Part shown: positions 1-64,000 of the stretch, piece after piece
Numbering within the stretch: the stretch's first letter is position 1
Layout: each line of letters starts with the position of its first letter
From: Squalus acanthias
Taxonomy: Eukaryota
Assembly (NCBI GenBank): GCA_030390025.1
Contig: CM059431.1
Coordinates: forward strand, 159,404,001 to 159,468,000
Length of the DNA stretch: 64,000 bases
Direction: 5' to 3'
The notes under the pieces: generated by a model
Told to the model about the DNA's origin: nothing
The model's input: the letters and a program-made list of their open reading frames with translations, nothing else
Databases searched by the model: none
Program-made: the position numbers and the translations under genes

Positions 1-3000
1 GCTAACCATGGCACTATGGTGCAGGAGCACATCCAAGTGGGGGAGTGACAGGGAATGTAGTTGTGCTAAGGGACAGTATATTCAGTGGTTTATAGATACT
101 GTTCTCCGCAGCCGCGACCGAGAGTTTCAAATGTTGTGTTGCCTGCCCGGTGCCAGGGTGAAAGACATCTCCTCGCGGCTGGAGAGGAACTTGGAATGGG
201 AGGGGGAGGATCCAGGTGTCGTTGTCTACGTAGAAATCATCAAAATAGGTAGAACTAGGAATGAGGTTCTGCTGAGGGAGTTTGAGGAGCTAGGCTCGAA
301 ATTAAAAAGCCGAATATCAAGTCAAAATATCTCTAGATCGTTACCTGAGCCACGTGCAAATTGACATAGGGACAAACAAATTAGAGGTTTAAATGCGTGG
401 CACAAAGAGTGGTGTGGAAGGAAGGGATTTCACTTCATGCGGCACTGGCACCAGTACTGGGGAAAGATGGAGGTGTTCCGTTGGGACTAGCTCCACTTAA
501 ACCAGACTGGGACCAAAGTTCTGGCGAACCGAATAGCAAGTGCAGTAGACAGGGCGTTAAACTAATGAAGGGGTGGGGGTGGGAGTTTGGAGGAAAGAAC
601 CAGTTTAAAAGCAGCGAGAGAAATGTCAAGGCTCTAGAGCAGAGTAGAGTTTTGGGTAAAAATCAGCAGAGTGGGTCAAGAAGGGACAGAGAGAGTAACC
701 AAGAAAATAAGGCATCAGTGACAAAGTGACATCGGGGAAAAATAGAAATCTGTCAATGCTGAAGGAGTGTGTTGGATAGTACTGGAGGGGAAGGTAGTGC
801 TGGAGGCGTAAGTATTACCATATTAGATAGGAGCAGACTAAGAAAGAGTAGGAAAGATTCAAAAATGGGTTTAAAATGCATGTACATAAATGCACAAAGT
901 GTGGTGAATAAAATTGGTGAGCTACAAGCACAATTAGCCGTTTGGTAACACAATGTTGTGGCAATAACGGAAACGTGGCTTAAAAATGGTGAGGACTGGG
1001 CATTAATATTCACGGGTTAAAGGTGTTCAGAAAAGATAGGGAAGAAAAAAAGGGAGGTGGGGTGGCAGTGCTGATTAAGAAAGACATTGGGCCATAAATT
1101 CGGCACTTGTCAGGTGAGTACGCGTTGTGTACTCACCGGTAAGGCCACCTGAAGTGCCGGGTTCCTGCATGCACAGCGCATGCGCGAGAAACCGGAACTT
1201 CCGTTCCCCTGGAGGGAGTGGTTCAGAAGTCGAACACGTGCGCGGGAGAGGCTGCGTGCACGCAGCGAAGTTTGATTTTTTTTCAGGCTTCTCCAGGAAG
1301 GTAAGTATGGAGAAGTTGCACTTTTAAAAAGGAGGCGCAAGGCCGGTTTTTAACAAGGTAAGTGTTTAATTAATTACAATTTAATCAGTTTTTCAACAGG
1401 TTTATCTTTTTTAGATACTTTAAAGAAAGGTATGTTTATTTTTAGTACCGTTAAAAAGTATAATTAATTTTCTCAAAAATTGAAATTTTTGTTTAAAGTA
1501 GTTAATTTGTGCAACCTATAGATATTTTAAAAATGTGATGTTTTTTTTTTATTTATTTGAAGTTTAAGTGTGGTTTTGGGGCCGATCTCTATTCATAGAT
1601 TTGACAGGTCCTGTCAAATCTATGAATGAAAATATCCTGCAAGGATTGGCTCTCCATGGCCCACGTGATCCCAGGGGACGCTTCGAACTAACTGCGCCCC
1701 TGGGATACGCAAGCACTGCGCGCAGGCAGCTGGAGGAGGCCCAGGACCCGAAGACCTCGTGGGCCCAAAGTACAACTGCAGGCATGGTAGTTAAGTACGT
1801 GCGTGATGCTTGCACCCGCAGGAGGCCGGAAAGCCGAATTTCTGGCCCTTTGTAGTGTTGGAAATCGAAGATGTTCTTCAGAGGATGAGACCAGAATCCA
1901 TTTGGTTAGAGTTGATGAGCAAAAAGGGTATTATCACGCTATTGGGGTATTCTACAGGCTTCCAAATAGTGAGAGGAAGGCAGAGGAGCAAATTTGCAGG
2001 GAAATCGCAGAGATATGCAAGAGCTATAGAGTGGTGCTATTGGGGGACTTTAGTTACCCACATAGCGATTGGAATAGTGCTCGGGTAAAGGGAAAGGAGG
2101 GGCTGGAATTTATGAAATGTGTTCCAGAGAATTTCCTTGACCAGTATGTTCTTGGCCCAACTAGGAAGGAGGCATTGCTGGATCATGTGCTGGGGAATGA
2201 GGTGGGCCAGGTCTGTGGGAGGACACTTGGGTAGGAATGATCATCATAACATAAGATTTAGATTAGCAATGGAAAGGAGCAAGAAGCAATCAAGGGTGGA
2301 ACATCTAAACTGGAATAGGGCTAACTTCAATGGGATGCGAAAGGATCTAGCCAGGGTAAAATGGAACCAAAGGCTGACAGGAAAAACAGTAACGGTACAA
2401 TGGGTGATCTTTAAGTAAGAGATATTCCAAGTACAGACTAGGTACATTCCGACAAGACGGAAGGGTAAGGGAACCAAAGCAAGGGCTTCTCGGATGACGA
2501 GGGAGATCGAGAAGATGTTGAAGCAAAAATAGAGGGTCTACGATTAATGTCAGGTGAATTCTTCAAGGGAGAATCAGACCAAATACAATAAGTTCAGAGA
2601 GAAAGTGAAGATGAAAATAAGATTGGCAAAGACAGAATATGAGAGTACAATTGTGGTTAACATAAAAGGGAACACAAGAATCTTCTACCGGCATGTAAAC
2701 ATTAAGTGGGTAGTAAGAGGCGGGGTGGGGCATATTCGGGACAAAGAAGGAGATATGTGCTTAGAGGCGCAGGGCAAGGCTAGAATACTCAATGAGTAAT
2801 TTGTATCGGTGTTTACTAAGGAGGTGGACGCTGACAAAATATCGGTATAAGTGGAAAAGGTAAAAGCAATGGAAGGGGGAAAATTGATAGACAGGATGTA
2901 CTAGAAATGCTGGATATGCTTAGAGTGGATAAGTCGCCTGGTCTCGAGGACTTGCATCCCAGGTTGCGAAGGGAATTGGGTGAGGAGATAGAAGAAGGGC

Positions 3001-4488
3001 TTGCCATAATTTTCCAATCTGCCCGAAATGCGACGGAGGTGGCTGAGAATTGGAATGTGGCAAATGTGACACGATTGTTCAATAAAGGGTGTAAGGACAA
3101 TCCTAGCAACTACAGGTGGGTCAGCTTAACATCAGTCGTGGGTAAAGTTTTAGAAACAATAATCAAGTAAAATTTAACGGGCACTTGGAGAGGTTTAAGC
3201 TAATTAAGGAGAGCAAAAAAGTATTTGTAAAAGGCAGATCGTGTTTGACTAATTAATAGAATTTTTTGATGAAGTAACAGGGAGGATTGATGAAGGGAAT
3301 GCAACGGATGTTGTCAACATGAATTTCAGGAAGGATTCTAACAAAGTACCACACAGAAGGCTAGTTAACAAAATTGAGGATCATAGAATAGGTGGGTCAG
3401 TGTCAACTTGGATAAGGAATTGGCTTAAGGACAGAAAAAAGCGAGTGGTGCTAAGTGGCTGTTTTTCAGACTGGAGGATGGTAGACAGTGATGTTCCCAA
3501 GGGTCAGTGCTGGGGCCTCTTTTTTTTTTATATACATAAATAACGTGTATATTGGAATACAGAGCAGAATTTCAAAATCTGCAGATGACACCAAACGTGG
3601 GCGTGTGGCAAACAGTGATGACGATATCAATTGACTGCAGCACGGCATGGAAAGGCTAGCAGAATGGGCAGACAAGTGGCAGATGGAATTTAATAAAGAG
3701 AAGTGTGAGGTGATGCATTTTGGCAGAAGCAACAGAGAGAATCAATATACTCTTAATGGCACAGTTTTGAAGCGTGTGCAGGGACAGAGGGCCCTGGGAG
3801 TTAATGTGCATAGGTGCCTGAAGGTGGTGGACATATTGAGAGAGTGTTTAGCAAAGCATATGGGATCTTGGGCTTCGTAAATAGAGGTCTTGAGTACAAT
3901 AGTAGAGAAGTTATGCTGAACTTTTATAAAGCGTTGCTTCGGCCACAACTGGAATATTGGTTCCAATTCTGGTCACCAAACTTTAGGAAGGATGTGAAGG
4001 CACTTGCGAGGGTGCAGCGGAGATTTACCAGGATGGTTCCATGGATGGGAGATTTTAGCTACAAGGACAGGTTGGAGAAGCTGGATTTGTTTTCATTGGA
4101 ACAAAGGAGGTTGAGAGGTGATTTGATAGAGGTGTACAAGATTATGACGGGTTCGGATAGGCTGCACGGGGAAGGGCTGTGCCTACTTGTTTATGGTACA
4201 GGAGTAGGGGACACAGATTTAAGGTGTTGGGCGAGAGGTATAGGGGGAATGTGAGGAAGAATATATTTTACGTAGCGACTGGTGAGGACCTGGAAATGGC
4301 TGCCGGCGGACGTGGTGGAAGCGGAAACACTCAATGTTTCAAGGGGTGGCTGGATCGGCACTTGAGGGCAATAAACTTGCAGGGTTACGGGGTAGAGCGG
4401 TGGAATGGGACTGACTGAATTGCTCTAAAGAGAGCCGGCACATACTCGATGGGCCGAATGGCCTCCTTCTGTGCCGTTAAGACTCTGT
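1..4488 (+). mobile_element. CR1-clade LINE (family A), decayed; ORF1 esterase part plus ORF2 endonuclease-RT
   Basis: ORF1 SGNH-like motif CCLPGARVKDI; endonuclease motifs (ITETWL, YRLPN, LLGDFSYP); RT fragments (DKSPG, NKVPHRRL, KWQMEFN, RPQLEY, RRLRGDLIEVYK); many stops and frameshifts; 3' end gatgggccgaatggcctcc with (gactctat)-type tail continuing at 5231-5250. Confidence 0.9.
1089..1848. mobile_element. Non-autonomous Harbinger-type MITE (family H1)
   Basis: TIRs gggccataaattcggc / gccgaatttctggccc (15/16 match); flanks ATT/TTT; the uninterrupted CR1 copy at ~28355 reads gaagacattgtag, consistent with a 3-bp TSD. Confidence 0.8.
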
Positions 4489-5230
4489 GGGCAGGATTTT
4501 GTCTTGGGGTCGGGTTGGGGTCGTGTCATCCGCATTTCATGTTCCCCCACCGACTCCAGATTAATGTGGATGAATGGTGCAATTTTCACTTAATTGGGCA
4601 ATTGAGTTCCAGCATGTGGGAACCCATGAACTAATTAGTGGTTTCAGTCTGAAAGTCGCCTCTGATGATGTCATAATTGCTGACTGCCTGGTCTCAGAGA
4701 CTGTCTGGCTGTTGGTGAGAGAGGACCGGGCTTTTGATGTGAGTGGACTTGGATGCAAAATGTGAAAGGAGAGAGAGAGAGACAGAGGGAGAGAATTTTA
4801 TTTGCATCCAATTCCTCTCACAGTCTCTGAAGCAACATCAGAGGCGACTTTCACACCTAATACTACTACTACCTTCATCACATCTCCGTTGTAATAGTGG
4901 AACTGCAGCTGACTATTAGCTATCCAGTTGTGCTCCCGCCAGGTTTCACTGGAGTGTTTCACATCAGGCGTATTTCACGTCGCAAAAGGGTTAAACTAGC
5001 TAAAACGTTTCAAAATGTTATTACAGAGCCAATTTAGGGCTTGTTAAGGGCTTTAATGGCTTCTCCCGCCTTTTGGAGGGGGGACGGAGTCGGGAACCCC
5101 ATGACTGATTTTGTCAAAATTGAGTGGAGGCGGGATGGAGTCGGGCTGGTGTCGGGACCCACGACCCCGCAAATTTAACCGCCAACACGCCTCCAAACAC
5201 GACTTCATTGGGTCATTCAAAATCCAGACC
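4489..5230. mobile_element. Non-autonomous Harbinger-type MITE (family H2) inserted in a CR1 tail
   Basis: Imperfect TIRs gggcaggatttt / aaaatccagacc; internal similarity to 15034-15300 and 19230-19528; the CR1 microsatellite tail resumes after 5230. Confidence 0.7.
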
Positions 5231-5266
5231 TATGAGTCTATAACTCTATGATTTAACCGGAATGCC

Positions 5267-8200
5267 TAGAAACATAGAAACATTGAAGATAGGAGCAGGA
5301 GTAGGCCATTCGGCACCTCAAGCCTGCTCCGCCATTCGATGAGATCATGGCTGATCATCCAAACTCAGTACCCTGTACCTGCCTTCTCCCCATATCCCTT
5401 GATACCTTTAGCTTTAAGAAATATAACTAACTCATTCATGAATATATTTAATGACTTGGCCTCAACTACCTTCTGTGGTAGAGAATTCCACAGGTTCACC
5501 ACTCTCTGGGTGAAGAAATTCTTCCTCATTTCTGTCCTAAATGGCTTACCCGTTATCCTTAGATTATGAACCCTGGTACTGGACTCTCCGAACATCAGGA
5601 ACATTCTTCCTGCATCTAGTTTGTCCAGACCTGTCAGAATTTTATATGTTTCGATGAGATCCCCTCTCATTCTTCAATACTCCAGCAAGTATGTGCCCAA
5701 TCGATGCAATCTCTCCTCATATGTCATTCCTGCCATCCCAGGTATCAGCCTTGTGAATCTTCGCTGAACTCCTTCCATGGCAAGAACATCCTTCCTCAGA
5801 TAAGGCGATCAAAACTGCCCACAGTACTCAAGGTGTGGTCTCACCAAATCTCTGTACAACTGCAGCAGGACATCCCTGTTCCTATACTCAAACCCTTTCG
5901 CTATGAAGGCCAGCCTACCATTTGCCTTCTTCACCGCCTGCTGCACCTGCATGCTTACTTTCAGCGACTAGTGCACAAGGACACCTAGGTCACGTTGCAC
6001 TTCCCCTTTCCCCAATCTATTGCCATTCAGATATTAGTCTGCCTTTCTGTTTTTGACACCAAAGTGGATAACCTCGCACTTATCCACGTTATATTGCATC
6101 TGCCACGCTTCTGCCCACTCACACAACCTGTGCAAATCATCCTGGAGTTTCTCGGTATCCTCTTCGCAGCATACAATCCCACCCAGCTTTGTTTCATCTG
6201 CAAACTTGGAGATATTACATTTAGTTCCCTTATCTAGAACATTAATATATATTGTGAATAGCTGGGGTCCAAGGACCGATCGCTGCGGTACACCACTAGT
6301 CAGAGCTTGCCACTCGGAAAAAGACCGATTAATTCCTAATCTCTGCTTTCTGTCTGCCAACCAGTTCTCTATCCAAGTCAACACCTTGCCCCCAATCCCA
6401 TGTGCCTTAACTTTACACGCTAATCTCTTATGCGGGACCTTATCAAAAGCCTTTTGGAAGTCCAAATAAACCACATCTACTGGTTCTCCATGATCTATTT
6501 TCCCAGTTACATCCTCAAAAAATTCCAGTAGATTAGTCAAGCATGATTTACCTCTTGTAAATCCATGTTGACTTTGTCCGATCCTGTCACTGTTTTTCAA
6601 GTGCACAGCTATTACATCCTTTATAATGGACTCTAACATTTTCCCCAATACCGATGTCAGGCTTACCGATCTGTAATTCCCCACTTTCTCTCTACCACCC
6701 TTTTTGAATAGTGGGGTAACTTTGGCTACCCTCCAATCCATGGGTACAGTTCCAGATTCCATCGAATGTTGGAAGATGATCAGCAATGCATCTACTATTT
6801 CTAGGGCCACTTCCTTAAGTACCCTAGGTAGTAGATTATCAGGCCCTGGGGATTTATCGACCTTCAATCCCGTCAATTTCCCTAACACCATTTCCCTACA
6901 AATACTGATTTCTTTCAGATCCTCCCTTTCATCAGACCGTATGTTCTCCAACTTCTCTGGGAGGTTATTTCTGTCCTCCTTTGTGAAGACAGAACCAAAA
7001 TATGCATTTAATTCGGTCAGCCATTTCTTTGTTCCCCATTATAACTTCGCCCGCTTCTGACTGCAAGGAACCTACACTTGATTTCACTAATCTTTTTCTC
7101 TTCACATATCTATAAAAGCTCTTACTGTCAGTTTTTATGTTCCCAGCAAGCTTACTTTCATATTCCATTTTCCCCTTCTTAATTAATCCCTTTGTCCTCC
7201 TTTGTTGAATCCTAAACTGCTCCCAATCCTCAGGGCTCCCGCTTTTACTGGCCAATGTAAAAGCCCTCTCCTTGGATCTTATGCTATCCCTAATTTCCCT
7301 TGTTAGCCACGGTTGAGTCACCCTTTTTGTTTTATTCTTATGCCACACTGGGATGATCAAATTCTGTAGTTCATCCATGCGGTCTTTAAATGTTTGCCAT
7401 TGCCTATCCACCGTCAACCCCTTGAGTGACATTCCTCAATCATTCCTACCCAATTCGCGCCTCATACCATCGTAGTTTCCTTTATTTAAATTCAGGACGC
7501 TTGTCTCTGATCCAACGACTTCGCTCTCCATCCTAATGAAGAATTCTATCATATTATGATCACTCTGACCCAAGGGGCCTCGTACAACAATATTGCTAAT
7601 TAATCCTTTCTCGTTACATAATACCCAGTCTAAGATGGGCTGATCTCTGGTTGGTTCCTCGACATATTGTTCCAGAAAACCATCTCGTAAACATTCTAGG
7701 AATTACTCCCCCACAGTATTTTTACTAATTTGGTTAGCCCAATCAATATGTAAATTTAAGTCACCCATGATGACTGCTGTGCCCTTACTGCATGCTTCTC
7801 TAATTTCCCTTTAAATGCCGTCCCCAACCTCTGTATTACTGTTTGGAGGACTATATACCACTCCCACTAACGTTTTCTGCCCCTTGTTATTTCTCAGTTC
7901 TACCCATACAAATTCCGCATCATCAGAGCTAATATCCTTCCTTTCAATTGTGTTAATCATCTCTTTAACCAGCAATGCTTCCCCACCTCCCTTGCTTTTT
8001 TGCCTATCTTTCCGAAATATTGATTAACCCTGGATGTTGAGTTTCCAGCCTTGGCCAACCTGGAGCCATGTTTCTGTAATCCCGATCAAATCGTATTCAT
8101 TTACCTCTTTTTGCGCAGCTAATTCATCCACCTTGTTCCGACTGCTCCTTGCATTAAGACACAAAGCCTTCAGGCTTGATTTTTTAACGCTCTCAGACCT

Positions 8201-9858
8201 ATATGAATTGTTATTTACTGTGACCATGTTTGATTTAAACCGTTGAGTTCTTTGCCTTCTACTTTTGTTTTTCTCCTTCCTGTCTTTAGCTTTTATCCTT
8301 GTTTCCCTTTCCTCTGTCTCGCTGCTCAGTTTCCCAACCACATGCCACTTTAGTTTTCACCCTTCCCAAAAGCACCAGCAAACACTCCCCGTGGGACATC
8401 GGGCACGGCCCTGCCCAGGTGCAGACCATCCCGTTTGTATTGGTCCCACCTCCCCCAGAACCGCTTCCAATGTCCAAGGAATTTGAATCCCTCCCCCTTG
8501 CACCATTCCTCTAGCCACGTATTCATTTGAAATATCCTCCTATTTCTACTCTGACTAGCACGTGGCACTGGTTGCAATCCTGAGATTAATACCTTTGAGG
8601 TCCTCTTTTTTAATTTACCTCCTAACTCCCTATATTCTGCTTTTAGGACCTCACCCGTTTTTTACCTATATCGCTGATGCCTATGTGCACCACGACAACT
8701 GGCTGCTCGCCCTCCCCCTCCAAAATGTTCTGTAGCCGCTCCGAGATGTCCTAGACCCTTGCACCAGTGTGGCAACACACCATCTTGGAGTCTCGATTGC
8801 GGCCGCAGAAACGCCAATCTATTCGCCTTACAATTAAATCCCCTATCACTATAGCTCTTCCACACTTTTACCTCCCAGCCTGTGCAGCAGAGCCACCCAT
8901 GATGCCAGGAAGTTGGCTGCTGCCGCGTTCCCCTGATAATTCATCCCCCCAACAGCATCCAAAGAGCTACACTTGTTTGAGAGGGGGATGGTCACAGGGG
9001 ACCCCTGCACTACCTGCCTGCAACTCTTACTCTGCCTGATGGTCACCCATTCACTTCCTGCCAGTACACCCTTTACCTGCGGTGTGACCAACTCGCTAAA
9101 CGTGTTATTCACGACGTTCTCAGCGTCGCGAATGCTCCAATATGCATCCATCCGCAGCTCCAGCGCCGCAATGCGGTCCGTCAGTAGCTGCAGCTGGATA
9201 CATTTCCCACACACATGGTCGTCAGGGACACAGGAAGTGTCCCTGATTCCCCACATATTGCAGGAGGAGCATATCACGGCACCGAGCTCTCCTGCCATGA
9301 ATTACCCTTTAATTAATTAATTAAAATTAAACTAATTGAATCCCACCAATTTCACTTCAATTAAATGATATACTCAAGGGCCCTTGCTTAACAGCAATCC
9401 CCGCTACAACACAGAGACTCTAGAAACTATAAACCACAGAATTTAAGGATGGAAAAAAGGAGAAAAAGAGAAATACTCACCAACCAATCACATACCTGCT
9501 CTCTGGTGACGTCACACTTTGATTATGTTCTACTACTCTCTCTCCTGCTCATGGGGCTCAGATTGGCCTACCTGCTCTCCATCCTCTTTTACACCCGCCG
9601 CCTCGCCGCTGTCGCTCCACCCAGGTCCGCCGCCTCTGTGGGCCTACCTGCTCGCCGCCTCTTTTACAGCCGCCGCCTCGCCGCTGTCACTCCACCCAGT
9701 CCGCCGCATCTGTGGGACTAGATGGTCGCCTACTCTTTTACAGCCGCCGCCTCGCTGCTGTCGCTCCACCCAGGTCCTCCGCCTTTGTGGGCCTACCTGG
9801 TCGCCGCCTCTTTTACAGCCGCCGTCTCGCCGCTGTCGCTCCACCCAGGTCTGCCGCA
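5267..9858 (-). mobile_element. Near full-length CR1 LINE (family B): 5' UTR, ORF1 zinc finger plus esterase, ORF2 EN-RT, disrupted
   Basis: ORF 8849-9298 has CSSC...CGKC; esterase fragments 8350-8865; EN CLNARS..ITETWL; RT ORF 6034-6951 (QHGF, YLDFQKAFDKV, GVPQ, FADET); (tgtttcta)n tail at ~5267-5285. Confidence 0.93.
9565..9858 (-). repeat. Tandem GC-rich ~75-bp monomers (about 4 copies) at the CR1 5' end
   Basis: ctcttttaca(g/c)ccgccg recurs at 9584, 9659, 9733 and 9808. Confidence 0.9.
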
Positions 9859-9859
9859 T

Positions 9860-12800
9860 GCAGCATTCGCAAAAAATAGATGAATGATTAGCGCAGATAG
9901 AAATTAACAGGTTTAATCTAATAGCCATAACGGAGACGTAGTTGCAAAGTGGCCAAGGTTGGGAATTAAATATTCCAAGATTGTTAACATTTAGAAGAGG
10001 TAGGCAAAATGGAAAAGGACGAGGGGTAGCCCTGATAATAATGGATGGGATGAAGAGAGTCGAGAGAAAGGATCTTAGCTCCGAAAATCAAGAAGAAAAA
10101 TCAGGTTGGGTGGCACTAACAATTGGCAAGGGGCAGAAAATATTGGTAGCAGTCGTTCATAGGCCCCCAAACAGTAGCTGTAATGTAGGGCACAGTATAA
10201 ATCAGGAAATTAGAAGCGCATGCAACAAGGATTATACAGAAATAATGGGGGACTTTAATATGAATATAGACTGGGCGAACCATATTTTGAGTAATAGTGT
10301 GGAGGACGTATTCATGGAATATATGCCAGGTAGTTTTCTAGATCAGTATGTTGAGGAGCCAACTGGGGAACAGGCTATTTTAGATCTGGAATTTTGCAAT
10401 GCCAAAGCTTTACTTAATAACCTTGTAATAAAAGGGCCTTTAGGGAAGAATGACCATGATACGATAGAATCTTATATTGAATTTGAAAGTGATTTAGTTA
10501 AATCGAAACTAGGGTCTAATTCTAAACAAAGCAAACTACGTAGTTATGAGGGACGAGTAGGTTCAGGTAGATTGGGAAATTATATTAAAAGGTATGATGA
10601 TAGATATACAATGGCTAGCATTTAAATTTTTAATACATTGTTTACAACAAATATACATTCCTTTAAGGCACCAAAACCCCGCGACAAAATTGATCTAATT
10701 ATGGTAACAAGAGAAGATAAAGATAGTATTAGATCAAAGGAAGAGACTTATAACGTTGCCAGAAAGAGCAGTAAGCCTGAGGATTGGGAGGATTTTAGAA
10801 TTCAGCAAAGGAGGACCAAGAAATTGATAAAGAAAGGGAAAATAGAATTGGAGAGTAAACTTGCGAGAGGCATAAAAACAGACTGTAAAAGCTTCTATAG
10901 GTATGTAAAAAGGAAAAAAATTGCAACAGTAAACCTGGGTCCCTTACAGGATGAGACAGGAGCAATTATACTGGGAATTAAGGAATTGGATGTGAAATTA
11001 AACAAATACTTTGTGTCTGTCTCCACGGAGGTAGACGCTAAAACCCCCCCTGAAATAGTGGAAAATCAAGTGTCTAGCGAGAATGAGGAACTGAAAGAAA
11101 TTATTTATAGTAAAAAAAGGTACTGGAGAAATTATTCGGACTGAAAGCCAATAAATTCCCTGGACCTGATGGCTCACATCCGAGGTTGCTGTAGAGATAG
11201 TGGATACATTGCTTGTCATTTTCCCAAATTCTAGATTCTGGAACGGATCTCGTGGATTTGAAGGAAACAAATGCAATCCCATTATTTAAGAAAGGAGGGA
11301 AAGAGAAAACGGGGAACTACAGAGAAGTTAGCCTGACATCAGTAGTCGGGAAAATTTTGGTTTCTATTATTAAGGATGTGGTGACAGGGCACTTAGAAAA
11401 TAGTTGTTGGATTGGGCAGAGTCAACACGGATTTATGAAAGGGAAATCGGGTTTAACGAATCTGTTAAGTGTTTTTTGAGGTTGTAACTAGCAGAATAGA
11501 TAAGGGGGAACCAGTTGATGTGGTGTATTTGGATTTTCAGAAGGCATTCGATAAGTTGCAAAACAAGAAGTTATTAAACAAAATTAGGGCGCATGTGATT
11601 GCGGGTAATATACTTGCATGGATTGAAGATTGGTTCACGGACAGAAAACAGAGAGTAGGAATAAACGGGTCATTTTCGTGTTGGCAGACTGTTACTAGTG
11701 GGGTACCGCAAGGATCATTGCTTGCGCCTCAGCTATTCACAATCTACATCAATGATTTGGATGAGGAGACCAAATGTAAGATACCCAAGTTTGCTGATGA
11801 CACAAAGCTGGGTGGGAAAGTAACTTGTGAGGAGGATGAAAGGAGGCTTCAAGGGGATATAGACTGGATAAGTGAGTGGGCAAGATTATGTCAAATGTAA
11901 TATAACGTGGAGAAATGTGAAGTTATCCACTTTGGTAGAAAAAATAGAAAGGCAGAGTAATTTTAAATCGTGAGAGATTGGGAAATGTTGTTGTTCATCG
12001 GGTCCTGGGTGTCCTTGTACACGAATCACTGAAAGTTAACATGCAGGTACAGTAAACATTTAGGAAAGCAAATTATATATATTCACAGAATCACAGAATC
12101 CCCACAATGCAGATAGAGGCCATTTCGGCCCATCGAGCCTGCATCCGACACATATCCCACCCTATCCCCGTAAACGCACGTATTTAATCCCCCTAACACT
12201 AAGGGTCAATTTATCATAGCCAAATCAACCTAACCTGCACATCTTTGGACTGTGGGAGGAAACCGGAGCACGCGGTGGAAACCCACGCAGACACGGGGAG
12301 AATGTGCAAACTCCACACAGACAGTCCCCCGTGGCCGGATTCGAACCTGAGTCCCTGGCGCTGTGAGGCAACAGTGCTAACCACTATGCCGCCGTGTTGG
12401 CCTTTATTACAAGAGGATTTGAGTATAAGTGCCAAGACGTCTTACTGCAATTATATAGGATCCTGTTTAGACCACACCTGGATTATTCGAAGAGTAAGAG
12501 GTGATCTCATTGAAACATACAAAATTCTTACAGGGCTTGACAGTGTAGATGTAGGGAGGATGTTTCCACTGGCTGGGGATTCTAGAACCAGGGGTCACTG
12601 ACTCAGAATAAGGGGTCGGCCATTTAGGACAGGGCTGAGGAGAAATGTCTTCATTCAGAGGGTGGTGAACCTTTGAAATTCTCTACCCCAGAGAGCTGTG
12701 GAGGTTCAGTCGTTGAGTATATTCAAGACAAAGATTCATAGATTTTTGAATATTAAGGGCAGCAAGGGAATTGGGGATAGTTCAGGAAAGTGGAGATGAG

Positions 12801-12896
12801 GTAGAAGATCAGTCATGATCTTATTCAATGGTGGAGCAGGCTCGTGGGACTAAATGGCCTAATCGTGCTCCTACTTTTTATGTTCTTATGTTCTTA
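9860..12896 (+). mobile_element. CR1 LINE (family C) ORF2, decayed, interrupted by a SINE
   Basis: EN (HRPPN, MGDFN) and RT (YLDFQKAFDK, GVPQGS, FADDTK) fragments; 3' tail (ttcttatg)n at ~12878-12896. Confidence 0.9.
12083..12393 (-). mobile_element. tRNA-derived V-domain SINE (HE1-like) with CR1-derived tail
   Basis: Minus strand A-box tggttagcactg and B-box ggttcgaatcc (12347-12337); V-domain-like ctgtgtggagtttgcacattctccccgtgtctgcgtgggtttcc; tail gatgggccgaaatggcctc..(gattctgt)n. Confidence 0.85.
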
Positions 12897-12911
12897 GATG
12901 GAAAATTACTC

Positions 12912-13095
12912 GTCTAGAAATTCATCTCGGTTCGTGGCAAAAAGCGGGGTTATCGGATCGGCCGCCCGTTATACGCCGTGCCTGATATTCAGTTCCATTG
13001 ATTGCAATAGAGCTGAATATCAGCCGCTGCGAATAACTGGCGGCCGATCTCATACCGCCCGTTTGTTGACGCCGCCCGAAACCAATTTCTGAGCC
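12912..13095. mobile_element. Short palindromic MITE (family P)
   Basis: Ends ctagaaattcatctcgg / ccgaaaccaatttctg; self-complementary interior; related copies at 22386-22731 and 48988-49143. Confidence 0.65.
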
Positions 13096-13305
13096 AGGAT
13101 TTCCTGTGATGGGGAGTCCAGAACAAGGGCATAAACTTAAAATTAGAACTCGGTCGCTCAGGGGTGATTTCAGAAAGCATTTATTTACACAAAGCGTAGT
13201 GGGAATCTCAAACACTCTACAACAAAAAGCTATTAAGTCTTGGTCAATTGAAAAATAAAAACTGATATTGATAGATATTTTATAGTCAACTACATTACAG
13301 GTTAG
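13096..13305 (+). mobile_element. Short CR1 3' fragment
   Basis: tttcctgtgatggggagtccagaacaagggcataaactt...ttcagaaagcatttattt resembles the CR1 RT C-terminal region. Confidence 0.55.
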
Positions 13306-13652
13306 GGTGAGAGACGTTCCTCTCTTGGTCCCATTGTTATCTTTCGAATCTTAGTCAAAGAATCGTTGCAATGGCGTGTATTCCCACTCTTACATCGTTA
13401 CCTCTGGAGTCCCCCAATGATCTATCATTGGTCCTCTTCTATTTCACCTCTACGTGCTTCCCCTTGGCAGCCTCATCTGAAAACACAATGTCACGTTACA
13501 CATGTACGCTGACGATGCACATCTCTACCTCACCACCTAATCTATCGTCCCCTCCATTTGCCCTGATGAGTCACAATCCTTATGCTACATGCAGTACTGG
13601 ATGAGCAGAAACTTACTACAACTAAATATTTTGAATACATGAGCCAATCATT

Positions 13653-14393
13653 GGCCCAGAAATTTGACTCGGAGGCTTGCTGCGGGGGTAAGGATCGCGC
13701 GCGTTGTGTTTTGGGCCCACAGGAACTTCGGGTCCTGGGCCTCTCCCTAGTGCCGGCGCGCAGTGTGTGCGTGTCCCAGGGACGTAGTTAGTGCGATGCG
13801 ACCTCTGGGATCACGTGGGACATGGAGAGCCAATGGCAGCAGACCATCTTTCATTCATTGATTTGACAGGAGACCCGTCAAATCTGTGAATTGAAAGACA
13901 CCCCAAAAGAACAGCTAAACCTCAAATAAATTTTAAAAAAACCATCACATTAATAAAATATCTAAAGTTAAATAAATTAACCACTTTAAACAAAAATTAA
14001 AATGTTTGGAAAAAGTAAAACATTTTTTAAAACTTATAAAAATAAAATTAACTTTCTTGAAAGTCTCTAAAAAAGATAAATCTGTTGAAAAAAATTAAAA
14101 TGTATACTTAATTAACTACTTACCTTGTTCAAAAGGGGTCTTACGCCTCCTTTTAACTTGTGTAAAATCTTCCCTACCAACCCTCGGGTTGAAACCTGAA
14201 AAAAAACCTAAGTGTGCTGCTTGCTCACAGCCTCTAGTGCGCACATGGTTCACCTCGGAACCGCCTTCTTCGCCATACCGGAAGTGCCGGTTTCCCGCGC
14301 ATGCGCAGTGCATGCAGGACACTGGCACTTCGGGACCCAATACGGGTGAGTAGGCAGCGGGTACTGTCCCGTATTCGGCCTAATTTTTGGGCC
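13653..14393. mobile_element. Harbinger-type MITE (family H1), inverted relative to 1089-1848
   Basis: TIRs ggcccagaaattt / taatttttgggcc; exact ATT TSD at 13650-13652 and 14394-14396; interior is the reverse-complement homologue of 1089-1848. Confidence 0.82.
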
Positions 14394-15033
14394 ATTGTCT
14401 TCCATTGCACCAGTAACTTTGTTCTCTAGCCAGTAACTCCATCGCGCTCACTGCCCATTGTCTGAAGCTGATACAGACGGTTCGCCACCTTGGTGTTGTA
14501 TTTGAGCCCTAAATGATCTTCCGACCACATATCCGCTCCAACGACAATACTGCTAACATCCAGCTCCGCAACTTCGCCCGTCTCTTCCCCTGCCTCAGCT
14601 CATCTGCTGCTGAAACTTTCATTCAAACCTTTGTTACATCTAGCCTTGACTATTCCAATGCTTTCCTGGACGGCCTCCCACCTATCACAATTAATCAACT
14701 TGATCTTATCCTAAACTCCGCTGCAAGTATTCTAACTCGTACCAAGACCAGTTCACCCATTACCCCAGTGCTTCTGACCTGCGTTGGCTCCCGGTCCGGC
14801 AAAGCCTTGGTTGTAAAATTCTCAAGCTTGTTTTCAAATCCGTCCATTGCTTTGCCCCTCCTTATCTCTGTAACTTCCTCCAACCTCACAACCCGCCGAG
14901 ATCTCTGCACTCCAACGAATGCGCAACCCCGATTTTCACCGCCCTGTCTTCAGCTGCCTAGGCCCTAAACTTTGGAATTCCCTCCCGAAACCGCTCTGAC
15001 ATTCTAACGCTCGCTCCTCCTTTCAGACACTAA

Positions 15034-18000
15034 GGGCTGGCTTTTGATACTGGGGCGGGTTGCGGTCGTGTCATTCACTTTTCGTGTTATTCACCCGACT
15101 GCAATTGGAGGTGGGAGATTGATGCAATTTTCAACTAATTTGGCAATTGATTTCCAGCATTTGGGAACCCATGAACCAATTAGTGTTTTCATCTGAATGT
15201 CGTCTCTGATGATGTCATCATTGCTGCTGCATTGAAGGTCTTCAAAGACTGCCTGGGCTTTGCTGAGAGAGGACCTGCAAACTAAGCAGCAGCGCTAAGT
15301 CTGCTCCCAGATAGAAACATAGAAACATAGAAGATATGAGCAGGAGTAGGCCATTCGGCCCCTCGAGCCTGCTCCGTCATTCGATGAGATCATGGCTGAT
15401 CATCCAAACTCAGTACCCTGTACCTGTCTTCTCCCCATATCCCTTGATACCTTTAGCTTTAAGAAATAAAACTAACTCATTCTTGAACATATTTAATGAC
15501 TTGGCCTCAACTACCTTCTGTGGTCGAGAATTCCACAGGTTCACCACTCACTGGTAGAAGAAATTATTCCTCATTTCTGTCCTAAATGGCTTACCCGTTA
15601 TCCTTAGATTATGACCCCTGGTTCTGGACTCTCCGACCATCAGGAACATTCTTCCTACATCTAGTTTGTCCAGACCTGTCAGAATTTTATATGTTTCGAT
15701 GAGATCCCCTCTCATTCTTCTAATCCAGCGAATATAAGCCCAATCGACCCAATCTCTCCTCATATGTCATTCCTGCCATCCCAGGTATCAGCCTTGTGAA
15801 TCTTCGCTGAACTCCTTCCATGGCAAGAACATCCTTCCTCAGATAAGGCGACCAAAACTGCACACAGTACTCAAGGTGTGGTCTCACCAAGGCCCTGTAC
15901 AACTGCAGCAGGACATCCCTGTTCCTATACTCAAAACCTTTCGCTATGAAGGCCAACATACCATTTGCCTTCTTTACCGTCTGCTGCACCTGGATGCTTA
16001 CTTTCAGCGACTGGTGCACAAGGACACCTAGGTCTCGTTGCACTTCCCCTTCTCCCAATCTATTGCCATTCAGATAATAGTCTGTCTTTCTGTTTTTGAC
16101 ACCAAATAGGATAACCTCGCATTTATAAACGTTATATTGCATCTGCCACGCTTCTGCCCACTCACCCAACCTGTCCAAATCATCCTGGAGTTTCTCGGTA
16201 TCCTCCTCGCAGCACATACTCCCACCCAGATTTGTGTCATCTGCAAACTTGGAGATATTACATTTAGTTCCCTTATCTAGATCATTGATGTATATTGTGA
16301 ATAGCTGGGGTCCAAGGACCGATCCCTGCGGTACCCCAGCAGTCTCTGCTTGCCACTCGGAAAAAGACCCATTAATTCCTACTCTCTGCTTCCTGTCCGC
16401 CAACCAGTTCTCTATCCAAGTCAATACCTTGCCCCCAATCCCTTGTGCCCTAACTTTACACGCTAATCTCTTATGCGGGAACTTATCGAAAGCCTTTTGA
16501 AAGTCCAAATACACCACATCTACTGGTTCACCCTTATCTATTTTCCCAGTTACATCCTCAAAAAATTCCAGTAGATTAGTCAAGCACGATTTACCTTTTG
16601 TAAATCCATGTTGACTTTGTCCAATCCTGTCACTGTTTTTCAAGTTCTCAGCTATTACATCCTTTATAATGGACTCTAGCATTTTCCCCAATACCGCTGT
16701 CAGGCTTACCGGTCTGTAATACCCCGCTTTCTCTCTACCACCCTTTTTGAATAGTGGGGTAACATTGGCTACCCTCCAATCCATGGGCACAGTTCCAGAT
16801 TCCATCGAATGTTGGAAGATGATCAGCAAAGCATCTACTATTTCTAGGGTCACTTCCTTAAGTACCCTAGGATGCAGATTATCAGGCCCTGGGGATTTAT
16901 CGGCCTTCAATCCCGTCAATTACCCTAACACCATTTCAATGCAAATACTGATTTATTTCAGTTCCTCCCTTTCATCAGACCGTATGTTCTCCAAAATCTC
17001 TGGGAGGTTATTTGGGTCCTCCTTTGTGAAGACAGGACCCAATTATGCATTTAATTGAGCTCCATTTCTTTGTTCCCCATTATAGCTTCCCCCGCTTCTG
17101 ACTGCAAGGGGCCTACACTTGATTTCACTAATCTTTTTCTCTTCACATATCTATAATAGCTCTTAGAGTCAGTTTTTATGTTCCCAGCAAGCTTATTTCA
17201 TATTCTATTTTCCCCTTCTTAATTAATCCCTTTGTCCTCCTTTGTTGAATCCTAAACTGCTCCCAATCCTCAGGGCTACCGCTTTTGCTGGGCAATGTAT
17301 ATGCCCTCTCCTTGGATCTTATGCTATCCCTAATTTCCCTTGTTAGCCAAAGTTGAGTCACCTTTTTTGTTTTATTCTTATGCCACACTGGGATGAACAA
17401 ATTCTGGAGTTCTTCCATGCAGTCTTTGAATATTTGCCATTGCCTATCCACCGTCAACACCTTGAGTGACATTCCCCAATCAATCCTACCCAATTCGCGC
17501 CTCATACCATCGTAGTTTCCATTATTTAAATTCAGGACCCTAGTCTCTGATTCAACTGCTTCACTCTCCATCCTAATGAAGAATTCTATCATATTATGAT
17601 CACTCTGACCCAAGGGGCCTCGTACAACAAGATTGCTAAGTAATCATTTCTCGTTACATTATACCCAGTCTAAGATGGCCTGATCTCTGGTTGGTTCATA
17701 GACATATTGTTCCAGAGAACCATCTCGTAAACATTCTCGGAATTCCTCCTCCACAGTATTTTTACTAATTTGGTTAGCCCAATCTATATGTATATTAAAG
17801 TCACCAATGATGACTTCTGTGCCCTTACTGCATGCTTCTCTAATTTCCCTTTTAATGCCGTCCCCAACCTCTGTATTACTGTTTGGAGGTCTATATACCA
17901 CTCCCACTAACGTTTTCTGCCCCTTGTTATTTCTCAGTTCTACCCATTAAGATTCCACATCATCAGAGCTAATATCCTTCCCTTCAATTGTGTTAATCCC

Positions 18001-19528
18001 CTCTTTAACCAGCAATGCTACCCCACCTCCCTTTCTTTTATGCCTATCTTTCCTAAATATTGAATAACTCTGGATGTTGAGTTCCCAGCCTTGACCACCC
18101 TGTAGCCATGTTTCTGTAATCCCAATCAAATCGTATTCATTTACCTCTATTTGCGCAGCTAATTCATCCACCTTGTTCCGAATGCTCCTTGCATTAAGAC
18201 ACAAAGCCTACAGGCTTGTTTTTTTAACGCTCTCAGACCTGTATGAATTATTATTTACGGTGACCATGTTTGATTTAAACCGTTGAGTTCTTTGCCTTCT
18301 ACTTTTGTTTTTCTCCTTCCTGTCTTTAGCTTTTATCCTTGTTTCCCTTTCCTCTGTCTCGCTGCTCAGGTTCCCAACCCCCTGCCACTTTAGTTTAAAC
18401 CCTCCCCAACGGCACTAGCAAACAGTCCCCCTAGGACGTCGGTCCCGGCCCTGCCCAGGTGCAGACCGTCCCGTTTGTACTGGTCCCACCTCCACAGAAC
18501 CGGTTCCAATGTCCAAGGAATTTGAATCCCTCCCCCTTGCACCATTCCTCTAGCCACGTATTCATTTGAAATATCCTCCTATTTCTACTCTGACTAGCAC
18601 GTGGCACTGGTAGCCATCCTGAGATTACTACCTTTGAGGTCCTCTTTTTTAATTTACCTCCTAACTCCCTTTATTCTGCTTTTAGGACCTCATCCCTTTC
18701 GTTGCCTATATCCTTGATGCCTATGTGCACCACGACAACTGGCTGCTCGCCCTCCCCCTCCAAAATGTTCTGTAACCGCTCCGAGATGTCCTTGACCCTT
18801 GCACCAGGGAGGCAACACACCAACATGGAGTCTCGATTGCGGCCGGAGAAACGCCTATCTATTCCCCTTACAATTGAATCCCCTATCACTATAGCTCGTC
18901 CACACTTTTTCCTCCCAGCCTGTGCAGCAGAGCCAACCAAAGTGCCAGGAAGTTGGCTGCTGCCGCCTTCCGCTAATAAGTCATCTCTCCCAACAGCATC
19001 CAAAGAGGTATATCTGTTTGAGAGGGGGATGTCCACAGGGGACCCCTGCACTACCTGCCTGCACCTCTTACTCTGCCTGGTGGTCACCCATTCACTTCCT
19101 GCCTGCCTGATATTTTTACACCACCTATCCCAGATATGTCTCCTCTCTATCCATCCATATATGCATCCCCACAGCCAGCCAGCCAGCCAGCGTGCCAGCC
19201 AGTCAGCGTCAAGTACGCATATCCAAATGTGCTCCCGCCAGGTTTCACAACCGTGATTCAGAACAGGCGTGCTTCACGTAGAACAAGGTTTAAAATCACA
19301 ACGGCCTTTCAAAATGGCATTATCGAGCCAATTTGCTGCTTGTTAAGAACCTTAACAGCCTATCCCGCCTTTCAGAGACGGGACGGAGTCGGGACCAGCA
19401 GACACAATTTAATGAAAATTGCGTGGAGGCGGGATGGAGGCGGACTTCTGCCCGCCCGCCAGTTTTCGAAATTTTAACCCCCCACACGCCTCCAAACCCG
19501 CCTCCACGGGTCAATGAAAATCCAGCCC
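15034..19528. mobile_element. Harbinger-type MITE (family H2) with a CR1 nested inside
   Basis: TIRs gggctggcttttga / tgaaaatccagccc; exact TAA TSD at 15031-15033 and 19529-19531. Confidence 0.82.
15314..19127 (-). mobile_element. CR1 LINE (family B), 5'-truncated within ORF1
   Basis: 399-aa RT ORF 15720-16919 with FADDT; EN and esterase fragments; very similar to 5267-9060; 9-bp TSD tcccagata at 15305-15313 and 19128-19136. Confidence 0.93.
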
Positions 19529-21672
19529 TAAGATTTACTTTATGTACCAAGTATTTGTTCACCTGTCCTAATATGTGGCTCGATGTTAAATCGTGTTTTA
19601 TAACGCTTCGGTGAAGCGCCCTGGGACGTTTCACTTCGTTAAAGGAGCTGTAATAATTCAGTTTGTTGTAGTTGTTGTGTAGCACAGCAGGCGGCCGCTG
19701 AAAGACGTTTACAACCACGGCCCATTCCCCTTGCGCGTTGAGAAAGCTTCTTCCACTTAATGAGCCGATTAGATGTATTCTTAATCCACGCCGCTTGCAT
19801 TCCAAGGTGATAAAAAGACGCTCAAGCATTTTCATGCATCTTGTAAAGGGGCATGAGTGGAAGAGTTTCGCAAACTGATTGAGTGAGTGAGAACAATGAC
19901 AGAAGCAAACAGTATAACCACCGTACCATTGAAAAACTTCTCAAGTCATCTGTGCAAATACATTTTTCAAATGACTGTTTTTAATATTATGTGAAATCTG
20001 TGCCTAATCATCATTATCTTATTTACCTGTCACAACAAACGATTACTATGTGCTTTTCTGTAACCCTAAAAGCATTTTACTGGTACTTCGGTAAAGATTC
20101 CAGCTACAGTGAAAACATTTTACCTTCTCAAATGTCTCTTCAAATCTGTAATTCCTTCGCCATGGCAGTGTTCTACGGCGGGTGATATTGACTGTGGGCG
20201 ATATTGTAAAATATTCGGCAAAAAAATATCGGCTGCCCATGATACACTATTTCCTTTCCATTGGGATGAATCCCGTTTAACACTTACGCGTAAAGTCCAG
20301 ATGTACCCGTTGCGTCAGTGGAGAAGAAATCAGGCGTGGAGCTTAATAGTTGGCTATTTCGACATCGCCCATTTTGCACCACAGGCCAAAGTAAAACTTA
20401 GCCACAAAATCTACTGCATGGCATAAAAATGCACCTTCCAGAAATGTTGAATCCTTTAAGCCTTATTTGCAGTCGGCGTAGCCGATGCTGAGGCCAAGGA
20501 GGTGAAGACCAAAATACATTGAAGTCAATAGAAAGCATTATTGGATGGGGTGTGTAATGACCACTCATCATAATGAACCCTTATTACAAACTATTTGTTA
20601 CGTAAAAATACATTGTCACAAATTATGCAATGTAAAAAAATCTAACACTGAAATTCTGCCATTATAATAAATTCAGTAACTGCAATCTTCTCATGGTAAC
20701 AATCTGTTATTGTACATCTTTCATAAGAACAAAGTATGTTTATTCAAAATTCACAAATATCAGTTGTTAAAACCTCTTATAACTCATACTGGCAATAAAA
20801 GTATTTCATTACTTTACACTTTGATTATTAATTTCTCATTAGAAAAATGTTACAAATCCCTAATGTTATGCTTTATTCGGTGTGTTTACAAACACTTCAT
20901 TATGATAACCTCTGAAAACAAATCTCCCATGATAGCATTGTTTTGTTACAGATCATATTGTTACTATAGTTTTCGCGTCTAGTCCCCTTACGCTGTGGAA
21001 CAAGCTTCCTGTGCCCGTTTGCACCAGATTTAAAATTGTTCAGCCGTAGGTGGGAAATAAGCCCACCTTTTCGTCAGCACATTGATTTGTATGAGGAGCT
21101 GAAAGGCGCTGTGAAGCCAATGTGCAGTCGGAACTTGACAGATCGCAAGTTTGGGATTGAGCGCAGCAGAAATGCCGAATTTGCAGTCAGTATTTTTAAA
21201 GGGGTTGGGTATGATGACCTACTCTGAAGGTAAGCCGTCAGACAGACCAAAAATTCAGGGACTTAATCTATTTAGTTCTGAGTTACAAAGTATCTGCAGC
21301 AGAGAAACAGGCCATTCGGCCCAACAGGTCCATGCCGAGTTCTACTTCAATATTTAACCCGTCACGTAAATCATTTAAAACCCATAACGATCGACTGTGG
21401 AATTGAAACATTTTTGCTTTGCTTTCAGATTGGCAGCATTAGTATTTTATAGTTTTATTTTCATCTCTGCTTATTATACTACCAACATGTTTTCTCTTTT
21501 AATGCGAGCTGAGCAACAACGGTCTCACAGACACTTATATCGAGGGACTCTGCTGCACACTCCGCACGAACGAGTCACTGAGAATATTGGACCTCCGTAA
21601 CCGTAAAATAACTGGTGAGAAGGAAAACTGTTTGAAACTGCAATCATATTGCCAACTGCATAACATCACGGG

Positions 21673-21895
21673 GAAACATAGAAACATAGAAACATAGAAT
21701 CTAGGAGCAGGAGTAGGCCATTCGGCCCGTCGAGCCTGCTCCACCATTCAATACGATCATGGCTGATCATCCAAATCCAGTACCCTGTCCCTGCTTTAAT
21801 CCCCAGAGTACACATATACCACCCTAATCCCGTAACCCCACGTATTTAATTCCCCCTAACATATCCCATCCTATCCCCATAACCCCACACGAATT
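21673..21895 (-). mobile_element. CR1 family B 3' end fused to a SINE-tail fragment
   Basis: (gaaacata)x3 tail plus ggagcaggagtaggccattcggccc; then ccctaatcccgtaaccccacgtatttaat, similar to the SINE at ~12160-12200. Confidence 0.65.
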
Positions 21896-22385
21896 CTCAA
21901 CCGATAATTTATGTTGCTGCATTAGCCTTGTATCATGCGACCAATAGGGCGGTCGGAGGCGAGCTAAATTGATGTGGATCTGTTCTCTTCTAGCAATTGC
22001 AATATTCGTATGTTCTTCATAGTTATATTCCTCGCATGGATTAAAAAAGCGAATGAGGTTATTCTACTCCAGTAAATAAATAAAATTTTTGGGGCAAAAT
22101 TGTTCTTGGGCGGTTGGAGAAAAAGGGACATAGCGAAAGCACAGCCCGTGGTGCATCCCACCTGTCTTTCTTGTCCGTTAAAAGCAATTGAAACGAACGT
22201 CTGGTGCAGTTTAAAATGGACAGCCGATTCGGTATCGTTGAAATAGCGCTACCGCACTAATTACCGTGATATTTACTGGAACTGCGGAATTTTAGCGGGA
22301 TTTGAAGTAATTACAGCAGTGTAGCTGAAAAACCGCATTTTATTGCTTTTAAAAGATGAATTGATTGTGAACAGCTGAACGATAT

Positions 22386-22731
22386 GGGCCTAGTATTGCG
22401 ACTTGGACTGTGGTGCAAAACGGGCCATATCGGATCTGCCTCCGTTCATACGCAGCGCCCGGTGTTTAATATTGACTGCAATGAAACGGGCAGCCGATCC
22501 GATACCGCCCGTTTTGCGCCATCGCCCGAGAAAAAAGTCGAGATCAATTTGCCTAGAAATACGTCTCGGCGGGTGGCGATAAACGGGCCGTATAGGATCG
22601 GCCGCCTGTTATACGCAGCGCCTGATATTCAGTTCCATTAACTGCAATAGAACACGAATATCAGGCGCTGCGTATAAGGGGCGGCCGATCCGATACCGTC
22701 CGTTTTGCGCCACCGCCCAGGACGAGTTTCC
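22386..22731. mobile_element. Two adjacent palindromic MITE copies (family P)
   Basis: aaacgggccgtataggatcggccgcc..tatacgcagcgcctgatattc / gaatatcaggcgctgcgtata..ggcggccgatcc hairpin; a similar unit at 22386-22550. Confidence 0.65.
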
Positions 22732-22819
22732 TTTTCTTACTTGTGCAATAGTGTATTAGTTCACATGTCGCTTCCCTGTAATCTGCGAATACAACCCACA
22801 TTAAATGCCATGATTTTGT

Positions 22820-25715
22820 TTTTCGTTCACGGTTCTTGTCGTCGCAGGCAAGGCCAGCATTTATTGCCCATCCCTAATTGACCTTGAGAAGGTGGTGGTG
22901 AGCCACCTTCTTGACAGCTGCAGTCCGTGCAGTGAAGGTACTCCACAGTGGTGTTGTTAGTTAGGGAGTTCCAGATTTCTGACCTAGCGACGATGAAGGA
23001 ACGGCGATAAATTTTCAAGTCAGGATAGTGTGTGACTTGGAGGGGAACATGGAGTTGGTTGTGGTCCCATGCGCCTACTGCACTTGTCCTTCTCGGTCGT
23101 AGTGGTCGCGAGTTTGGGAGGTGCTGCCGAAGAAGCCTTGCGGAGTTGCTGCGGTGCATCTTGTAGATGGTTCACACTGCAGCCACGGTACGCTGGTGGT
23201 GGAGGGAGTGAATGTTTAAAGTGCTGGATGTTTTGCCAATCAAGCGGGCTGTTTTGTCCTGGATAGTGTCGAGCTTCTTGAGGGTTTTTGGAGCTGCATG
23301 CATCCAGTCAAGTGGAGAGTATTCCATCACCCTCTTTGCTTGTGCCTTGTAGATGGTGGAAAGGCTTTGGGGAGTCAGGAGGTGAGACACTCGCCGCAGA
23401 ATAACTAACCTATGACATATCTTGTTGCCACAGTATTTTTTAGGCTGGTGCAGCTAGGTTTCTGGTCAATGGTGACCCCTAGAATGTTGATGGTGGGAGA
23501 TTATGCGATGGTAATGCCATTGAATATAATGGGGCAATGGGTAGATTCTAGCTTGTTGGAGATAGCCATTGTCTGGCACTTCTGTGGCACTAATGTTACC
23601 TGTCACTTATCAGCCCAAGCCTGAACATGGTCCAGGACTTGTAGCTTGCGAGCATGGATTGCTTCCTTATCTGACCTGTTGTGAATGGAGATTAACACTG
23701 TGCAGTCATCAGCGAACATCCTCTTTTCTGACCTTACTTTGGAAATAAGATCATTGATGAAGCAACAGAAGATGGTTGAGCCTAGGACTCTGCCCTGAGG
23801 AATTCCTGCAGCGATGTCTTGGGGCTGTGATGATTGACATTCAATCACCACAACCATCTTCCTTTGTGCTAGTTATGACTCCAGCCGTTGGAGAGTTTTA
23901 CCCCCGATTCCCATTGACTTCAACTTTACTCGGGCTCCTTGATGTCACACTCGGTCAACCTTGATATCAACGAGTCACTCTCACCTCACCTCTTCAATTC
24001 AGCTCCTTTTTCAATGTTTGGACCAAGGCTGTAATGAGGTCGGGAGCCGAGTGGTAATGGCAGAATCCAAACTGGGCATCAGTGAGCAGGTTGTTGGTGA
24101 GTAAGTGCCGTTTGATATAAATGTTGATGACACCTTCCATCACTTTGCTGAGAGTAGAGTATGGGGCGTTAATTGGCCGCTTTGGACTTGTCCTGCTTTT
24201 TGTGGACTAGACATACGTGGGCAGTTTCCCACATTGTCGGATAGATGTCTGTGTTGTAGCTGTACTGGAACAGCTTGGCTAGAGGCACGGCTAGTGCTGG
24301 AGCAAATGTCTTCTGCATGATAGCCGGGATGTTGTCGGGGCCCATTGCTTTTGCTGTATCCAGTGCGCTCAGCCGCCTCTTGATATCTCGTGGAGTAAAT
24401 CGAATTAGCTGAAGACTGGCTTCTGTGATGGTGGGGACCTTAGGAGAAGGCCGCTATGGATCATCCACTCTGCAGTTCTGGCTGAAGAAGGTGGCAAACG
24501 CTTCAGCCCTGTCTTTTACAGTCACGTGCTGGGCTCCACCATCATTGAGGATGGGGATATTCATGGAGGTTCCTCCTCCGGTTAGTTGTTCAATGGTCCA
24601 CCAGCATTCACGACTGGATGTGATAGGACTGTAGAGCTTTGATCTGATCCGTTGCTTGTGGGATCGCTTAGCCCTGTCTATAGCATGCTGCATCCACTTT
24701 TTAGCATGCATCTAGTCCTGTGTTGCAGCTTCCCCAGGTTGGCACCTCATTATTAGCTATGCCTGGTGCTGCTCCTGGCATGCTCTTCTACAACCATAAT
24801 TGAAACAGGATTGGTCCCCTGGCTTGATGGTAATGGGAGAGTGAGGGATATGCCGGGCCATGAGTTTATAGATTCTGGTGGAATACAATTCTGCTGCTGC
24901 TGATGGAACCTCAGCGCCTCATGGATGCCCAGTTTGGAGCTGCTAGAACAGTTCCGAAACTATCCCATTTAGCACAGTGGTAGTGCCACATAACACGATG
25001 CAGGGTACCCTCAGCGTGAAGAGGGGACTTCGTCAACACAATGACTATGCGGTGGTCACTGCTACCATTACTGTCATAGACAGATACATCTGCGATAGGT
25101 AGATTGGTCAGGACGAGTTCAAGTAGGTTTGCACCTCGTGTTGGTTGTCTCCCCAACTGTCACAGGCCCAGACTGGCAGATATGTCCTTCAGGACTCGGC
25201 CCAGCGCGGTCTGTAGTGGTTCTACCGAGTATCTCTTGGTGATGGACATTGAGGTCCACCACCCATAGTAAATTCTGTGCCTTTGTTACTCTCAGTACTT
25301 CTTCCAAGTGGTTTTCAACATGGAGGAGTACTGATTCATCATCTGAGGGTGGGTGGTAGGTGGTAATCAGCAGGAGCACTCTTTGCCCATGCTTGACCTG
25401 AATCCATGAGATTTCATGAGTTCTGGAGTCAATGTTGAAAACAACCAATGCCACTCCTTCCCAAATGTATATCACTCTGCCGCCACCCCTGTTTGGACTG
25501 TCCTGCCGATGGGACGGGACATTCTCAGGAATGGTGATGGAGCAGTTTGGAGCATTGGCTTAAAGGAATGATTATGTGAGTATGACTATGTCAGGATATT
25601 GCTTGACTGGTCTGTGGGACAGCTCTCCAAATTTTTACACAAGTCCCCAGATGTTGGTGAGGAGTACGTTGCAGCGTCCACTGGTAAGGTGTGCTGCTGT
25701 TGTGCCCGTATCCCG
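22820..25715 (-). mobile_element. Non-LTR retrotransposon of a distinct CR1/L2-group family (EN+RT), decayed
   Basis: EN fragments YHPPSDDESVLLHVE, DLNVHH, PTRGANLL; RT GIPQG, FADDCTV, YKAQ..MEYSP; 3' end agggatgggcaataaatgctggccttg. Confidence 0.8.
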
Positions 25716-27020
25716 TAGGGGAGGACGAAAGAGAGTGGAAGAGCAATAATGGTAAGGGATTCGATAGTTACTGGAGCAGACAGGCGTTTCTTCGGCCGCA
25801 GACATGACGCCAGGATGACATTTTGCCTCCCTGGTGCCAGGGTCAATGATATAACTGAGCGGCTGGATCGAAAGTATTTAGCCAGAGTAAAATGGAAACA
25901 AAGACTGACAGGAAAAACTGCAACGGAACATTGTGCGATCTTTAAGGAGGAAATGTTCCAAGTGCAGGCTAGGAACATTCCAACAAGAGGGAATGGTAAG
26001 GGTAACATATCAAGGGCTCCTTGGTTGAGGAGGGAGATAGAGATGATGATGGAACAAAAAAAGCGGGTGTATGTTGGATGTCAGGTGAATTCTTCCATGG
26101 AGAACCAGACTAAATACAATAAGTTGAGAGGGGATGTGAAGATGAAAATAAAATTGTCAAAGAGAGAATATGAGAGTACAATGTCGTTTAACATAAAAGG
26201 GAACCCACAAATCTTCTACTGGCATGTAAACAGTAAGCATGTAGTAAGAGGCGGGGTGCGGCCTATTAGGGACAAAGAAGGCGATATATGCTTAGAGGCG
26301 CAGGGCAAGGCTGGAATACTCAATGAGTACGTTGTATCGGTGTTTACTAAGGAGGTGGATGCTGACAAAATAACCGCATCAGAGGAAAAGGTAGAAGCAA
26401 TGGAAGGGTTGATAATTGATAGGCAGGATGTACTATACAGGCGGGATATGCTTAGAGTGGATTAGTCGCCTGTTCGAGATGGCTTGCATCCCAGATTGCC
26501 AAATGAATTGAGAGAGGTGATAGCGGAATTGCTTGCCATCATTTTACAATCTTCCCTAGATGCAGTGGAGGTGCCTGAGGATTGGAAATTGGCAAATGTG
26601 AATACATTGCTCAAGAAACGGTATACGTACAATCCAAGCATCTACAAGACGGTCAGTTTTACATCAGTGGTGGGTAAAGTTTAAGAAACAATAATCAAGG
26701 AAAAAATTAACGGGCATTTCGAGAGGTTTAAGCTAATTAAGTAGGGCCAACTCCGATTTGTAAAATGCAGATCGAGTTTGAATAATCTGATTGATTTTTT
26801 TGATGAAGTGACAGGGAGGATCGATGAAGGGAATGCAATGGATGTTGTCTAAATGGATTTTAGGAAGGCGTTTAACAAAGTACCACATAGACGGCTGGTT
26901 AACAAAATTGAGTATCATGGAATAGGTGTATCAGTGGCAGCTTGGATAAGGAATAGGGGAAAGGACAGAAAACAGCAAGTTGTGTTAAATGGCTGTTTTT
27001 CAGACTGGAGGATGGTTTAT
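25716..27020 (+). mobile_element. CR1 fragments (ORF1 esterase piece joined to family A ORF2 piece)
   Basis: ORF 25749 DSIVTG..CLPGARV fused to LARVKWKQRL; RT fragment MDFRKAFNKVPHRRL. Confidence 0.8.
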
Positions 27021-30000
27021 TTCTGCTGGGTTAGTTCTTAGTCTATTAAATAGAAACATGGTAGTGCAACTCAGTCCGTGGAGTGCACATTCTGAGCCAT
27101 GTGGGAAGACCTGGACATTCGCTGAGCTTGGACGATCACAAGTGCGGGAAGAATCGCCAGCTACAGCAACTCGAGCGCATGAGTGGCGGCTGAAATCACT
27201 GAAGTGCATCCACGAAGCTGAGAGTTACGTGGATAGCACGTTTCTAGAGGTGGTCAACCCGCAGCTTAAGAGTATGCAGGACGAGAGTGAATGGGTGACC
27301 GCCAGACAGAAGAGGAGGACCAGGCTGGTAGTGCATGAATCCCCGGGGTGCATCGCGCTCTCAAACCAGTATTAATTTCTGAATACAGGTGAGGGTGATG
27401 GTTCCTCTCGGGAGTGCAGCCACTGTCATGTCCACAGCACCACGGGTGGCTCAGAGTCACGCTGCGAGGAAAAATAACAGAAGAGCCATAGTGGTAGGGG
27501 ATTCGATAGTTAGGGGAACAGACAGGCGTTTCTCCATAGACGTGATTCCAGGATGGTATGTTTCCTCCCTGGTGCCAGGGTCAAGGATGTCACTGAGCGG
27601 CTGCAGGACACTGAGCGGGGAGGGGGAACAGCTAGAGGTCGTTGTCCATATCGGTACCAACGACATTGGCAGAAAGAGGGATGAGGTCTTGCAGGCAGAG
27701 TTTAGGGAGCTGGGAGAGTTTAAAAAGCAGAACCTCAAAGATAGTAGTCTCTGGATTACTCCCGGTGCCACGTGCTGGTGAGTACAGGAATAGGAGGATA
27801 GAACAGATAAATGCATGGCTGGAGAGATGATGCAGGAGGGAGGGCTTTAGATTCCTGAGGCATTGGGACCCTTTCTGGGGAAGGTGGGACCTGTACAAGC
27901 CGGACGGGTTACACCTCAACAGAGCCGGGACCAAGATTCTCGCGGGGAGGTTTGCTAGTGCTGTTGGGGAGGCAGTAAACTAAATTGGCAGGGGGATGGG
28001 GACCAGCATATAGTAGTAGCAAAGAGGAATAGGGTGCATAAATGAGTGAGTGTGTTGGATAGTACTGGAGAAGATAGTACCAGAGGCGTTAGAAGTACCA
28101 TCTTAGATAGGAGCAGACTAAGGAAGACTACGAAAAATTCAAAAATGGGCTTAGAATGCATGTACGTAAACGCACAAAGTATGGTGAATAAGTTTGGTGA
28201 GCTACAATTAGCCGGCTGGCAATATGATGTTGTGGCAATAACGGAAACGTGGCTTAGAAAAGATGAGGACTGGGCACTTAATATTCTAGGGTACAAAATG
28301 TTCAGAAAATATAGGGGAGGAAAAAAGGAGGTGATGTTGCAGTGCTGCTTAAGGAAGACATTGTAGCTTTGGAAAGGGAGCATGTTCTTAAGGGGACAAG
28401 GACATAATCCATTAGGTTAGAGTTGAGGAGCACAAAGGGTATGATCACGCTATTGGGGGTATTCTATAGGCCTCCAAATAGTGAGAGGGAGGTAGAGAAA
28501 CAAATATGCAGGGAAATCGCAGAGATATGCAAGAGCTATGGAATGGTGATACTAGGGGACTTCAGTTACCCAAATATCAATTGGGATAATGGTAGGATAA
28601 TGGGAATGGAAGGGGAGGAATATGTGAAATGTGTTCAGGAGAGTTTTCTTGACCAATATGTTCTTGGCCTAACTAGGAATGCGGCATTTTGGGATTTGGT
28701 GCTGGGGAATGACGTGAGCCAAGTCGACCAAGTGTCTGTGGGAGAACACTTGGGTACGAGTGAACATCGTATCATGTGTTTTATATTAGCAATGGAGAAG
28801 AGGAAGGAACAATCTAGAGTGGAACATCCAAACTGTAACAGGGCTAACTTCAATGGGATGCTAAAGGATCTAACCGGGGTAAAATGGAACCAAAGACATA
28901 CAGGAAAAACTGTAACGGGACAATGGGTGATCTTTAAGGAGGAGATGTTAGAAGCACAGGCTAGGTACATTCTAACAAGAGCGAAGGATAAAGGAACCAA
29001 AGCAAGGTCTCATTGGATGATGAGGGAGATAGAGAAGATGATGAAACAAAAAAAGAGGGTGTATGATGCATGTCAGGTGAATTCTTCAAGGGACAACCGG
29101 AGCAAATACAATAAGTTGAGAGGGGATGTGAAGATGGGGAAAAAATGGATAATCAGAGAATATGAGACTAGAATGGAGGTTAACATTAAAGGGAGCCCAA
29201 AAATCTTCTACCGGCATGTAAACAGTAAGCAGGTAGCAAGAGGCGGGAGGGGTGCCTATTCGAAAAAAAGAAGGTGTTATGCTTAGCGGCGCAGGGCAAT
29301 GCTAGAATTCTCAATGAGTACTTTGTATCGGTGTTTACTAATTAAGTGGATGCTGACAATATATCGGTAGAAGTGGAAAAGGTAGAAGCAATGGAAGGGG
29401 TGAACATTGATAGACAGGATGTACTATAATATCTGGGTATGCTTAGAGTGGCCAAGTCGCCTGCTGCAAATGGTTTGCGTCCCAGGTTGCTAAGGGAATT
29501 GAGGGAGGAGATAGGGGAAGGGCTTGCCATAATTTTCCAATCTTCCCTACATGCGAGGGAGGTGCCTAAGGATTGGAAATTGGTAAATGTGCCATATTTC
29601 TTCTAGAAAGTCTAAAGGACAATGCTACTAACTACAGGCCGGTCAGTTTAACATCAGTGGTGGGTAAAGTTTTAGAAACAATAATCAAGGTAAAACTTAA
29701 CTGGCATTTGGAGAGGTTTAAGCTAAGTAAAAAGGATCAACAAGGGTTTTTAAAAGGAAGATCGTGTTTGACCAGTCTAATTAAACTTTTTGATGAAGTA
29801 ACAGAGAGGATTGATGAAAGGAATGCAATGGACGTTGTCGACATGGATTTTCGGGAGGCGTTTGACAAAGTACCACATAGAAGGCTGGTTAACAAAATTG
29901 AGGATCATGGAATAGGTGGGTCAGTGGCAGCTTGGAAAAGGAATTGGCTTAAAGACAGAAACAGCGAATTTTGGTAAATGGCTGTTTTTCAGACTGAAGA

Positions 30001-31235
30001 ATGGAAGAGAGCGTTGTTCCCCAAGGGTCAGTGCTGGCCCCACTGCTTTTTTTTATATGATTTAATGACCTAGATATTGGAATACAGTGTAAAATTTCTA
30101 AATTTGCCGATGACACCAAACTTGGGGTTGTGGCAAGCAGTGATGATGATATCAATCGACTGCTACAGGACACAGAAAGGCTAGCAGAATGGGCAGACTA
30201 GTGGCAGATGGCATTTAATACAGAGAAGTGTGAGGTGATGCATTTTGGCTGAAGGAACAGGGAGAGGCAAGATAGACTTAATGGTACAGTTTTAAAGAGT
30301 GTACAGGGACAGAGGGACCTGGGAGTTAATGTGCATAGGTCCCTGAATGTGGCAGGCCATATTGAGAGAGTGGTTAGCAAAGCATATGGGATCTTGGGCT
30401 TCATAAGTAGAGGTATTGTGTACAAAAATAGAGAAGTTATGCTGAACCTTTATAAAGCGCTGGTTAGGCCGCATAATGAAGTATTGCGTCCAGTTCTCAT
30501 CACCACACTTTAGGAAGGATGTGAAGGTCCTTGAGAGGATGCAGAGAAGATTTACCAGAATGGTTTCGGGAATGGGGGATCTTAGCTACAAGGACAGGTT
30601 GGAGAAGCTGGATTTGTTTTCATTAATGATGTGGAGATGCCGGTGTTGGACTGGGGTGGACAAATGTGAGAAGTCGCACAACACCAGGTTATAGTCCAAC
30701 AGCTTTATTTGAAATCACAAGCTTTCGGTGGCTGCTCCGTCATCTGACGAAGGAGCAGCGCTCCGAAAGCATGTGATTTCAAATAAAGCAGTTGGACTAT
30801 AACCTGGTGTTGTGCGACTTCTCACGTGCGTTTTCATTAAAGCAAAGGAGGTTGAGGGGTGATTTGATAGAGGTGTACAAGATTATGATGGGTTTGGATC
30901 GGCTAGACGGGGAAAGGCTGTTCCCACTAATTGATGGTACAAGGATTAGGGGACACAATTTTAACGTTTTAGGCAAGAGATAGAGGGGGGCCGTGAGGAA
31001 AATCCTTTTTACGCAGTGAGTGCTGATGACCTGGAATTCGCTGCTGACGGAAGTGGTGGAAGCGGAGACACTCAATGTTTTCAAGGGGATACTGGATAGG
31101 CACTTGAGGGAAATAAATTTGCAGGGCTACGGGGATACAGCGGGGGAATGGGACTGACTCGAATGCTCTGCAGTGAGCCGGTACCGACTCGATGGGCCGA
31201 ATGGCCTCCTTCTGTGCCATTAAGACTCTATGAAT
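27021..31235 (+). mobile_element. CR1 LINE: ORF1 (zinc finger, esterase) followed by family A ORF2, decayed; possibly composite
   Basis: IVVGDSIVRG, VVVHIGTND; EN YVNAQS..ITETWL, YRPPN; RT AFDKVPH, FADDTK; 3' end gatgggccgaatggcctcc..gactctat. Confidence 0.88.
30627..30829. mobile_element. Fold-back Penelope-like terminus (family PLE-2) with hammerhead core
   Basis: 11-bp TSD gttttcattaa (30616-30626, 30830-30840) interrupting CR1 coding LDLFSL; inverted arms ~30666-30738 / 30752-30825; ctgacga-a-ggagc-agc-gctcc-gaaa at 30744-30768. Confidence 0.8.
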
Positions 31236-31237
31236 AT

Positions 31238-31570
31238 AATTCGCCAAGGCTTCTTCGGCAGCACTTCCCAAAGCCGCGACCTCTTCCACCGAGAATGACA
31301 AGGGAAACAGGACAATGGGAACACCATCACATGCAAGTTCCCCTCGAAGTTACACACCATCCTGACTTGGAAATATCTTGCTGTTCCTTCATCGTCGCTC
31401 TGTCAAAATCTTGGAACTCCCTACCTAACAGCACTGTGGGAGTACCTTCACCACACGGACTGCTGCGTTTCAAGAAGGCGGCTCATTACCACGTTCTCAA
31501 GGGCAATTAAGGATGGGCAATAAATGCTGGCCTTGCCAGTGACGTCCACATCCCAAGAACGAATAAAACT
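31238..31570 (+). mobile_element. 3' fragment of the LINE family seen at 22820-25715
   Basis: Reverse-complement homologue of 22830-23145 (ttcatcgtcgct, ggaactccct, ggatgggcaataaatgctggccttg). Confidence 0.8.
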
Positions 31571-31619
31571 CAAGCACTTGAAATATGTTCGAAACTTCTG
31601 GTAACTGTTAATGAGCAGC

Positions 31620-33540
31620 TGTGCGTGCTTGTCTTGTATAGGTGCTAATAATTCGGGTGAATTGAGGGCTCAGATAGCAATTCTAATCTGGCTGTGGCTC
31701 CAATGTGTGTAAAAGTAAACCGTATCTGTTGACGCACAGAGTGCTCTGCACAGAGTGGTCTTAAATAGAATGCTTCCAAACAGAGAATTAAAGTTGGGAA
31801 TTTGGAGAGAGTGGGAATTCGGCGCAGTGCAGGATAGAGTTGTTGCTTTTTGCCTCCAAAATTTGGAGCGCTTTGTGCTACAGGTAAGTGTTTAATTGCA
31901 TCTGCCTATTAATTAAAATAGATCTACTAATGAGATAAACATTAAATATAAGCTAAGTTAATTAAATATATAAACTTTATTTAACCAAATAAAGAAAACA
32001 AGTATGTATATAGATGTGGTGCAGGTGGTGTGCAGCAACTGCAGCATGTGGGAGTTTGTGGAGAATATTGCAGTCCCGGATGACGACGTCCACAGTAAGT
32101 GTCTGCATCTCGAGCAACTTCAGCTCAGATTTGCTGAGCTTAAGTGCGAGGTGCAGACACTGCGGGGCATCAGGGAGGGGGAGTTAACTGGACACTCTGA
32201 TCCAGGAGGTAGTCACACCTATTCGGTTAGGTTGTGGTACAGGTCTGGTTAGTGATCTGGAACAGCAGGGTGTGACTGCGACTCAGGCAGGTGAGGGGTC
32301 TCCTGGGGCGCTGTTGGAGGAGCCTCGGCCTTTGCCTTTATCCAACACGTACGAGTTTATTGCTGCCTGTGCGGATAAGGGCGAAGTCTGCAGGGTTGAT
32401 GAGCAAACTGACCAAGGCACCGTGGTACAGGAAGCCATTCAAGTGTGCGGGGAGAGTGAAAAGGAATGTTGCATTGGTATGGGACTGTATAGTCAGTGGG
32501 ATAGATACTGTTCTCTTCAGCCGCGATCGGGAGTTCCGAAGGCTGTTTATCTGAGTTAAGGATATATCCTCGCGCCTGAAGAAAAAAATGAATTGGGAGG
32601 AGGAAGTCCAGTGGCCGTAGTCCACGTATGAACCAATGACATATGTTGAACTAGTGATGAGGTTCTGCTGAGACAGGTTGTAGTGCAAGTTTCCAAATTA
32701 AAATGTTGAACCTCAAAGGTAAGACTCTCCGAATTGTTACCTGAGCCACTAGCAAATTGGCATTGGGACAAGCAGATGAGAGATTTAAATGCCTGGCTCA
32801 AAGATGGGTATGCGAGAAACGGTATTGATTCATGGGGCACTGGCAACAGTAATGTGGAAAGAGGGAGCTGTTCCGTTGGGACAGGCTTTACTTAAACCGG
32901 GCTGGAATCAGTGTCCTGGCGAATCTAATAACTAGGGCTATAGATGGGGCATTAAACCTAAAGGCAGAGTTGTCAGGTAAGGGAAAATTTTGAAATCTAA
33001 AAATAAAAGTTAAGAAAATGGAGCAGTGTAGCGATTTGGGTAAAGATAAGCAGAGTGTGAAACGAAGGCACAGACTGATTTTAACAGTAATAGTTCACCA
33101 GCGAATAAGGTGAAACCAGGGAATAATGGTAAAAAATTAAAATTATAAGCTCTTTATCTGAATGTACGAAGCATTCGGAATAAGATACAATAATTAATTG
33201 CATAAATACAGATGAATGGCTTCATCTAATAGCCATTAGAGGGACGTAGTTCTATGGTGTCCGAGTTGGGAACTAAATACTCCCGGTTACTTGACATTTC
33301 GAAAAAAACAGGGAGAAAGGAAAAGGAGGGTATAAACCTATTAATAAAGGATGAGATAAGGGCAGTAGTGAGAAAGGATCTTGGCTCGGAAGATCAGGAA
33401 ATATAATCAGTATGGCTGGAGATAAGAAATAACACGGGGCAGAAAACACTGGTGGGAATAGTTTATAGGCCCCTTATCAGTAGCTATACCGTTGGGCAGC
33501 GTATTAATCAGCAAATAATCGAAGCCTGTAACAAAGCTAA
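31620..33540 (+). mobile_element. CR1 5' portion (5' UTR, ORF1 zinc finger/esterase, start of EN), heavily decayed
   Basis: ORF 32004 CSNCSMWE..KC..LEQLQLR; esterase remnants; ctgaatgtacgaagcattcggaataag (LNVRSIRNK); YRP motif at ~33465. Confidence 0.75.
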
Positions 33541-33859
33541 CCGTCTCAGACCCAAACTCCTGTAGGTCGCCGACCACAATGATCTCAGAAGTCCACACCT
33601 GAGAAACATTAACCTTCTAATGCACATGCTGACGTTACTGTGGGAGAGGAATTCATTGAATAGTAGAACAGGATGCAGGCCGTGTCAGAAGTCATCATTG
33701 GTGAACTCCAGGGTGAAAAATCGATTTCATTGCTTCTTGTACGCCATTAAAGTAGTGCAATTATGAATTTGTTTTGTGAGTCTGTAGCAGTTCACGAGCC
33801 TGCACTGTCAGGTAGAGAGGTTGAAAGCAGGGCAGTGACAAATGGAACGTGCTCTGATA

Positions 33860-34130
33860 ATGGGATCTTTTATTTCTACTCTTGCCTCAGTATCACCTCA
33901 TTATCCCAGCACCAGCATCACTTTTGTCATCATTTCACTTCTGCCCTACACCCCATCACAGTTAGTTGTGCAGTTTATTTATTCCTTTTGTTCTTTTCCA
34001 ACACAACCCCTGTTAATCGCTAACATCTTCCAGTCTGATGAAAGGTCATCGACCTGAAACGGTAACTCTGTTTCTCTCTCCACAGATGTAAGCGGACCTG
34101 CTATGTGTTTCCACCATTTTCTGTTTTTGT
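33860..34130 (+). mobile_element. Penelope-like 3' terminus (family PLE-1) with hammerhead core
   Basis: ctgatga-a-aggtc-atc-gacct-gaaa at 34035-34059 followed by aactctgtttctctctccacagatg, shared with 48702-48790 and 63615-63710. Confidence 0.7.
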
Positions 34131-34817
34131 CACAATTTGTTTGCTTTCTTTTTTTAAAGAGTAAGTTCAGCTCTGAAAGATTTATTTAACTACAGAGCCT
34201 CATAAGTGAGAGATAAGCATATTTTCCGAATGTAGGTGGGTTTTCTTTGTGAGAGAGTGCATGTAATGATAAAAAAAATGCCGGCAGTTTGTAGAAGATT
34301 TAAAAAAAAACTCCAGATTGTGAACGGATGGACCCAGATTAGAGTTTCTGAGTGTTGGAGGGCATGAGCAGCGGTTTGTATTTTAATGGGAAGGGAAGCT
34401 GTTGCTATAACCTGCTGTGAGTGGTGAAGAAACATTCAAAGCGTGGTGAGAGCAGTGATCAGCATGATTAATGGGTTACAATAAAGAAATCTATGTAAAT
34501 GCAAAATGAGTGCGTGAGTCTCACTCTTGCGTTCGGGTCAAGCCATTAAACCTGTTTCTGAACTGAACCCATGTTTTAAGTACGATGCTGCTGGTGCTGG
34601 TCTGCTTAGCAATCTTCCTGCAGTATGGAAGCTGCCTCTGCATTGGGTACCAACGTTATGAGTAACTCCAAGCAGTAATGGGATGAGTGAGCACTTAATG
34701 TGTTTTGTGGTAGTATCGATTGAGGGAGGAATGTTGGCCGAGACATCAGCAGACGCTCATAAGCATATTCGGATGGTACCACGGGGTAATTAGCATTCAT
34801 CTGAACGACATGAACTT

Positions 34818-35300
34818 CAGCAACAGCAACAACTTGCATTTATATAGCACCTTTATCGCAGTAAAACGCCGCATGGCCTTTAACAGGAATATTATCAGAA
34901 AAAATTAACACCGAGGCAAACAAAGAGAAGACATTGCAGGTGATTTTCCGGCTTCGACTAGATCGATAGAAATGGAACCAGGCGAGGACAGTCCCATCAA
35001 GCTGGACAACGCTGAAGAAGCGTTGGAGGGCGATGTTATGGTCAACTGTGTCAATGACTGTGGACACGTCTCGAGCTATGACGGTGGCTTGTGCACCAGA
35101 GTCACAGTCACATGGGATGCCATCTATGAATTTGATAGTGGCCATTCCAGTGTTGTGGCATGAGCGGAAACCCGATCGGAGATGTACAAACATAGAGTTG
35201 AGGGAAAGATGGGCATGGATTTGTGAGGTGACAACACGATCAATGACTTTGGAGAGCAACGTGAGGTTGCAAATGAAACGGTTTTCCCTCGATTGAAAGT
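34818..35300 (-). mobile_element. L2 LINE fragment (RT piece joined to 3' tail)
   Basis: ORF 34840-35259 SGFRSCHNT..DVSTVIDTVDH; tail caacagcaacaacttgcatttatatagcac. Confidence 0.7.
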
Positions 35301-35974
35301 CACATCTGAAATTTGATTACGGCCTTTTAACTCACTCCCAGTGAGGCTTTACACTCTAAACTGAAAACTTTGAATGCAAGAGGCCTTACTACATTTTGCC
35401 TGCTCGTCATCAATAGGTGTTAATAAAGAGCGCGAAGCCGGGCACAGCCATCACCCCTCTCAACCCCCACCGCCCCCGCCCTCCACTCCCACCTCACCAC
35501 AGCTTTGCTTGCGCATGATACTGTCAATTTAGCACAGATCAGAAGCTGACTTGACAACTTCCTGTTCTTGACTGCTGCAATTCACAACAGTGAGTCCATT
35601 ATGTTGCCGGAATAGGTACAATATATAATTAGTTTATTATAGAATTTAATGTTCCCTTACAATTGATAACCGTTAGCAATCTCAAACTTCTGCTATTCGG
35701 ATACATTGAACGCAAGCAGCATAGGATATCACGTTGATGGAGTATAACAAATGTAGTGCTCCCATGTGTTTCCATATTGTTTGCATTGGATGACGATGTC
35801 TTCCATTGAGTTTATAACGTGCGAATTGAGCGAGCTGCGTTTTTATTGATTAATAACACGAATTGTGCTTCAGCTAAATACCATCAATTAGTGAGAATAT
35901 CATTGATACATTATCTATCGCAATGACATTCACTAAGGATACTATTACTACATCAGTCAAATAAACCTGACATT

Positions 35975-36440
35975 AAAATGAGAAGTCGCACAACACCAGG
36001 TTATAGTCCAACAGATTTATTTAAAATTACAAGCTTTCGGAGCTGTCGCCCCTTCGTCAGGCAAAGTTACTGTGAGAGAATCTATCAGAATTCACAGAAT
36101 ATAATAACACAGAGAAAATGCATAGATTAAATCTTTCCCTACATCAAAGACACACTAAGAGCACAGCCAAGACAATGAGATGTGTCCCCTGGGGCACATC
36201 GCATTGTCTTGGCTGTGCTCTTAGTGTGTCTTTGATGTAGGGAAAGATTTAATCTAAGCATTTTCTCTGTGTTATTATATTCTGTGAATTCTGATAGATT
36301 CTCTCACAGTAACTTTGCCTGACGAAGGGGCGACAGCTCCGAAAGCTTGTAATTTTAAATAAATCTGTTGGACTATAACCTGGTGTTGTGCGACTTCTCA
36401 TTTTTGTCCACCCCAGTCCAACGCCGGCATCTCCGCATCA
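35975..36440. mobile_element. Fold-back Penelope-like insertion (family PLE-2): ~430-bp near-perfect palindrome plus unpaired 3' terminus
   Basis: Arms 35975-36189 / 36191-36404; direct repeat tgacattaaaat at 35968-35979 and 36441-36452; 36401-36440 is the reverse complement of 30627-30664. Confidence 0.85.
36319..36348 (+). ncRNA. Putative minimal hammerhead ribozyme core (mirror copy on minus strand 36060-36031)
   Basis: CUGACGA-A-GGGGC-GACA-GCUCC-GAAA-GCUU; palindromic AAGCUU in place of helix III; helix I and cleavage site not confirmed. Confidence 0.55.
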
Positions 36441-36906
36441 TGACATTAAAATCATATAGCAGAGACTGCATGGTGGACCACCATTAATTGGGAACCAAGT
36501 GGGAAGAAATAGATCTGACGCAATATTAGTGCTAAGGGTCCTGGACAACGTTTCCTCCGCTCTGTGTGCAGCGATCGTCCCCGGAAAAGTCATCTGTTAA
36601 TAGTTATCAGGAAAAAGGTAACACGATGTGGAATCGCCAATGGTGCTTCTGGAAATTAGATAGTTCAATTTTTTGACAAGCCTTCTCTTAGCGTCTCGCC
36701 TGCCACACATTTGACAGAATTCTCGGTGCGTTACTCAATGGTGAATGGTGGAACAGTCGCCCTGTTCCTGGCAGCAATCCAGTGGCACTGCACAGTTCGA
36801 TATACTTCTCTTTTATGTGTCGTAACTCCCACGCATCCTCTAAATTTTGGCTGGTGTTATTCAATATAGCCATTGAAATAAATCAACCTTATTGAGAAAC
36901 GGCCAT

Positions 36907-36991
36907 TCAGTCAAAGTTACATCTGGTCCCGTGTACCTGGTCCGTCTCCAGAGATTTCTGTCCTCCTGGAGTGAAGTCGTTGCGTCCCAAT
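36907..36991 (-). CDS. NLR gene coding exon 7 (last; LRR end and stop)
   Basis: Acceptor ttattttacAG, phase 2; RLGRNDFTPGGQKSLETDQVHGTRCNFD*. Confidence 0.75.
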
Positions 36992-37184
36992 CTGTAAAAT
37001 AACACAAGTAAAAATATGAAATAGATGATAGTAAGGGTGAGAATTGTTCTGTTCATTGCATGTAGCGATCTAGTAACGTCTGCCATAAAGGATGCGTTTA
37101 TGCTGTCGTTGCACATGCAAAAGAGTAACGCGCTGCAAAAGGAATGCGCCATTTTGCTTCATATCTTGTTTATCAGTTAAAAAC

Positions 37185-37585
37185 ATAGACAGACCCTGCA
37201 TTTATATAGCGCGTTTCAGTAGCTCAGACAGTCCCGAAACGCTTTACATCCAATGAGCTCTTTTGAAGTGCAGTCACTGTTGTAATAGTGGAACCAACTG
37301 ACAACTTATGCACAGCACGATCCGACAAACAGCAGTGACGTAATCACGAGATAATCAGTTCCAATTATGTCTTTGAGGGAAAATATTGACCAGGACAGCG
37401 AAATAACTCCCTAGTTCTGCATTGACATGCATCTACTAGGGCAGATGTGGCCATGGTTTAACGACACCTCCACAGTGCAACATTCCCTCAGTACTGCTCT
37501 GAAGCGCCAGCCTAGATGATATGCTCCCCAGGCTTGAACTCACCACCTTCTGAAGCACAGGCCGGAGCAGTATCAACTGAGCCAT
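37185..37585 (-). mobile_element. Deu-domain-like SINE (SacSINE1-like) in the last NLR intron
   Basis: Minus 5' tggctcagttg..ggtgagttcaagcc (A/B-box-like); core tgagggaaaatattgaccaggaca..cacctccacagtgcaacattccctcagtactgc; L2-like tail tgcatttatatagcgc. Confidence 0.65.
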
Positions 37586-37671
37586 ATTATAAAAAAAACA
37601 CTTACGTTATTCCTTGTAAATATTTAACTAATAAATAAAACTTTTACTTAATATATATATTTTTATCTAAC

Positions 37672-37863
37672 CTGATTTCCCTCAGATGATTGTTCCTCTG
37701 GATGAGGCGGCGCAGTGCGGGAATAGAGCTGTCTGTTAGTTTATTGCAGCATTTTAAACCCACGGCATTGTTACTCAAGTCCAGCTCCATCACTGACTGG
37801 TTACTAATGATAGCGGATGTCAGCTCTTCGATACAACCGTCTGTGAGATTGTTAGCTTTTAAG
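37672..37863 (-). CDS. NLR gene coding exon 6 (LRR)
   Basis: Acceptor tttggttttaccacAG, donor AG|GTTAGA, 192 nt, phase 2-2; LKANNLTDGCIEELTSAIISNQSVMELDLSNN..NKLTDSSIPALRRLI is a ribonuclease-inhibitor-type LRR pattern. Confidence 0.9.
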
Positions 37864-39099
37864 CTGTGGTAAAACCAAAACAGGGAATCCAATATCAACA
37901 TCACACAGGCTGTGGCGGAAAACAGCAATGGAAGAATCACCAAATCAAATGGCATACCTGCTCATTTCTGAGAATGAAAATGTACAATAGACACAGAATT
38001 CAATAGAAATTAAAGTAAACAGGTCCATGTTGGCAATTATGTTTCGGACGAGCTTCCTCCCATTCTATTTATTTTCATCTCACCCCATCGACATATCCTG
38101 TACTTCTTTCTCCCTCATGGCCCGGATTTTGTGTTGTCTAATAACGGTGAACTGTCAGCATACGCCATCATTACTCCTCTGAAACTGACCGTTAATTCAG
38201 GATTTAGCGCGTGCACAGAACAAACGCAGAAATTCTGAAGTCGCGGTCAGTCAGTCACCGGTCCAACTGAGGCTGCGCTGTGGAACACCACTCCCCATAG
38301 CCGACAATCAGTAAAATCAGTGAAATTGACGAAAACTTAAGCTTTTCCGCCGTAAGATCTCTCTTAAGCACAACATTAAATGCTAACCCTTGTTCGAATA
38401 GATATAACAGGGATTTTAACAGCGTATTAACTGCTAAACACCTGTTTTGTGCCTGAAAAACTTTATATTTATGGATGTCATATTATGGATTAATGCCAGT
38501 TCTCCATTATCATAAAAATTACTAGGAGCTAAAAATTCGGGGATTTAGCGCAACCCGTTGCAGCCAGATTCAGGAAGAAATAGCTTCCGCTGTATTTCCG
38601 GCCCTTGCCGTCGGCATCCGCGGCGCCCGCCATTTTTGGCTGGGCGGTAACCTTGCCGATGTCTGCGCTCGCGTAAATTATGTAGATTATGCATAACGTG
38701 ACGTCAGATAGTGGGCAATGCTCAATTGATGCCCGATCTGCCAATTTCAACTTCGCCACTCCACTTACCAGAATCTCTTATCTGCGACCAGCTGAGCAAG
38801 CGTTGACCAGCAGGAATGAGGGTCCAGCCGCGTTATTTAAAGGGATCATCAGCAATAGCTTGCAGCTGACATGTTACTGCTGTTTGACTGGCTCTGTGTA
38901 ACTTTCTGCAACTCCAGCAGCTTTATAAATTTATTTCAAGGTCCTAAGGTAACAGGGAGTGTTTGGGCAAGTGGAGAACGCCTTCATTCTTACTTACGTC
39001 ACTTGCACACCGTCATGAGGACTCTACTTGCAGTCCCCCTCGCGCTCGAGTATCTTCGAGAGAAGGACCGGAGGCAGGGGGAAATAGGAGAAGATGCAT

Positions 39100-40157
39100 G
39101 AAGAGGGAAGAGGAGGGGGGCAGGTTGGCTCTCAACAGGAAGCCTCGCCTAACTAGGGTATTAAGAGAGCAATTCTCTTATATCCACTTCAGCTAGGAGC
39201 AGTTTATTAGGATGCTCCGCTTTACCAAGTCGGTGGTCACAGAACTCTGCCACCTCCTGTGGCTTTCGCAGTGGCAGTAAAGGTCGCCGTGGCACTCAAT
39301 TTCTACACCAACGGATCCTTCCAGTCTGCAACAGCTGACATAGCTAACATCTCGCAGTTCACCACCATCGCTGCATCCGGGACGTCACAGAGATCCAGGC
39401 GAAGGGATTACGTTTTCTTCTTTCTGAGCAGGGAGAAGCAGGACGAGCGTGCATGTGACTTTGCCAGAATAGCGGGCTTCCCCATGGTGTAGGGTACCAT
39501 CGTATGCACACACGTGACTTTGCAGGCACAATATACCAATCCTGATATCTTCCATAATCGCAAAGCCAACCACCCAATTAATGGGCAGTTGTTGTGCGAC
39601 CATGCCAAGCGATTCCTGATGGTCAATGCCCACTATTCTGGCAGTAGTCATGATGCCTTCATCCTGCATCAGTCTGGTGTGCCAGCATCCTGTCATCGCA
39701 TCAATCTCCAGGGTGGCTGCTGGAGACAAAAGCTATCCGCACTGCACCTGGCTCATGACTCCCCTCCGCACCCCAAGAACACGTGCCCAGCATTCATATA
39801 ATGATGCCATGCTTCCACCAGGAATATCATCGAGTAGACCATCGGGCTAGTGAACAACCGTTCTACGCCTTGACTGCCTGGGAGAAGCCCCCAGTACTCT
39901 GCAAGTGGGTGCCCCATTTCATGGCGGTCCGCTGCATGCTTCTCAACTTGGCCATCATGAGAGCACAGCCCTTGCCACCAGGGATTGCAGGACCACGTCA
40001 GGAGGAGGGCGAGGGACAGGAGGAGGAGGAGGTTGAGGAAGAGGAAGATGAAAAAGTGGAAAAGGAAGAGGACGTAGAGGAAGGGAGGAGGCAGGCAGGC
40101 AATCCAACTTCCGGACGGGCTGTCCGTGAAAGCCTCATCAGACTCCGATTTCAATGA
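39100..40157 (+). pseudogene. Harbinger DDE transposase (HARBI1-like), pseudogenised; start approximate
   Basis: RVLREQFSY..LRFTKSVVTELCHLL, VKVAVALNFYTNGSFQ, FARIAGFPMV*GTIVCTH, NRKANHPINGQLLCD, GSSHDAFIL, GDKSYP..WLMTP, CCMLHN-like RCMLLNLA, acidic tail; stops and frameshifts; first catalytic Asp (GAIDCTH) appears replaced by Val. Confidence 0.88.
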
Positions 40158-40325
40158 ATGAAAGCCCATTGCTCACGAAATCCACATTCTACCATCACTC
40201 TGTCATGGATTACACAGCGTCCTCCTGGGCATAAAATTGGAATCAGAGGCACGACAAAAAATTCCAAACATAAGTATTAAATGTATCAAGTATCAATTTA
40301 CACATACGGTTTTAATTAATCACCA

Positions 40326-42088
40326 TTAGTGCCTGTGGTTCGGGACACTTTCATGATCTAGTGCTTCAACGAAGTTCTCCCCCAGTGGCTGCAGCATGGC
40401 CGGCGGATAGCTATTGAGTTTCCATGGGGGAGACTTCAGATGGCCTTGCAGAAGGACCTCGAGCAGTTCTGGACATAGAATACCCAGCTGTAGACTGCAA
40501 AACCTCGGCATGAGCGGCGACGTCTGGCCTGGCTGTCGGGCAGGCAGCAGCAAAGGCAATGTCTGAATGGCAGTGGTGGGGGCAGGAATGCAGTGATCCT
40601 GAGAGAGAACAGCAGATTTCTGCTCCACGGACCCACTGCCAATCTGCCGGGGCGGCGCCGCAGTTTTCCTAGCAGTCTGACGCAGCACAGTTTGCTGGCC
40701 TGTTGCGACATCCTGCAAGTCCCGGTCGACAGTTGAAAACCCAGCCACGATGGCAGCAGTCTGAGCTTGTTTGACAGCAAGCTGAGACTGCATGAGAGCG
40801 ATCTGCACTTCTGTGGCAGCACGAAGACGCTGAGTCATTTGCACCTGAGCTGCAATGGCAGCTGCGACATTGCACATCAGATGCAACAACAAGTCGGGGT
40901 CGACACTCTTTCTTCCTGAGTTGTCTTGCATGGAAAGTCTGGCCTCCAAGCTGTGTGCAAAGCCCCGGGCAATGTTGAAGGCAAACTCCTCCATGCTCCT
41001 TGACATTGCAACATGTTCTCCGTCAGGCTTACAATTGCATCTAGCAAATGGGTGTGCTTGCCCATCGCCCTTCTTCTGAATGCCGCCCCATCGAGGTCCT
41101 CATCTGAGTCCTGTGCTGAGGAAGTCGCATACGAACTGAAGCCCACTCGTGCCTGGTGCCTCACCCTGTGCAGATCCCGCTTCTAAACTATCCTTTAAAT
41201 GATGCGCAGTGCCAGTATTTGTGTTGGTGTCTGTGAGTGATAGATGCAGTGACGCTGTGTCTTCTCCTTTTTACCCCTCGCTCTCCTCCATTGCCTGGGG
41301 GAAAGGCTGGGCTGGTACTTGATCTTGATTATATGAAAGCAGAAAGGCACAAGAGTCGGGTTATGGTGAGGGAAGGGGGAAGCAGGATATCCATGCAAAC
41401 AACATTACCAGCTTGACTATGAGAAGAGATTGTGGGATGAGTGGGAAGTAGGATGTGAGAAGAAGGAGTAGGGTTCAACACACCGCTGTTGTCCCAAAAG
41501 GCTTCAATCTCGGTGATTGCCACGGGATCCATTAGTTGCCGCCCAATGATTTCCAGCACTCGCTACTCCAATTGGCAGAGGTCCTGCATGGCAGCTTGCC
41601 CCCTGCCTGTCTGCTGCTGCTCCCGGCGATTATGCGCCACATTGAGCTGTGGTGCAATGGCTCAATAGCTGTCAGTGTGTGCAAGTTGTGAAATGTTGGT
41701 GTGAGCGTTGCAGCAGTGATCAGGTTGTGAGGGTTAAGTGAAGATATGATAGCGAGGACTGAGTGCTGATAGGTAGAGATTGTTCGTAGGTGAGTGCAGG
41801 AGGCGTGGTACATTGGTCAGGAATTTTCTGAACCCTTCATTTACTTTGACCGGCCATGTGAGGTCATTAAACCTCTTTCGGCACTGCTTCGACGACCTGG
41901 GGACCACAGTGCTGGCCGTCATACAGTCGGCTATCTCTCGCCACAGCCTTCGGGATGTATGCAGCCATGGATTCCTGCCGCCTTGCAGGAAGAGGACAGC
42001 CCGCCTCCTCTCCAGGGCCACCACTGGTGCCTGCAGAGCCCCGTCTGAGACTCTACGGGCTCTTCCCCTGTGCTGAGGCTTGGCCATC
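40326..42088 (-). pseudogene. Harbinger Myb/SANT-like DNA-binding protein gene (spliced, decayed)
   Basis: RARRVSDGAL..RRAVLF..LWREIA..RSSKQCRKRFNDL (MSANTD/trihelix-type pattern); downstream coiled-coil-like Ala/Gln-rich ORF 40326-41006. Confidence 0.8.
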
Positions 42089-42227
42089 TGCTTCGAGCAC
42101 CGTCTGATTCCAGGTTGAGTTCGAACTGGATTGACAATGAGGTGCTGTAGCATCAATGTACCTTCCCTTTAAGTACTGAATTAAGCCTGTGCCGATATTA
42201 GCCCACCTGTTGAGCCGTAATCCAATG

Positions 42228-43142
42228 ACAACATAAGAATATAAGAAATAGGAGCAGGAGTTAGCGATTTGGCCCCTCGAGCCTGCTCCGCCATTCAATA
42301 AGATCATGGGTGATCTTCCACCTCATTCTACTTTTCCTTCAGTGTCCCCATATCCCCTATGTATTTAATATCCAAAACTCTATCGATCTCTGTCTTGAAT
42401 ATAATCAACAACTGAACCTCCACAGCCCTCTGCAGTAGAGAATTGCAAAGATTCACTACCCTGTGAGTGAAGGAATTTCTCCTCATCTCAGTCCTAAATG
42501 GCCGACCCCTTATTCTGAGACTGTGACACGTGGTCTAGATTCCTCAGCCTGTGGGAGCATCCTCCCTGCATCTACCTTGTTAAGCCCTGTAAGAATTTTG
42601 TATGTTTCAATGAGATCACCTCTCATTCCTCTTCGCTCTAGAGAATATAAGCATAGTCTACTCAATCTCTCCTCATAGGACAAACACCCCATCCCAGGAA
42701 TCAGTCCGGTGAAACTTCGTTTCTCTCCCTCAATGGCAAATATATCCTTCCTTAAGTAAGGAGATCAAAAACTGTACACAGGTGTGGTCTCACCAGGACC
42801 AAATTTAATTGCAGTAAGACGTGTTTACTGTTATACTCAAACCTCTTGTAATAAAGGTCAACATACCATTTACTTCCCCAATTGCTTGCTATACCTCCAG
42901 TAATAAACTTTCAGTGATTTGTGTACAAAGACAACCAGGGCCATCAGAAAACCAACATTTCCCAATCTCTCAACATTTAAAAAATACTCTGCTTTTCTAT
43001 TTTTCTTATCAAAGCGCATAACTTCTTATTTCTCCACATTTTATTCATTTTATTATGTTCTTGCCAACTCACTTAGCTTGTCTATTTCCCCTTTAAGCCT
43101 CTTTACATTCTCTTCGGAATTTACATTCCCATCCAACTTTGT
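42228..43142 (-). mobile_element. 5'-truncated CR1 (family C-like)
   Basis: Tail acataagaatataagaaataggagcagg; YEERLSRL..RGDLIETYKIL. Confidence 0.85.
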
Positions 43143-43174
43143 TAGCAGCGTTTTTAGCGTTGAGATCAGCACTA

Positions 43175-45340
43175 TAGGAATATAGTAATAGGAACATAGG
43201 AACATACGAACAGGAGTAGGACATTCAGCCCCTTCAGCCTGTTCCGCAATTCAATGAGATCATGGCTGATCTGCAACATAACTCCACATGTCCACCTTTG
43301 GCCCATATCCCTTAATATCTTTGGTTAACAAAAAGCTATCAATCTCCGATTTAAAATTAATTATAGATCTAGCATCAATTGCCATTTGCGGAAGAGAGTT
43401 ACAAACTTCTAGCAGCTTTTCTGTGTAGAAGTGTTTTCTAACTGCACTCCTGAAAGGTCTGGCTCTAATTTTTGGAATATACCCCCGAGCCCTAGAATCT
43501 CAAACCAGCGGAAGTAGTGTATCTCTATCTACGCGATATGTTCCCCTTAATATCCTGAAAACATCGATCAAATCACCCTTTAATCTTCTAAATTCTAGGG
43601 AATACAGCCCTAATTTGTGTAATCTATCCCAGTACCTTAACCCTTGAATCTGATTCACATTCTGGTAAACCTACGCTGCACATCCTCCAAGGCCAATATA
43701 TCCGTCCTAAGGTGTGGTGCCTAGAACTACGCACAGTACTCCGGGTGTGGTCTAACCAGGGTTTTGTATAGATGCAGCACAACATCTGCCCCTTGTACTC
43801 TCTTTCTCTCGATATAAACGCTAGCATTCCATTAGTCTTTTTGATTATTTTCTGTACCTGTTCATGACATTTTAATGATCTATGTACCTGAACCCCCAAG
43901 TCTCTTTGGACATCTACTATTTTTAACGTTGTACCATTTAGAAAGTACCCTGTTCTATCATGTTTAAGTCCAAAGCGGATTACCTCACATTTGCTTACAT
44001 TGAAATCCATTTGCCACAGTTTTACCCACTCACTTAATCTATCAATATCCCTTTGTAATTTTTTACTTTCATCTACACTGCCTACAATGGCACCTATCTT
44101 TGTGGCATCGACAAATTTGCATATATGACTTTCTATGCCATCATCAAAGTCGTTAATACATATTGTGAATAGTTGAGGCCCAAAAACAGATCCCTGCTGG
44201 ACACCACTAGTGACCTCCTGCCAATTTGAGTACCTGCCCATTATCCCTACTCTGTCTCCTGCCGCTCAGCCAATTTCCTAACCAGGTTAATAATTTGCCC
44301 TCAACTCCATGATCTTCTGCCTTAGAAAACAGTCTCTTATGTGAGACTGTATCAAATGCCTTCTGGAAGTCCATATAAATAACATCCATAGACATTCCCC
44401 TATCCACTACTTTAGTCAACTCTTCAAAACATTCAATCAGGTTTGTCCGGGATCACCTACCTTTCACAAATCCATGCTGGCTCCCTCTGATCAACTGAAA
44501 ATGTTCGAGGTGTTCAGTCACCCTATCCTAAATTATAGGCTCTAGCAATTTACCAACAACAGATGTCAGTCTACCTAGTCTATACTTCCCTGATTTCCCT
44601 CTCTCACCTTTCTTAAATTGCTGAATGACATGCTCAATTTTCCAATCTAAAGGGACGGTTCCTGAATCTAGAGAACTTCGGAAGATATAGTTAGGACATG
44701 TGGAATGTGCTCACCTACTTTCTTTAATACCCTGGGATGGAAACTATCTGGTCCTGGGGATTTGTCACTCTTTTGTGCTATGATTTTCTCATTACTGTTA
44801 TTTAACCTACGTTAATTTTATTGAGTCCCTATCCCTGATTCCATGTTAGTTTCTTTGCGATTTCCAGCATGCTATCCTCTTCTTCTGCTGTAAATACTGA
44901 CGCAAAGTAATTATTCAACTTGTCCGCCCTTTACCCATTGTCATTGAAAATATCACCATTTTCAGTATTAAGGGGCCAACTTAGCTCCTGACCACCCTCT
45001 TTTTCCAATGTAACTATAAAAATTCTTCATTTTTATTTTGATATCCCTTACAAGTTTCTTTTCATACTCCCTTTTTTGTAACTCTTGCACTCTGTTTTGT
45101 AACCCTTTGCTGTACATTGTATCGTTCCCATTCGCCAAGATCTGTGCTATTTTTTGCATTTCTGTATGCCCTTTCCTTAATTTTTATGCTGTCCTTTACA
45201 TCGTTAATTGTTCTTTTTGGCAAACAGAGCTCTTGCCTGTCAGGGGTATCAACTCGTGCTGTATCACGTTAATTTATTTTAAAAACATTTCCCACTTTCG
45301 TTTTACCCATTAACAGTTTTGCCCAGTCTGCTTGCCCAGT
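43175..45340 (-). mobile_element. 5'-truncated CR1 (family D)
   Basis: (aggaacat)n tail; RT fragments YMDFQKAFDTV, GVQQGS, FVDATK. Confidence 0.85.
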
Positions 45341-45834
45341 TTACTTTAATCATATTAATCAGGACTGAGCACGAATTTTGCGTGCTGCATAGATCATTTT
45401 GACCAGGTGCAGCTTAATATTTTTAGGCCGTGACACTGCCCGTTCTCTTGCCATATCCAATTTTTAGCACTTGATTTTTTTAAATATATATACTTTTAAA
45501 GTTTGTTCATGATACTTCAGCTACTACCTTCTCCGTGTAAATGTCCCAATCTTTATTACTCTCTCAGTAATATTTTTTTTTAAATTACAGATAATGAGTG
45601 CTTTTTTCATCAGTTTGCTGTCTGTGAGAATTATTCAACGTGATTCGTTGCTTCGACAGTTTAATGACATCACTTCTGCTCTAAGCCAGGAATCCACTTT
45701 TTGCAATGCTACAATCAATTACACGGTGAGAAACCCAAAGTTCTCGCCACAGAGATCGCGAGATCTCTGTGAGCCGCTTTCTTCTTCGTCAGCATCGATC
45801 GCTGTCTCTTTGCCACTGACCGCAAAATACGAAC

Positions 45835-47932
45835 AACATAGAACATAGAACAGTACAGCACAGTGCAGGCCCTTCGGCCCTCGATGTTGTGTCGAGCATT
45901 GTTCGAAATCAAGATCAAGCTATCCCACTCCCTATCATTCTGGTGTGCTCCATGTGCTTATCCAATAACCGCTTGGAAGTTCCTAAAGTGTCCGACTCCA
46001 CTATCACAGCAGGCAGTCCATTCCACACCCCAACCACTCTCTGAGTAAAGAATCTACCTCGGACATCCCTTCTATATCTCCGCCCATGCACCTTATAGTT
46101 ATCCCCCCTTGTAACAGCTACATCCATCCGAGGAAATAGTCTCTGAACATCCACTCTATCTATCCCCCTCATCATCTTATAAACCTCTATTAAGTCGCCT
46201 CTCATCCTCCTCCGCTCTAAATAGAAAAGCCCTATCTCCCTCAATCTTTCATCATAAGACCTCCCCCCCAAACCAGGCAGCATCCTGGTAAATCTCCTTT
46301 GCACTCTTTCCAATGCTTCCACGTCCTTCCTATAGTGAGGTGACCAGAACTGCACACAATATTCCAAATGTGGTCTCAACAAGATCCTGTACAGTTGCAG
46401 CATAACCTCACGGTTCTTAAACTCAAACCCCTTGTTAATAAACGCTAACACACTATAGGCCTTCTTTACTGCTCTATCCACTTGAGTGGCAACCTTCAGA
46501 GATCTGTGGATATGAACCCCCAGATCCCTCTGTTCCTCCACGTTCCTCAGAACCATGCCGTTGACCCTGTAATCCTTATTCAAATTTGCCCTACCAAAAT
46601 GAATCACCTCGCACTTATCAGGGTTAAATTCTATCTGCCATTTTTCGGCCCAGCTCTGCATCCTATCAATGTCTCTTTGCAGCCTACAACAGCCCTCCAC
46701 CTCATCCACTACTCCACCAATCTTGGTGTCATCAGCAAATTTACTGATCCACCCTTCAGTCCCCTCCTCCAAGTCATTGATAAAAATCACAAACAGCAGA
46801 GGACACAGCGCCGACCCCTGTGGCACACCGCTGGTAACTGGTCTCCAGTCCGAAAATTTTCCATCCACCACCACCCTCTGCCTTCTATGAGATAGCCAGT
46901 TACTTATCCAATCGGCCAAATTTCCCTCTATCCTACAACTCCTTACTTTCTTCATGAGCCGACCATGGGGAACCTTATCAAACGCCTTACTAAAATCCAT
47001 GTATACGACATCAACTGCTCTACCTTCATCTACACACGTAGTTACCTCCTCAAAGAATGCAATCAAATTTGTTAGGCAAGGCTTACCCTTCACGAATGAC
47101 TATCCCTGATTAAGTTGCCTCTTTCCAAATGGTCATAAATCCTATCCCTCAGGACCTTTTCCATTATCTTACCAACCACCGAAGTAAGACTAACCGGCCT
47201 ATAATTACCAGGGTCATTCCTATTTCCTTTCTTGAAGAGAGGAACAACATTCGCCACTCTCCAGTCCTCTGGCACCATCCCCGTGGACAGTGAGGACCCA
47301 AAGATCAAAGCCAAAGGCTCTGCAATCTCCTCCCTTGCCTCCCAAAGAATCCTAGGATATAACCCATCTGGCCCAGGGTACTCATCGACCCTCAGGTTCT
47401 TTAAAATTGCTAAAACATCTTCCCTCAGAACGTCTACCTCCTTCAGCCTATCCACCTTTTTCACACTCTCATCCTCAAAAACATGGCCCCTCTCCTCGGT
47501 GAACACTGACGAAAAGTATTCATTCATCACCTCTCCTATCTCTTCTGACTCCATGCACAAGTTCCCACTACTGTCCTTGACCGGCCCTACACTCACCCTG
47601 GTCATTCTTTTATTTCTCACATAAGAGTAAAAAGCCTTGGGGGTTTCCTTGATCCGACCCGTCAAGGACTTCTCATGCCCCCTCCTAGCTCTCCTAAGCT
47701 CTTTTTTTAGCTCATTCCTTGCTACCTTGTACCCCTCAATCGACCCAACTGAACCTTGTTTTCTCAGCCTTACATACGCTTCCTTTTTCCTCTTGACTAG
47801 ACATTCAACCTCATTTGTGAACCATGGTTCTCTCACTCGGCCATTTCCTCCCTGCCTGACAGGGACATACCTATCAAGGACACGCAGTGATTGCTCCATG
47901 AAAAAGCTCCACTTTTCGTTTGTGCCTTTCCC
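45835..47932 (-). mobile_element. Relatively young 5'-truncated CR1 (family E)
   Basis: 392-aa RT ORF 45915-47093 with FADDTK and the upstream ORF, separated by one frameshift at the QHGF motif; (aacatag)n tail; 6-bp TSD acgaac at 45829-45834 and 47933-47938. Confidence 0.92.
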
Positions 47933-48200
47933 ACGAACCATGTGTTTATCTAGCCTGCCCTTAAATGCATCTGTGCTATTAGCCTCAACCATTCCATGTG
48001 GTAGAAACGTATACATTATAACCATTTTCTAGGAAAAATAGTTCCTTCTGAATTCCTTATTGGATTTATTAGTGACTATCTTGTATTAACGGCTGGAGAT
48101 TTTGGACTCCTCCAAGTGGAAACAATAGTATTTACTTTTTCATTCTAAAATTGCAAATCATCATTCCTATATTATAATCGTCAGTATTGCAGTTATTATA

Positions 48201-48794
48201 CAAAATCAAAATACTGCGTGTGCCAGAAATCTTAAATAAAACTGAAAATGCTGGAAATACTCAGCAGGTCAGGCAGCATCTGTGAAGAGCGAGAAACAGA
48301 ATTAACGTTTCAGGTCGATGACCCTTCGTCAGAACTGTTATCAGCTGGAGATGAAACAGGTTTTTAAGCAAGTGTAGGGACAGGGAAAGGTGGAGGGGAG
48401 GAAAGAACAAAAGGGAAGGTCTGTGATAGGATGGAAGGCAGGAGAGATTAAGAGACAAAAGGGCTGATGGTGGACAGAAAATTCTGGAAATACTCAGCAG
48501 GTCAGGCAGCACCTGAACAGAAAAGGGTGGAAATACTGAGCAGGTCAGCCAGCATCTGAGTACCATCATCCCTTTTGTCTCTTAATCTCTCCTGCCTTCC
48601 ATCCTATTACAGAGCTTCCCTTTTGTTATTTCCTCCCCTCCCCCCTTTCCCTGCCCCTATACTTGGTTGTAAACCTGTTCCATCTACAGCTTTTTCCAGT
48701 TCTGACGAAAGGTCATCGACCTGAAACGTTAACTCTGTTTCTCTCTCCACAGATGCTGCCTGAAATGATGTGTATTTCCAGCATTTTCAGTTTT
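48201..48794. mobile_element. Fold-back Penelope-like insertion (family PLE-1) with hammerhead cores on both strands
   Basis: 16-bp TSD tattgcagttattata (48185-48200, 48795-48810); inverted arms ~48235-48470 / 48563-48794; cores at 48702-48731 (+) and 48332-48303 (-). Confidence 0.85.
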
Positions 48795-48987
48795 TATTGC
48801 AGTTATTATAATTAGCTTCACTTACTCCAGTGTTTGTATTTTGCAATCATTTTTCTTCAATGCTGTAGACAGCCTTTTCACTACCACATCTTCCAGCTTA
48901 ATCTCATTGAGCCTAAACACAAATAACATTAGACATAACGTGGAATGTGTTTAAGTAGGGGAATAAATTCCAGTGTTTCACTCTACA

Positions 48988-49143
48988 GGATAGAAATTCG
49001 TCTCGGGCGGTAGCGTAATATGGGCTTTATAGCACCGCCCGCCCCTTATATGCCAAGCCTGATATTCGATTCCATTGAACAGTATAACAGGCGGAAAATG
49101 CGATCGCATCAATTTTGCTCTGTCGTTCAAGACGAATTTCAGA
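48988..49143. mobile_element. Palindromic MITE (family P), degenerate
   Basis: tagaaattcgtctcgggcgg..gcctgatattc..agacgaatttcag. Confidence 0.55.
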
Positions 49144-49794
49144 ATTTCTATTACGTTTTTCATACAGTTTATTCATCTGATTTAGTAATTGCTTGAGGTT
49201 CAAAAATTAAGCATCATAAAGAATATTCTAATAATTGAAGCCCATTATTGATAATACACATCAGAGAAAGATTTCACGTAAGGTAGGAACGAGTGGTGGC
49301 AAATGCAATTACACGTGATCTTTAATTGCCATTATTCCGCTTGAGATAGCTACCTCAGAACGTTCGTCTTCGCTAGAGAAAGCCCATAAAATACAGACGT
49401 AACAGAGTAAATTTTAAATGAACTTGGTGACCATAGCTTTGTGTTCTCCTATTTGGAAATCGTAATGAACCGTTAGCTTTAAGGTAAGCATTAAAGCACT
49501 TAAAGGCTCTTCTTGTATTTTTGTAAAATATATCACTTGGATTTTCGAAAATCTTTGCTACGGTTAATAATATTCATACAGTTACCCAGTTCCCTTTATT
49601 GGCAGGAGAGGGTTTGCCAATATGGAGCCTGTAAGCTGATTTGCTCGGAGGAAGTAAAGCACCTGAGGGCGAATGCCAGGCAGTTCAATCTGCCCAAATC
49701 GGTGCATTTTCTACCATGAGATACTGATGTGACCAATAAAGCCCCTACAATTATCCCGCAGCCCTGACGCTGCGATAGGCATTATGTAAATGAA

Positions 49795-50012
49795 ATTTCT
49801 TTCTTTCTTTCTTTCATTCTTTCTTTCTTTCTCTCTTTCGTTCTTTCTTTCTTTCCTTCTTTCTATTTTTCATTCTTTCTTTCTTTCTTTCATTCTTTTT
49901 TTATTTCTTTCTTTCTCTCTTTCTTTCTTTAATTCTTTCTTTCTTTCTTTCCTTCTTTCTTTCTTTCTCTCTTTCTTTCTTTTTCTCTCCCTCTTTTTTC
50001 TTTCTTTTTTCC
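49795..50012. repeat. (TTTC)n degenerate microsatellite
   Basis: About 220 bp of pyrimidine repeat, ~100 bp into the intron following the NACHT exon. Confidence 0.95.
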
Positions 50013-50110
50013 CATGTCACACGATGCAAAAACCTCTCACGAAATTGCTGACATGCTTATGTAGATGTCGCGGATTCGTTAGTACTTTTCAGTAACTTAT
50101 TTAAAATTAC

Positions 50111-51833
50111 CTCAGAATTTTGCATTTGTGTAAAACCCCTGCCAGTCTCTGGATCCCTTCATCTTGTATTGAGCACTGGGTCAGATCTAGTTCTTCTAAA
50201 ACGTCACAAGGCCTCAGGACCGTCGCCAGTACCATGCAATCCACCCCACTGAGTTCTGAACCACAAAATGCAACCTTCTTTACAGATCCAAGCAAATTCT
50301 TCATCAGTGGTGAGTTTCGGGATTCATACAGTAGGTGGAATGTGGCCAGAAGTTTTGTTTTATTCTCCTGTCCCTCACTCTTTCCAATCATTCGCTGAAC
50401 CTCCTCTTGCAACCAATCTATCACTTTGCGGCCTGTTGATGCATCGAACAAGCCTAAATCGTTTGTTAGCTCTCGAGTTGAATATGGAGAGGAAAGACCA
50501 GCCAGGAAACGGAAGAATATCTCAAACCGTCTATCACTGTCCCAGGTTGCTTTATTCAGGAGCTGTTCCATTTTCTGTGGAGTTGATTTCAGGAACAGTG
50601 AGAGGGCGGCGAGAAACTCTTGTAGTGTGAGATGAGTAAATGTGTGCACGGCACTCATGGCTGCGTTGTCTTCGCGCAGAATTTGCATCACAAACCCGGA
50701 AGTGAATTTTGAAGGTTGCAGGTTGTGACGTTTGAAATCATCATCATGAAATATCAGGGATCTCTTGCTGACTCCCTCATAGGCCATCTCCCCGAGTTTG
50801 AGTAAAAGCTCACGTCTGTTTTTAATATTACAACCTTCTCTTTTTAACAAGCTGGCCAAGAAGTTTGAAAAGAGTTCGGTGATAGTTTCAGGAAGTTGCC
50901 TTTCTCTTTTCTCTTGGCCTCTAAAGAGCGGGGCCAACGTGGAACAGATGATCCAGCAGTACACGGGAATATAACACATGGTGTACAGGACGTCGTTCTC
51001 TTCGATGTATTGGAAAACGGCGTCCGCCATCTTGGCATACCCGAAAAATCTCCGACAATAATCTCTTCTTTCTTCTGCAAGGAAACCGAGTATCTCAGCC
51101 CAGAGATTGACATCTTTCTTATTCAGCGAATCCAGGGCACTGGGTCGGCTCGTGACCAACACCGAACAACCCTTCAGTAACTTCCCCTGAACCAGACACC
51201 GGACAATATCAGACACTTCACACCGACACTCGGGATCGAAAGACTGATGCTCTGGGTCCACGTTTCTCTGCTGATCACTAAAATTCATATCCTCATGAAA
51301 TTCATCTAACCCATCAAATATAAGCAGTATCTTCGCTGGTTCTTCCCACACGCGCTCAAGGTCCTTCCCAAAATAAGGATATGAATTTAGTACTAGCTGC
51401 TTCAGACTTGTCTTCTCTTTTACGTTTCGTAATTCCCGACATTTGAGAAGAAAGACAAAGTTGAACTGTTGATATATTTCGCCTGCGGCCCAGTCATGGA
51501 CAATCTTCTGCACCATGGTAGTTTTACCGATACCAGCCACACCTGTAACTACCGATGTTCCAGACAGGCTCGTTCGACCGAAACTGCTTCTGAATAATTG
51601 ATTAATACCAACTTCCTCCAGCGAATTCGTCAGGTGTTTCTTTTGCCATTTTTCGTGCTTTCTACCAATTTCCCAAATTTCGTCTCTTACAGTTCTACCT
51701 TCCAGAGGGCGTTTAACGATTATTACTTTTGTGTATCGATCTTCAAGCGAAAAAATACTTGTCCGTTCCCCACTATTCACTTTCATCTTGTCGCATTGTT
51801 GGCGGAGAGTTTCTTTATGTTTCTTTTGAATCT
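50111..51833 (-). CDS. NLR gene coding exon 5: NACHT (NBD-HD1-WHD-HD2) plus first LRR
   Basis: Uninterrupted 1723-nt exon; acceptor tttgcAG, donor AG|GTAAT; Walker A GVAGIGKTT, Walker B LLIFDGLDE, sensor-1 LVTSR, CYIPVYCWI, winged-helix FTHLTLQEFLAA, LRR LEELDLTQCSI. Confidence 0.96.
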
Positions 51834-52303
51834 CTGCAAATCAATTAAAATTAATAATGTCCACGGCAAAATCATTACACGTTGAATGAGCATGCGCATA
51901 ATGACTCAAAAGATAAAACATAATGACCATGTGACATGAAACGCAATGCCACTGTCTAATATCTATCCATACATCTCTCTGTCGGTGTTTCATTTTTTGT
52001 TTCATTCTTTCTTCGTTTCTATCTTTCCTTTTTCATTTATTTCCTTTCTTTATCTATCTATTTATGCTGTTGACACTTTATTTATCCTTCCATTTATCTA
52101 GCTATAATTTTCTCTTATATAGGTGTGTATATCTTTATCTTTGTACGTATCTATCAATATTTTCTATCAACTATAGCTATCTATCTATCTAGCATTTTGG
52201 GCACTGTTGAGGATATGAAAAGCGCTATATAATTGTACGCTGTTTCTTTCATAGTAACTGAAGAGCGGTTTAATAGTACATTAAATGTTTAAACACCACG
52301 TAC

Positions 52304-52369
52304 CTTCTAAATAAGGCGGTACTTTTGACGGTATTTGGCTCCAGGTTGCTTCATATTGTAAATTGCCAC
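52304..52369 (-). CDS. NLR gene coding exon 4 (66-nt linker)
   Basis: Acceptor ttctcaatAG, donor G|GTACGT, phase 1-1; GGNLQYEATWSQIPSKVPPYLE. Confidence 0.75.
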
Positions 52370-52478
52370 CTATTGAGAAAAGTGTGATTCAGATTTATCA
52401 TCAATGGAATAGTACACCCGGTGTTTAGTAAAATATATGTTAATATTTACATGTTGTGCAAGTGAACCAGCCTAATAC

Positions 52479-52650
52479 CTTTTGCTTGCATTTCTTTCAG
52501 TATTTCCCTCAGCTTTGGTATCGTACTCTGCAGGTTCACAAGTATTTCCCACATTGCTCTCCCTGCTTTAGCTCCGATTGACATCACTTTTTCGAAAAGG
52601 AATTTTGAGGCTTCGGTCCTCTGTTTACTTTCCGTCAGCTCCCTGACGTG
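52479..52650 (-). CDS. NLR gene coding exon 3 (second half of CARD/death-fold-like domain)
   Basis: Acceptor ttgtgtttccAG, donor G|GTATTA, 172 nt, phase 0-1; HVRELTESKQRTEASKFLFEKVMSIGAKAGRAMWEILVNLQSTIPKLREILKEMQAK resembles CARD helices 3-6. Confidence 0.85.
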
Positions 52651-53544
52651 CTGGAAACACAATGCAGAAAGATTCAACCCAACATCTTGAGGTGCACCAT
52701 ATCAAGTTGTGTCTAATACTTGTAAGACAAATATGTCCAGCGCAGTTGTTACAATTCGGGATGCTATAGTTATTGATTTTACCAAATCAGCAGCTGCTGG
52801 ACACACCCTGCGTGTTGAGTTATCATCAATTCATGAGGTATTTAAAGAGCATTTTTGTTTCATTTCAGATTTCCAGCGTTTGCAGTTATTTCCTTGTTTT
52901 ACATTTTTAGGTTACATGATTTCATCGACAGAGTAATAGCACAACAGACTGATAAAGATCAAAAGAACCATTCACTCACCAAACTAATTCTGAACCTGAA
53001 TATCAGGATGTTTTAAGAGTATTACCAAAGGATAGATCCAATTAAAACAATAAATTTAATGCGGTAGATATGATACACTACAGTGTGCTTCATAAAAGAA
53101 TTACAAATCGAGAGAGTGGCATTCAAGGAGGAAATTATTCAATACGAGAGGTAGCAGTGGATTAAAAACAATGTAACGTTGAACCACTATTCAAAACAAT
53201 GACAAAACAAAGCTAGAAAACTGCAAATTTATTAGCTTTGCATCAAAGGCAAAGGGAGACATTCGGATCTTTACTTTATTTTGTTTAACGCAGAGGCTTG
53301 TAGGGACATGGAATTCCTCACGGGAGACAGAGATGGAATCAGATCTGTATTACTTTTTCAATGGAAAGTGAGCAAATATTTGAAAAAATGGAATAGAATA
53401 TTGGGAAAGGGCAGTGCCAAGTGGATAGCTCTCTCAGAGTGCCAGCGAAAATACCATAAGCCAATTGATCTCCTTCTGTGCTGTTAAAGTCCAATAGATT
53501 AATTTGAGTCTTCACCAAATGGCAGTAACTGACGGAGCTGATAA

Positions 53545-54145
53545 CCAACAATAACAACAACTTGTATTTATATAACGCCTTTAACGTAGTAAAACGTCCC
53601 AAGGCGCTTCACAGGAGTATTAGAAGAAAAATAAAATTGACACCGAGACACATAAGGAGGAATTAGGGCAGGTGACCAAAAGCTTGGTCAAAGAGGTAGG
53701 TTTTAAGGAGCGTCATAAACGAGGAAAGAGAGGTAGCGAGGCGGAGTGGTTTAGGCAGGGAATTGCAGATTTAGGGCCTAGGCATCAGAAGGCATGGCCA
53801 CCAAAGGTTCAGCGATTACAATGAGTGATGCTCAAGAGGCCAGGATTAGAGGAGCGCAGATATCTCGGGGGTGTTGTAGGGCTGAAGGAGATTACAGAGA
53901 TAGGGAGGGGCGAGGCCATGGAGGGATTTGAAAACAAGGATGATAATTTTGAAATAGAGGCGTTGCTTCACCGGGAGCCAATGTAGGTCAGCGAGCACAG
54001 GGGTGATGGGTGAACCGGTTGCCGAGTTTTGGGTGATCTCAAGTTTATGTCGGGTAGAATGTGGGAGGCCAGCCAGGAGTGCATTGGCATAGCCAAGTCT
54101 AGAAGTAACAAAGGCATGGATGGCGAATTCAGCAGCGGATGGGCT
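53545..54145 (-). mobile_element. L2 LINE 3' fragment
   Basis: caacaataacaacaacttgtatttatataacgcctttaacgtagtaaaacgtcccaaggcgcttcac tail; RT C-terminal remnants. Confidence 0.85.
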
Positions 54146-54347
54146 GTTAAACAGTCTGTTATTGAGACCGTCAGCCGTTCAGTCCATTAATTTCAACACA
54201 ATTACAATGGTGCAGCTTCTACAGTGGGCTTGTGGTCTCCCGGCCAAATTAGCAAGCAGTGAAGACGGAAATAAACCAGTATGTCTCAATTGAAATACTT
54301 GCCAACTTATCTGAATCGATCACTTGGGTAAAATAAAAATTGAGTAT

Positions 54348-55620
54348 AACCAACATCAACAACTTGCATTGATATAGCGCATTTAGCATAACAAAACGTT
54401 CCAAAGGGCTTCACAGGAGTGTTATCAGACACATTTGTAAACGAGTAACATGAGGACATGTTAACAGAGGTGACAACAAGCTTGGTCATAAACATAGATT
54501 TTAAGGAGCGTGTTAAAGGAGGAGCAAGCAGTCGAGAGGCGGAGTTGTTTAGGGGAGGAATTCCATAGCTTAGGGCCTGGGCAGCTAATGGTGGTCGATG
54601 GAAATTGTTGATGTACAAGAGGTCAGAATTAGGGGAACGCGGAGATTTCGGACGGTTGTAGTACTGGAGGAGCTTGCATAGAGGTGGAGGTGCTGCACAA
54701 GGGTCGCATTCGAGCACTGGGATAAGAATTTTAAATTCGAGGCGTTGCTAGAATGGACCTACTGTAGGCCAGATTACACATGGGTGAGCGAAACTTGTTG
54801 CGAATTAGGATACCGGTAGAAACGTTTTGGATAACTGAATTTTCCGGAGGGAGGAAGGTGAGATGCCGACCATTGGAGCATTGGAATACTCGAGTATGGA
54901 GTTTACAAAAGCATGAATGCCGGATTCAGTCGCTGATGGGCTGAGACGGGCATATTACGGAGGTGGAAGTAGAAGGTCTTGGTGATGGAGTGGATATGGA
55001 GTCGGAAGCTCAGCTCAGGGTCCAATAGGACACCGAGATTGCTAAATGTCTGATTCAGCCTGAGGCAGTGGCCAGGGAGAGGCATGGATTCGGTGGCTAT
55101 GGAACGGATTTTGTTGCGGGGAACGAAGGCAATGGCTTCAGTTTTCCCATTATTTCATTAGAGGATGTTTCTGCTCATCTAATCCTGGATGTTGGACAGG
55201 AAGCATGAAAACGCAGTGGCAGTGGAGGTGTCATAGAGGTGATGGTGATGCAGATCTGAGTGTCGTCAGCCTACATGTGGAACCTGACGTTGCGCTTTTG
55301 GAAGATGTCGCCAAGGGACAGCATGTAGATGAGAAAGAGGTGGGGGGAAAGGATGGATCCTTTGGGGACTCCAGAGGTAATGGTGCTGTAGCGATAAGAG
55401 ACGCCATTGCAGGAGATTCTCCGGCTATGACTGGATGGATAAGAATGGAAACAGGTGACGGCTGTCCCACCCAGCTGGACAACGAAGGAAAGGCGTTGGA
55501 GGAGGATGCTGTGGTCAACCGTATCAAAGGCTGCAGAAATGTCGAGAAGGATGAGGAAGGATAGATCGCCACGGTCACATTCACATAGGATGTCATTTGT
55601 AACTTTGATTAGGGCCGTTT
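54348..55620 (-). mobile_element. L2 LINE fragment with RT
   Basis: TALIKVTNDIL..LLDISAAFDTVDH..GVPKGSILSP; L2 tail at ~54350-54420. Confidence 0.85.
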
Positions 55621-56735
55621 GGGAGGCTACCACACGAAAATAACCAGGGCGTATGGATTCAAAGGGGTGAATTTCTGTGTGAATAAACCGATTATCCTTT
55701 GTGAGGAAGTGAACGATAGGAGCCCGATGTTATAACATAGTTATGATTCTTTTAAACCTTCAATGAAGATTCACTTGAAAAACGGCTACACAGTCTACCT
55801 AGGTGAAACTTGGAATGGACGAGGAATTGTGTAAAACAGAGGAATTAATCGTATTCATAAGGTGAGTGATGTTAAGGGGAGTTAGATTGAATGGATCGTT
55901 CTAAAGATCGTTGTTTCCCACTAATATTTATATTTACCATAACCTACCTGAATTCTGAAGTGCAACACAAATTGGTCAAAATTGGAAGAACATATTAAAT
56001 TAGGAGTTAAAATCCAGATGGATGAGGCAGCCAAGGTACTACAGAGGAACATAGGCAAAACGTTGAGGTGAATAGAATTATGACAGGTGAAATTCAATGA
56101 GCATGGTTGCGAGATGGACAGATTGAAAATTGAGCAGATATTCAATTTGGAACTTGTGAAGGGGAGGGACTGAAAGGACTTGAAGTGCCAATAGGCTCAA
56201 GATGACCGCAGGAACCCAGGATGGAGTTGTACCCCTGGGGCCACATATCCAGAACTTGCATTTTTATAATTAATTGTCCATCCACAATGGTGTGCAGCTT
56301 GCCAACATACAACATGGGCATGGGGTACAAAAGCCAAAAAAAACACCTGCCCCATGACGAAATATGGCAGAAAACTTATCAGTAAAGCAAAGAGAGTGCA
56401 AATTATTTTTCAAATCGCTAGTTATGATTTGACGCTGAATTGCATTATGGTCAGGACACATATCGGGTACCTGATTCAGTTCTGATTATTTAAGCACAGA
56501 GGAAACATCCAAGACCTAGAAGTTGTACAGAGAACGGCGACCAAGCTAATTGTAATTATCAGAATTATGAGGGAAGGTTGCGTAAATACATATACTACAG
56601 ACTTGAAAAGCGATCTTAGGACACGTTTCAGTGGACCGCAAAATCCCAGAAGTAAATTGCAATGACCCTTTGATTCTGAATTTGACGTTTCAGTTCGAAA
56701 TCGTTAACAATGCCAAACGCTGGTATCCAATTTAC

Positions 56736-56902
56736 CTGATATTCTATGTCATCAATTACATCTTTATTCAGTAACGCCAAACCAACAGAATCAGCAAATT
56801 CTTCAATAGCGTCTTCCAATCTCTGACGGTAGAATTCTGTGATTCTACGAAGATCAATGTCTCTGAAACTTGCCAGTAGTTCGTTTATTTGAGCCTCAGG
56901 GT
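56736..56902 (-). CDS. NLR gene coding exon 2 (first half of CARD/death-fold-like domain)
   Basis: Polypyrimidine acceptor ttctttctcctttatctctcgactgtAG, donor CAG|GTAAAT, 167 nt, phase 1-0; DPEAQINELLASFRDIDLRRITEFYRQRLEDAIEEFADSVGLALLNKDVIDDIEYQ. Confidence 0.85.
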
Positions 56903-57824
56903 CTACAGTCGAGAGATAAAGGAGAAAGAAAAATGACTACAATAAAAATAACGGACCAGAATTTGCTCTGGGAATACGCTAAATTTGCTTGCGCATGCGC
57001 TAAATCCCGGACTTGCGATCTTCCAATGTACGCATTGACAGATCATCTGCACCAGCAAAGAAAAATCAATTTCTGGCGCAGAGTTGGGCTATTTTCCCAG
57101 CAATTACATACGAAAATGTTACGCTTGATGCAAGCAGACGCAGGGCCTGTTTGCATCAGCGTAAGTGAAAACCTTATGCATATTTTAACCATTTTCAGCT
57201 CGGAAATCAGATTGTTTAATTGAATCACGTGAGTTTTTTCTGTTTCTGCAAAGATTAGAGTTTTTAATGATGTCGATAATTATTATCAACAAAATTATTT
57301 TTTTACTAATCTACTAAGATTTAGTAGAACTGGTGGAAAGCAGCTAGCATGCAGAATGCTACAATTGCCATAAGCTGCACTTTTTGTGTACAAGTAAAAT
57401 ATTTAAGAAGTTTTAGGAACAGTTTTGGCAAGGGACCAGCAGGAGATAGAAGAGCCACTTATTTTCAAAAAAGTAGCATTTATCAGGTGTAACAATGAAT
57501 TGATATAATTTAGGAGCGCAGGCAAAGTGGTCGGTGATGTTTCGAGTTAACCTAAAGCCGAGGCGTCACACATATTTCACCGCAGAAAACATAGCTGCAA
57601 CAAGATTGAGTCGAAGATTTGGTAGAGCTACAAAAATGAAATATGAATATTTCTATAACATTTAGATTACATTTAACTTCATTGCTGATGATAAACGATT
57701 TCGCAGTCTCAGATCAGTTGCAAATCACAACAGAATGAGAAGAGACTGAAAACACAGATTGAGGTATACTGATTAAATTTTAAATACCGGCGATATATCA
57801 GGTCAACACAAAGAGTAATCTGAC

Positions 57825-58356
57825 CGGATGTGCGTGCGCGTCTGTCATATCCGCCGGGAGATTTTTCTTCCAGTCCCGGATGTAATTCATCATTGGCTCT
57901 GTGTGTGGGTCTGATATCACTGTAATTTTTCGTGGTGAGCAGAGTTTCTGCAGGACCATTTTCCTCTTGGTCCTGATTCGATATTTCAGACTTGGCAGTT
58001 ACAGGGCTACTCTTTGTAGATGTATTGCCATGAGATTCTATCCCGGTGCGAAGCCTTTGTTCCGGTTCTGTGTTGGGATATTTAACCGTTTCATCAGCTG
58101 TGATTGTGCTTCTGTTATTTCCTGTAGAGGTATCATGCTTATCGTACTTTTCTTTATCACTCTTACTGAAAAAGTTGCGTAAGGATCTATATTTGCCTTC
58201 TAATTTGTTATGCTTTCGGTCGCCTGGCTGTTTCTGCCGATGTTCACTGATAGCAGACGTATTTACGTCGCCTGGTTCATTACAACTACGAGAGGGCGTG
58301 GTCTTTTTTTTAGGCGTTGTTTTTGTCCGGGATCCCACATTCGGATTCTCAGCCAT
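57825..58356 (-). CDS. NLR gene coding exon 1 (low-complexity N-terminal extension; exon begins at 58385)
   Basis: Acceptor attgttttAG at 58387-58386; in-frame TAA upstream of atcATGg at 58356; donor G|GTCAGA, phase 1 matching the next exon; S/T/K/E/N-rich, 177 aa. Confidence 0.7.
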
Positions 58357-58750
58357 GATGTCACCTCACGGAGAAGCTTATTTTTCTAAAACAATGATTC
58401 AAATCGTCAACATTAATATTCGTATTCCTGATGTTACAGGATGTAACTGAGCAGGATATATTTTAATAAATACTTCAAAAACTTCACACGTTCCATAAAT
58501 TATTACCCTTATTTTGAAGCAGTATTGACGGCATTCACAAAATTTATGTTCAATAACAATCATAAATAACAAATCCATAAAATTATCTTGCCATATGAAT
58601 AATTTTGAAGCCAAATAACATGCATGAATCGAAGGCTGCTGAGCTTTTGTATCATAGGCCCTAGAGCCTAATCCGGCAGACAACGAGATCATGGCTGATC
58701 TGTAAACTAACTGCATCCATCTGCCTTTACCCGGCATCAATTTTACACCT

Positions 58751-60085
58751 TAGAGTCATAGAGTCATAACGGCACAGAAGGAGGCAATTCGGCCCAACGT
58801 GTCAGTGCCCGCTCTCTATAGAGGAATCTAGTGAGTACCATTCCCCCGCTCTATCCTCGTAGGCCTGCAAGTTTATTTCCCTCAAATGCCTATCCAGTCT
58901 CCCCTTGAAAACATTGAGTGTCTCCGCTTCCACCACTTCCGTCGGCAGCGAGCTCCATGTTCTCACCACTCACTGCGTAAAAAAGTTCTTCCTCACATCC
59001 CCCCTGTATCTCATGCCCAAAATCTTGAATCTGTGTCCCCTAGTCCTTGTAACATCAATTAGTGGGAACAGCCTTTCTCCGTCTAGCCTCTCAAAACCCG
59101 TCATAATCTTGTACACCTCTTTCAAGTCAGCCGTCAACCTCCATTGCTCCAATTAAAACAAATCCAGCTTCTCCAACCTGTCCTTGTAGCTAAGATCCCC
59201 CATCCCTGGAAGCATTCCAGTAAATATCCGCTGCGCCCTCTCAAGGGCTTTCACATCCTTCCTGAAGTGTGATGACAAGAACTGGATGCAATAATCCAGT
59301 TGTGGCCTAACCAGCGCTTTATAAAGGCTCAGCATAACGTCTCTACTTTTGTACTCAATACCTCTACTTATGAAGCCCAAGATACCATATGTTGTGCTGA
59401 CCACTCTCTCAGTACGTCCTGCCACCTTCAGGGACCTATGCACATTAACTTCCAGGGCCCTCTGTCCCTGTACACTCTTTCAAACTGTTCCATTAAGTGG
59501 ACATTGCCTCTCCCTGTTCCTTCTGCCAAAAAGCATCATATCAATCTTCTCTCTATTAAATTCCATCTGCCACGTGTCTGCCCATTTTGCTAGCGTTCCT
59601 ATGTGCTGTTGCTGTCGACTGGTATCTTCCTCACTTTTTTCCTCACCCCAAGTTTGGTGTCATCGGCAAATTTAGAAATTCTACTCTGTATTCCAATATC
59701 CAGGTCATTTATATATATCAAAAAAGCAGTTGCCCCAGCACTGACCCTTGGGAAACACCACTGTCTACCATCCTCCAGTCTGAAAAACAGTCATTTACCA
59801 CAACTCGCTGTTTTATGTCCTTAAACCAATTCATTTTCCAAGCTGCCACTGACACACCTATTCCATGAGCCTCAATTTTGTTAACCAGCATTCTATGTGG
59901 TACTTTGTCATACGCCTTCCTAAAATCCGTGTAGACAACATTCATTGGAATACCTTCATCGATCCTCCCTGTTACTTCATCAAACATTTCAATTAGATTA
60001 GTCAAACATGATCTGCCTTTTACAAATCCGTGTTGGCTCTCCTTAATTAGCTTAAACCTCTCGAAGTGCCCGTTATTTTTTTCCT
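58751..60085 (-). mobile_element. CR1 family A, 5'-truncated, nested in another CR1
   Basis: (tagagtca) tail; RT fragments DFRKAYDKVPH, RPQLDYC. Confidence 0.88.
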
Positions 60086-60087
60086 TC

Positions 60088-61140
60088 CTCCAGCAAAAAT
60101 ATATTCACAGATTTAAAATTATTAATTTAGCTAGCATCTACTGCTTTTTGTGGGAGATAACTAAGCACTTCTACCACCCTTTGCATGAAGAAGTGTTTCC
60201 TAACTTCTCTTCTGAATGGCCTGGCTTTGAATTTAATGCTATGTCCCTTTATCCAAGACACACCCACCAGCAGAAAAAGTTTCGCTCCATCTACCCTATC
60301 AATTACTTTCAAAATCCTAAAAAGCTCAATCAAATTATCCCTTAACCTTCTATATTCCAAAGAATACAAGTCTACTTTAGGTAATCTCTCATAATAATCT
60401 AACCCTTGGAGCCCTGGTAACATTCTGGTGAATGTGCGCAGTACTTCTTTCAAGGCCAATATATCCTTTCTAAGGTGCGGTGCCCAGAACGGTACACAAT
60501 ATTCTAGACATGGTCGAACCATTTATATTCTAGCCTTCTGTTTATAGAGGCTGACATCTCAATAGCCTTTTTGATTATGTTTTACCTCACTACTACATTT
60601 TAGTGATCTGCGTAAATGACCTCCTAAATCTCGTTGAATCTCCAGTGTACCTGGCTTGTTGCCATTTAAATAATAATCGGAAATATTCTTTTTTGTTCCA
60701 AAATTGATGATCTCACCATTACCGGCCTTGAAATCCACCTGGCACCATTTCGGCCACATACTTAATCTATCAATGCCTCGTTGGAATGTTATGCTCCCGT
60801 CTACACGAAGTACTATACCACCAATCTTGTGTCATCGGCAAACTTGAATATATGACTCTCCACTGTGTTATCTAAGTTATTAATAAATATATTGAATAGG
60901 TGAGGCCCCTGTCGCAGATCTTTCTGGGACAAAGCTAGTCACTTCCTTCCAATTCGCATAAACACACGTTATACCTATTCTCTGTCTTCTACCGTCTAAC
61001 CAGCCTCCGAACCAGGTCAATAATTTGCCTTCAATTCCATGATCTTTAATTTTAGCTAACAGTCTGTTATGTGTAACCTTATTGAAAACCTTTTGGAAGT
61101 CCATATAAGCTGGCTGCATAGACATTTCTCCTGTCTACTA
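60088..61140 (-). mobile_element. CR1 family D-like fragment (its 3' end lies at ~58650-58750)
   Basis: YMDFQKVFNKV, RPCLEYC, RRLRDNLIE. Confidence 0.8.
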
Positions 61141-61269
61141 TGACTTACTGTCTACTGCTAATATATGTCGTTGTTTAATTGTTTGAACCGCCTGCTAGTT
61201 TCTCCAAGATCCGTGAACGCGGTGTCACCTCAGATATCTATACCCAGCATTTCTTCAACTCATTGCTGA

Positions 61270-61885
61270 TCCATTCAATCTGGTTTCTGCCGGTGCCGCC
61301 GCACTGAAACGGTGCAAACCTCAGCACATCTTCCATTCAAACCAAATTCATGCCTTTGTCACCTCCAGACACCATTACTACAATGCATCTGTTTCCGACC
61401 TCCCATCCATTTCCGTCCATAAGCGTTAATTCATCCAAAACTATTCTGCCCATATCCGAAACCAAACAAGGACTCACGCGTCTTAATGGGCCTACATTGG
61501 TTCGTAATGCATTCGTGCCACAAATTTAAATTTATCATTCCTGTGTTTAAACCCGTCCATCATTTCATCATTCCCTATCTCTACAATATTGTGCGCACAA
61601 TTTCTCTGAAAGTACACATTTTTCCTAACACCACCCTCGTGTTCCATCGCCCTAACATTCTTCAGCCTGTGTCTTGAGCCACGTAGGTGACACTCTCTGG
61701 AATCTTTACCTTTCTCCAACTCCTACTTTCTGTCACTTCTTCAATGCCACACCTTTGGCCAAACTTTTGGCCACCTGTTGTAATAACTGCTTTTTTCCAC
61801 ATTCCATTTTGCCGCCCATTCTGTGAAGGGTCTTCAACTATGTTTTCTACCTTAAAGAAGCGATATACATACTTACACTATGTTG
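61270..61885 (+). mobile_element. Old L2 3' fragment
   Basis: ttcatgcctttgtcacctccagac..tacaatgc (HAFVTSR-like); degenerate L2 3' end. Confidence 0.6.
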
Positions 61886-62211
61886 TTTATTTGCGTTATA
61901 GAAGGCATGGAGTAATACCTTCGAGACAAAAGGGGTTATTATAAGAGCTATGAAAAGTTCAAAATATTGTAAAATATGAAAACATTTGAAAGAAGCAGTA
62001 AAATGACGAGCAAAATGGAGATTAAATTAATAATCAGTTGTTGCTGATGCATAGAAATAACATTTCTTTCAAATGTTGGGCACTGGATGTCTCCACCTCT
62101 TCAGCAGACCGAGGACGTGATGTGTCCCTCCGGTTAACGATTCCCTTTGCCTCTCTTGAAACTTGCAAGAGCTGCTGCTTACTTCTGCTCAGTCAATCCT
62201 CCCCAGTGCAT

Positions 62212-62980
62212 ACCAATAACAAGAAATTGTATTTATATAGTGCGTCCAATGCAGTAAAACGTCCCAAGGCGCTTCACAGGAGCGTTACCAAACAAAATTT
62301 GACACCGGGCAACATAAGGAGATTTTAGGGCAGATGACCAAAGGCTTGGTCAAAGACATAGGTTTTAAGGAGCTTATTAAATGAGGAAAGAGATGTTGAA
62401 AGGCGCAGAGATTCAGGGAGGGAATGACAAATCTTAGGGACTTGGCCGCCAATGGTGGAACGATAAAATCTCGGATGCTTAAGAGGGCAGAATTGGAGAA
62501 ACACAGATATATCGGAGGGCTGTAGGGCTGGAGGAGATTACCCAAATAGGGAGGGATTTGAAAACAAGAATGAGAATTTTAAAATCGAGGCGATTTCTTA
62601 ACCGAGAGCCAAAGAAGGTCAGCGAATACAGGGCTGATGGGTCAACAGGACTTGGTGAGAGTTAGGACCCGGCAGCAGAATATTGGATAAACTCAATTTC
62701 CGGTGTGTAGAAAGTGGGAGGGCGGATAGGAATGCGTTGGAATAGTTAGGTCTAGAGGTAACAAGAGCACGGATGAAGGTTTCAGCAGCAGGTGAACTGA
62801 AGCAGGGGCGGAATTGGGCGATGTTACAGAGGTGGAAATAGGAAGTATTAGCGCGGATATGTGGGCGCAAATTCATATCGGTGTCAGATATGGCACCAAC
62901 GTTAGGAATAATCTGGTTCAGCCTAAGACAGTTGCCGGGCAGAGGGATTGAGTCGATGGCCAGGGAACAGAGTTCGTGGC
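62212..62980 (-). mobile_element. L2 LINE 3' fragment
   Basis: FHLCNIAQFRPCFSSPAAETFIRALVTSRPNYSNA; L2 tail aaaacgtcccaaggcgcttcac. Confidence 0.82.
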
Positions 62981-62994
62981 AGCCTCACACTTAC

Positions 62995-63460
62995 CATCTC
63001 GCCACATGGCATGCCAATTTCGATGCTGGTGCGTTGTATTGCGAGAGCGAGTAACCAAGCATTCTCATCACGTTTTGTTTATCGTCAACCTGGCGTCGCA
63101 ATGTTGATCAAGTCTTCAAATTAATCTAGTAAAAGGGGAGAGGGAGACGTGTTAGGATAAAGCTGTTAAGGAAAATATTGGAAACCAGCGGCCTCTCCAT
63201 GAATCAGCAAGTTATCAAAGGTCAGTGAGTGCATGACTGAAAGAAGTAGCAGAAGAATAGGAAGATAAGCTGTCAACACAATCTGCTGTGCCAAGCCTCT
63301 GGCCTCGGTACATCCGATCCTGACTCATGTGCAGCTTTCTATTATTTATATCGCAGCCTGTTCCATAGAGCGAGTGTCTGCTGTGTGGTGAGAATTTCCG
63401 CGTTGCCGTTTGCCTGTCTTCTATTGTGTGACAGGTTCTGCTACAAGAGCAAATGAAACT
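62995..63460 (-). promoter_or_regulatory. Candidate NLR promoter and non-coding first exon
   Basis: Donor ATG|GTAAGT at 62995/62994; minus-strand TATAAA 63350-63345; AP-1 TGACTCA 63321-63327; kB-like GGAAATTCTC 63399-63390; IRF-like CAAATGAAACT 63450-63460; non-repetitive island among TEs. Confidence 0.45.
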
Positions 63461-63589
63461 CGGTTAACATGTGTTCTGGGAAAGGGTGTTCTATCCTTTC
63501 CATACATTAGGCACTTTACCATATGGAGCTCGAGTGAAGAGCACAGCAAAGAGAGAACTGAATTGTCGGCCATTGCTCAGGTGTTAATT

Positions 63590-64000
63590 AAACATAAGAA
63601 CATAAGACGAAGTTCTGACGAAGGGTCATCGACCTGAAACGTTAACTCTGTTTCTCTCTCCACAGATGCTGCCTGACCTGCTGAGTATTTCCAGCATTTT
63701 CTGTTTTTATTTAAGAACATAAGAATTAGGAGTAGGAGTAGGCCATTCAATAAGGTCATGGCTGATCTTCTACCTCAACTCCACCTTCCCGCCCGATCAC
63801 CATATCCCGTGATGTCCCTAGAGTCCAAATATCTATCTATATCAGCCTAGAATAGACTCAACGACTCAGCATTCACATCCCTTTCGGGTAGAGAATTCCA
63901 AAGATTCACAACCCTCTGAATGAAGAAATTCCTCCTCCTCTTAGTCCTAAATGGACAACCCCTTATCTTGAGACTATGTGCCCTAGTTCTTCACTCTCCA
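63590..64000 (-). mobile_element. CR1 (family C-like) 3' end, running off the window
   Basis: (aacataag)n tail; ggagtaggccattc; gagaattccaaagattcacaaccctctg. Confidence 0.85.
63608..63711 (+). mobile_element. Minimal PLE-1 insertion (~104 bp) beginning just upstream of a hammerhead core
   Basis: agtt-ctgacga-a-gggtc-atc-gacct-gaaa-cgtt-aact at 63611-63647; direct repeat taagaacataaga at 63595-63607 and 63712-63724, within a CR1 tail. Confidence 0.75.

Follow-up and report, generated by a model that had tools for sequence, protein, structure and literature searches.

Five insertions in the window

The window, a 64,000-nucleotide stretch of Squalus acanthias DNA, contains seven minimal hammerhead ribozyme cores, and all seven, with both of their helix II families and their strands, lie where a preliminary description of the sequence had placed them. 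That description spoke of seven short elements. The cores exist, but they belong to five insertions (A to E): A, B and C are head-to-head inverted pairs, and D and E are single arms. The insertions, their arms and their target-site duplications (TSDs) are as follows.

30616-30840: insertion A, family 2, head-to-head hairpin within a CR1-type LINE
30616-30626 and 30830-30840: TSD of A, 11 nt
30627-30743, minus strand: left arm of A, with a degenerate hammerhead core, 3' stem-loop and 39-nt tail (30627-30665)
30740-30825, plus strand: right arm of A, tail-less, with its start at helix I (5' strand); in the core at 30744, U16.1 is changed to A
35968-36452: insertion B, from a subfamily of family 2, a hairpin of two head-to-head arms with 211/214 identity
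35968-35979 and 36441-36452: TSD of B, 12 nt
35975-36188, minus strand: left arm of B, tail-less, overlapping the TSD by 5 nt; complete minimal hammerhead at 36060
36191-36440, plus strand: right arm of B, comprising upstream UTR (128 nt), a complete minimal hammerhead at 36319, a 3' stem-loop and a 40-nt tail (36401-36440)
48185-48810: insertion C, family 1, a hairpin of two head-to-head arms with 89% identity
48185-48200 and 48795-48810: TSD of C, 16 nt
48201-48473, minus strand: left arm of C, comprising an upstream UTR rich in pyrimidines, a complete minimal hammerhead at 48332 and a 34-nt tail (48201-48234)
48474-48558, minus strand: centre of C, where the family 1 3' segment recurs as two additional copies of 42-43 nt, 93% and 88% identical to the left arm
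48562-48794, plus strand: right arm of C, tail-less, overlapping the TSD by 4 nt; complete minimal hammerhead at 48702
63595-63724, plus strand: insertion D, family 1, one arm without a tail (63608-63711) that carries a complete minimal hammerhead at 63615
63595-63607 and 63712-63724: TSD of D, 13 nt
33910-34138, plus strand: insertion E, family 1, a lone arm of old age, 67% identical to the C arm; core at 34035

The two flanks of A adjoin each other in a LINE paralogue near 4090, which has the TSD position once. D is located in the short-repeat end of a CR1-type LINE, and its arm starts 3 nt before helix I. The extra 3' segments in the centre of C end just short of the tail-less end. In the core of E, U16.1 has become G (34062) and one helix I base is missing; we looked for a TSD at E and found none. 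Cuts are predicted after 36348 in the right arm of B and after 63643 in D. In line with the preliminary description, we found no coding sequence for the RT or GIY-YIG domains of a Penelope-like element (PLE) in the window: tblastn with 35 proteins yielded no RT or endonuclease match. A search for further LRR exons found only 37644-37961 (minus strand) and about 21503 (plus strand), and thus an intronic position of C in an NLR gene is not established.

Hammerhead anatomy

A spacing pattern for the cores gave eight matches in the window, compared with a mean of 0.47 in shuffled sequence, and none of 100 shuffles reached eight. The eighth match, at 11794, is without helix II and was dropped. All seven remaining cores have the CUGANGA and GAAA boxes, the extra base and helix II. 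We also found a helix I of 4-5 bp in six of the seven; helix I and the cleavage triplet had been overlooked previously. The full minimal-hammerhead descriptor (a palindromic 15.2/16.2, U16.1, an H17 other than G, and 3 bp or more in helix I) describes five of the seven cores, against a null mean of 0.06 and a maximum of 1 in 100 shuffles. The two other cores, 30744 and 34035, have lost U16.1. At 34062, the U16.1 site of the latter, T makes up 97.6-98.7% of the depth (three runs from two samples; the site is among the 40 differences listed of 209). One further degenerate core, an eighth, lies near 30743 on the minus strand in the left arm of A.

An Rfam search of the window at E<=10 returned eight matches, none to a hammerhead family. 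Within the 6-nt palindrome into which GAAA was said to run in the best copies, the unit that matters is the 4-nt A15.1-N-N-U16.1, which reads ACGU in family 1 and AGCU in family 2; the outer bases of AACGUU and AAGCUU are A14 and the cleavage-site nucleotide H17. At positions 10.1-11.1, all three family 2 cores have a G-C pair, and the family 1 cores have G-U (two of four) or A-U (two of four) instead. Two-sided changes occur in 8 of 11 helix pairs, 93.5% of cells are paired compared with 20-49% in slid controls, and the covariation score is 0.73 compared with at most 0.13, in a set of seven distinct sequences from two families from which the structure itself was read.

Action of these hammerheads as dimers at these loci is not supported; the dimer idea fits the tandem transcript of the parent instead. 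Each pair has its cores on opposite strands, and helix II has a computed probability of 0.000 in read-through RNA for all five hairpin cores. Because such RNA would form a long hairpin, the cores would be buried in it. The hammerheads in these stubs are most likely inactive. The predicted MFE structure of the family 1 monomer pairs the core with the downstream strand.

Junctions, abundance and parent elements

TSDs flank four of the five insertions (A, B, C and D), and the chance of a TSD of at least 11 nt is 0.004 per site. Their A+T content is 77-83%, compared with 56% for the window. In all three hairpins the tail is one-sided (39, 40 and 34 nt in A, B and C), and an adjacent inverted, 5'-truncated copy is present in three of the five insertions. 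To describe abundance, we used contigs of three sequencing runs from two samples; no contig spans the stretch, and accordingly none showed an empty allele of B. Summed contig depth, which is not equal to copy number, was approximately 3 million over both termini and less than 100 on unique flanks. Breaks fell at 34128/34130 in 10 of 15 listed joints and at 35975/35979 in 6 of 15. We considered whether 419-706 loose ends before 34034 were 5' truncations and rejected this, since their consensus continues as family sequence; that consensus follows the one-base loss in E. We conclude that both termini are extremely abundant in the sequencing runs.

Family 2 is linked twice to a PLE coding end, in two relatives outside the window. 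The marine contig L001, which is of low coverage and looks chimeric, carries a GIY-YIG C-terminal remnant that precedes a family 2 hammerhead with its stem-loop and tail by approximately 210 nt; this remnant matches the RT-bearing protein P0017 with an E of ~1e-15. P0023, a chimeric gene model from the catshark Scyliorhinus torazame, contains an endonuclease end followed by a translated hammerhead region, stem-loop and tail at a spacing of approximately 200 nt. The right arm of B is 69% identical to L001:874-1019 over 150 nt, and the translated tail of the A left arm is identical to P0023 at 10 of 10 residues. The match of the 128 nt upstream in B to the translated P0023 UTR is limited to the last few codons, so B belongs to a subfamily other than that of the linked parents. 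In eight aligned proteins picked from 35, the cysteines of a CX4CxxC linker (C743, C748 and C751) are invariant. A CX2-5CxxC linker before the GIY-YIG domain served as the clade criterion, and the related proteins have the zinc-finger linker of Neptune/Nematis, two groups that are taken together here.

Family 1 is a PLE by anatomy only. We found no parent ORF for it in the collections searched, which include little vertebrate DNA, and a protein search with the translated family 1 arm gave no match. The out-of-frame piece of L001 likewise matched no protein. Loci encoding P0017 or alignment A2 were searched for and none was confirmed. A scan for the motifs of the two families gave no hits in viral contigs or prokaryote genomes and one in metagenomes, and family-specific motifs were likewise not found in viral contigs.

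Origin of the stubs

Taken together, the five units are very probably 5'-truncated pLTR insertions of two endonuclease-positive Penelope-like families in a cartilaginous-fish genome. Weighing against this reading are the failure to find a family 1 parent ORF, the separate subfamily of B, the quality of L001 and P0023, the small covariation set, the closing pair and monomer fold of family 1, and the failure to find a TSD at E. We observed the hammerhead anatomy, covariation, TSDs, inverted arms, one-sided tails, fixed tail-less ends, abundance and the linkage of family 2 to the end of an RT and GIY-YIG ORF; the steps of the mechanism are drawn from published PLE biochemistry. The parent protein would nick both strands of A+T-rich DNA with a stagger, giving the TSD. 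Reverse transcription would begin at either of two fixed points in the 3' stem-loop, 34-40 nt apart, producing tailed or tail-less ends, and would halt early, leaving a 5' truncation. During insertion a second, inverted arm would be added, either copied by fold-back or primed from the other nick. The minimal hammerhead would be inherited cargo, with weak cleavage expected in a head-to-tail transcript of the parent, either as a dimer through the 4-nt palindrome or helped by the PLE protein. The earlier assignment to PLE termini is supported for family 2 by its linkage to the GIY-YIG C-terminus and for both families by anatomy, and the earlier interpretation as a whole is partly supported.

We also weighed a dedicated short non-autonomous template, a hammerhead-headed RNA of 110-250 nt mobilised in trans by PLE protein in SINE fashion, which we consider quite unlikely. 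Such a template would fit the start of the A right arm and of D (two of the five insertions) no more than 5 nt from the 5' strand of helix I, the start of both C arms within 2 nt of one upstream base despite the 88 nt between them, and the flat depth across the upstream arm of B (36040 to 36189). It would also fit the splice-acceptor-like tract that ends at or next to helix I in the C right arm and E of family 1, the place at which the D. virilis Penelope intron ends. However, the remaining arms begin 128 to approximately 140 nt upstream at varying points, no two of the three hairpins share a centre, an RT that stalls at a folded ribozyme would explain the starts at helix I equally well, and contig depth is not copy number. 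Joining such a template to the PLE reading gives an account that we still regard as unlikely: the stubs would record PLE transposition junctions, family 1 RNA would start from a splice acceptor at the foot of helix I and serve as a short, hammerhead-headed, trans-mobilised template that reaches very high copy number, both target strands would be primed at two fixed sites by a dimeric PLE protein, and the two 43-nt pieces of C would reflect repeated restarts at the internal site, ahead of the making of the inverted arm.

The preliminary description had also raised retrozyme-like units. Non-LTR retrozymes are hammerhead repeats in tandem, which cut themselves to yield circular RNAs and propagate by a rolling-circle route; they have their origin in PLE pLTRs, and the only chondrichthyan sampled has them. 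By definition they comprise two or more head-to-tail units in succession, each with a complete hammerhead, and the window contains none; none of its 12 tandem repeats includes a core, the pairs are inverted rather than tandem, the ribozymes are minimal rather than canonical, and TSDs with tails are the anatomy of PLE insertions. With three different centres in the three hairpins as well, this origin is very improbable. Least probable of all are MITE-like palindromes moving as whole hairpins. A, B and C are indeed long inverted repeats with TSDs at their borders, but their ends are asymmetric in that just one side bears a tail, the TSDs range in length from 11 to 16, no centre is common and the single-arm copies D and E exist.

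On the preferred reading of truncated PLE insertions, two cartilaginous-fish families are added to the known PLE minimal hammerheads, and repeat annotation of the window changes from seven short elements to five insertion stubs. Such long hairpins resemble miRNA precursors and MITEs, and shark gene models absorb PLE ends. Given how abundant the families are, their junctions offer a means of testing the origin of the inverted arm and the tail. These data hold no pointer to a new ribozyme or host function.

Comparison with known systems

The arrangement is already described for the Penelope-like class; three short motifs from the window had no occurrence in the literature searched. Minimal hammerheads are known from the pLTRs of metazoan PLEs (Cervera and De la Pena 2014, PMC4209133), and the cores here share their CUGANGA core, extra base before helix II, GAAA, two-base palindromic 15.2/16.2, U16.1-H17 and short helix I, in agreement with the consensus in that paper's supplement. 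Family 1 differs in its G-U or A-U at 10.1-11.1, although G-U also appears in the published table; cartilaginous fish do not appear in the part of the supplement searched. Dispersed singles and opposite-strand pairs 100-700 bp apart were described there too.

Insertions of endonuclease-positive PLEs carry an inverted pLTR, a tail and a TSD (Arkhipova 2013, PMC3846280; Craig 2021, PMC8557442), and ours likewise show an inverted, truncated head-to-head copy, a 30-40 nt tail on one end and variable TSD length. In contrast to those insertions, truncation is extreme, with the ORF gone entirely, TSDs are 11-16 nt rather than the 8-10 of the rotifer examples, and C has two extra 43-nt central pieces. 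Non-LTR retrozymes (Cervera and De la Pena 2020, PMC7229834; Li 2026, 10.64898/2026.07.22.740005) are similarly short non-coding units with type I hammerheads and kinship to PLE pLTRs, but they form head-to-tail arrays, whereas the units here are single or inverted with PLE-type junctions.

ORFs of the Neptune/Nematis clade (P0017, P0009 and relatives from Mustelus, Scyliorhinus, Heptranchias and Chiloscyllium) have RT, a DKG motif, the CX4CxxC linker and, at the C-terminus, a GIY-YIG domain; they are absent from the window, and it is this endonuclease C-terminus that the family 2 terminus adjoins in L001 and P0023. PAc, the Poseidon element of Anolis carolinensis (Frangieh 2024, PMC11167929), belongs to another clade and has its ORF start at helix II, and the portion of its supplements searched as text gave no match. 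PAc and the stubs are alike in having A+T-rich targets, a hammerhead upstream and, as proposed for the stubs, two adjacent RT start sites in the 3' stem-loop that define the tail.

Hammerhead cores and their helices

All seven cores of the preliminary description were recovered on the expected strands, and all seven matches are real. We found, however, that they make up five insertions and not seven elements:

30616..30840, insertion A, family 2, core at 30744
35968..36452, insertion B, family 2, cores at 36319 and 36060 (minus strand)
48185..48810, insertion C, family 1, cores at 48702 and 48332 (minus strand)
63595..63724, insertion D, family 1, core at 63615
33910..34138, insertion E, family 1, core at 34035

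The core spacing pattern matched eight times in the window against 0.47 expected, and 0 of 100 shuffles attained eight. The eighth match, at 11794, lacked helix II and was discarded. Using the consensus numbering in the Cervera and De la Pena 2014 supplement (PMC4209133), each core is followed by A15.1, a two-base palindrome, U16.1, H17 and then helix I's 3' strand, with U16.1 lost in the copies at 30744 and 34035. This 3' strand pairs with the 4-5 bases preceding the core in six of the seven, and the complete minimal-hammerhead descriptor was satisfied by five (null mean 0.06). We aligned the seven cores with one outside relative, giving seven distinct rows. Paired cells reached 93.5%, two-sided changes occurred in 8 of 11 pairs, and the covariation score was 0.73 compared with at most 0.13 for slid partners; because the alignment is small and its rows are related, the covariation is support rather than proof. 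An Rfam search of the window returned no hammerhead matches. We conclude that the hammerhead-like motifs are real.

Anatomy of the insertions and a proposed mechanism

In insertions A, B and C the element is present as two inverted, head-to-head arms, of which one exceeds the other by a tail of 39, 40 and 34 nt, respectively. Direct repeats flank A (11 nt), B (12 nt), C (16 nt) and D (13 nt), and a repeat of at least 11 nt arose by chance in 0.4% of 2000 random site pairs. These target-site duplications (TSDs) are 77-83% A+T compared with 56% for the window, and a paralogous LINE copy joins both flanks of A without a gap. Insertion E is an old copy without a TSD, 67% identical to C. The arms of B are identical at 211 of 214 positions, and both have the same uncommon loop on helix II. 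Those of C are 89% identical and are separated by two additional copies, each 42-43 nt long, of the 3' segment. Both of these family 1 copies (48474-48558) end near the tail-less end and start near the acceptor-like CAG preceding an ATG, and they possibly reflect repeated reverse transcriptase (RT) re-initiation. A stem-loop closed by the family 2 tail is retained in L001, a marine metagenome contig, and the tail-less end lies within this stem-loop. In addition, 52848-52891 weakly matches (E 0.017) the family 1 end plus tail, and may be the coreless remnant of a sixth, very old insertion.

Endonuclease-positive Penelope-like element (PLE) insertions are marked by an inverted truncated copy, an optional 30-40 nt tail and a TSD (PMC3846280 and PMC8557442), and A, B and C share all three. 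We propose that the parent PLE protein would nick A+T-rich DNA on both strands, that RT would begin at either of two fixed points and halt early, and that the inverted arm would arise during insertion. According to PMC11167929, the Anolis PLE protein cleaves and extends both strands, and in that element two RT start sites, both located in a stem-loop, delimit the tail. Fold-back copying has been proposed as the origin of the inverted copy (PMC3846280). Both fold-back copying and priming from the second nick fit our insertions: the common start of the C arms is compatible with the former, and the overlap of the tail-less end with the TSD, 5 nt in B and 4 nt in C, is compatible with the latter.

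A listing of sequencing runs gave five DNA runs and no RNA run. We aligned contigs of three runs from two samples to 33800-36189 at 80% likeness. Summed depth, which is not copy number, was about 3 million across 34040-34119 and 3.5-3.8 million across 35960-36039, and less than 100 in unique flanks. U16.1 was present at 34062 in 97.6-98.7% of depth. Among the 15 joints listed (there were 151 further), break points fell at 34128/34130 in 10 and at 35975/35979 in 6, and this concentration indicates that the position of the tail-less end is fixed across each family.

The start point is helix I for D and for the right arm of A. Family 1 also carries an acceptor-like pyrimidine tract ending in CAG at or beside helix I, and another directly before a downstream ATG:

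48685-48701, acceptor-like tract at helix I
34020-34034, acceptor-like tract at helix I
48738-48756, acceptor-like tract before ATG
63651-63669, acceptor-like tract before ATG

The D. virilis Penelope intron terminates at helix I. No splice donor was identified for the family 1 tracts. Helix-I starts and acceptor-like tracts count only toward the unlikely reading of a spliced, short, hammerhead-headed template.

Parent of the termini

L001 was the sole match in a motif scan of metagenome contigs and is 69% identical to B across 150 nt, tail included. A frameshifted coding remnant lies ~210 nt upstream of its terminus. A 30-residue piece of this remnant retrieved protein P0001, which retrieved 34 more, many from sharks, and the remnant aligns with the C-termini of these proteins (E about 1e-15). 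P0017 and P0009, ORFs of probable Neptune/Nematis-clade PLEs, contain an RT domain; P0032 has an RT match and a GIY-YIG match slightly below the Pfam cut-off; and P0017 neighbours in Atlas are RT/HTH_animal/GIY-YIG clusters. A CX4CxxC linker is invariant in 8/8 aligned PLE-related proteins, and linkers of this type are characteristic of the Neptune and Nematis elements. A second, independent link comes from P0023, a septin model of Scyliorhinus torazame carrying a foreign N-terminus. It runs from the endonuclease end through about 65-70 further codons into the hammerhead region of family 2 and on through the tail; the final 10 residues of the tail are identical to the A and B translations. From these two sequence linkages we conclude that family 2 is a PLE terminus, though L001 and P0023 are both chimeric objects. 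The upstream segment of B belongs to a subfamily other than that of the linked parents.

The preliminary description had inferred PLE termini or retrozyme-like non-autonomous units, and this GIY-YIG linkage bears out the former for family 2. A translated-arm protein search and a family-specific motif scan of viral contigs found no family 1 parent ORF, and the assignment of family 1 rests on anatomy. In line with the preliminary description, which saw no PLE coding sequence, searches with 35 proteins found no RT or endonuclease remnants in the window.

The low-coverage L001:1-1663 combines a prokaryote-like ORF, the 3' end of a PLE and one half of a gene for deoxyhypusine synthase, and is probably an assembly chimera. 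An ATG stands at the tail end in L001, as it does in B, and possibly opens the following copy of the ORF. PLE endonuclease C-terminus pieces also occur in shark models P0010, P0011, P0014, P0023, P0026, P0028, P0034 and P0035. The gene models with such a piece are XRCC5, PPP1R12A-like, FAM210B, septin 5a, FSTL5, USP8 and FAM204A, and the pieces are annotation artefacts or exonised PLE fragments.

Genomic setting, ribozyme activity and known PLE hammerheads

The window is vertebrate DNA and contains many LINE RT fragments, which we take to be CR1/L2-type, a NACHT/LRR exon and a Myb + DDE_Tnp_4 transposon remnant. The resemblance of the family 2 tail to the catshark model P0023 points to a cartilaginous-fish source. 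Two LINE copies about 10.04 kb apart are 91-95% identical. A separate G+C-rich palindromic family is MITE-like and lacks a hammerhead core; its two long copies are 86% identical, and its palindromes yield chance miRNA matches in Rfam.

5242-9300, minus strand, LINE copy
15287-19270, minus strand, LINE copy with an open RT stretch of 399 codons
50107-51840, minus strand, NLR gene piece, open 577-codon exon (FISNA-like/NACHT/HD2/LRR)
37644-37961, minus strand, LRR-like exon
about 21503-21690, plus strand, LRR-like exon
39400-42200, G+C-rich block, Myb/SANT-like (minus) and DDE_Tnp_4 (plus) ORF fragments, presumably PIF/Harbinger-type
22570-22720, 12951-13057, 49028-49077 and 22428-22507, G+C-rich palindromic family

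Read-through RNA is predicted to form long hairpins (-133 to -403 kcal/mol), with a helix II probability of 0.000 in all five hairpin cores. The predicted fold of D retains helix II (0.92-0.96) with the core mostly paired, and the E core is mutated. In copies that retain the core, the template RNA was not cut at its own hammerhead. The ribozyme's place would be a tandem transcript of the parent PLE. Minimal hammerheads of the PLE type cleave weakly in tandem transcripts, as dimers or assisted by protein, and insertion in vitro does not require the motif (PMC11167929).

The literature searched, largely open-access, gave no description of these shark families; the supplements of the preprint 10.64898/2026.07.22.740005, which sampled one chondrichthyan, may list them. 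PLE minimal hammerheads as a kind were described in 2014 (PMC4209133), and we conclude that both shark families are further members of that kind.

Follow-up and report, generated by a model that had tools for sequence, protein, structure and literature searches.

A hammerhead-bearing palindrome behind an NLR gene of Squalus acanthias as a likely neutral Penelope-like insertion

A near-perfect palindrome with a hammerhead motif in each arm lies just past the stop codon of an NLR immune gene in Squalus acanthias, which raises the question of whether it regulates the gene or has only landed beside it. In the 64-kb window examined here (the whole stretch of DNA that was analysed), the palindrome is very probably a recent 5'-truncated insertion of a Penelope-like retrotransposon (PLE). 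Its two arms probably arose as it integrated, and it is likely to be carried along behind the NLR gene as a neutral passenger.

Structure and identity of the palindrome

The inverted repeat arms occupy positions 35975-36188 and 36191-36404, each 214 bp long and 99% complementary to the other. The hairpin of about 430 bp with few mismatches given in a preliminary description of this DNA is thus confirmed, the mismatches being three (pairs 36185/36194, 36178/36201 and 36122/36257), all of them changes in the right, tail-bearing arm. The centre, placed there at a single nucleotide (36190), is instead 2 nt, with the symmetry axis between 36189 and 36190. The predicted fold of the minus-strand RNA has a free energy of -405.8 kcal/mol (z = -47.9), and none of 100 shuffled sequences was as stable. 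Two further parts were absent from that description: the element extends beyond the palindrome into a tail (36405-36444), and a 12-bp direct repeat bounds it (35969-35980 and 36441-36452). The parts are as follows.

35969..35980, no strand: 12-bp target-site duplication, left copy; the final 6 bases (35975-35980) match the arm end too; present as a single copy at the empty site of paralogs L053 and L054
35975..36188, minus strand: inverted, short-ended pLTR arm; PLE sense on the minus strand, which is NLR mRNA sense; ends 40 nt before the tail end
36186..36193, no strand: arm junction at a natural CCC/GGG micro-palindrome of the pLTR; axis 36189/36190
36191..36404, plus strand: pLTR arm that carries the tail; in PLE sense, opposite to the NLR mRNA; matches the pLTR of L122, a full-length copy, at 98% identity
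36405..36444, plus strand: PLE tail, 40 bp; ends at the ATG (36440-36442) with which the ORF of full-length copies starts
36441..36452, no strand: 12-bp target-site duplication, right copy; the initial 4 bases match the tail end too

An assembly artefact as the source of the palindrome is ruled out by the target duplication, by a second copy with different arm mismatches and by the family-wide architecture described below.

A genome search with positions 35960-36460 returned 2,191 candidates, of which 40 were scored. Over 259 bp, the right arm plus tail (36186-36444) shares 98.1% identity with the L122 pLTR; this copy has a pLTR-ORF-pLTR structure, and its open frame of 882 aa starts at the tail-end ATG. 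This partial-tandem organisation was seen in all four long loci examined (L122-L125). All three ORFs of the family that were scanned contain RVT_1 (E 6.5e-9 to 2.4e-8) with a DKG motif. A GIY-YIG/CCHH endonuclease was read by eye from two Cys between GIY- and YIG-like motifs and two later His; Pfam makes no endonuclease call there, and many homologues of the ORF carry PF01541. The linker between reverse transcriptase (RT) and endonuclease, also read by eye, has the form C-x4-C-x2-C, and Neptune elements are defined by a CX2-5CxxC linker at this place in the cited passages of PMC8557442. Judged from this linker motif as read by eye, the family is probably of Neptune type. Relatives of the ORF in other sharks, 78-93% identical over partial lengths, are recorded as uncharacterized proteins. 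Exact matches across the whole genome number 1,389 for a hammerhead 33-mer and 9,065 for a tail 24-mer, with 0 for the reversed controls.

The insertion combines an inverted 5'-truncated copy, a one-sided tail of 40 bp and a 12-bp target duplication, as in endonuclease-positive PLE insertions. That the hairpin is a PLE insertion is near certain from these sequence comparisons, and the earlier proposal of a TE-derived element holds, given the 98.1% identity to the pLTR of an RT/GIY-YIG element, the 12-bp duplication, the unfilled ancestral site in paralogs and the combination of an arm with a tail and an arm with a short end. By title and abstract, no prior description of this family or of a twin-priming PLE model was found among open-access papers; Repbase, Dfam or supplements may list the family.

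Several smaller observations concern the family. A pyrimidine run of the pLTR ending in CAG (36395-36418, plus strand), just inside the tail, resembles a 3' splice site before the ORF ATG; the short arm ends before this AG and so offers no such site on the NLR mRNA strand. An intron ending within the pLTR has been described for Drosophila Penelope (PMC4209133). In another shark, a protein annotated as an epn2 isoform (P0135) includes a stretch 93% identical to the PLE ORF, which suggests exonisation or mis-annotation. Three contigs (L028, L029, L030) share one PLE insertion together with its LINE flank, which suggests segmental duplicates or haplotigs.

Inverted architecture and the origin of the two arms

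The inverted arrangement is widespread in the family. On contig C1, 36 of 89 core matches fall into 18 divergent pairs no more than 5.2 kb apart, as against one direct pair and no convergent one (hand count). Taken in order, the first 20 tail matches on C1 comprise 12 with an inverted arm no more than about 4.2 kb away (95% interval 36-81%) and 8 without one. Short palindromes with a hammerhead in both arms account for 4 of 20 sampled tail matches (95% interval 6-44%). Loci from the genome search were ranked by likeness to the query and hence favour the tail, whereas loci found by core matches are not so biased.

In 42 of 44 tested arm pairings, a direct repeat of 12-17 bp flanks the insertion, which has one long and one short end; one arm ends at 244-254 in unit coordinates and its partner at 208-221 (in one case at 155). 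Of the remaining two pairings, one joined arms of neighbouring insertions, and the other, L077, proved on inspection to have a 12-bp duplication and the same ends. Each of the 43 true inverted insertions examined has a duplication of at least 12 bp and exactly one tail, and either arm may be the longer. Unit length ranges from 222 to 4548 bp, the arms run into the RT ORF, and the ends are asymmetric. An inverted copy, a one-sided tail of 30-40 bp and junction palindromes have already been published for PLEs (PMC8557442; PMC3846280). The hairpin is the standard insertion product of the PLE family, a known architecture. By extrapolation, the genome would hold some 5,400 inverted insertions of the family (12/20 x 9,065) and about 1,800 similar short palindromes (4/20 sampled x 9,065). 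Over a thousand near-perfect hairpins of about 200 bp are likely in this genome, a natural test of dsRNA tolerance in cartilaginous fish.

Endonuclease-positive PLE insertion units as described in PMC8557442 and PMC3846280 share with the window element the pLTR, the adjacent inverted 5'-truncated copy, the tail of 30-40 bp at one end, the target duplication and the overlap of the tail with the ORF start. Here, however, the arms consist of nothing but pLTR, most copies of the family have a target duplication of 12-13 bp rather than the 8-10 bp of the Adineta examples in those passages, and the family was nameless in the homologue search. Two other classes were considered and rejected. A MITE or foldback DNA transposon is at odds with a unit of 222-4548 bp that is not fixed, with arms entering the RT ORF and with asymmetric ends. 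Non-LTR retrozymes (10.64898/2026.07.22.740005) are likewise short hammerhead-bearing sequences derived from a PLE pLTR, but in the cited passages they form tandem arrays, whereas the window holds a single head-to-head inverted insertion with no head-to-tail tandem hammerhead repeats.

Two routes to the paired arms can be compared. In the first, the element endonuclease would nick both target strands 12 nt apart, and pLTR RNA would be reverse transcribed from each target 3'-OH, starting at the tail end in one case and about 40 nt upstream in the other; both cDNAs would halt early (about 255 and 215 nt here) and then join at the CCC/GGG micro-palindrome. The second, fold-back self-priming, has been proposed for PLEs (PMC3846280). 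When the 5' reach of the two arms was compared in 42 insertions, the short-ended arm was ahead in 16 and the tail arm in 11, with about equal reach in 15, the window hairpin included. If only differences above 100 nt are counted, the short-ended arm is longer in 9 and the tail arm in 11; for copies of diverged subfamilies these reaches may be too low. Most arm junctions in these insertions overlap by 0-5 nt. Fold-back of a single cDNA cannot explain a shorter arm with a tail that is absent from the longer arm, and therefore priming from both target ends fits better; the arm lengths in the 42 insertions favour it for the family. The cases of equal reach, including the window hairpin, fit annealing of two like cDNAs at the micro-palindrome or fold-back alike. 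One variant common to both window arms occurs in 2 of 66 arms, that is, in no other sampled insertion (some one-arm-only variant counts, inflated by flank in short arms, were excluded), which is consistent with one source template and one event.

A PLE protein has been reported to nick and extend both strands, to prefer ATT and to start reverse transcription at two points a tail-length apart, and it is predicted to form a dimer (PMC11167929). The rule of one tail, together with either arm being the longer, fits a dimeric complex that primes both target ends at two RNA start sites, which would extend the in vitro result of that study. The family offers a clean data set on how PLEs integrate. 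The element of that study, Poseidon PAc of Anolis carolinensis, resembles the window family in having two ends a tail-length apart and an AT-rich target (the window target contains ATT); it differs in that the window family has a linker Cys motif, absent from Penelope/Poseidon in the cited passages, and an ORF whose start lies at the tail end, not in hammerhead stem II.

The host gene and the history of the insertion

The host gene is recognised by a 576-aa frame (50107-51837) with NACHT, NOD2_WH and NLRC4_HD2 domains (Pfam; NACHT E 4.7e-38); Pfam returned no matches for three other ORFs of the window. Among the matches listed, the closest homologues are shark and ray proteins annotated as NLRP3-like, the best at 62%. 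Six exons run from 56902 to 36907 with AG acceptors and GT donors, in a single frame through to the stop, which ends at 36907 and, in the alignment to the best homologue, falls at the C-terminus, at residue 986 of 993. From its sequence, the gene looks intact and its stop correctly placed. Further NLR exons past 36907 were considered and rejected; no supported minus-strand LRR match lies downstream, and the stop coincides with the homologue end. The exons that matter here are listed below.

36907..36991, minus strand: last coding exon with the stop, from homologue alignment
37672..37863, minus strand: NLR LRR exon, from homologue alignment
48826..48912, minus strand: NLR LRR exon, from homologue alignment
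50111..51833, minus strand: NLR NACHT/WH/HD2 exon, Pfam NACHT E 4.7e-38

The gene belongs to a large family, with all 131 scored loci, out of 521 candidates, matching at E <= 1e-30. An expansion of NLRP-related genes has been reported in the whale shark (PMC8455134). Elsewhere in the window, a lone LRR-exon-like stretch (21482-21691, plus strand; E 3e-10 to a shark NLR), with no clear AG acceptor and a repeat at its end, is probably the remnant of another NLR gene.

Five paralogous NLR 3' regions were found on C7, and the insertion is present in two of the five close paralogs. The site is empty, with a single copy of the 12-mer, in L053 and L054 (about 90% identical); in L055 a LINE-like insertion removes the site; and a duplicate about 99% identical, 331 kb away (L037), shares the PLE insertion. 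The duplicate and the window are 98-99% identical over about 14.9-45.8 kb, and 92-95% over LRR1, NACHT and the 5' exons. High identity is confined to the 3' block, which was therefore copied recently with the insertion inside; after the integration, the 3' block, insertion included, would have been copied into a neighbouring paralog. This 3' region holds different TEs in two other NLR paralogs. A search of sequencing runs with the unique 3' flank listed one DNA run, X1, and no RNA run. One X1 contig spans the site and lacks the element; the X1 contigs, compared at the two flanks rather than at the palindrome, are 1-7% from the window, so that an empty allele, another paralog or a related species would fit alike.

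Between window and duplicate, the arms differ at 4 of 428 positions and the flanks at 17 of 1,821 (Fisher p = 1.0). Three of the arm changes are private to the window, and each disrupts a base pair on the mRNA strand; the fourth, in the duplicate, gives G-U. None is compensated. This is weak evidence that the arms drift at the flanking rate with no sign of stem protection, as the comparison comprises four arm substitutions between two copies about 1% apart and is blind to weak or recent selection.

The paralogs differ in other respects as well. L053 carries at 690-1435 a different insertion of about 740 bp with imperfect terminal inverted repeats of about 18 bp (MITE-like), in the same 3' region. 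In the duplicate L037, a substitution in the stop codon (window 36907) would let the frame continue for six more residues. The NACHT exon (50110-51834) differs from that of the neighbouring duplicate (L038, G000:C7:159121171-159122904) at 82 of 1,725 bases, in contrast to the 1-2% divergence of the 3' block; of the codon differences, 61 are non-synonymous and 16 synonymous. Part of the window NACHT is nearer to a paralog 750 kb away (93%) than to the neighbouring duplicate (91%). The pattern points to mosaic gene conversion, possibly with relaxed or diversifying selection.

Possible consequences for the NLR mRNA

The features that bear on the NLR transcript are these.

36453..36906, minus strand: unique sequence past the NLR stop, probable proximal 3' UTR, 454 nt; variant hexamer CATAAA at 36817-36812
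36248..36253, minus strand: ATTAAA, candidate poly(A) signal; antisense of the right arm; its use would end the mRNA before the stem forms
36016..36021, minus strand: AATAAA, candidate TE-donated poly(A) signal; carried by the pLTR
35633..35847, minus strand: native canonical hexamers past the element (35847-35842, 35650-35645, 35638-35633); also in element-free paralog L054
36027..36064, minus strand: minimal type-I hammerhead, mRNA sense; 4-bp helix I, 5-bp helix II, no monomeric helix III; helices read from sequence
36315..36352, plus strand: second minimal hammerhead, antisense to the mRNA; from motif search

No AATAAA or ATTAAA lies on the minus strand between the NLR stop and the element. 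This point of the preliminary description stands, as do the four hexamers it named (36253-36248, 36021-36016, 35847-35842 and 35638-35633); it had omitted the CATAAA at 36817-36812 and the ATTAAA at 35650-35645. The CATAAA, at +90 from the stop, is present in all five paralogous copies. In the element-free L054, the first canonical hexamers stand at +578 and +775/+787, downstream of the insertion site. The insertion is upstream of the first canonical hexamer and therefore probably lies within the NLR mRNA, unless the CATAAA at +90 serves. Predicted folds depend on the transcript end, with no stem if ATTAAA 36253 is used and 185-208 paired positions for ends after 36021, 35847 or 35638. These predictions agree with the earlier suggestion that a read-through transcript forms a stem of about 200 bp that hides the ribozyme core. 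Such a stem would be open to A-to-I editing, a side effect that inverted repeats share in general. Alu repeats in inverted orientation likewise place TE-derived long dsRNA, a potential ADAR substrate, in an mRNA tail when they lie in a 3' UTR. The window arms differ from these in coming from one integration event, with no spacer and about 99% pairing, and the likeness rests on the putative read-through.

The finding of one hammerhead core per arm, starting at 36319 (plus strand) and 36060 (minus strand), bears out the earlier statement that each arm carries a core and that one is in mRNA sense. The motif has the core boxes, helices I and II, a palindromic 15.2-16.2 and no monomeric helix III of a minimal type-I hammerhead, and its mRNA-sense cut site is predicted from the hammerhead consensus between 36031 and 36030; an Rfam scan of the 64-kb window gave 0 matches at gathering thresholds. 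Metazoan PLE minimal hammerheads (PMC4209133) are alike in the type-I core, the 4-bp helix I, the extra base before G10.1-C11.1 and the palindromic 15.2-16.2, whereas the window motif has a helix II of 5 bp and its pair lies just past the stop codon of a host gene. In Schistosoma, opposite-strand pairs of minimal hammerheads lie 100-700 bp apart (PMC4209133). Freeing the core from the stem is predicted to cost about 94 kcal/mol, against about -10 for the hammerhead-like fold. Without helix III, without a same-strand partner and buried in the stem, the lone mRNA-sense hammerhead would not be expected to cleave.

The insertion could be unselected and yet alter the NLR mRNA, either because the 3' UTR is cut short at a hexamer supplied by the TE (ATTAAA 36253 or AATAAA 36021) or because an edited stem of about 200 bp lowers export or translation. 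This possibility, which we regard as unlikely, draws on the position of the first canonical hexamers past the stop inside the element and on the 185-208 paired positions predicted for the longer transcripts. However, the pLTR AATAAA lies 41 and 81 nt upstream of the two insertion ends of the family, and therefore, we infer, template RNAs read through it; it would be at most a leaky poly(A) signal. The conserved CATAAA at +90 could also terminate the mRNA earlier. As counterpoints to neutrality, the insertion, if in the mRNA, could alter poly(A) choice or mRNA fate, and both copies of the recent duplication retain it.

Control of an innate sensor by the hairpin, as the preliminary description had suggested, is unsupported: the hairpin is a standard family product, it is absent from two paralogs (about 90% identical), and its arms drift uncompensated (4/428 versus 17/1821). 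At the density of the family, chance alone would place 0.1-0.5 inverted insertions within 600 nt of an NLR stop, counting 131-521 NLR-like loci; a single one behind an NLR stop is therefore unremarkable. Very unlikely, in our assessment, is a scheme in which the read-through stem and a PLE-protein-assisted hammerhead tie NLR output to ADAR activity or Penelope mobilisation, the insertion having spread to a paralog by tuning expression; if true, an expanding NLR family would have acquired a dsRNA/ribozyme control element recently and in a single step. Still more doubtful is a co-opted switch in which dsRNA sensing or unwinding frees the hammerhead, or a PLE protein or transcript completes it in trans, so that the NLR mRNA is cut or protected upon transposon activity or infection. 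One hammerhead motif is indeed intact and in mRNA sense, the insertion is found in two of five close paralogs, and PLE hammerheads can be protein-assisted (PMC11167929). But the Anolis PLE hammerhead cleaves only with protein, and RNA-seq contains no cut-site reads in the cited passages of that study; single minimal hammerheads are inactive in vitro, showing no cleavage in those of PMC4209133; the core would have to be opened against the energies given above; and there is no conservation signal in the arms, while about 1,800 similar short palindromes are estimated genome-wide. Hammerheads in Clec2 3' UTRs, which reduce reporter output (PMC2950038), are a precedent in or near the 3' UTR of an immune-related gene. 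They are conserved across mammals and reporter-active in the cited passages, whereas the window motif is minimal, young, missing from older paralogs and buried in a duplex. A regulatory ribozyme of the Clec2 type was rejected, as helix III is lacking, L053 and L054 are without the element, and the arms drift at the flanking rate. The regulatory importance of the hairpin is thus little, and the neutral insertion remains the preferred reading.

A self-contained mobile unit, MITE-like or retrozyme-like and copied whole, is extremely improbable: five of the best-matching short palindromes (window copy, L004, L011, L017, L019) do join at the same micro-palindrome, but they were chosen for similarity to the query, other junctions are spread over about 3 kb of the element and into the ORF, the variant common to both window arms (2/66) recurs in no other sampled insertion, and no head-to-tail arrays were seen in the loci examined.

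The window contains five further hammerhead-core motifs, at 30744, 34035, 48332, 48702 and 63615. One belongs to a related pLTR subfamily and four to a second repeat family, probably also PLE-derived. Those at 48332 (minus strand) and 48702 (plus strand) form a divergent pair just downstream of an LRR exon.
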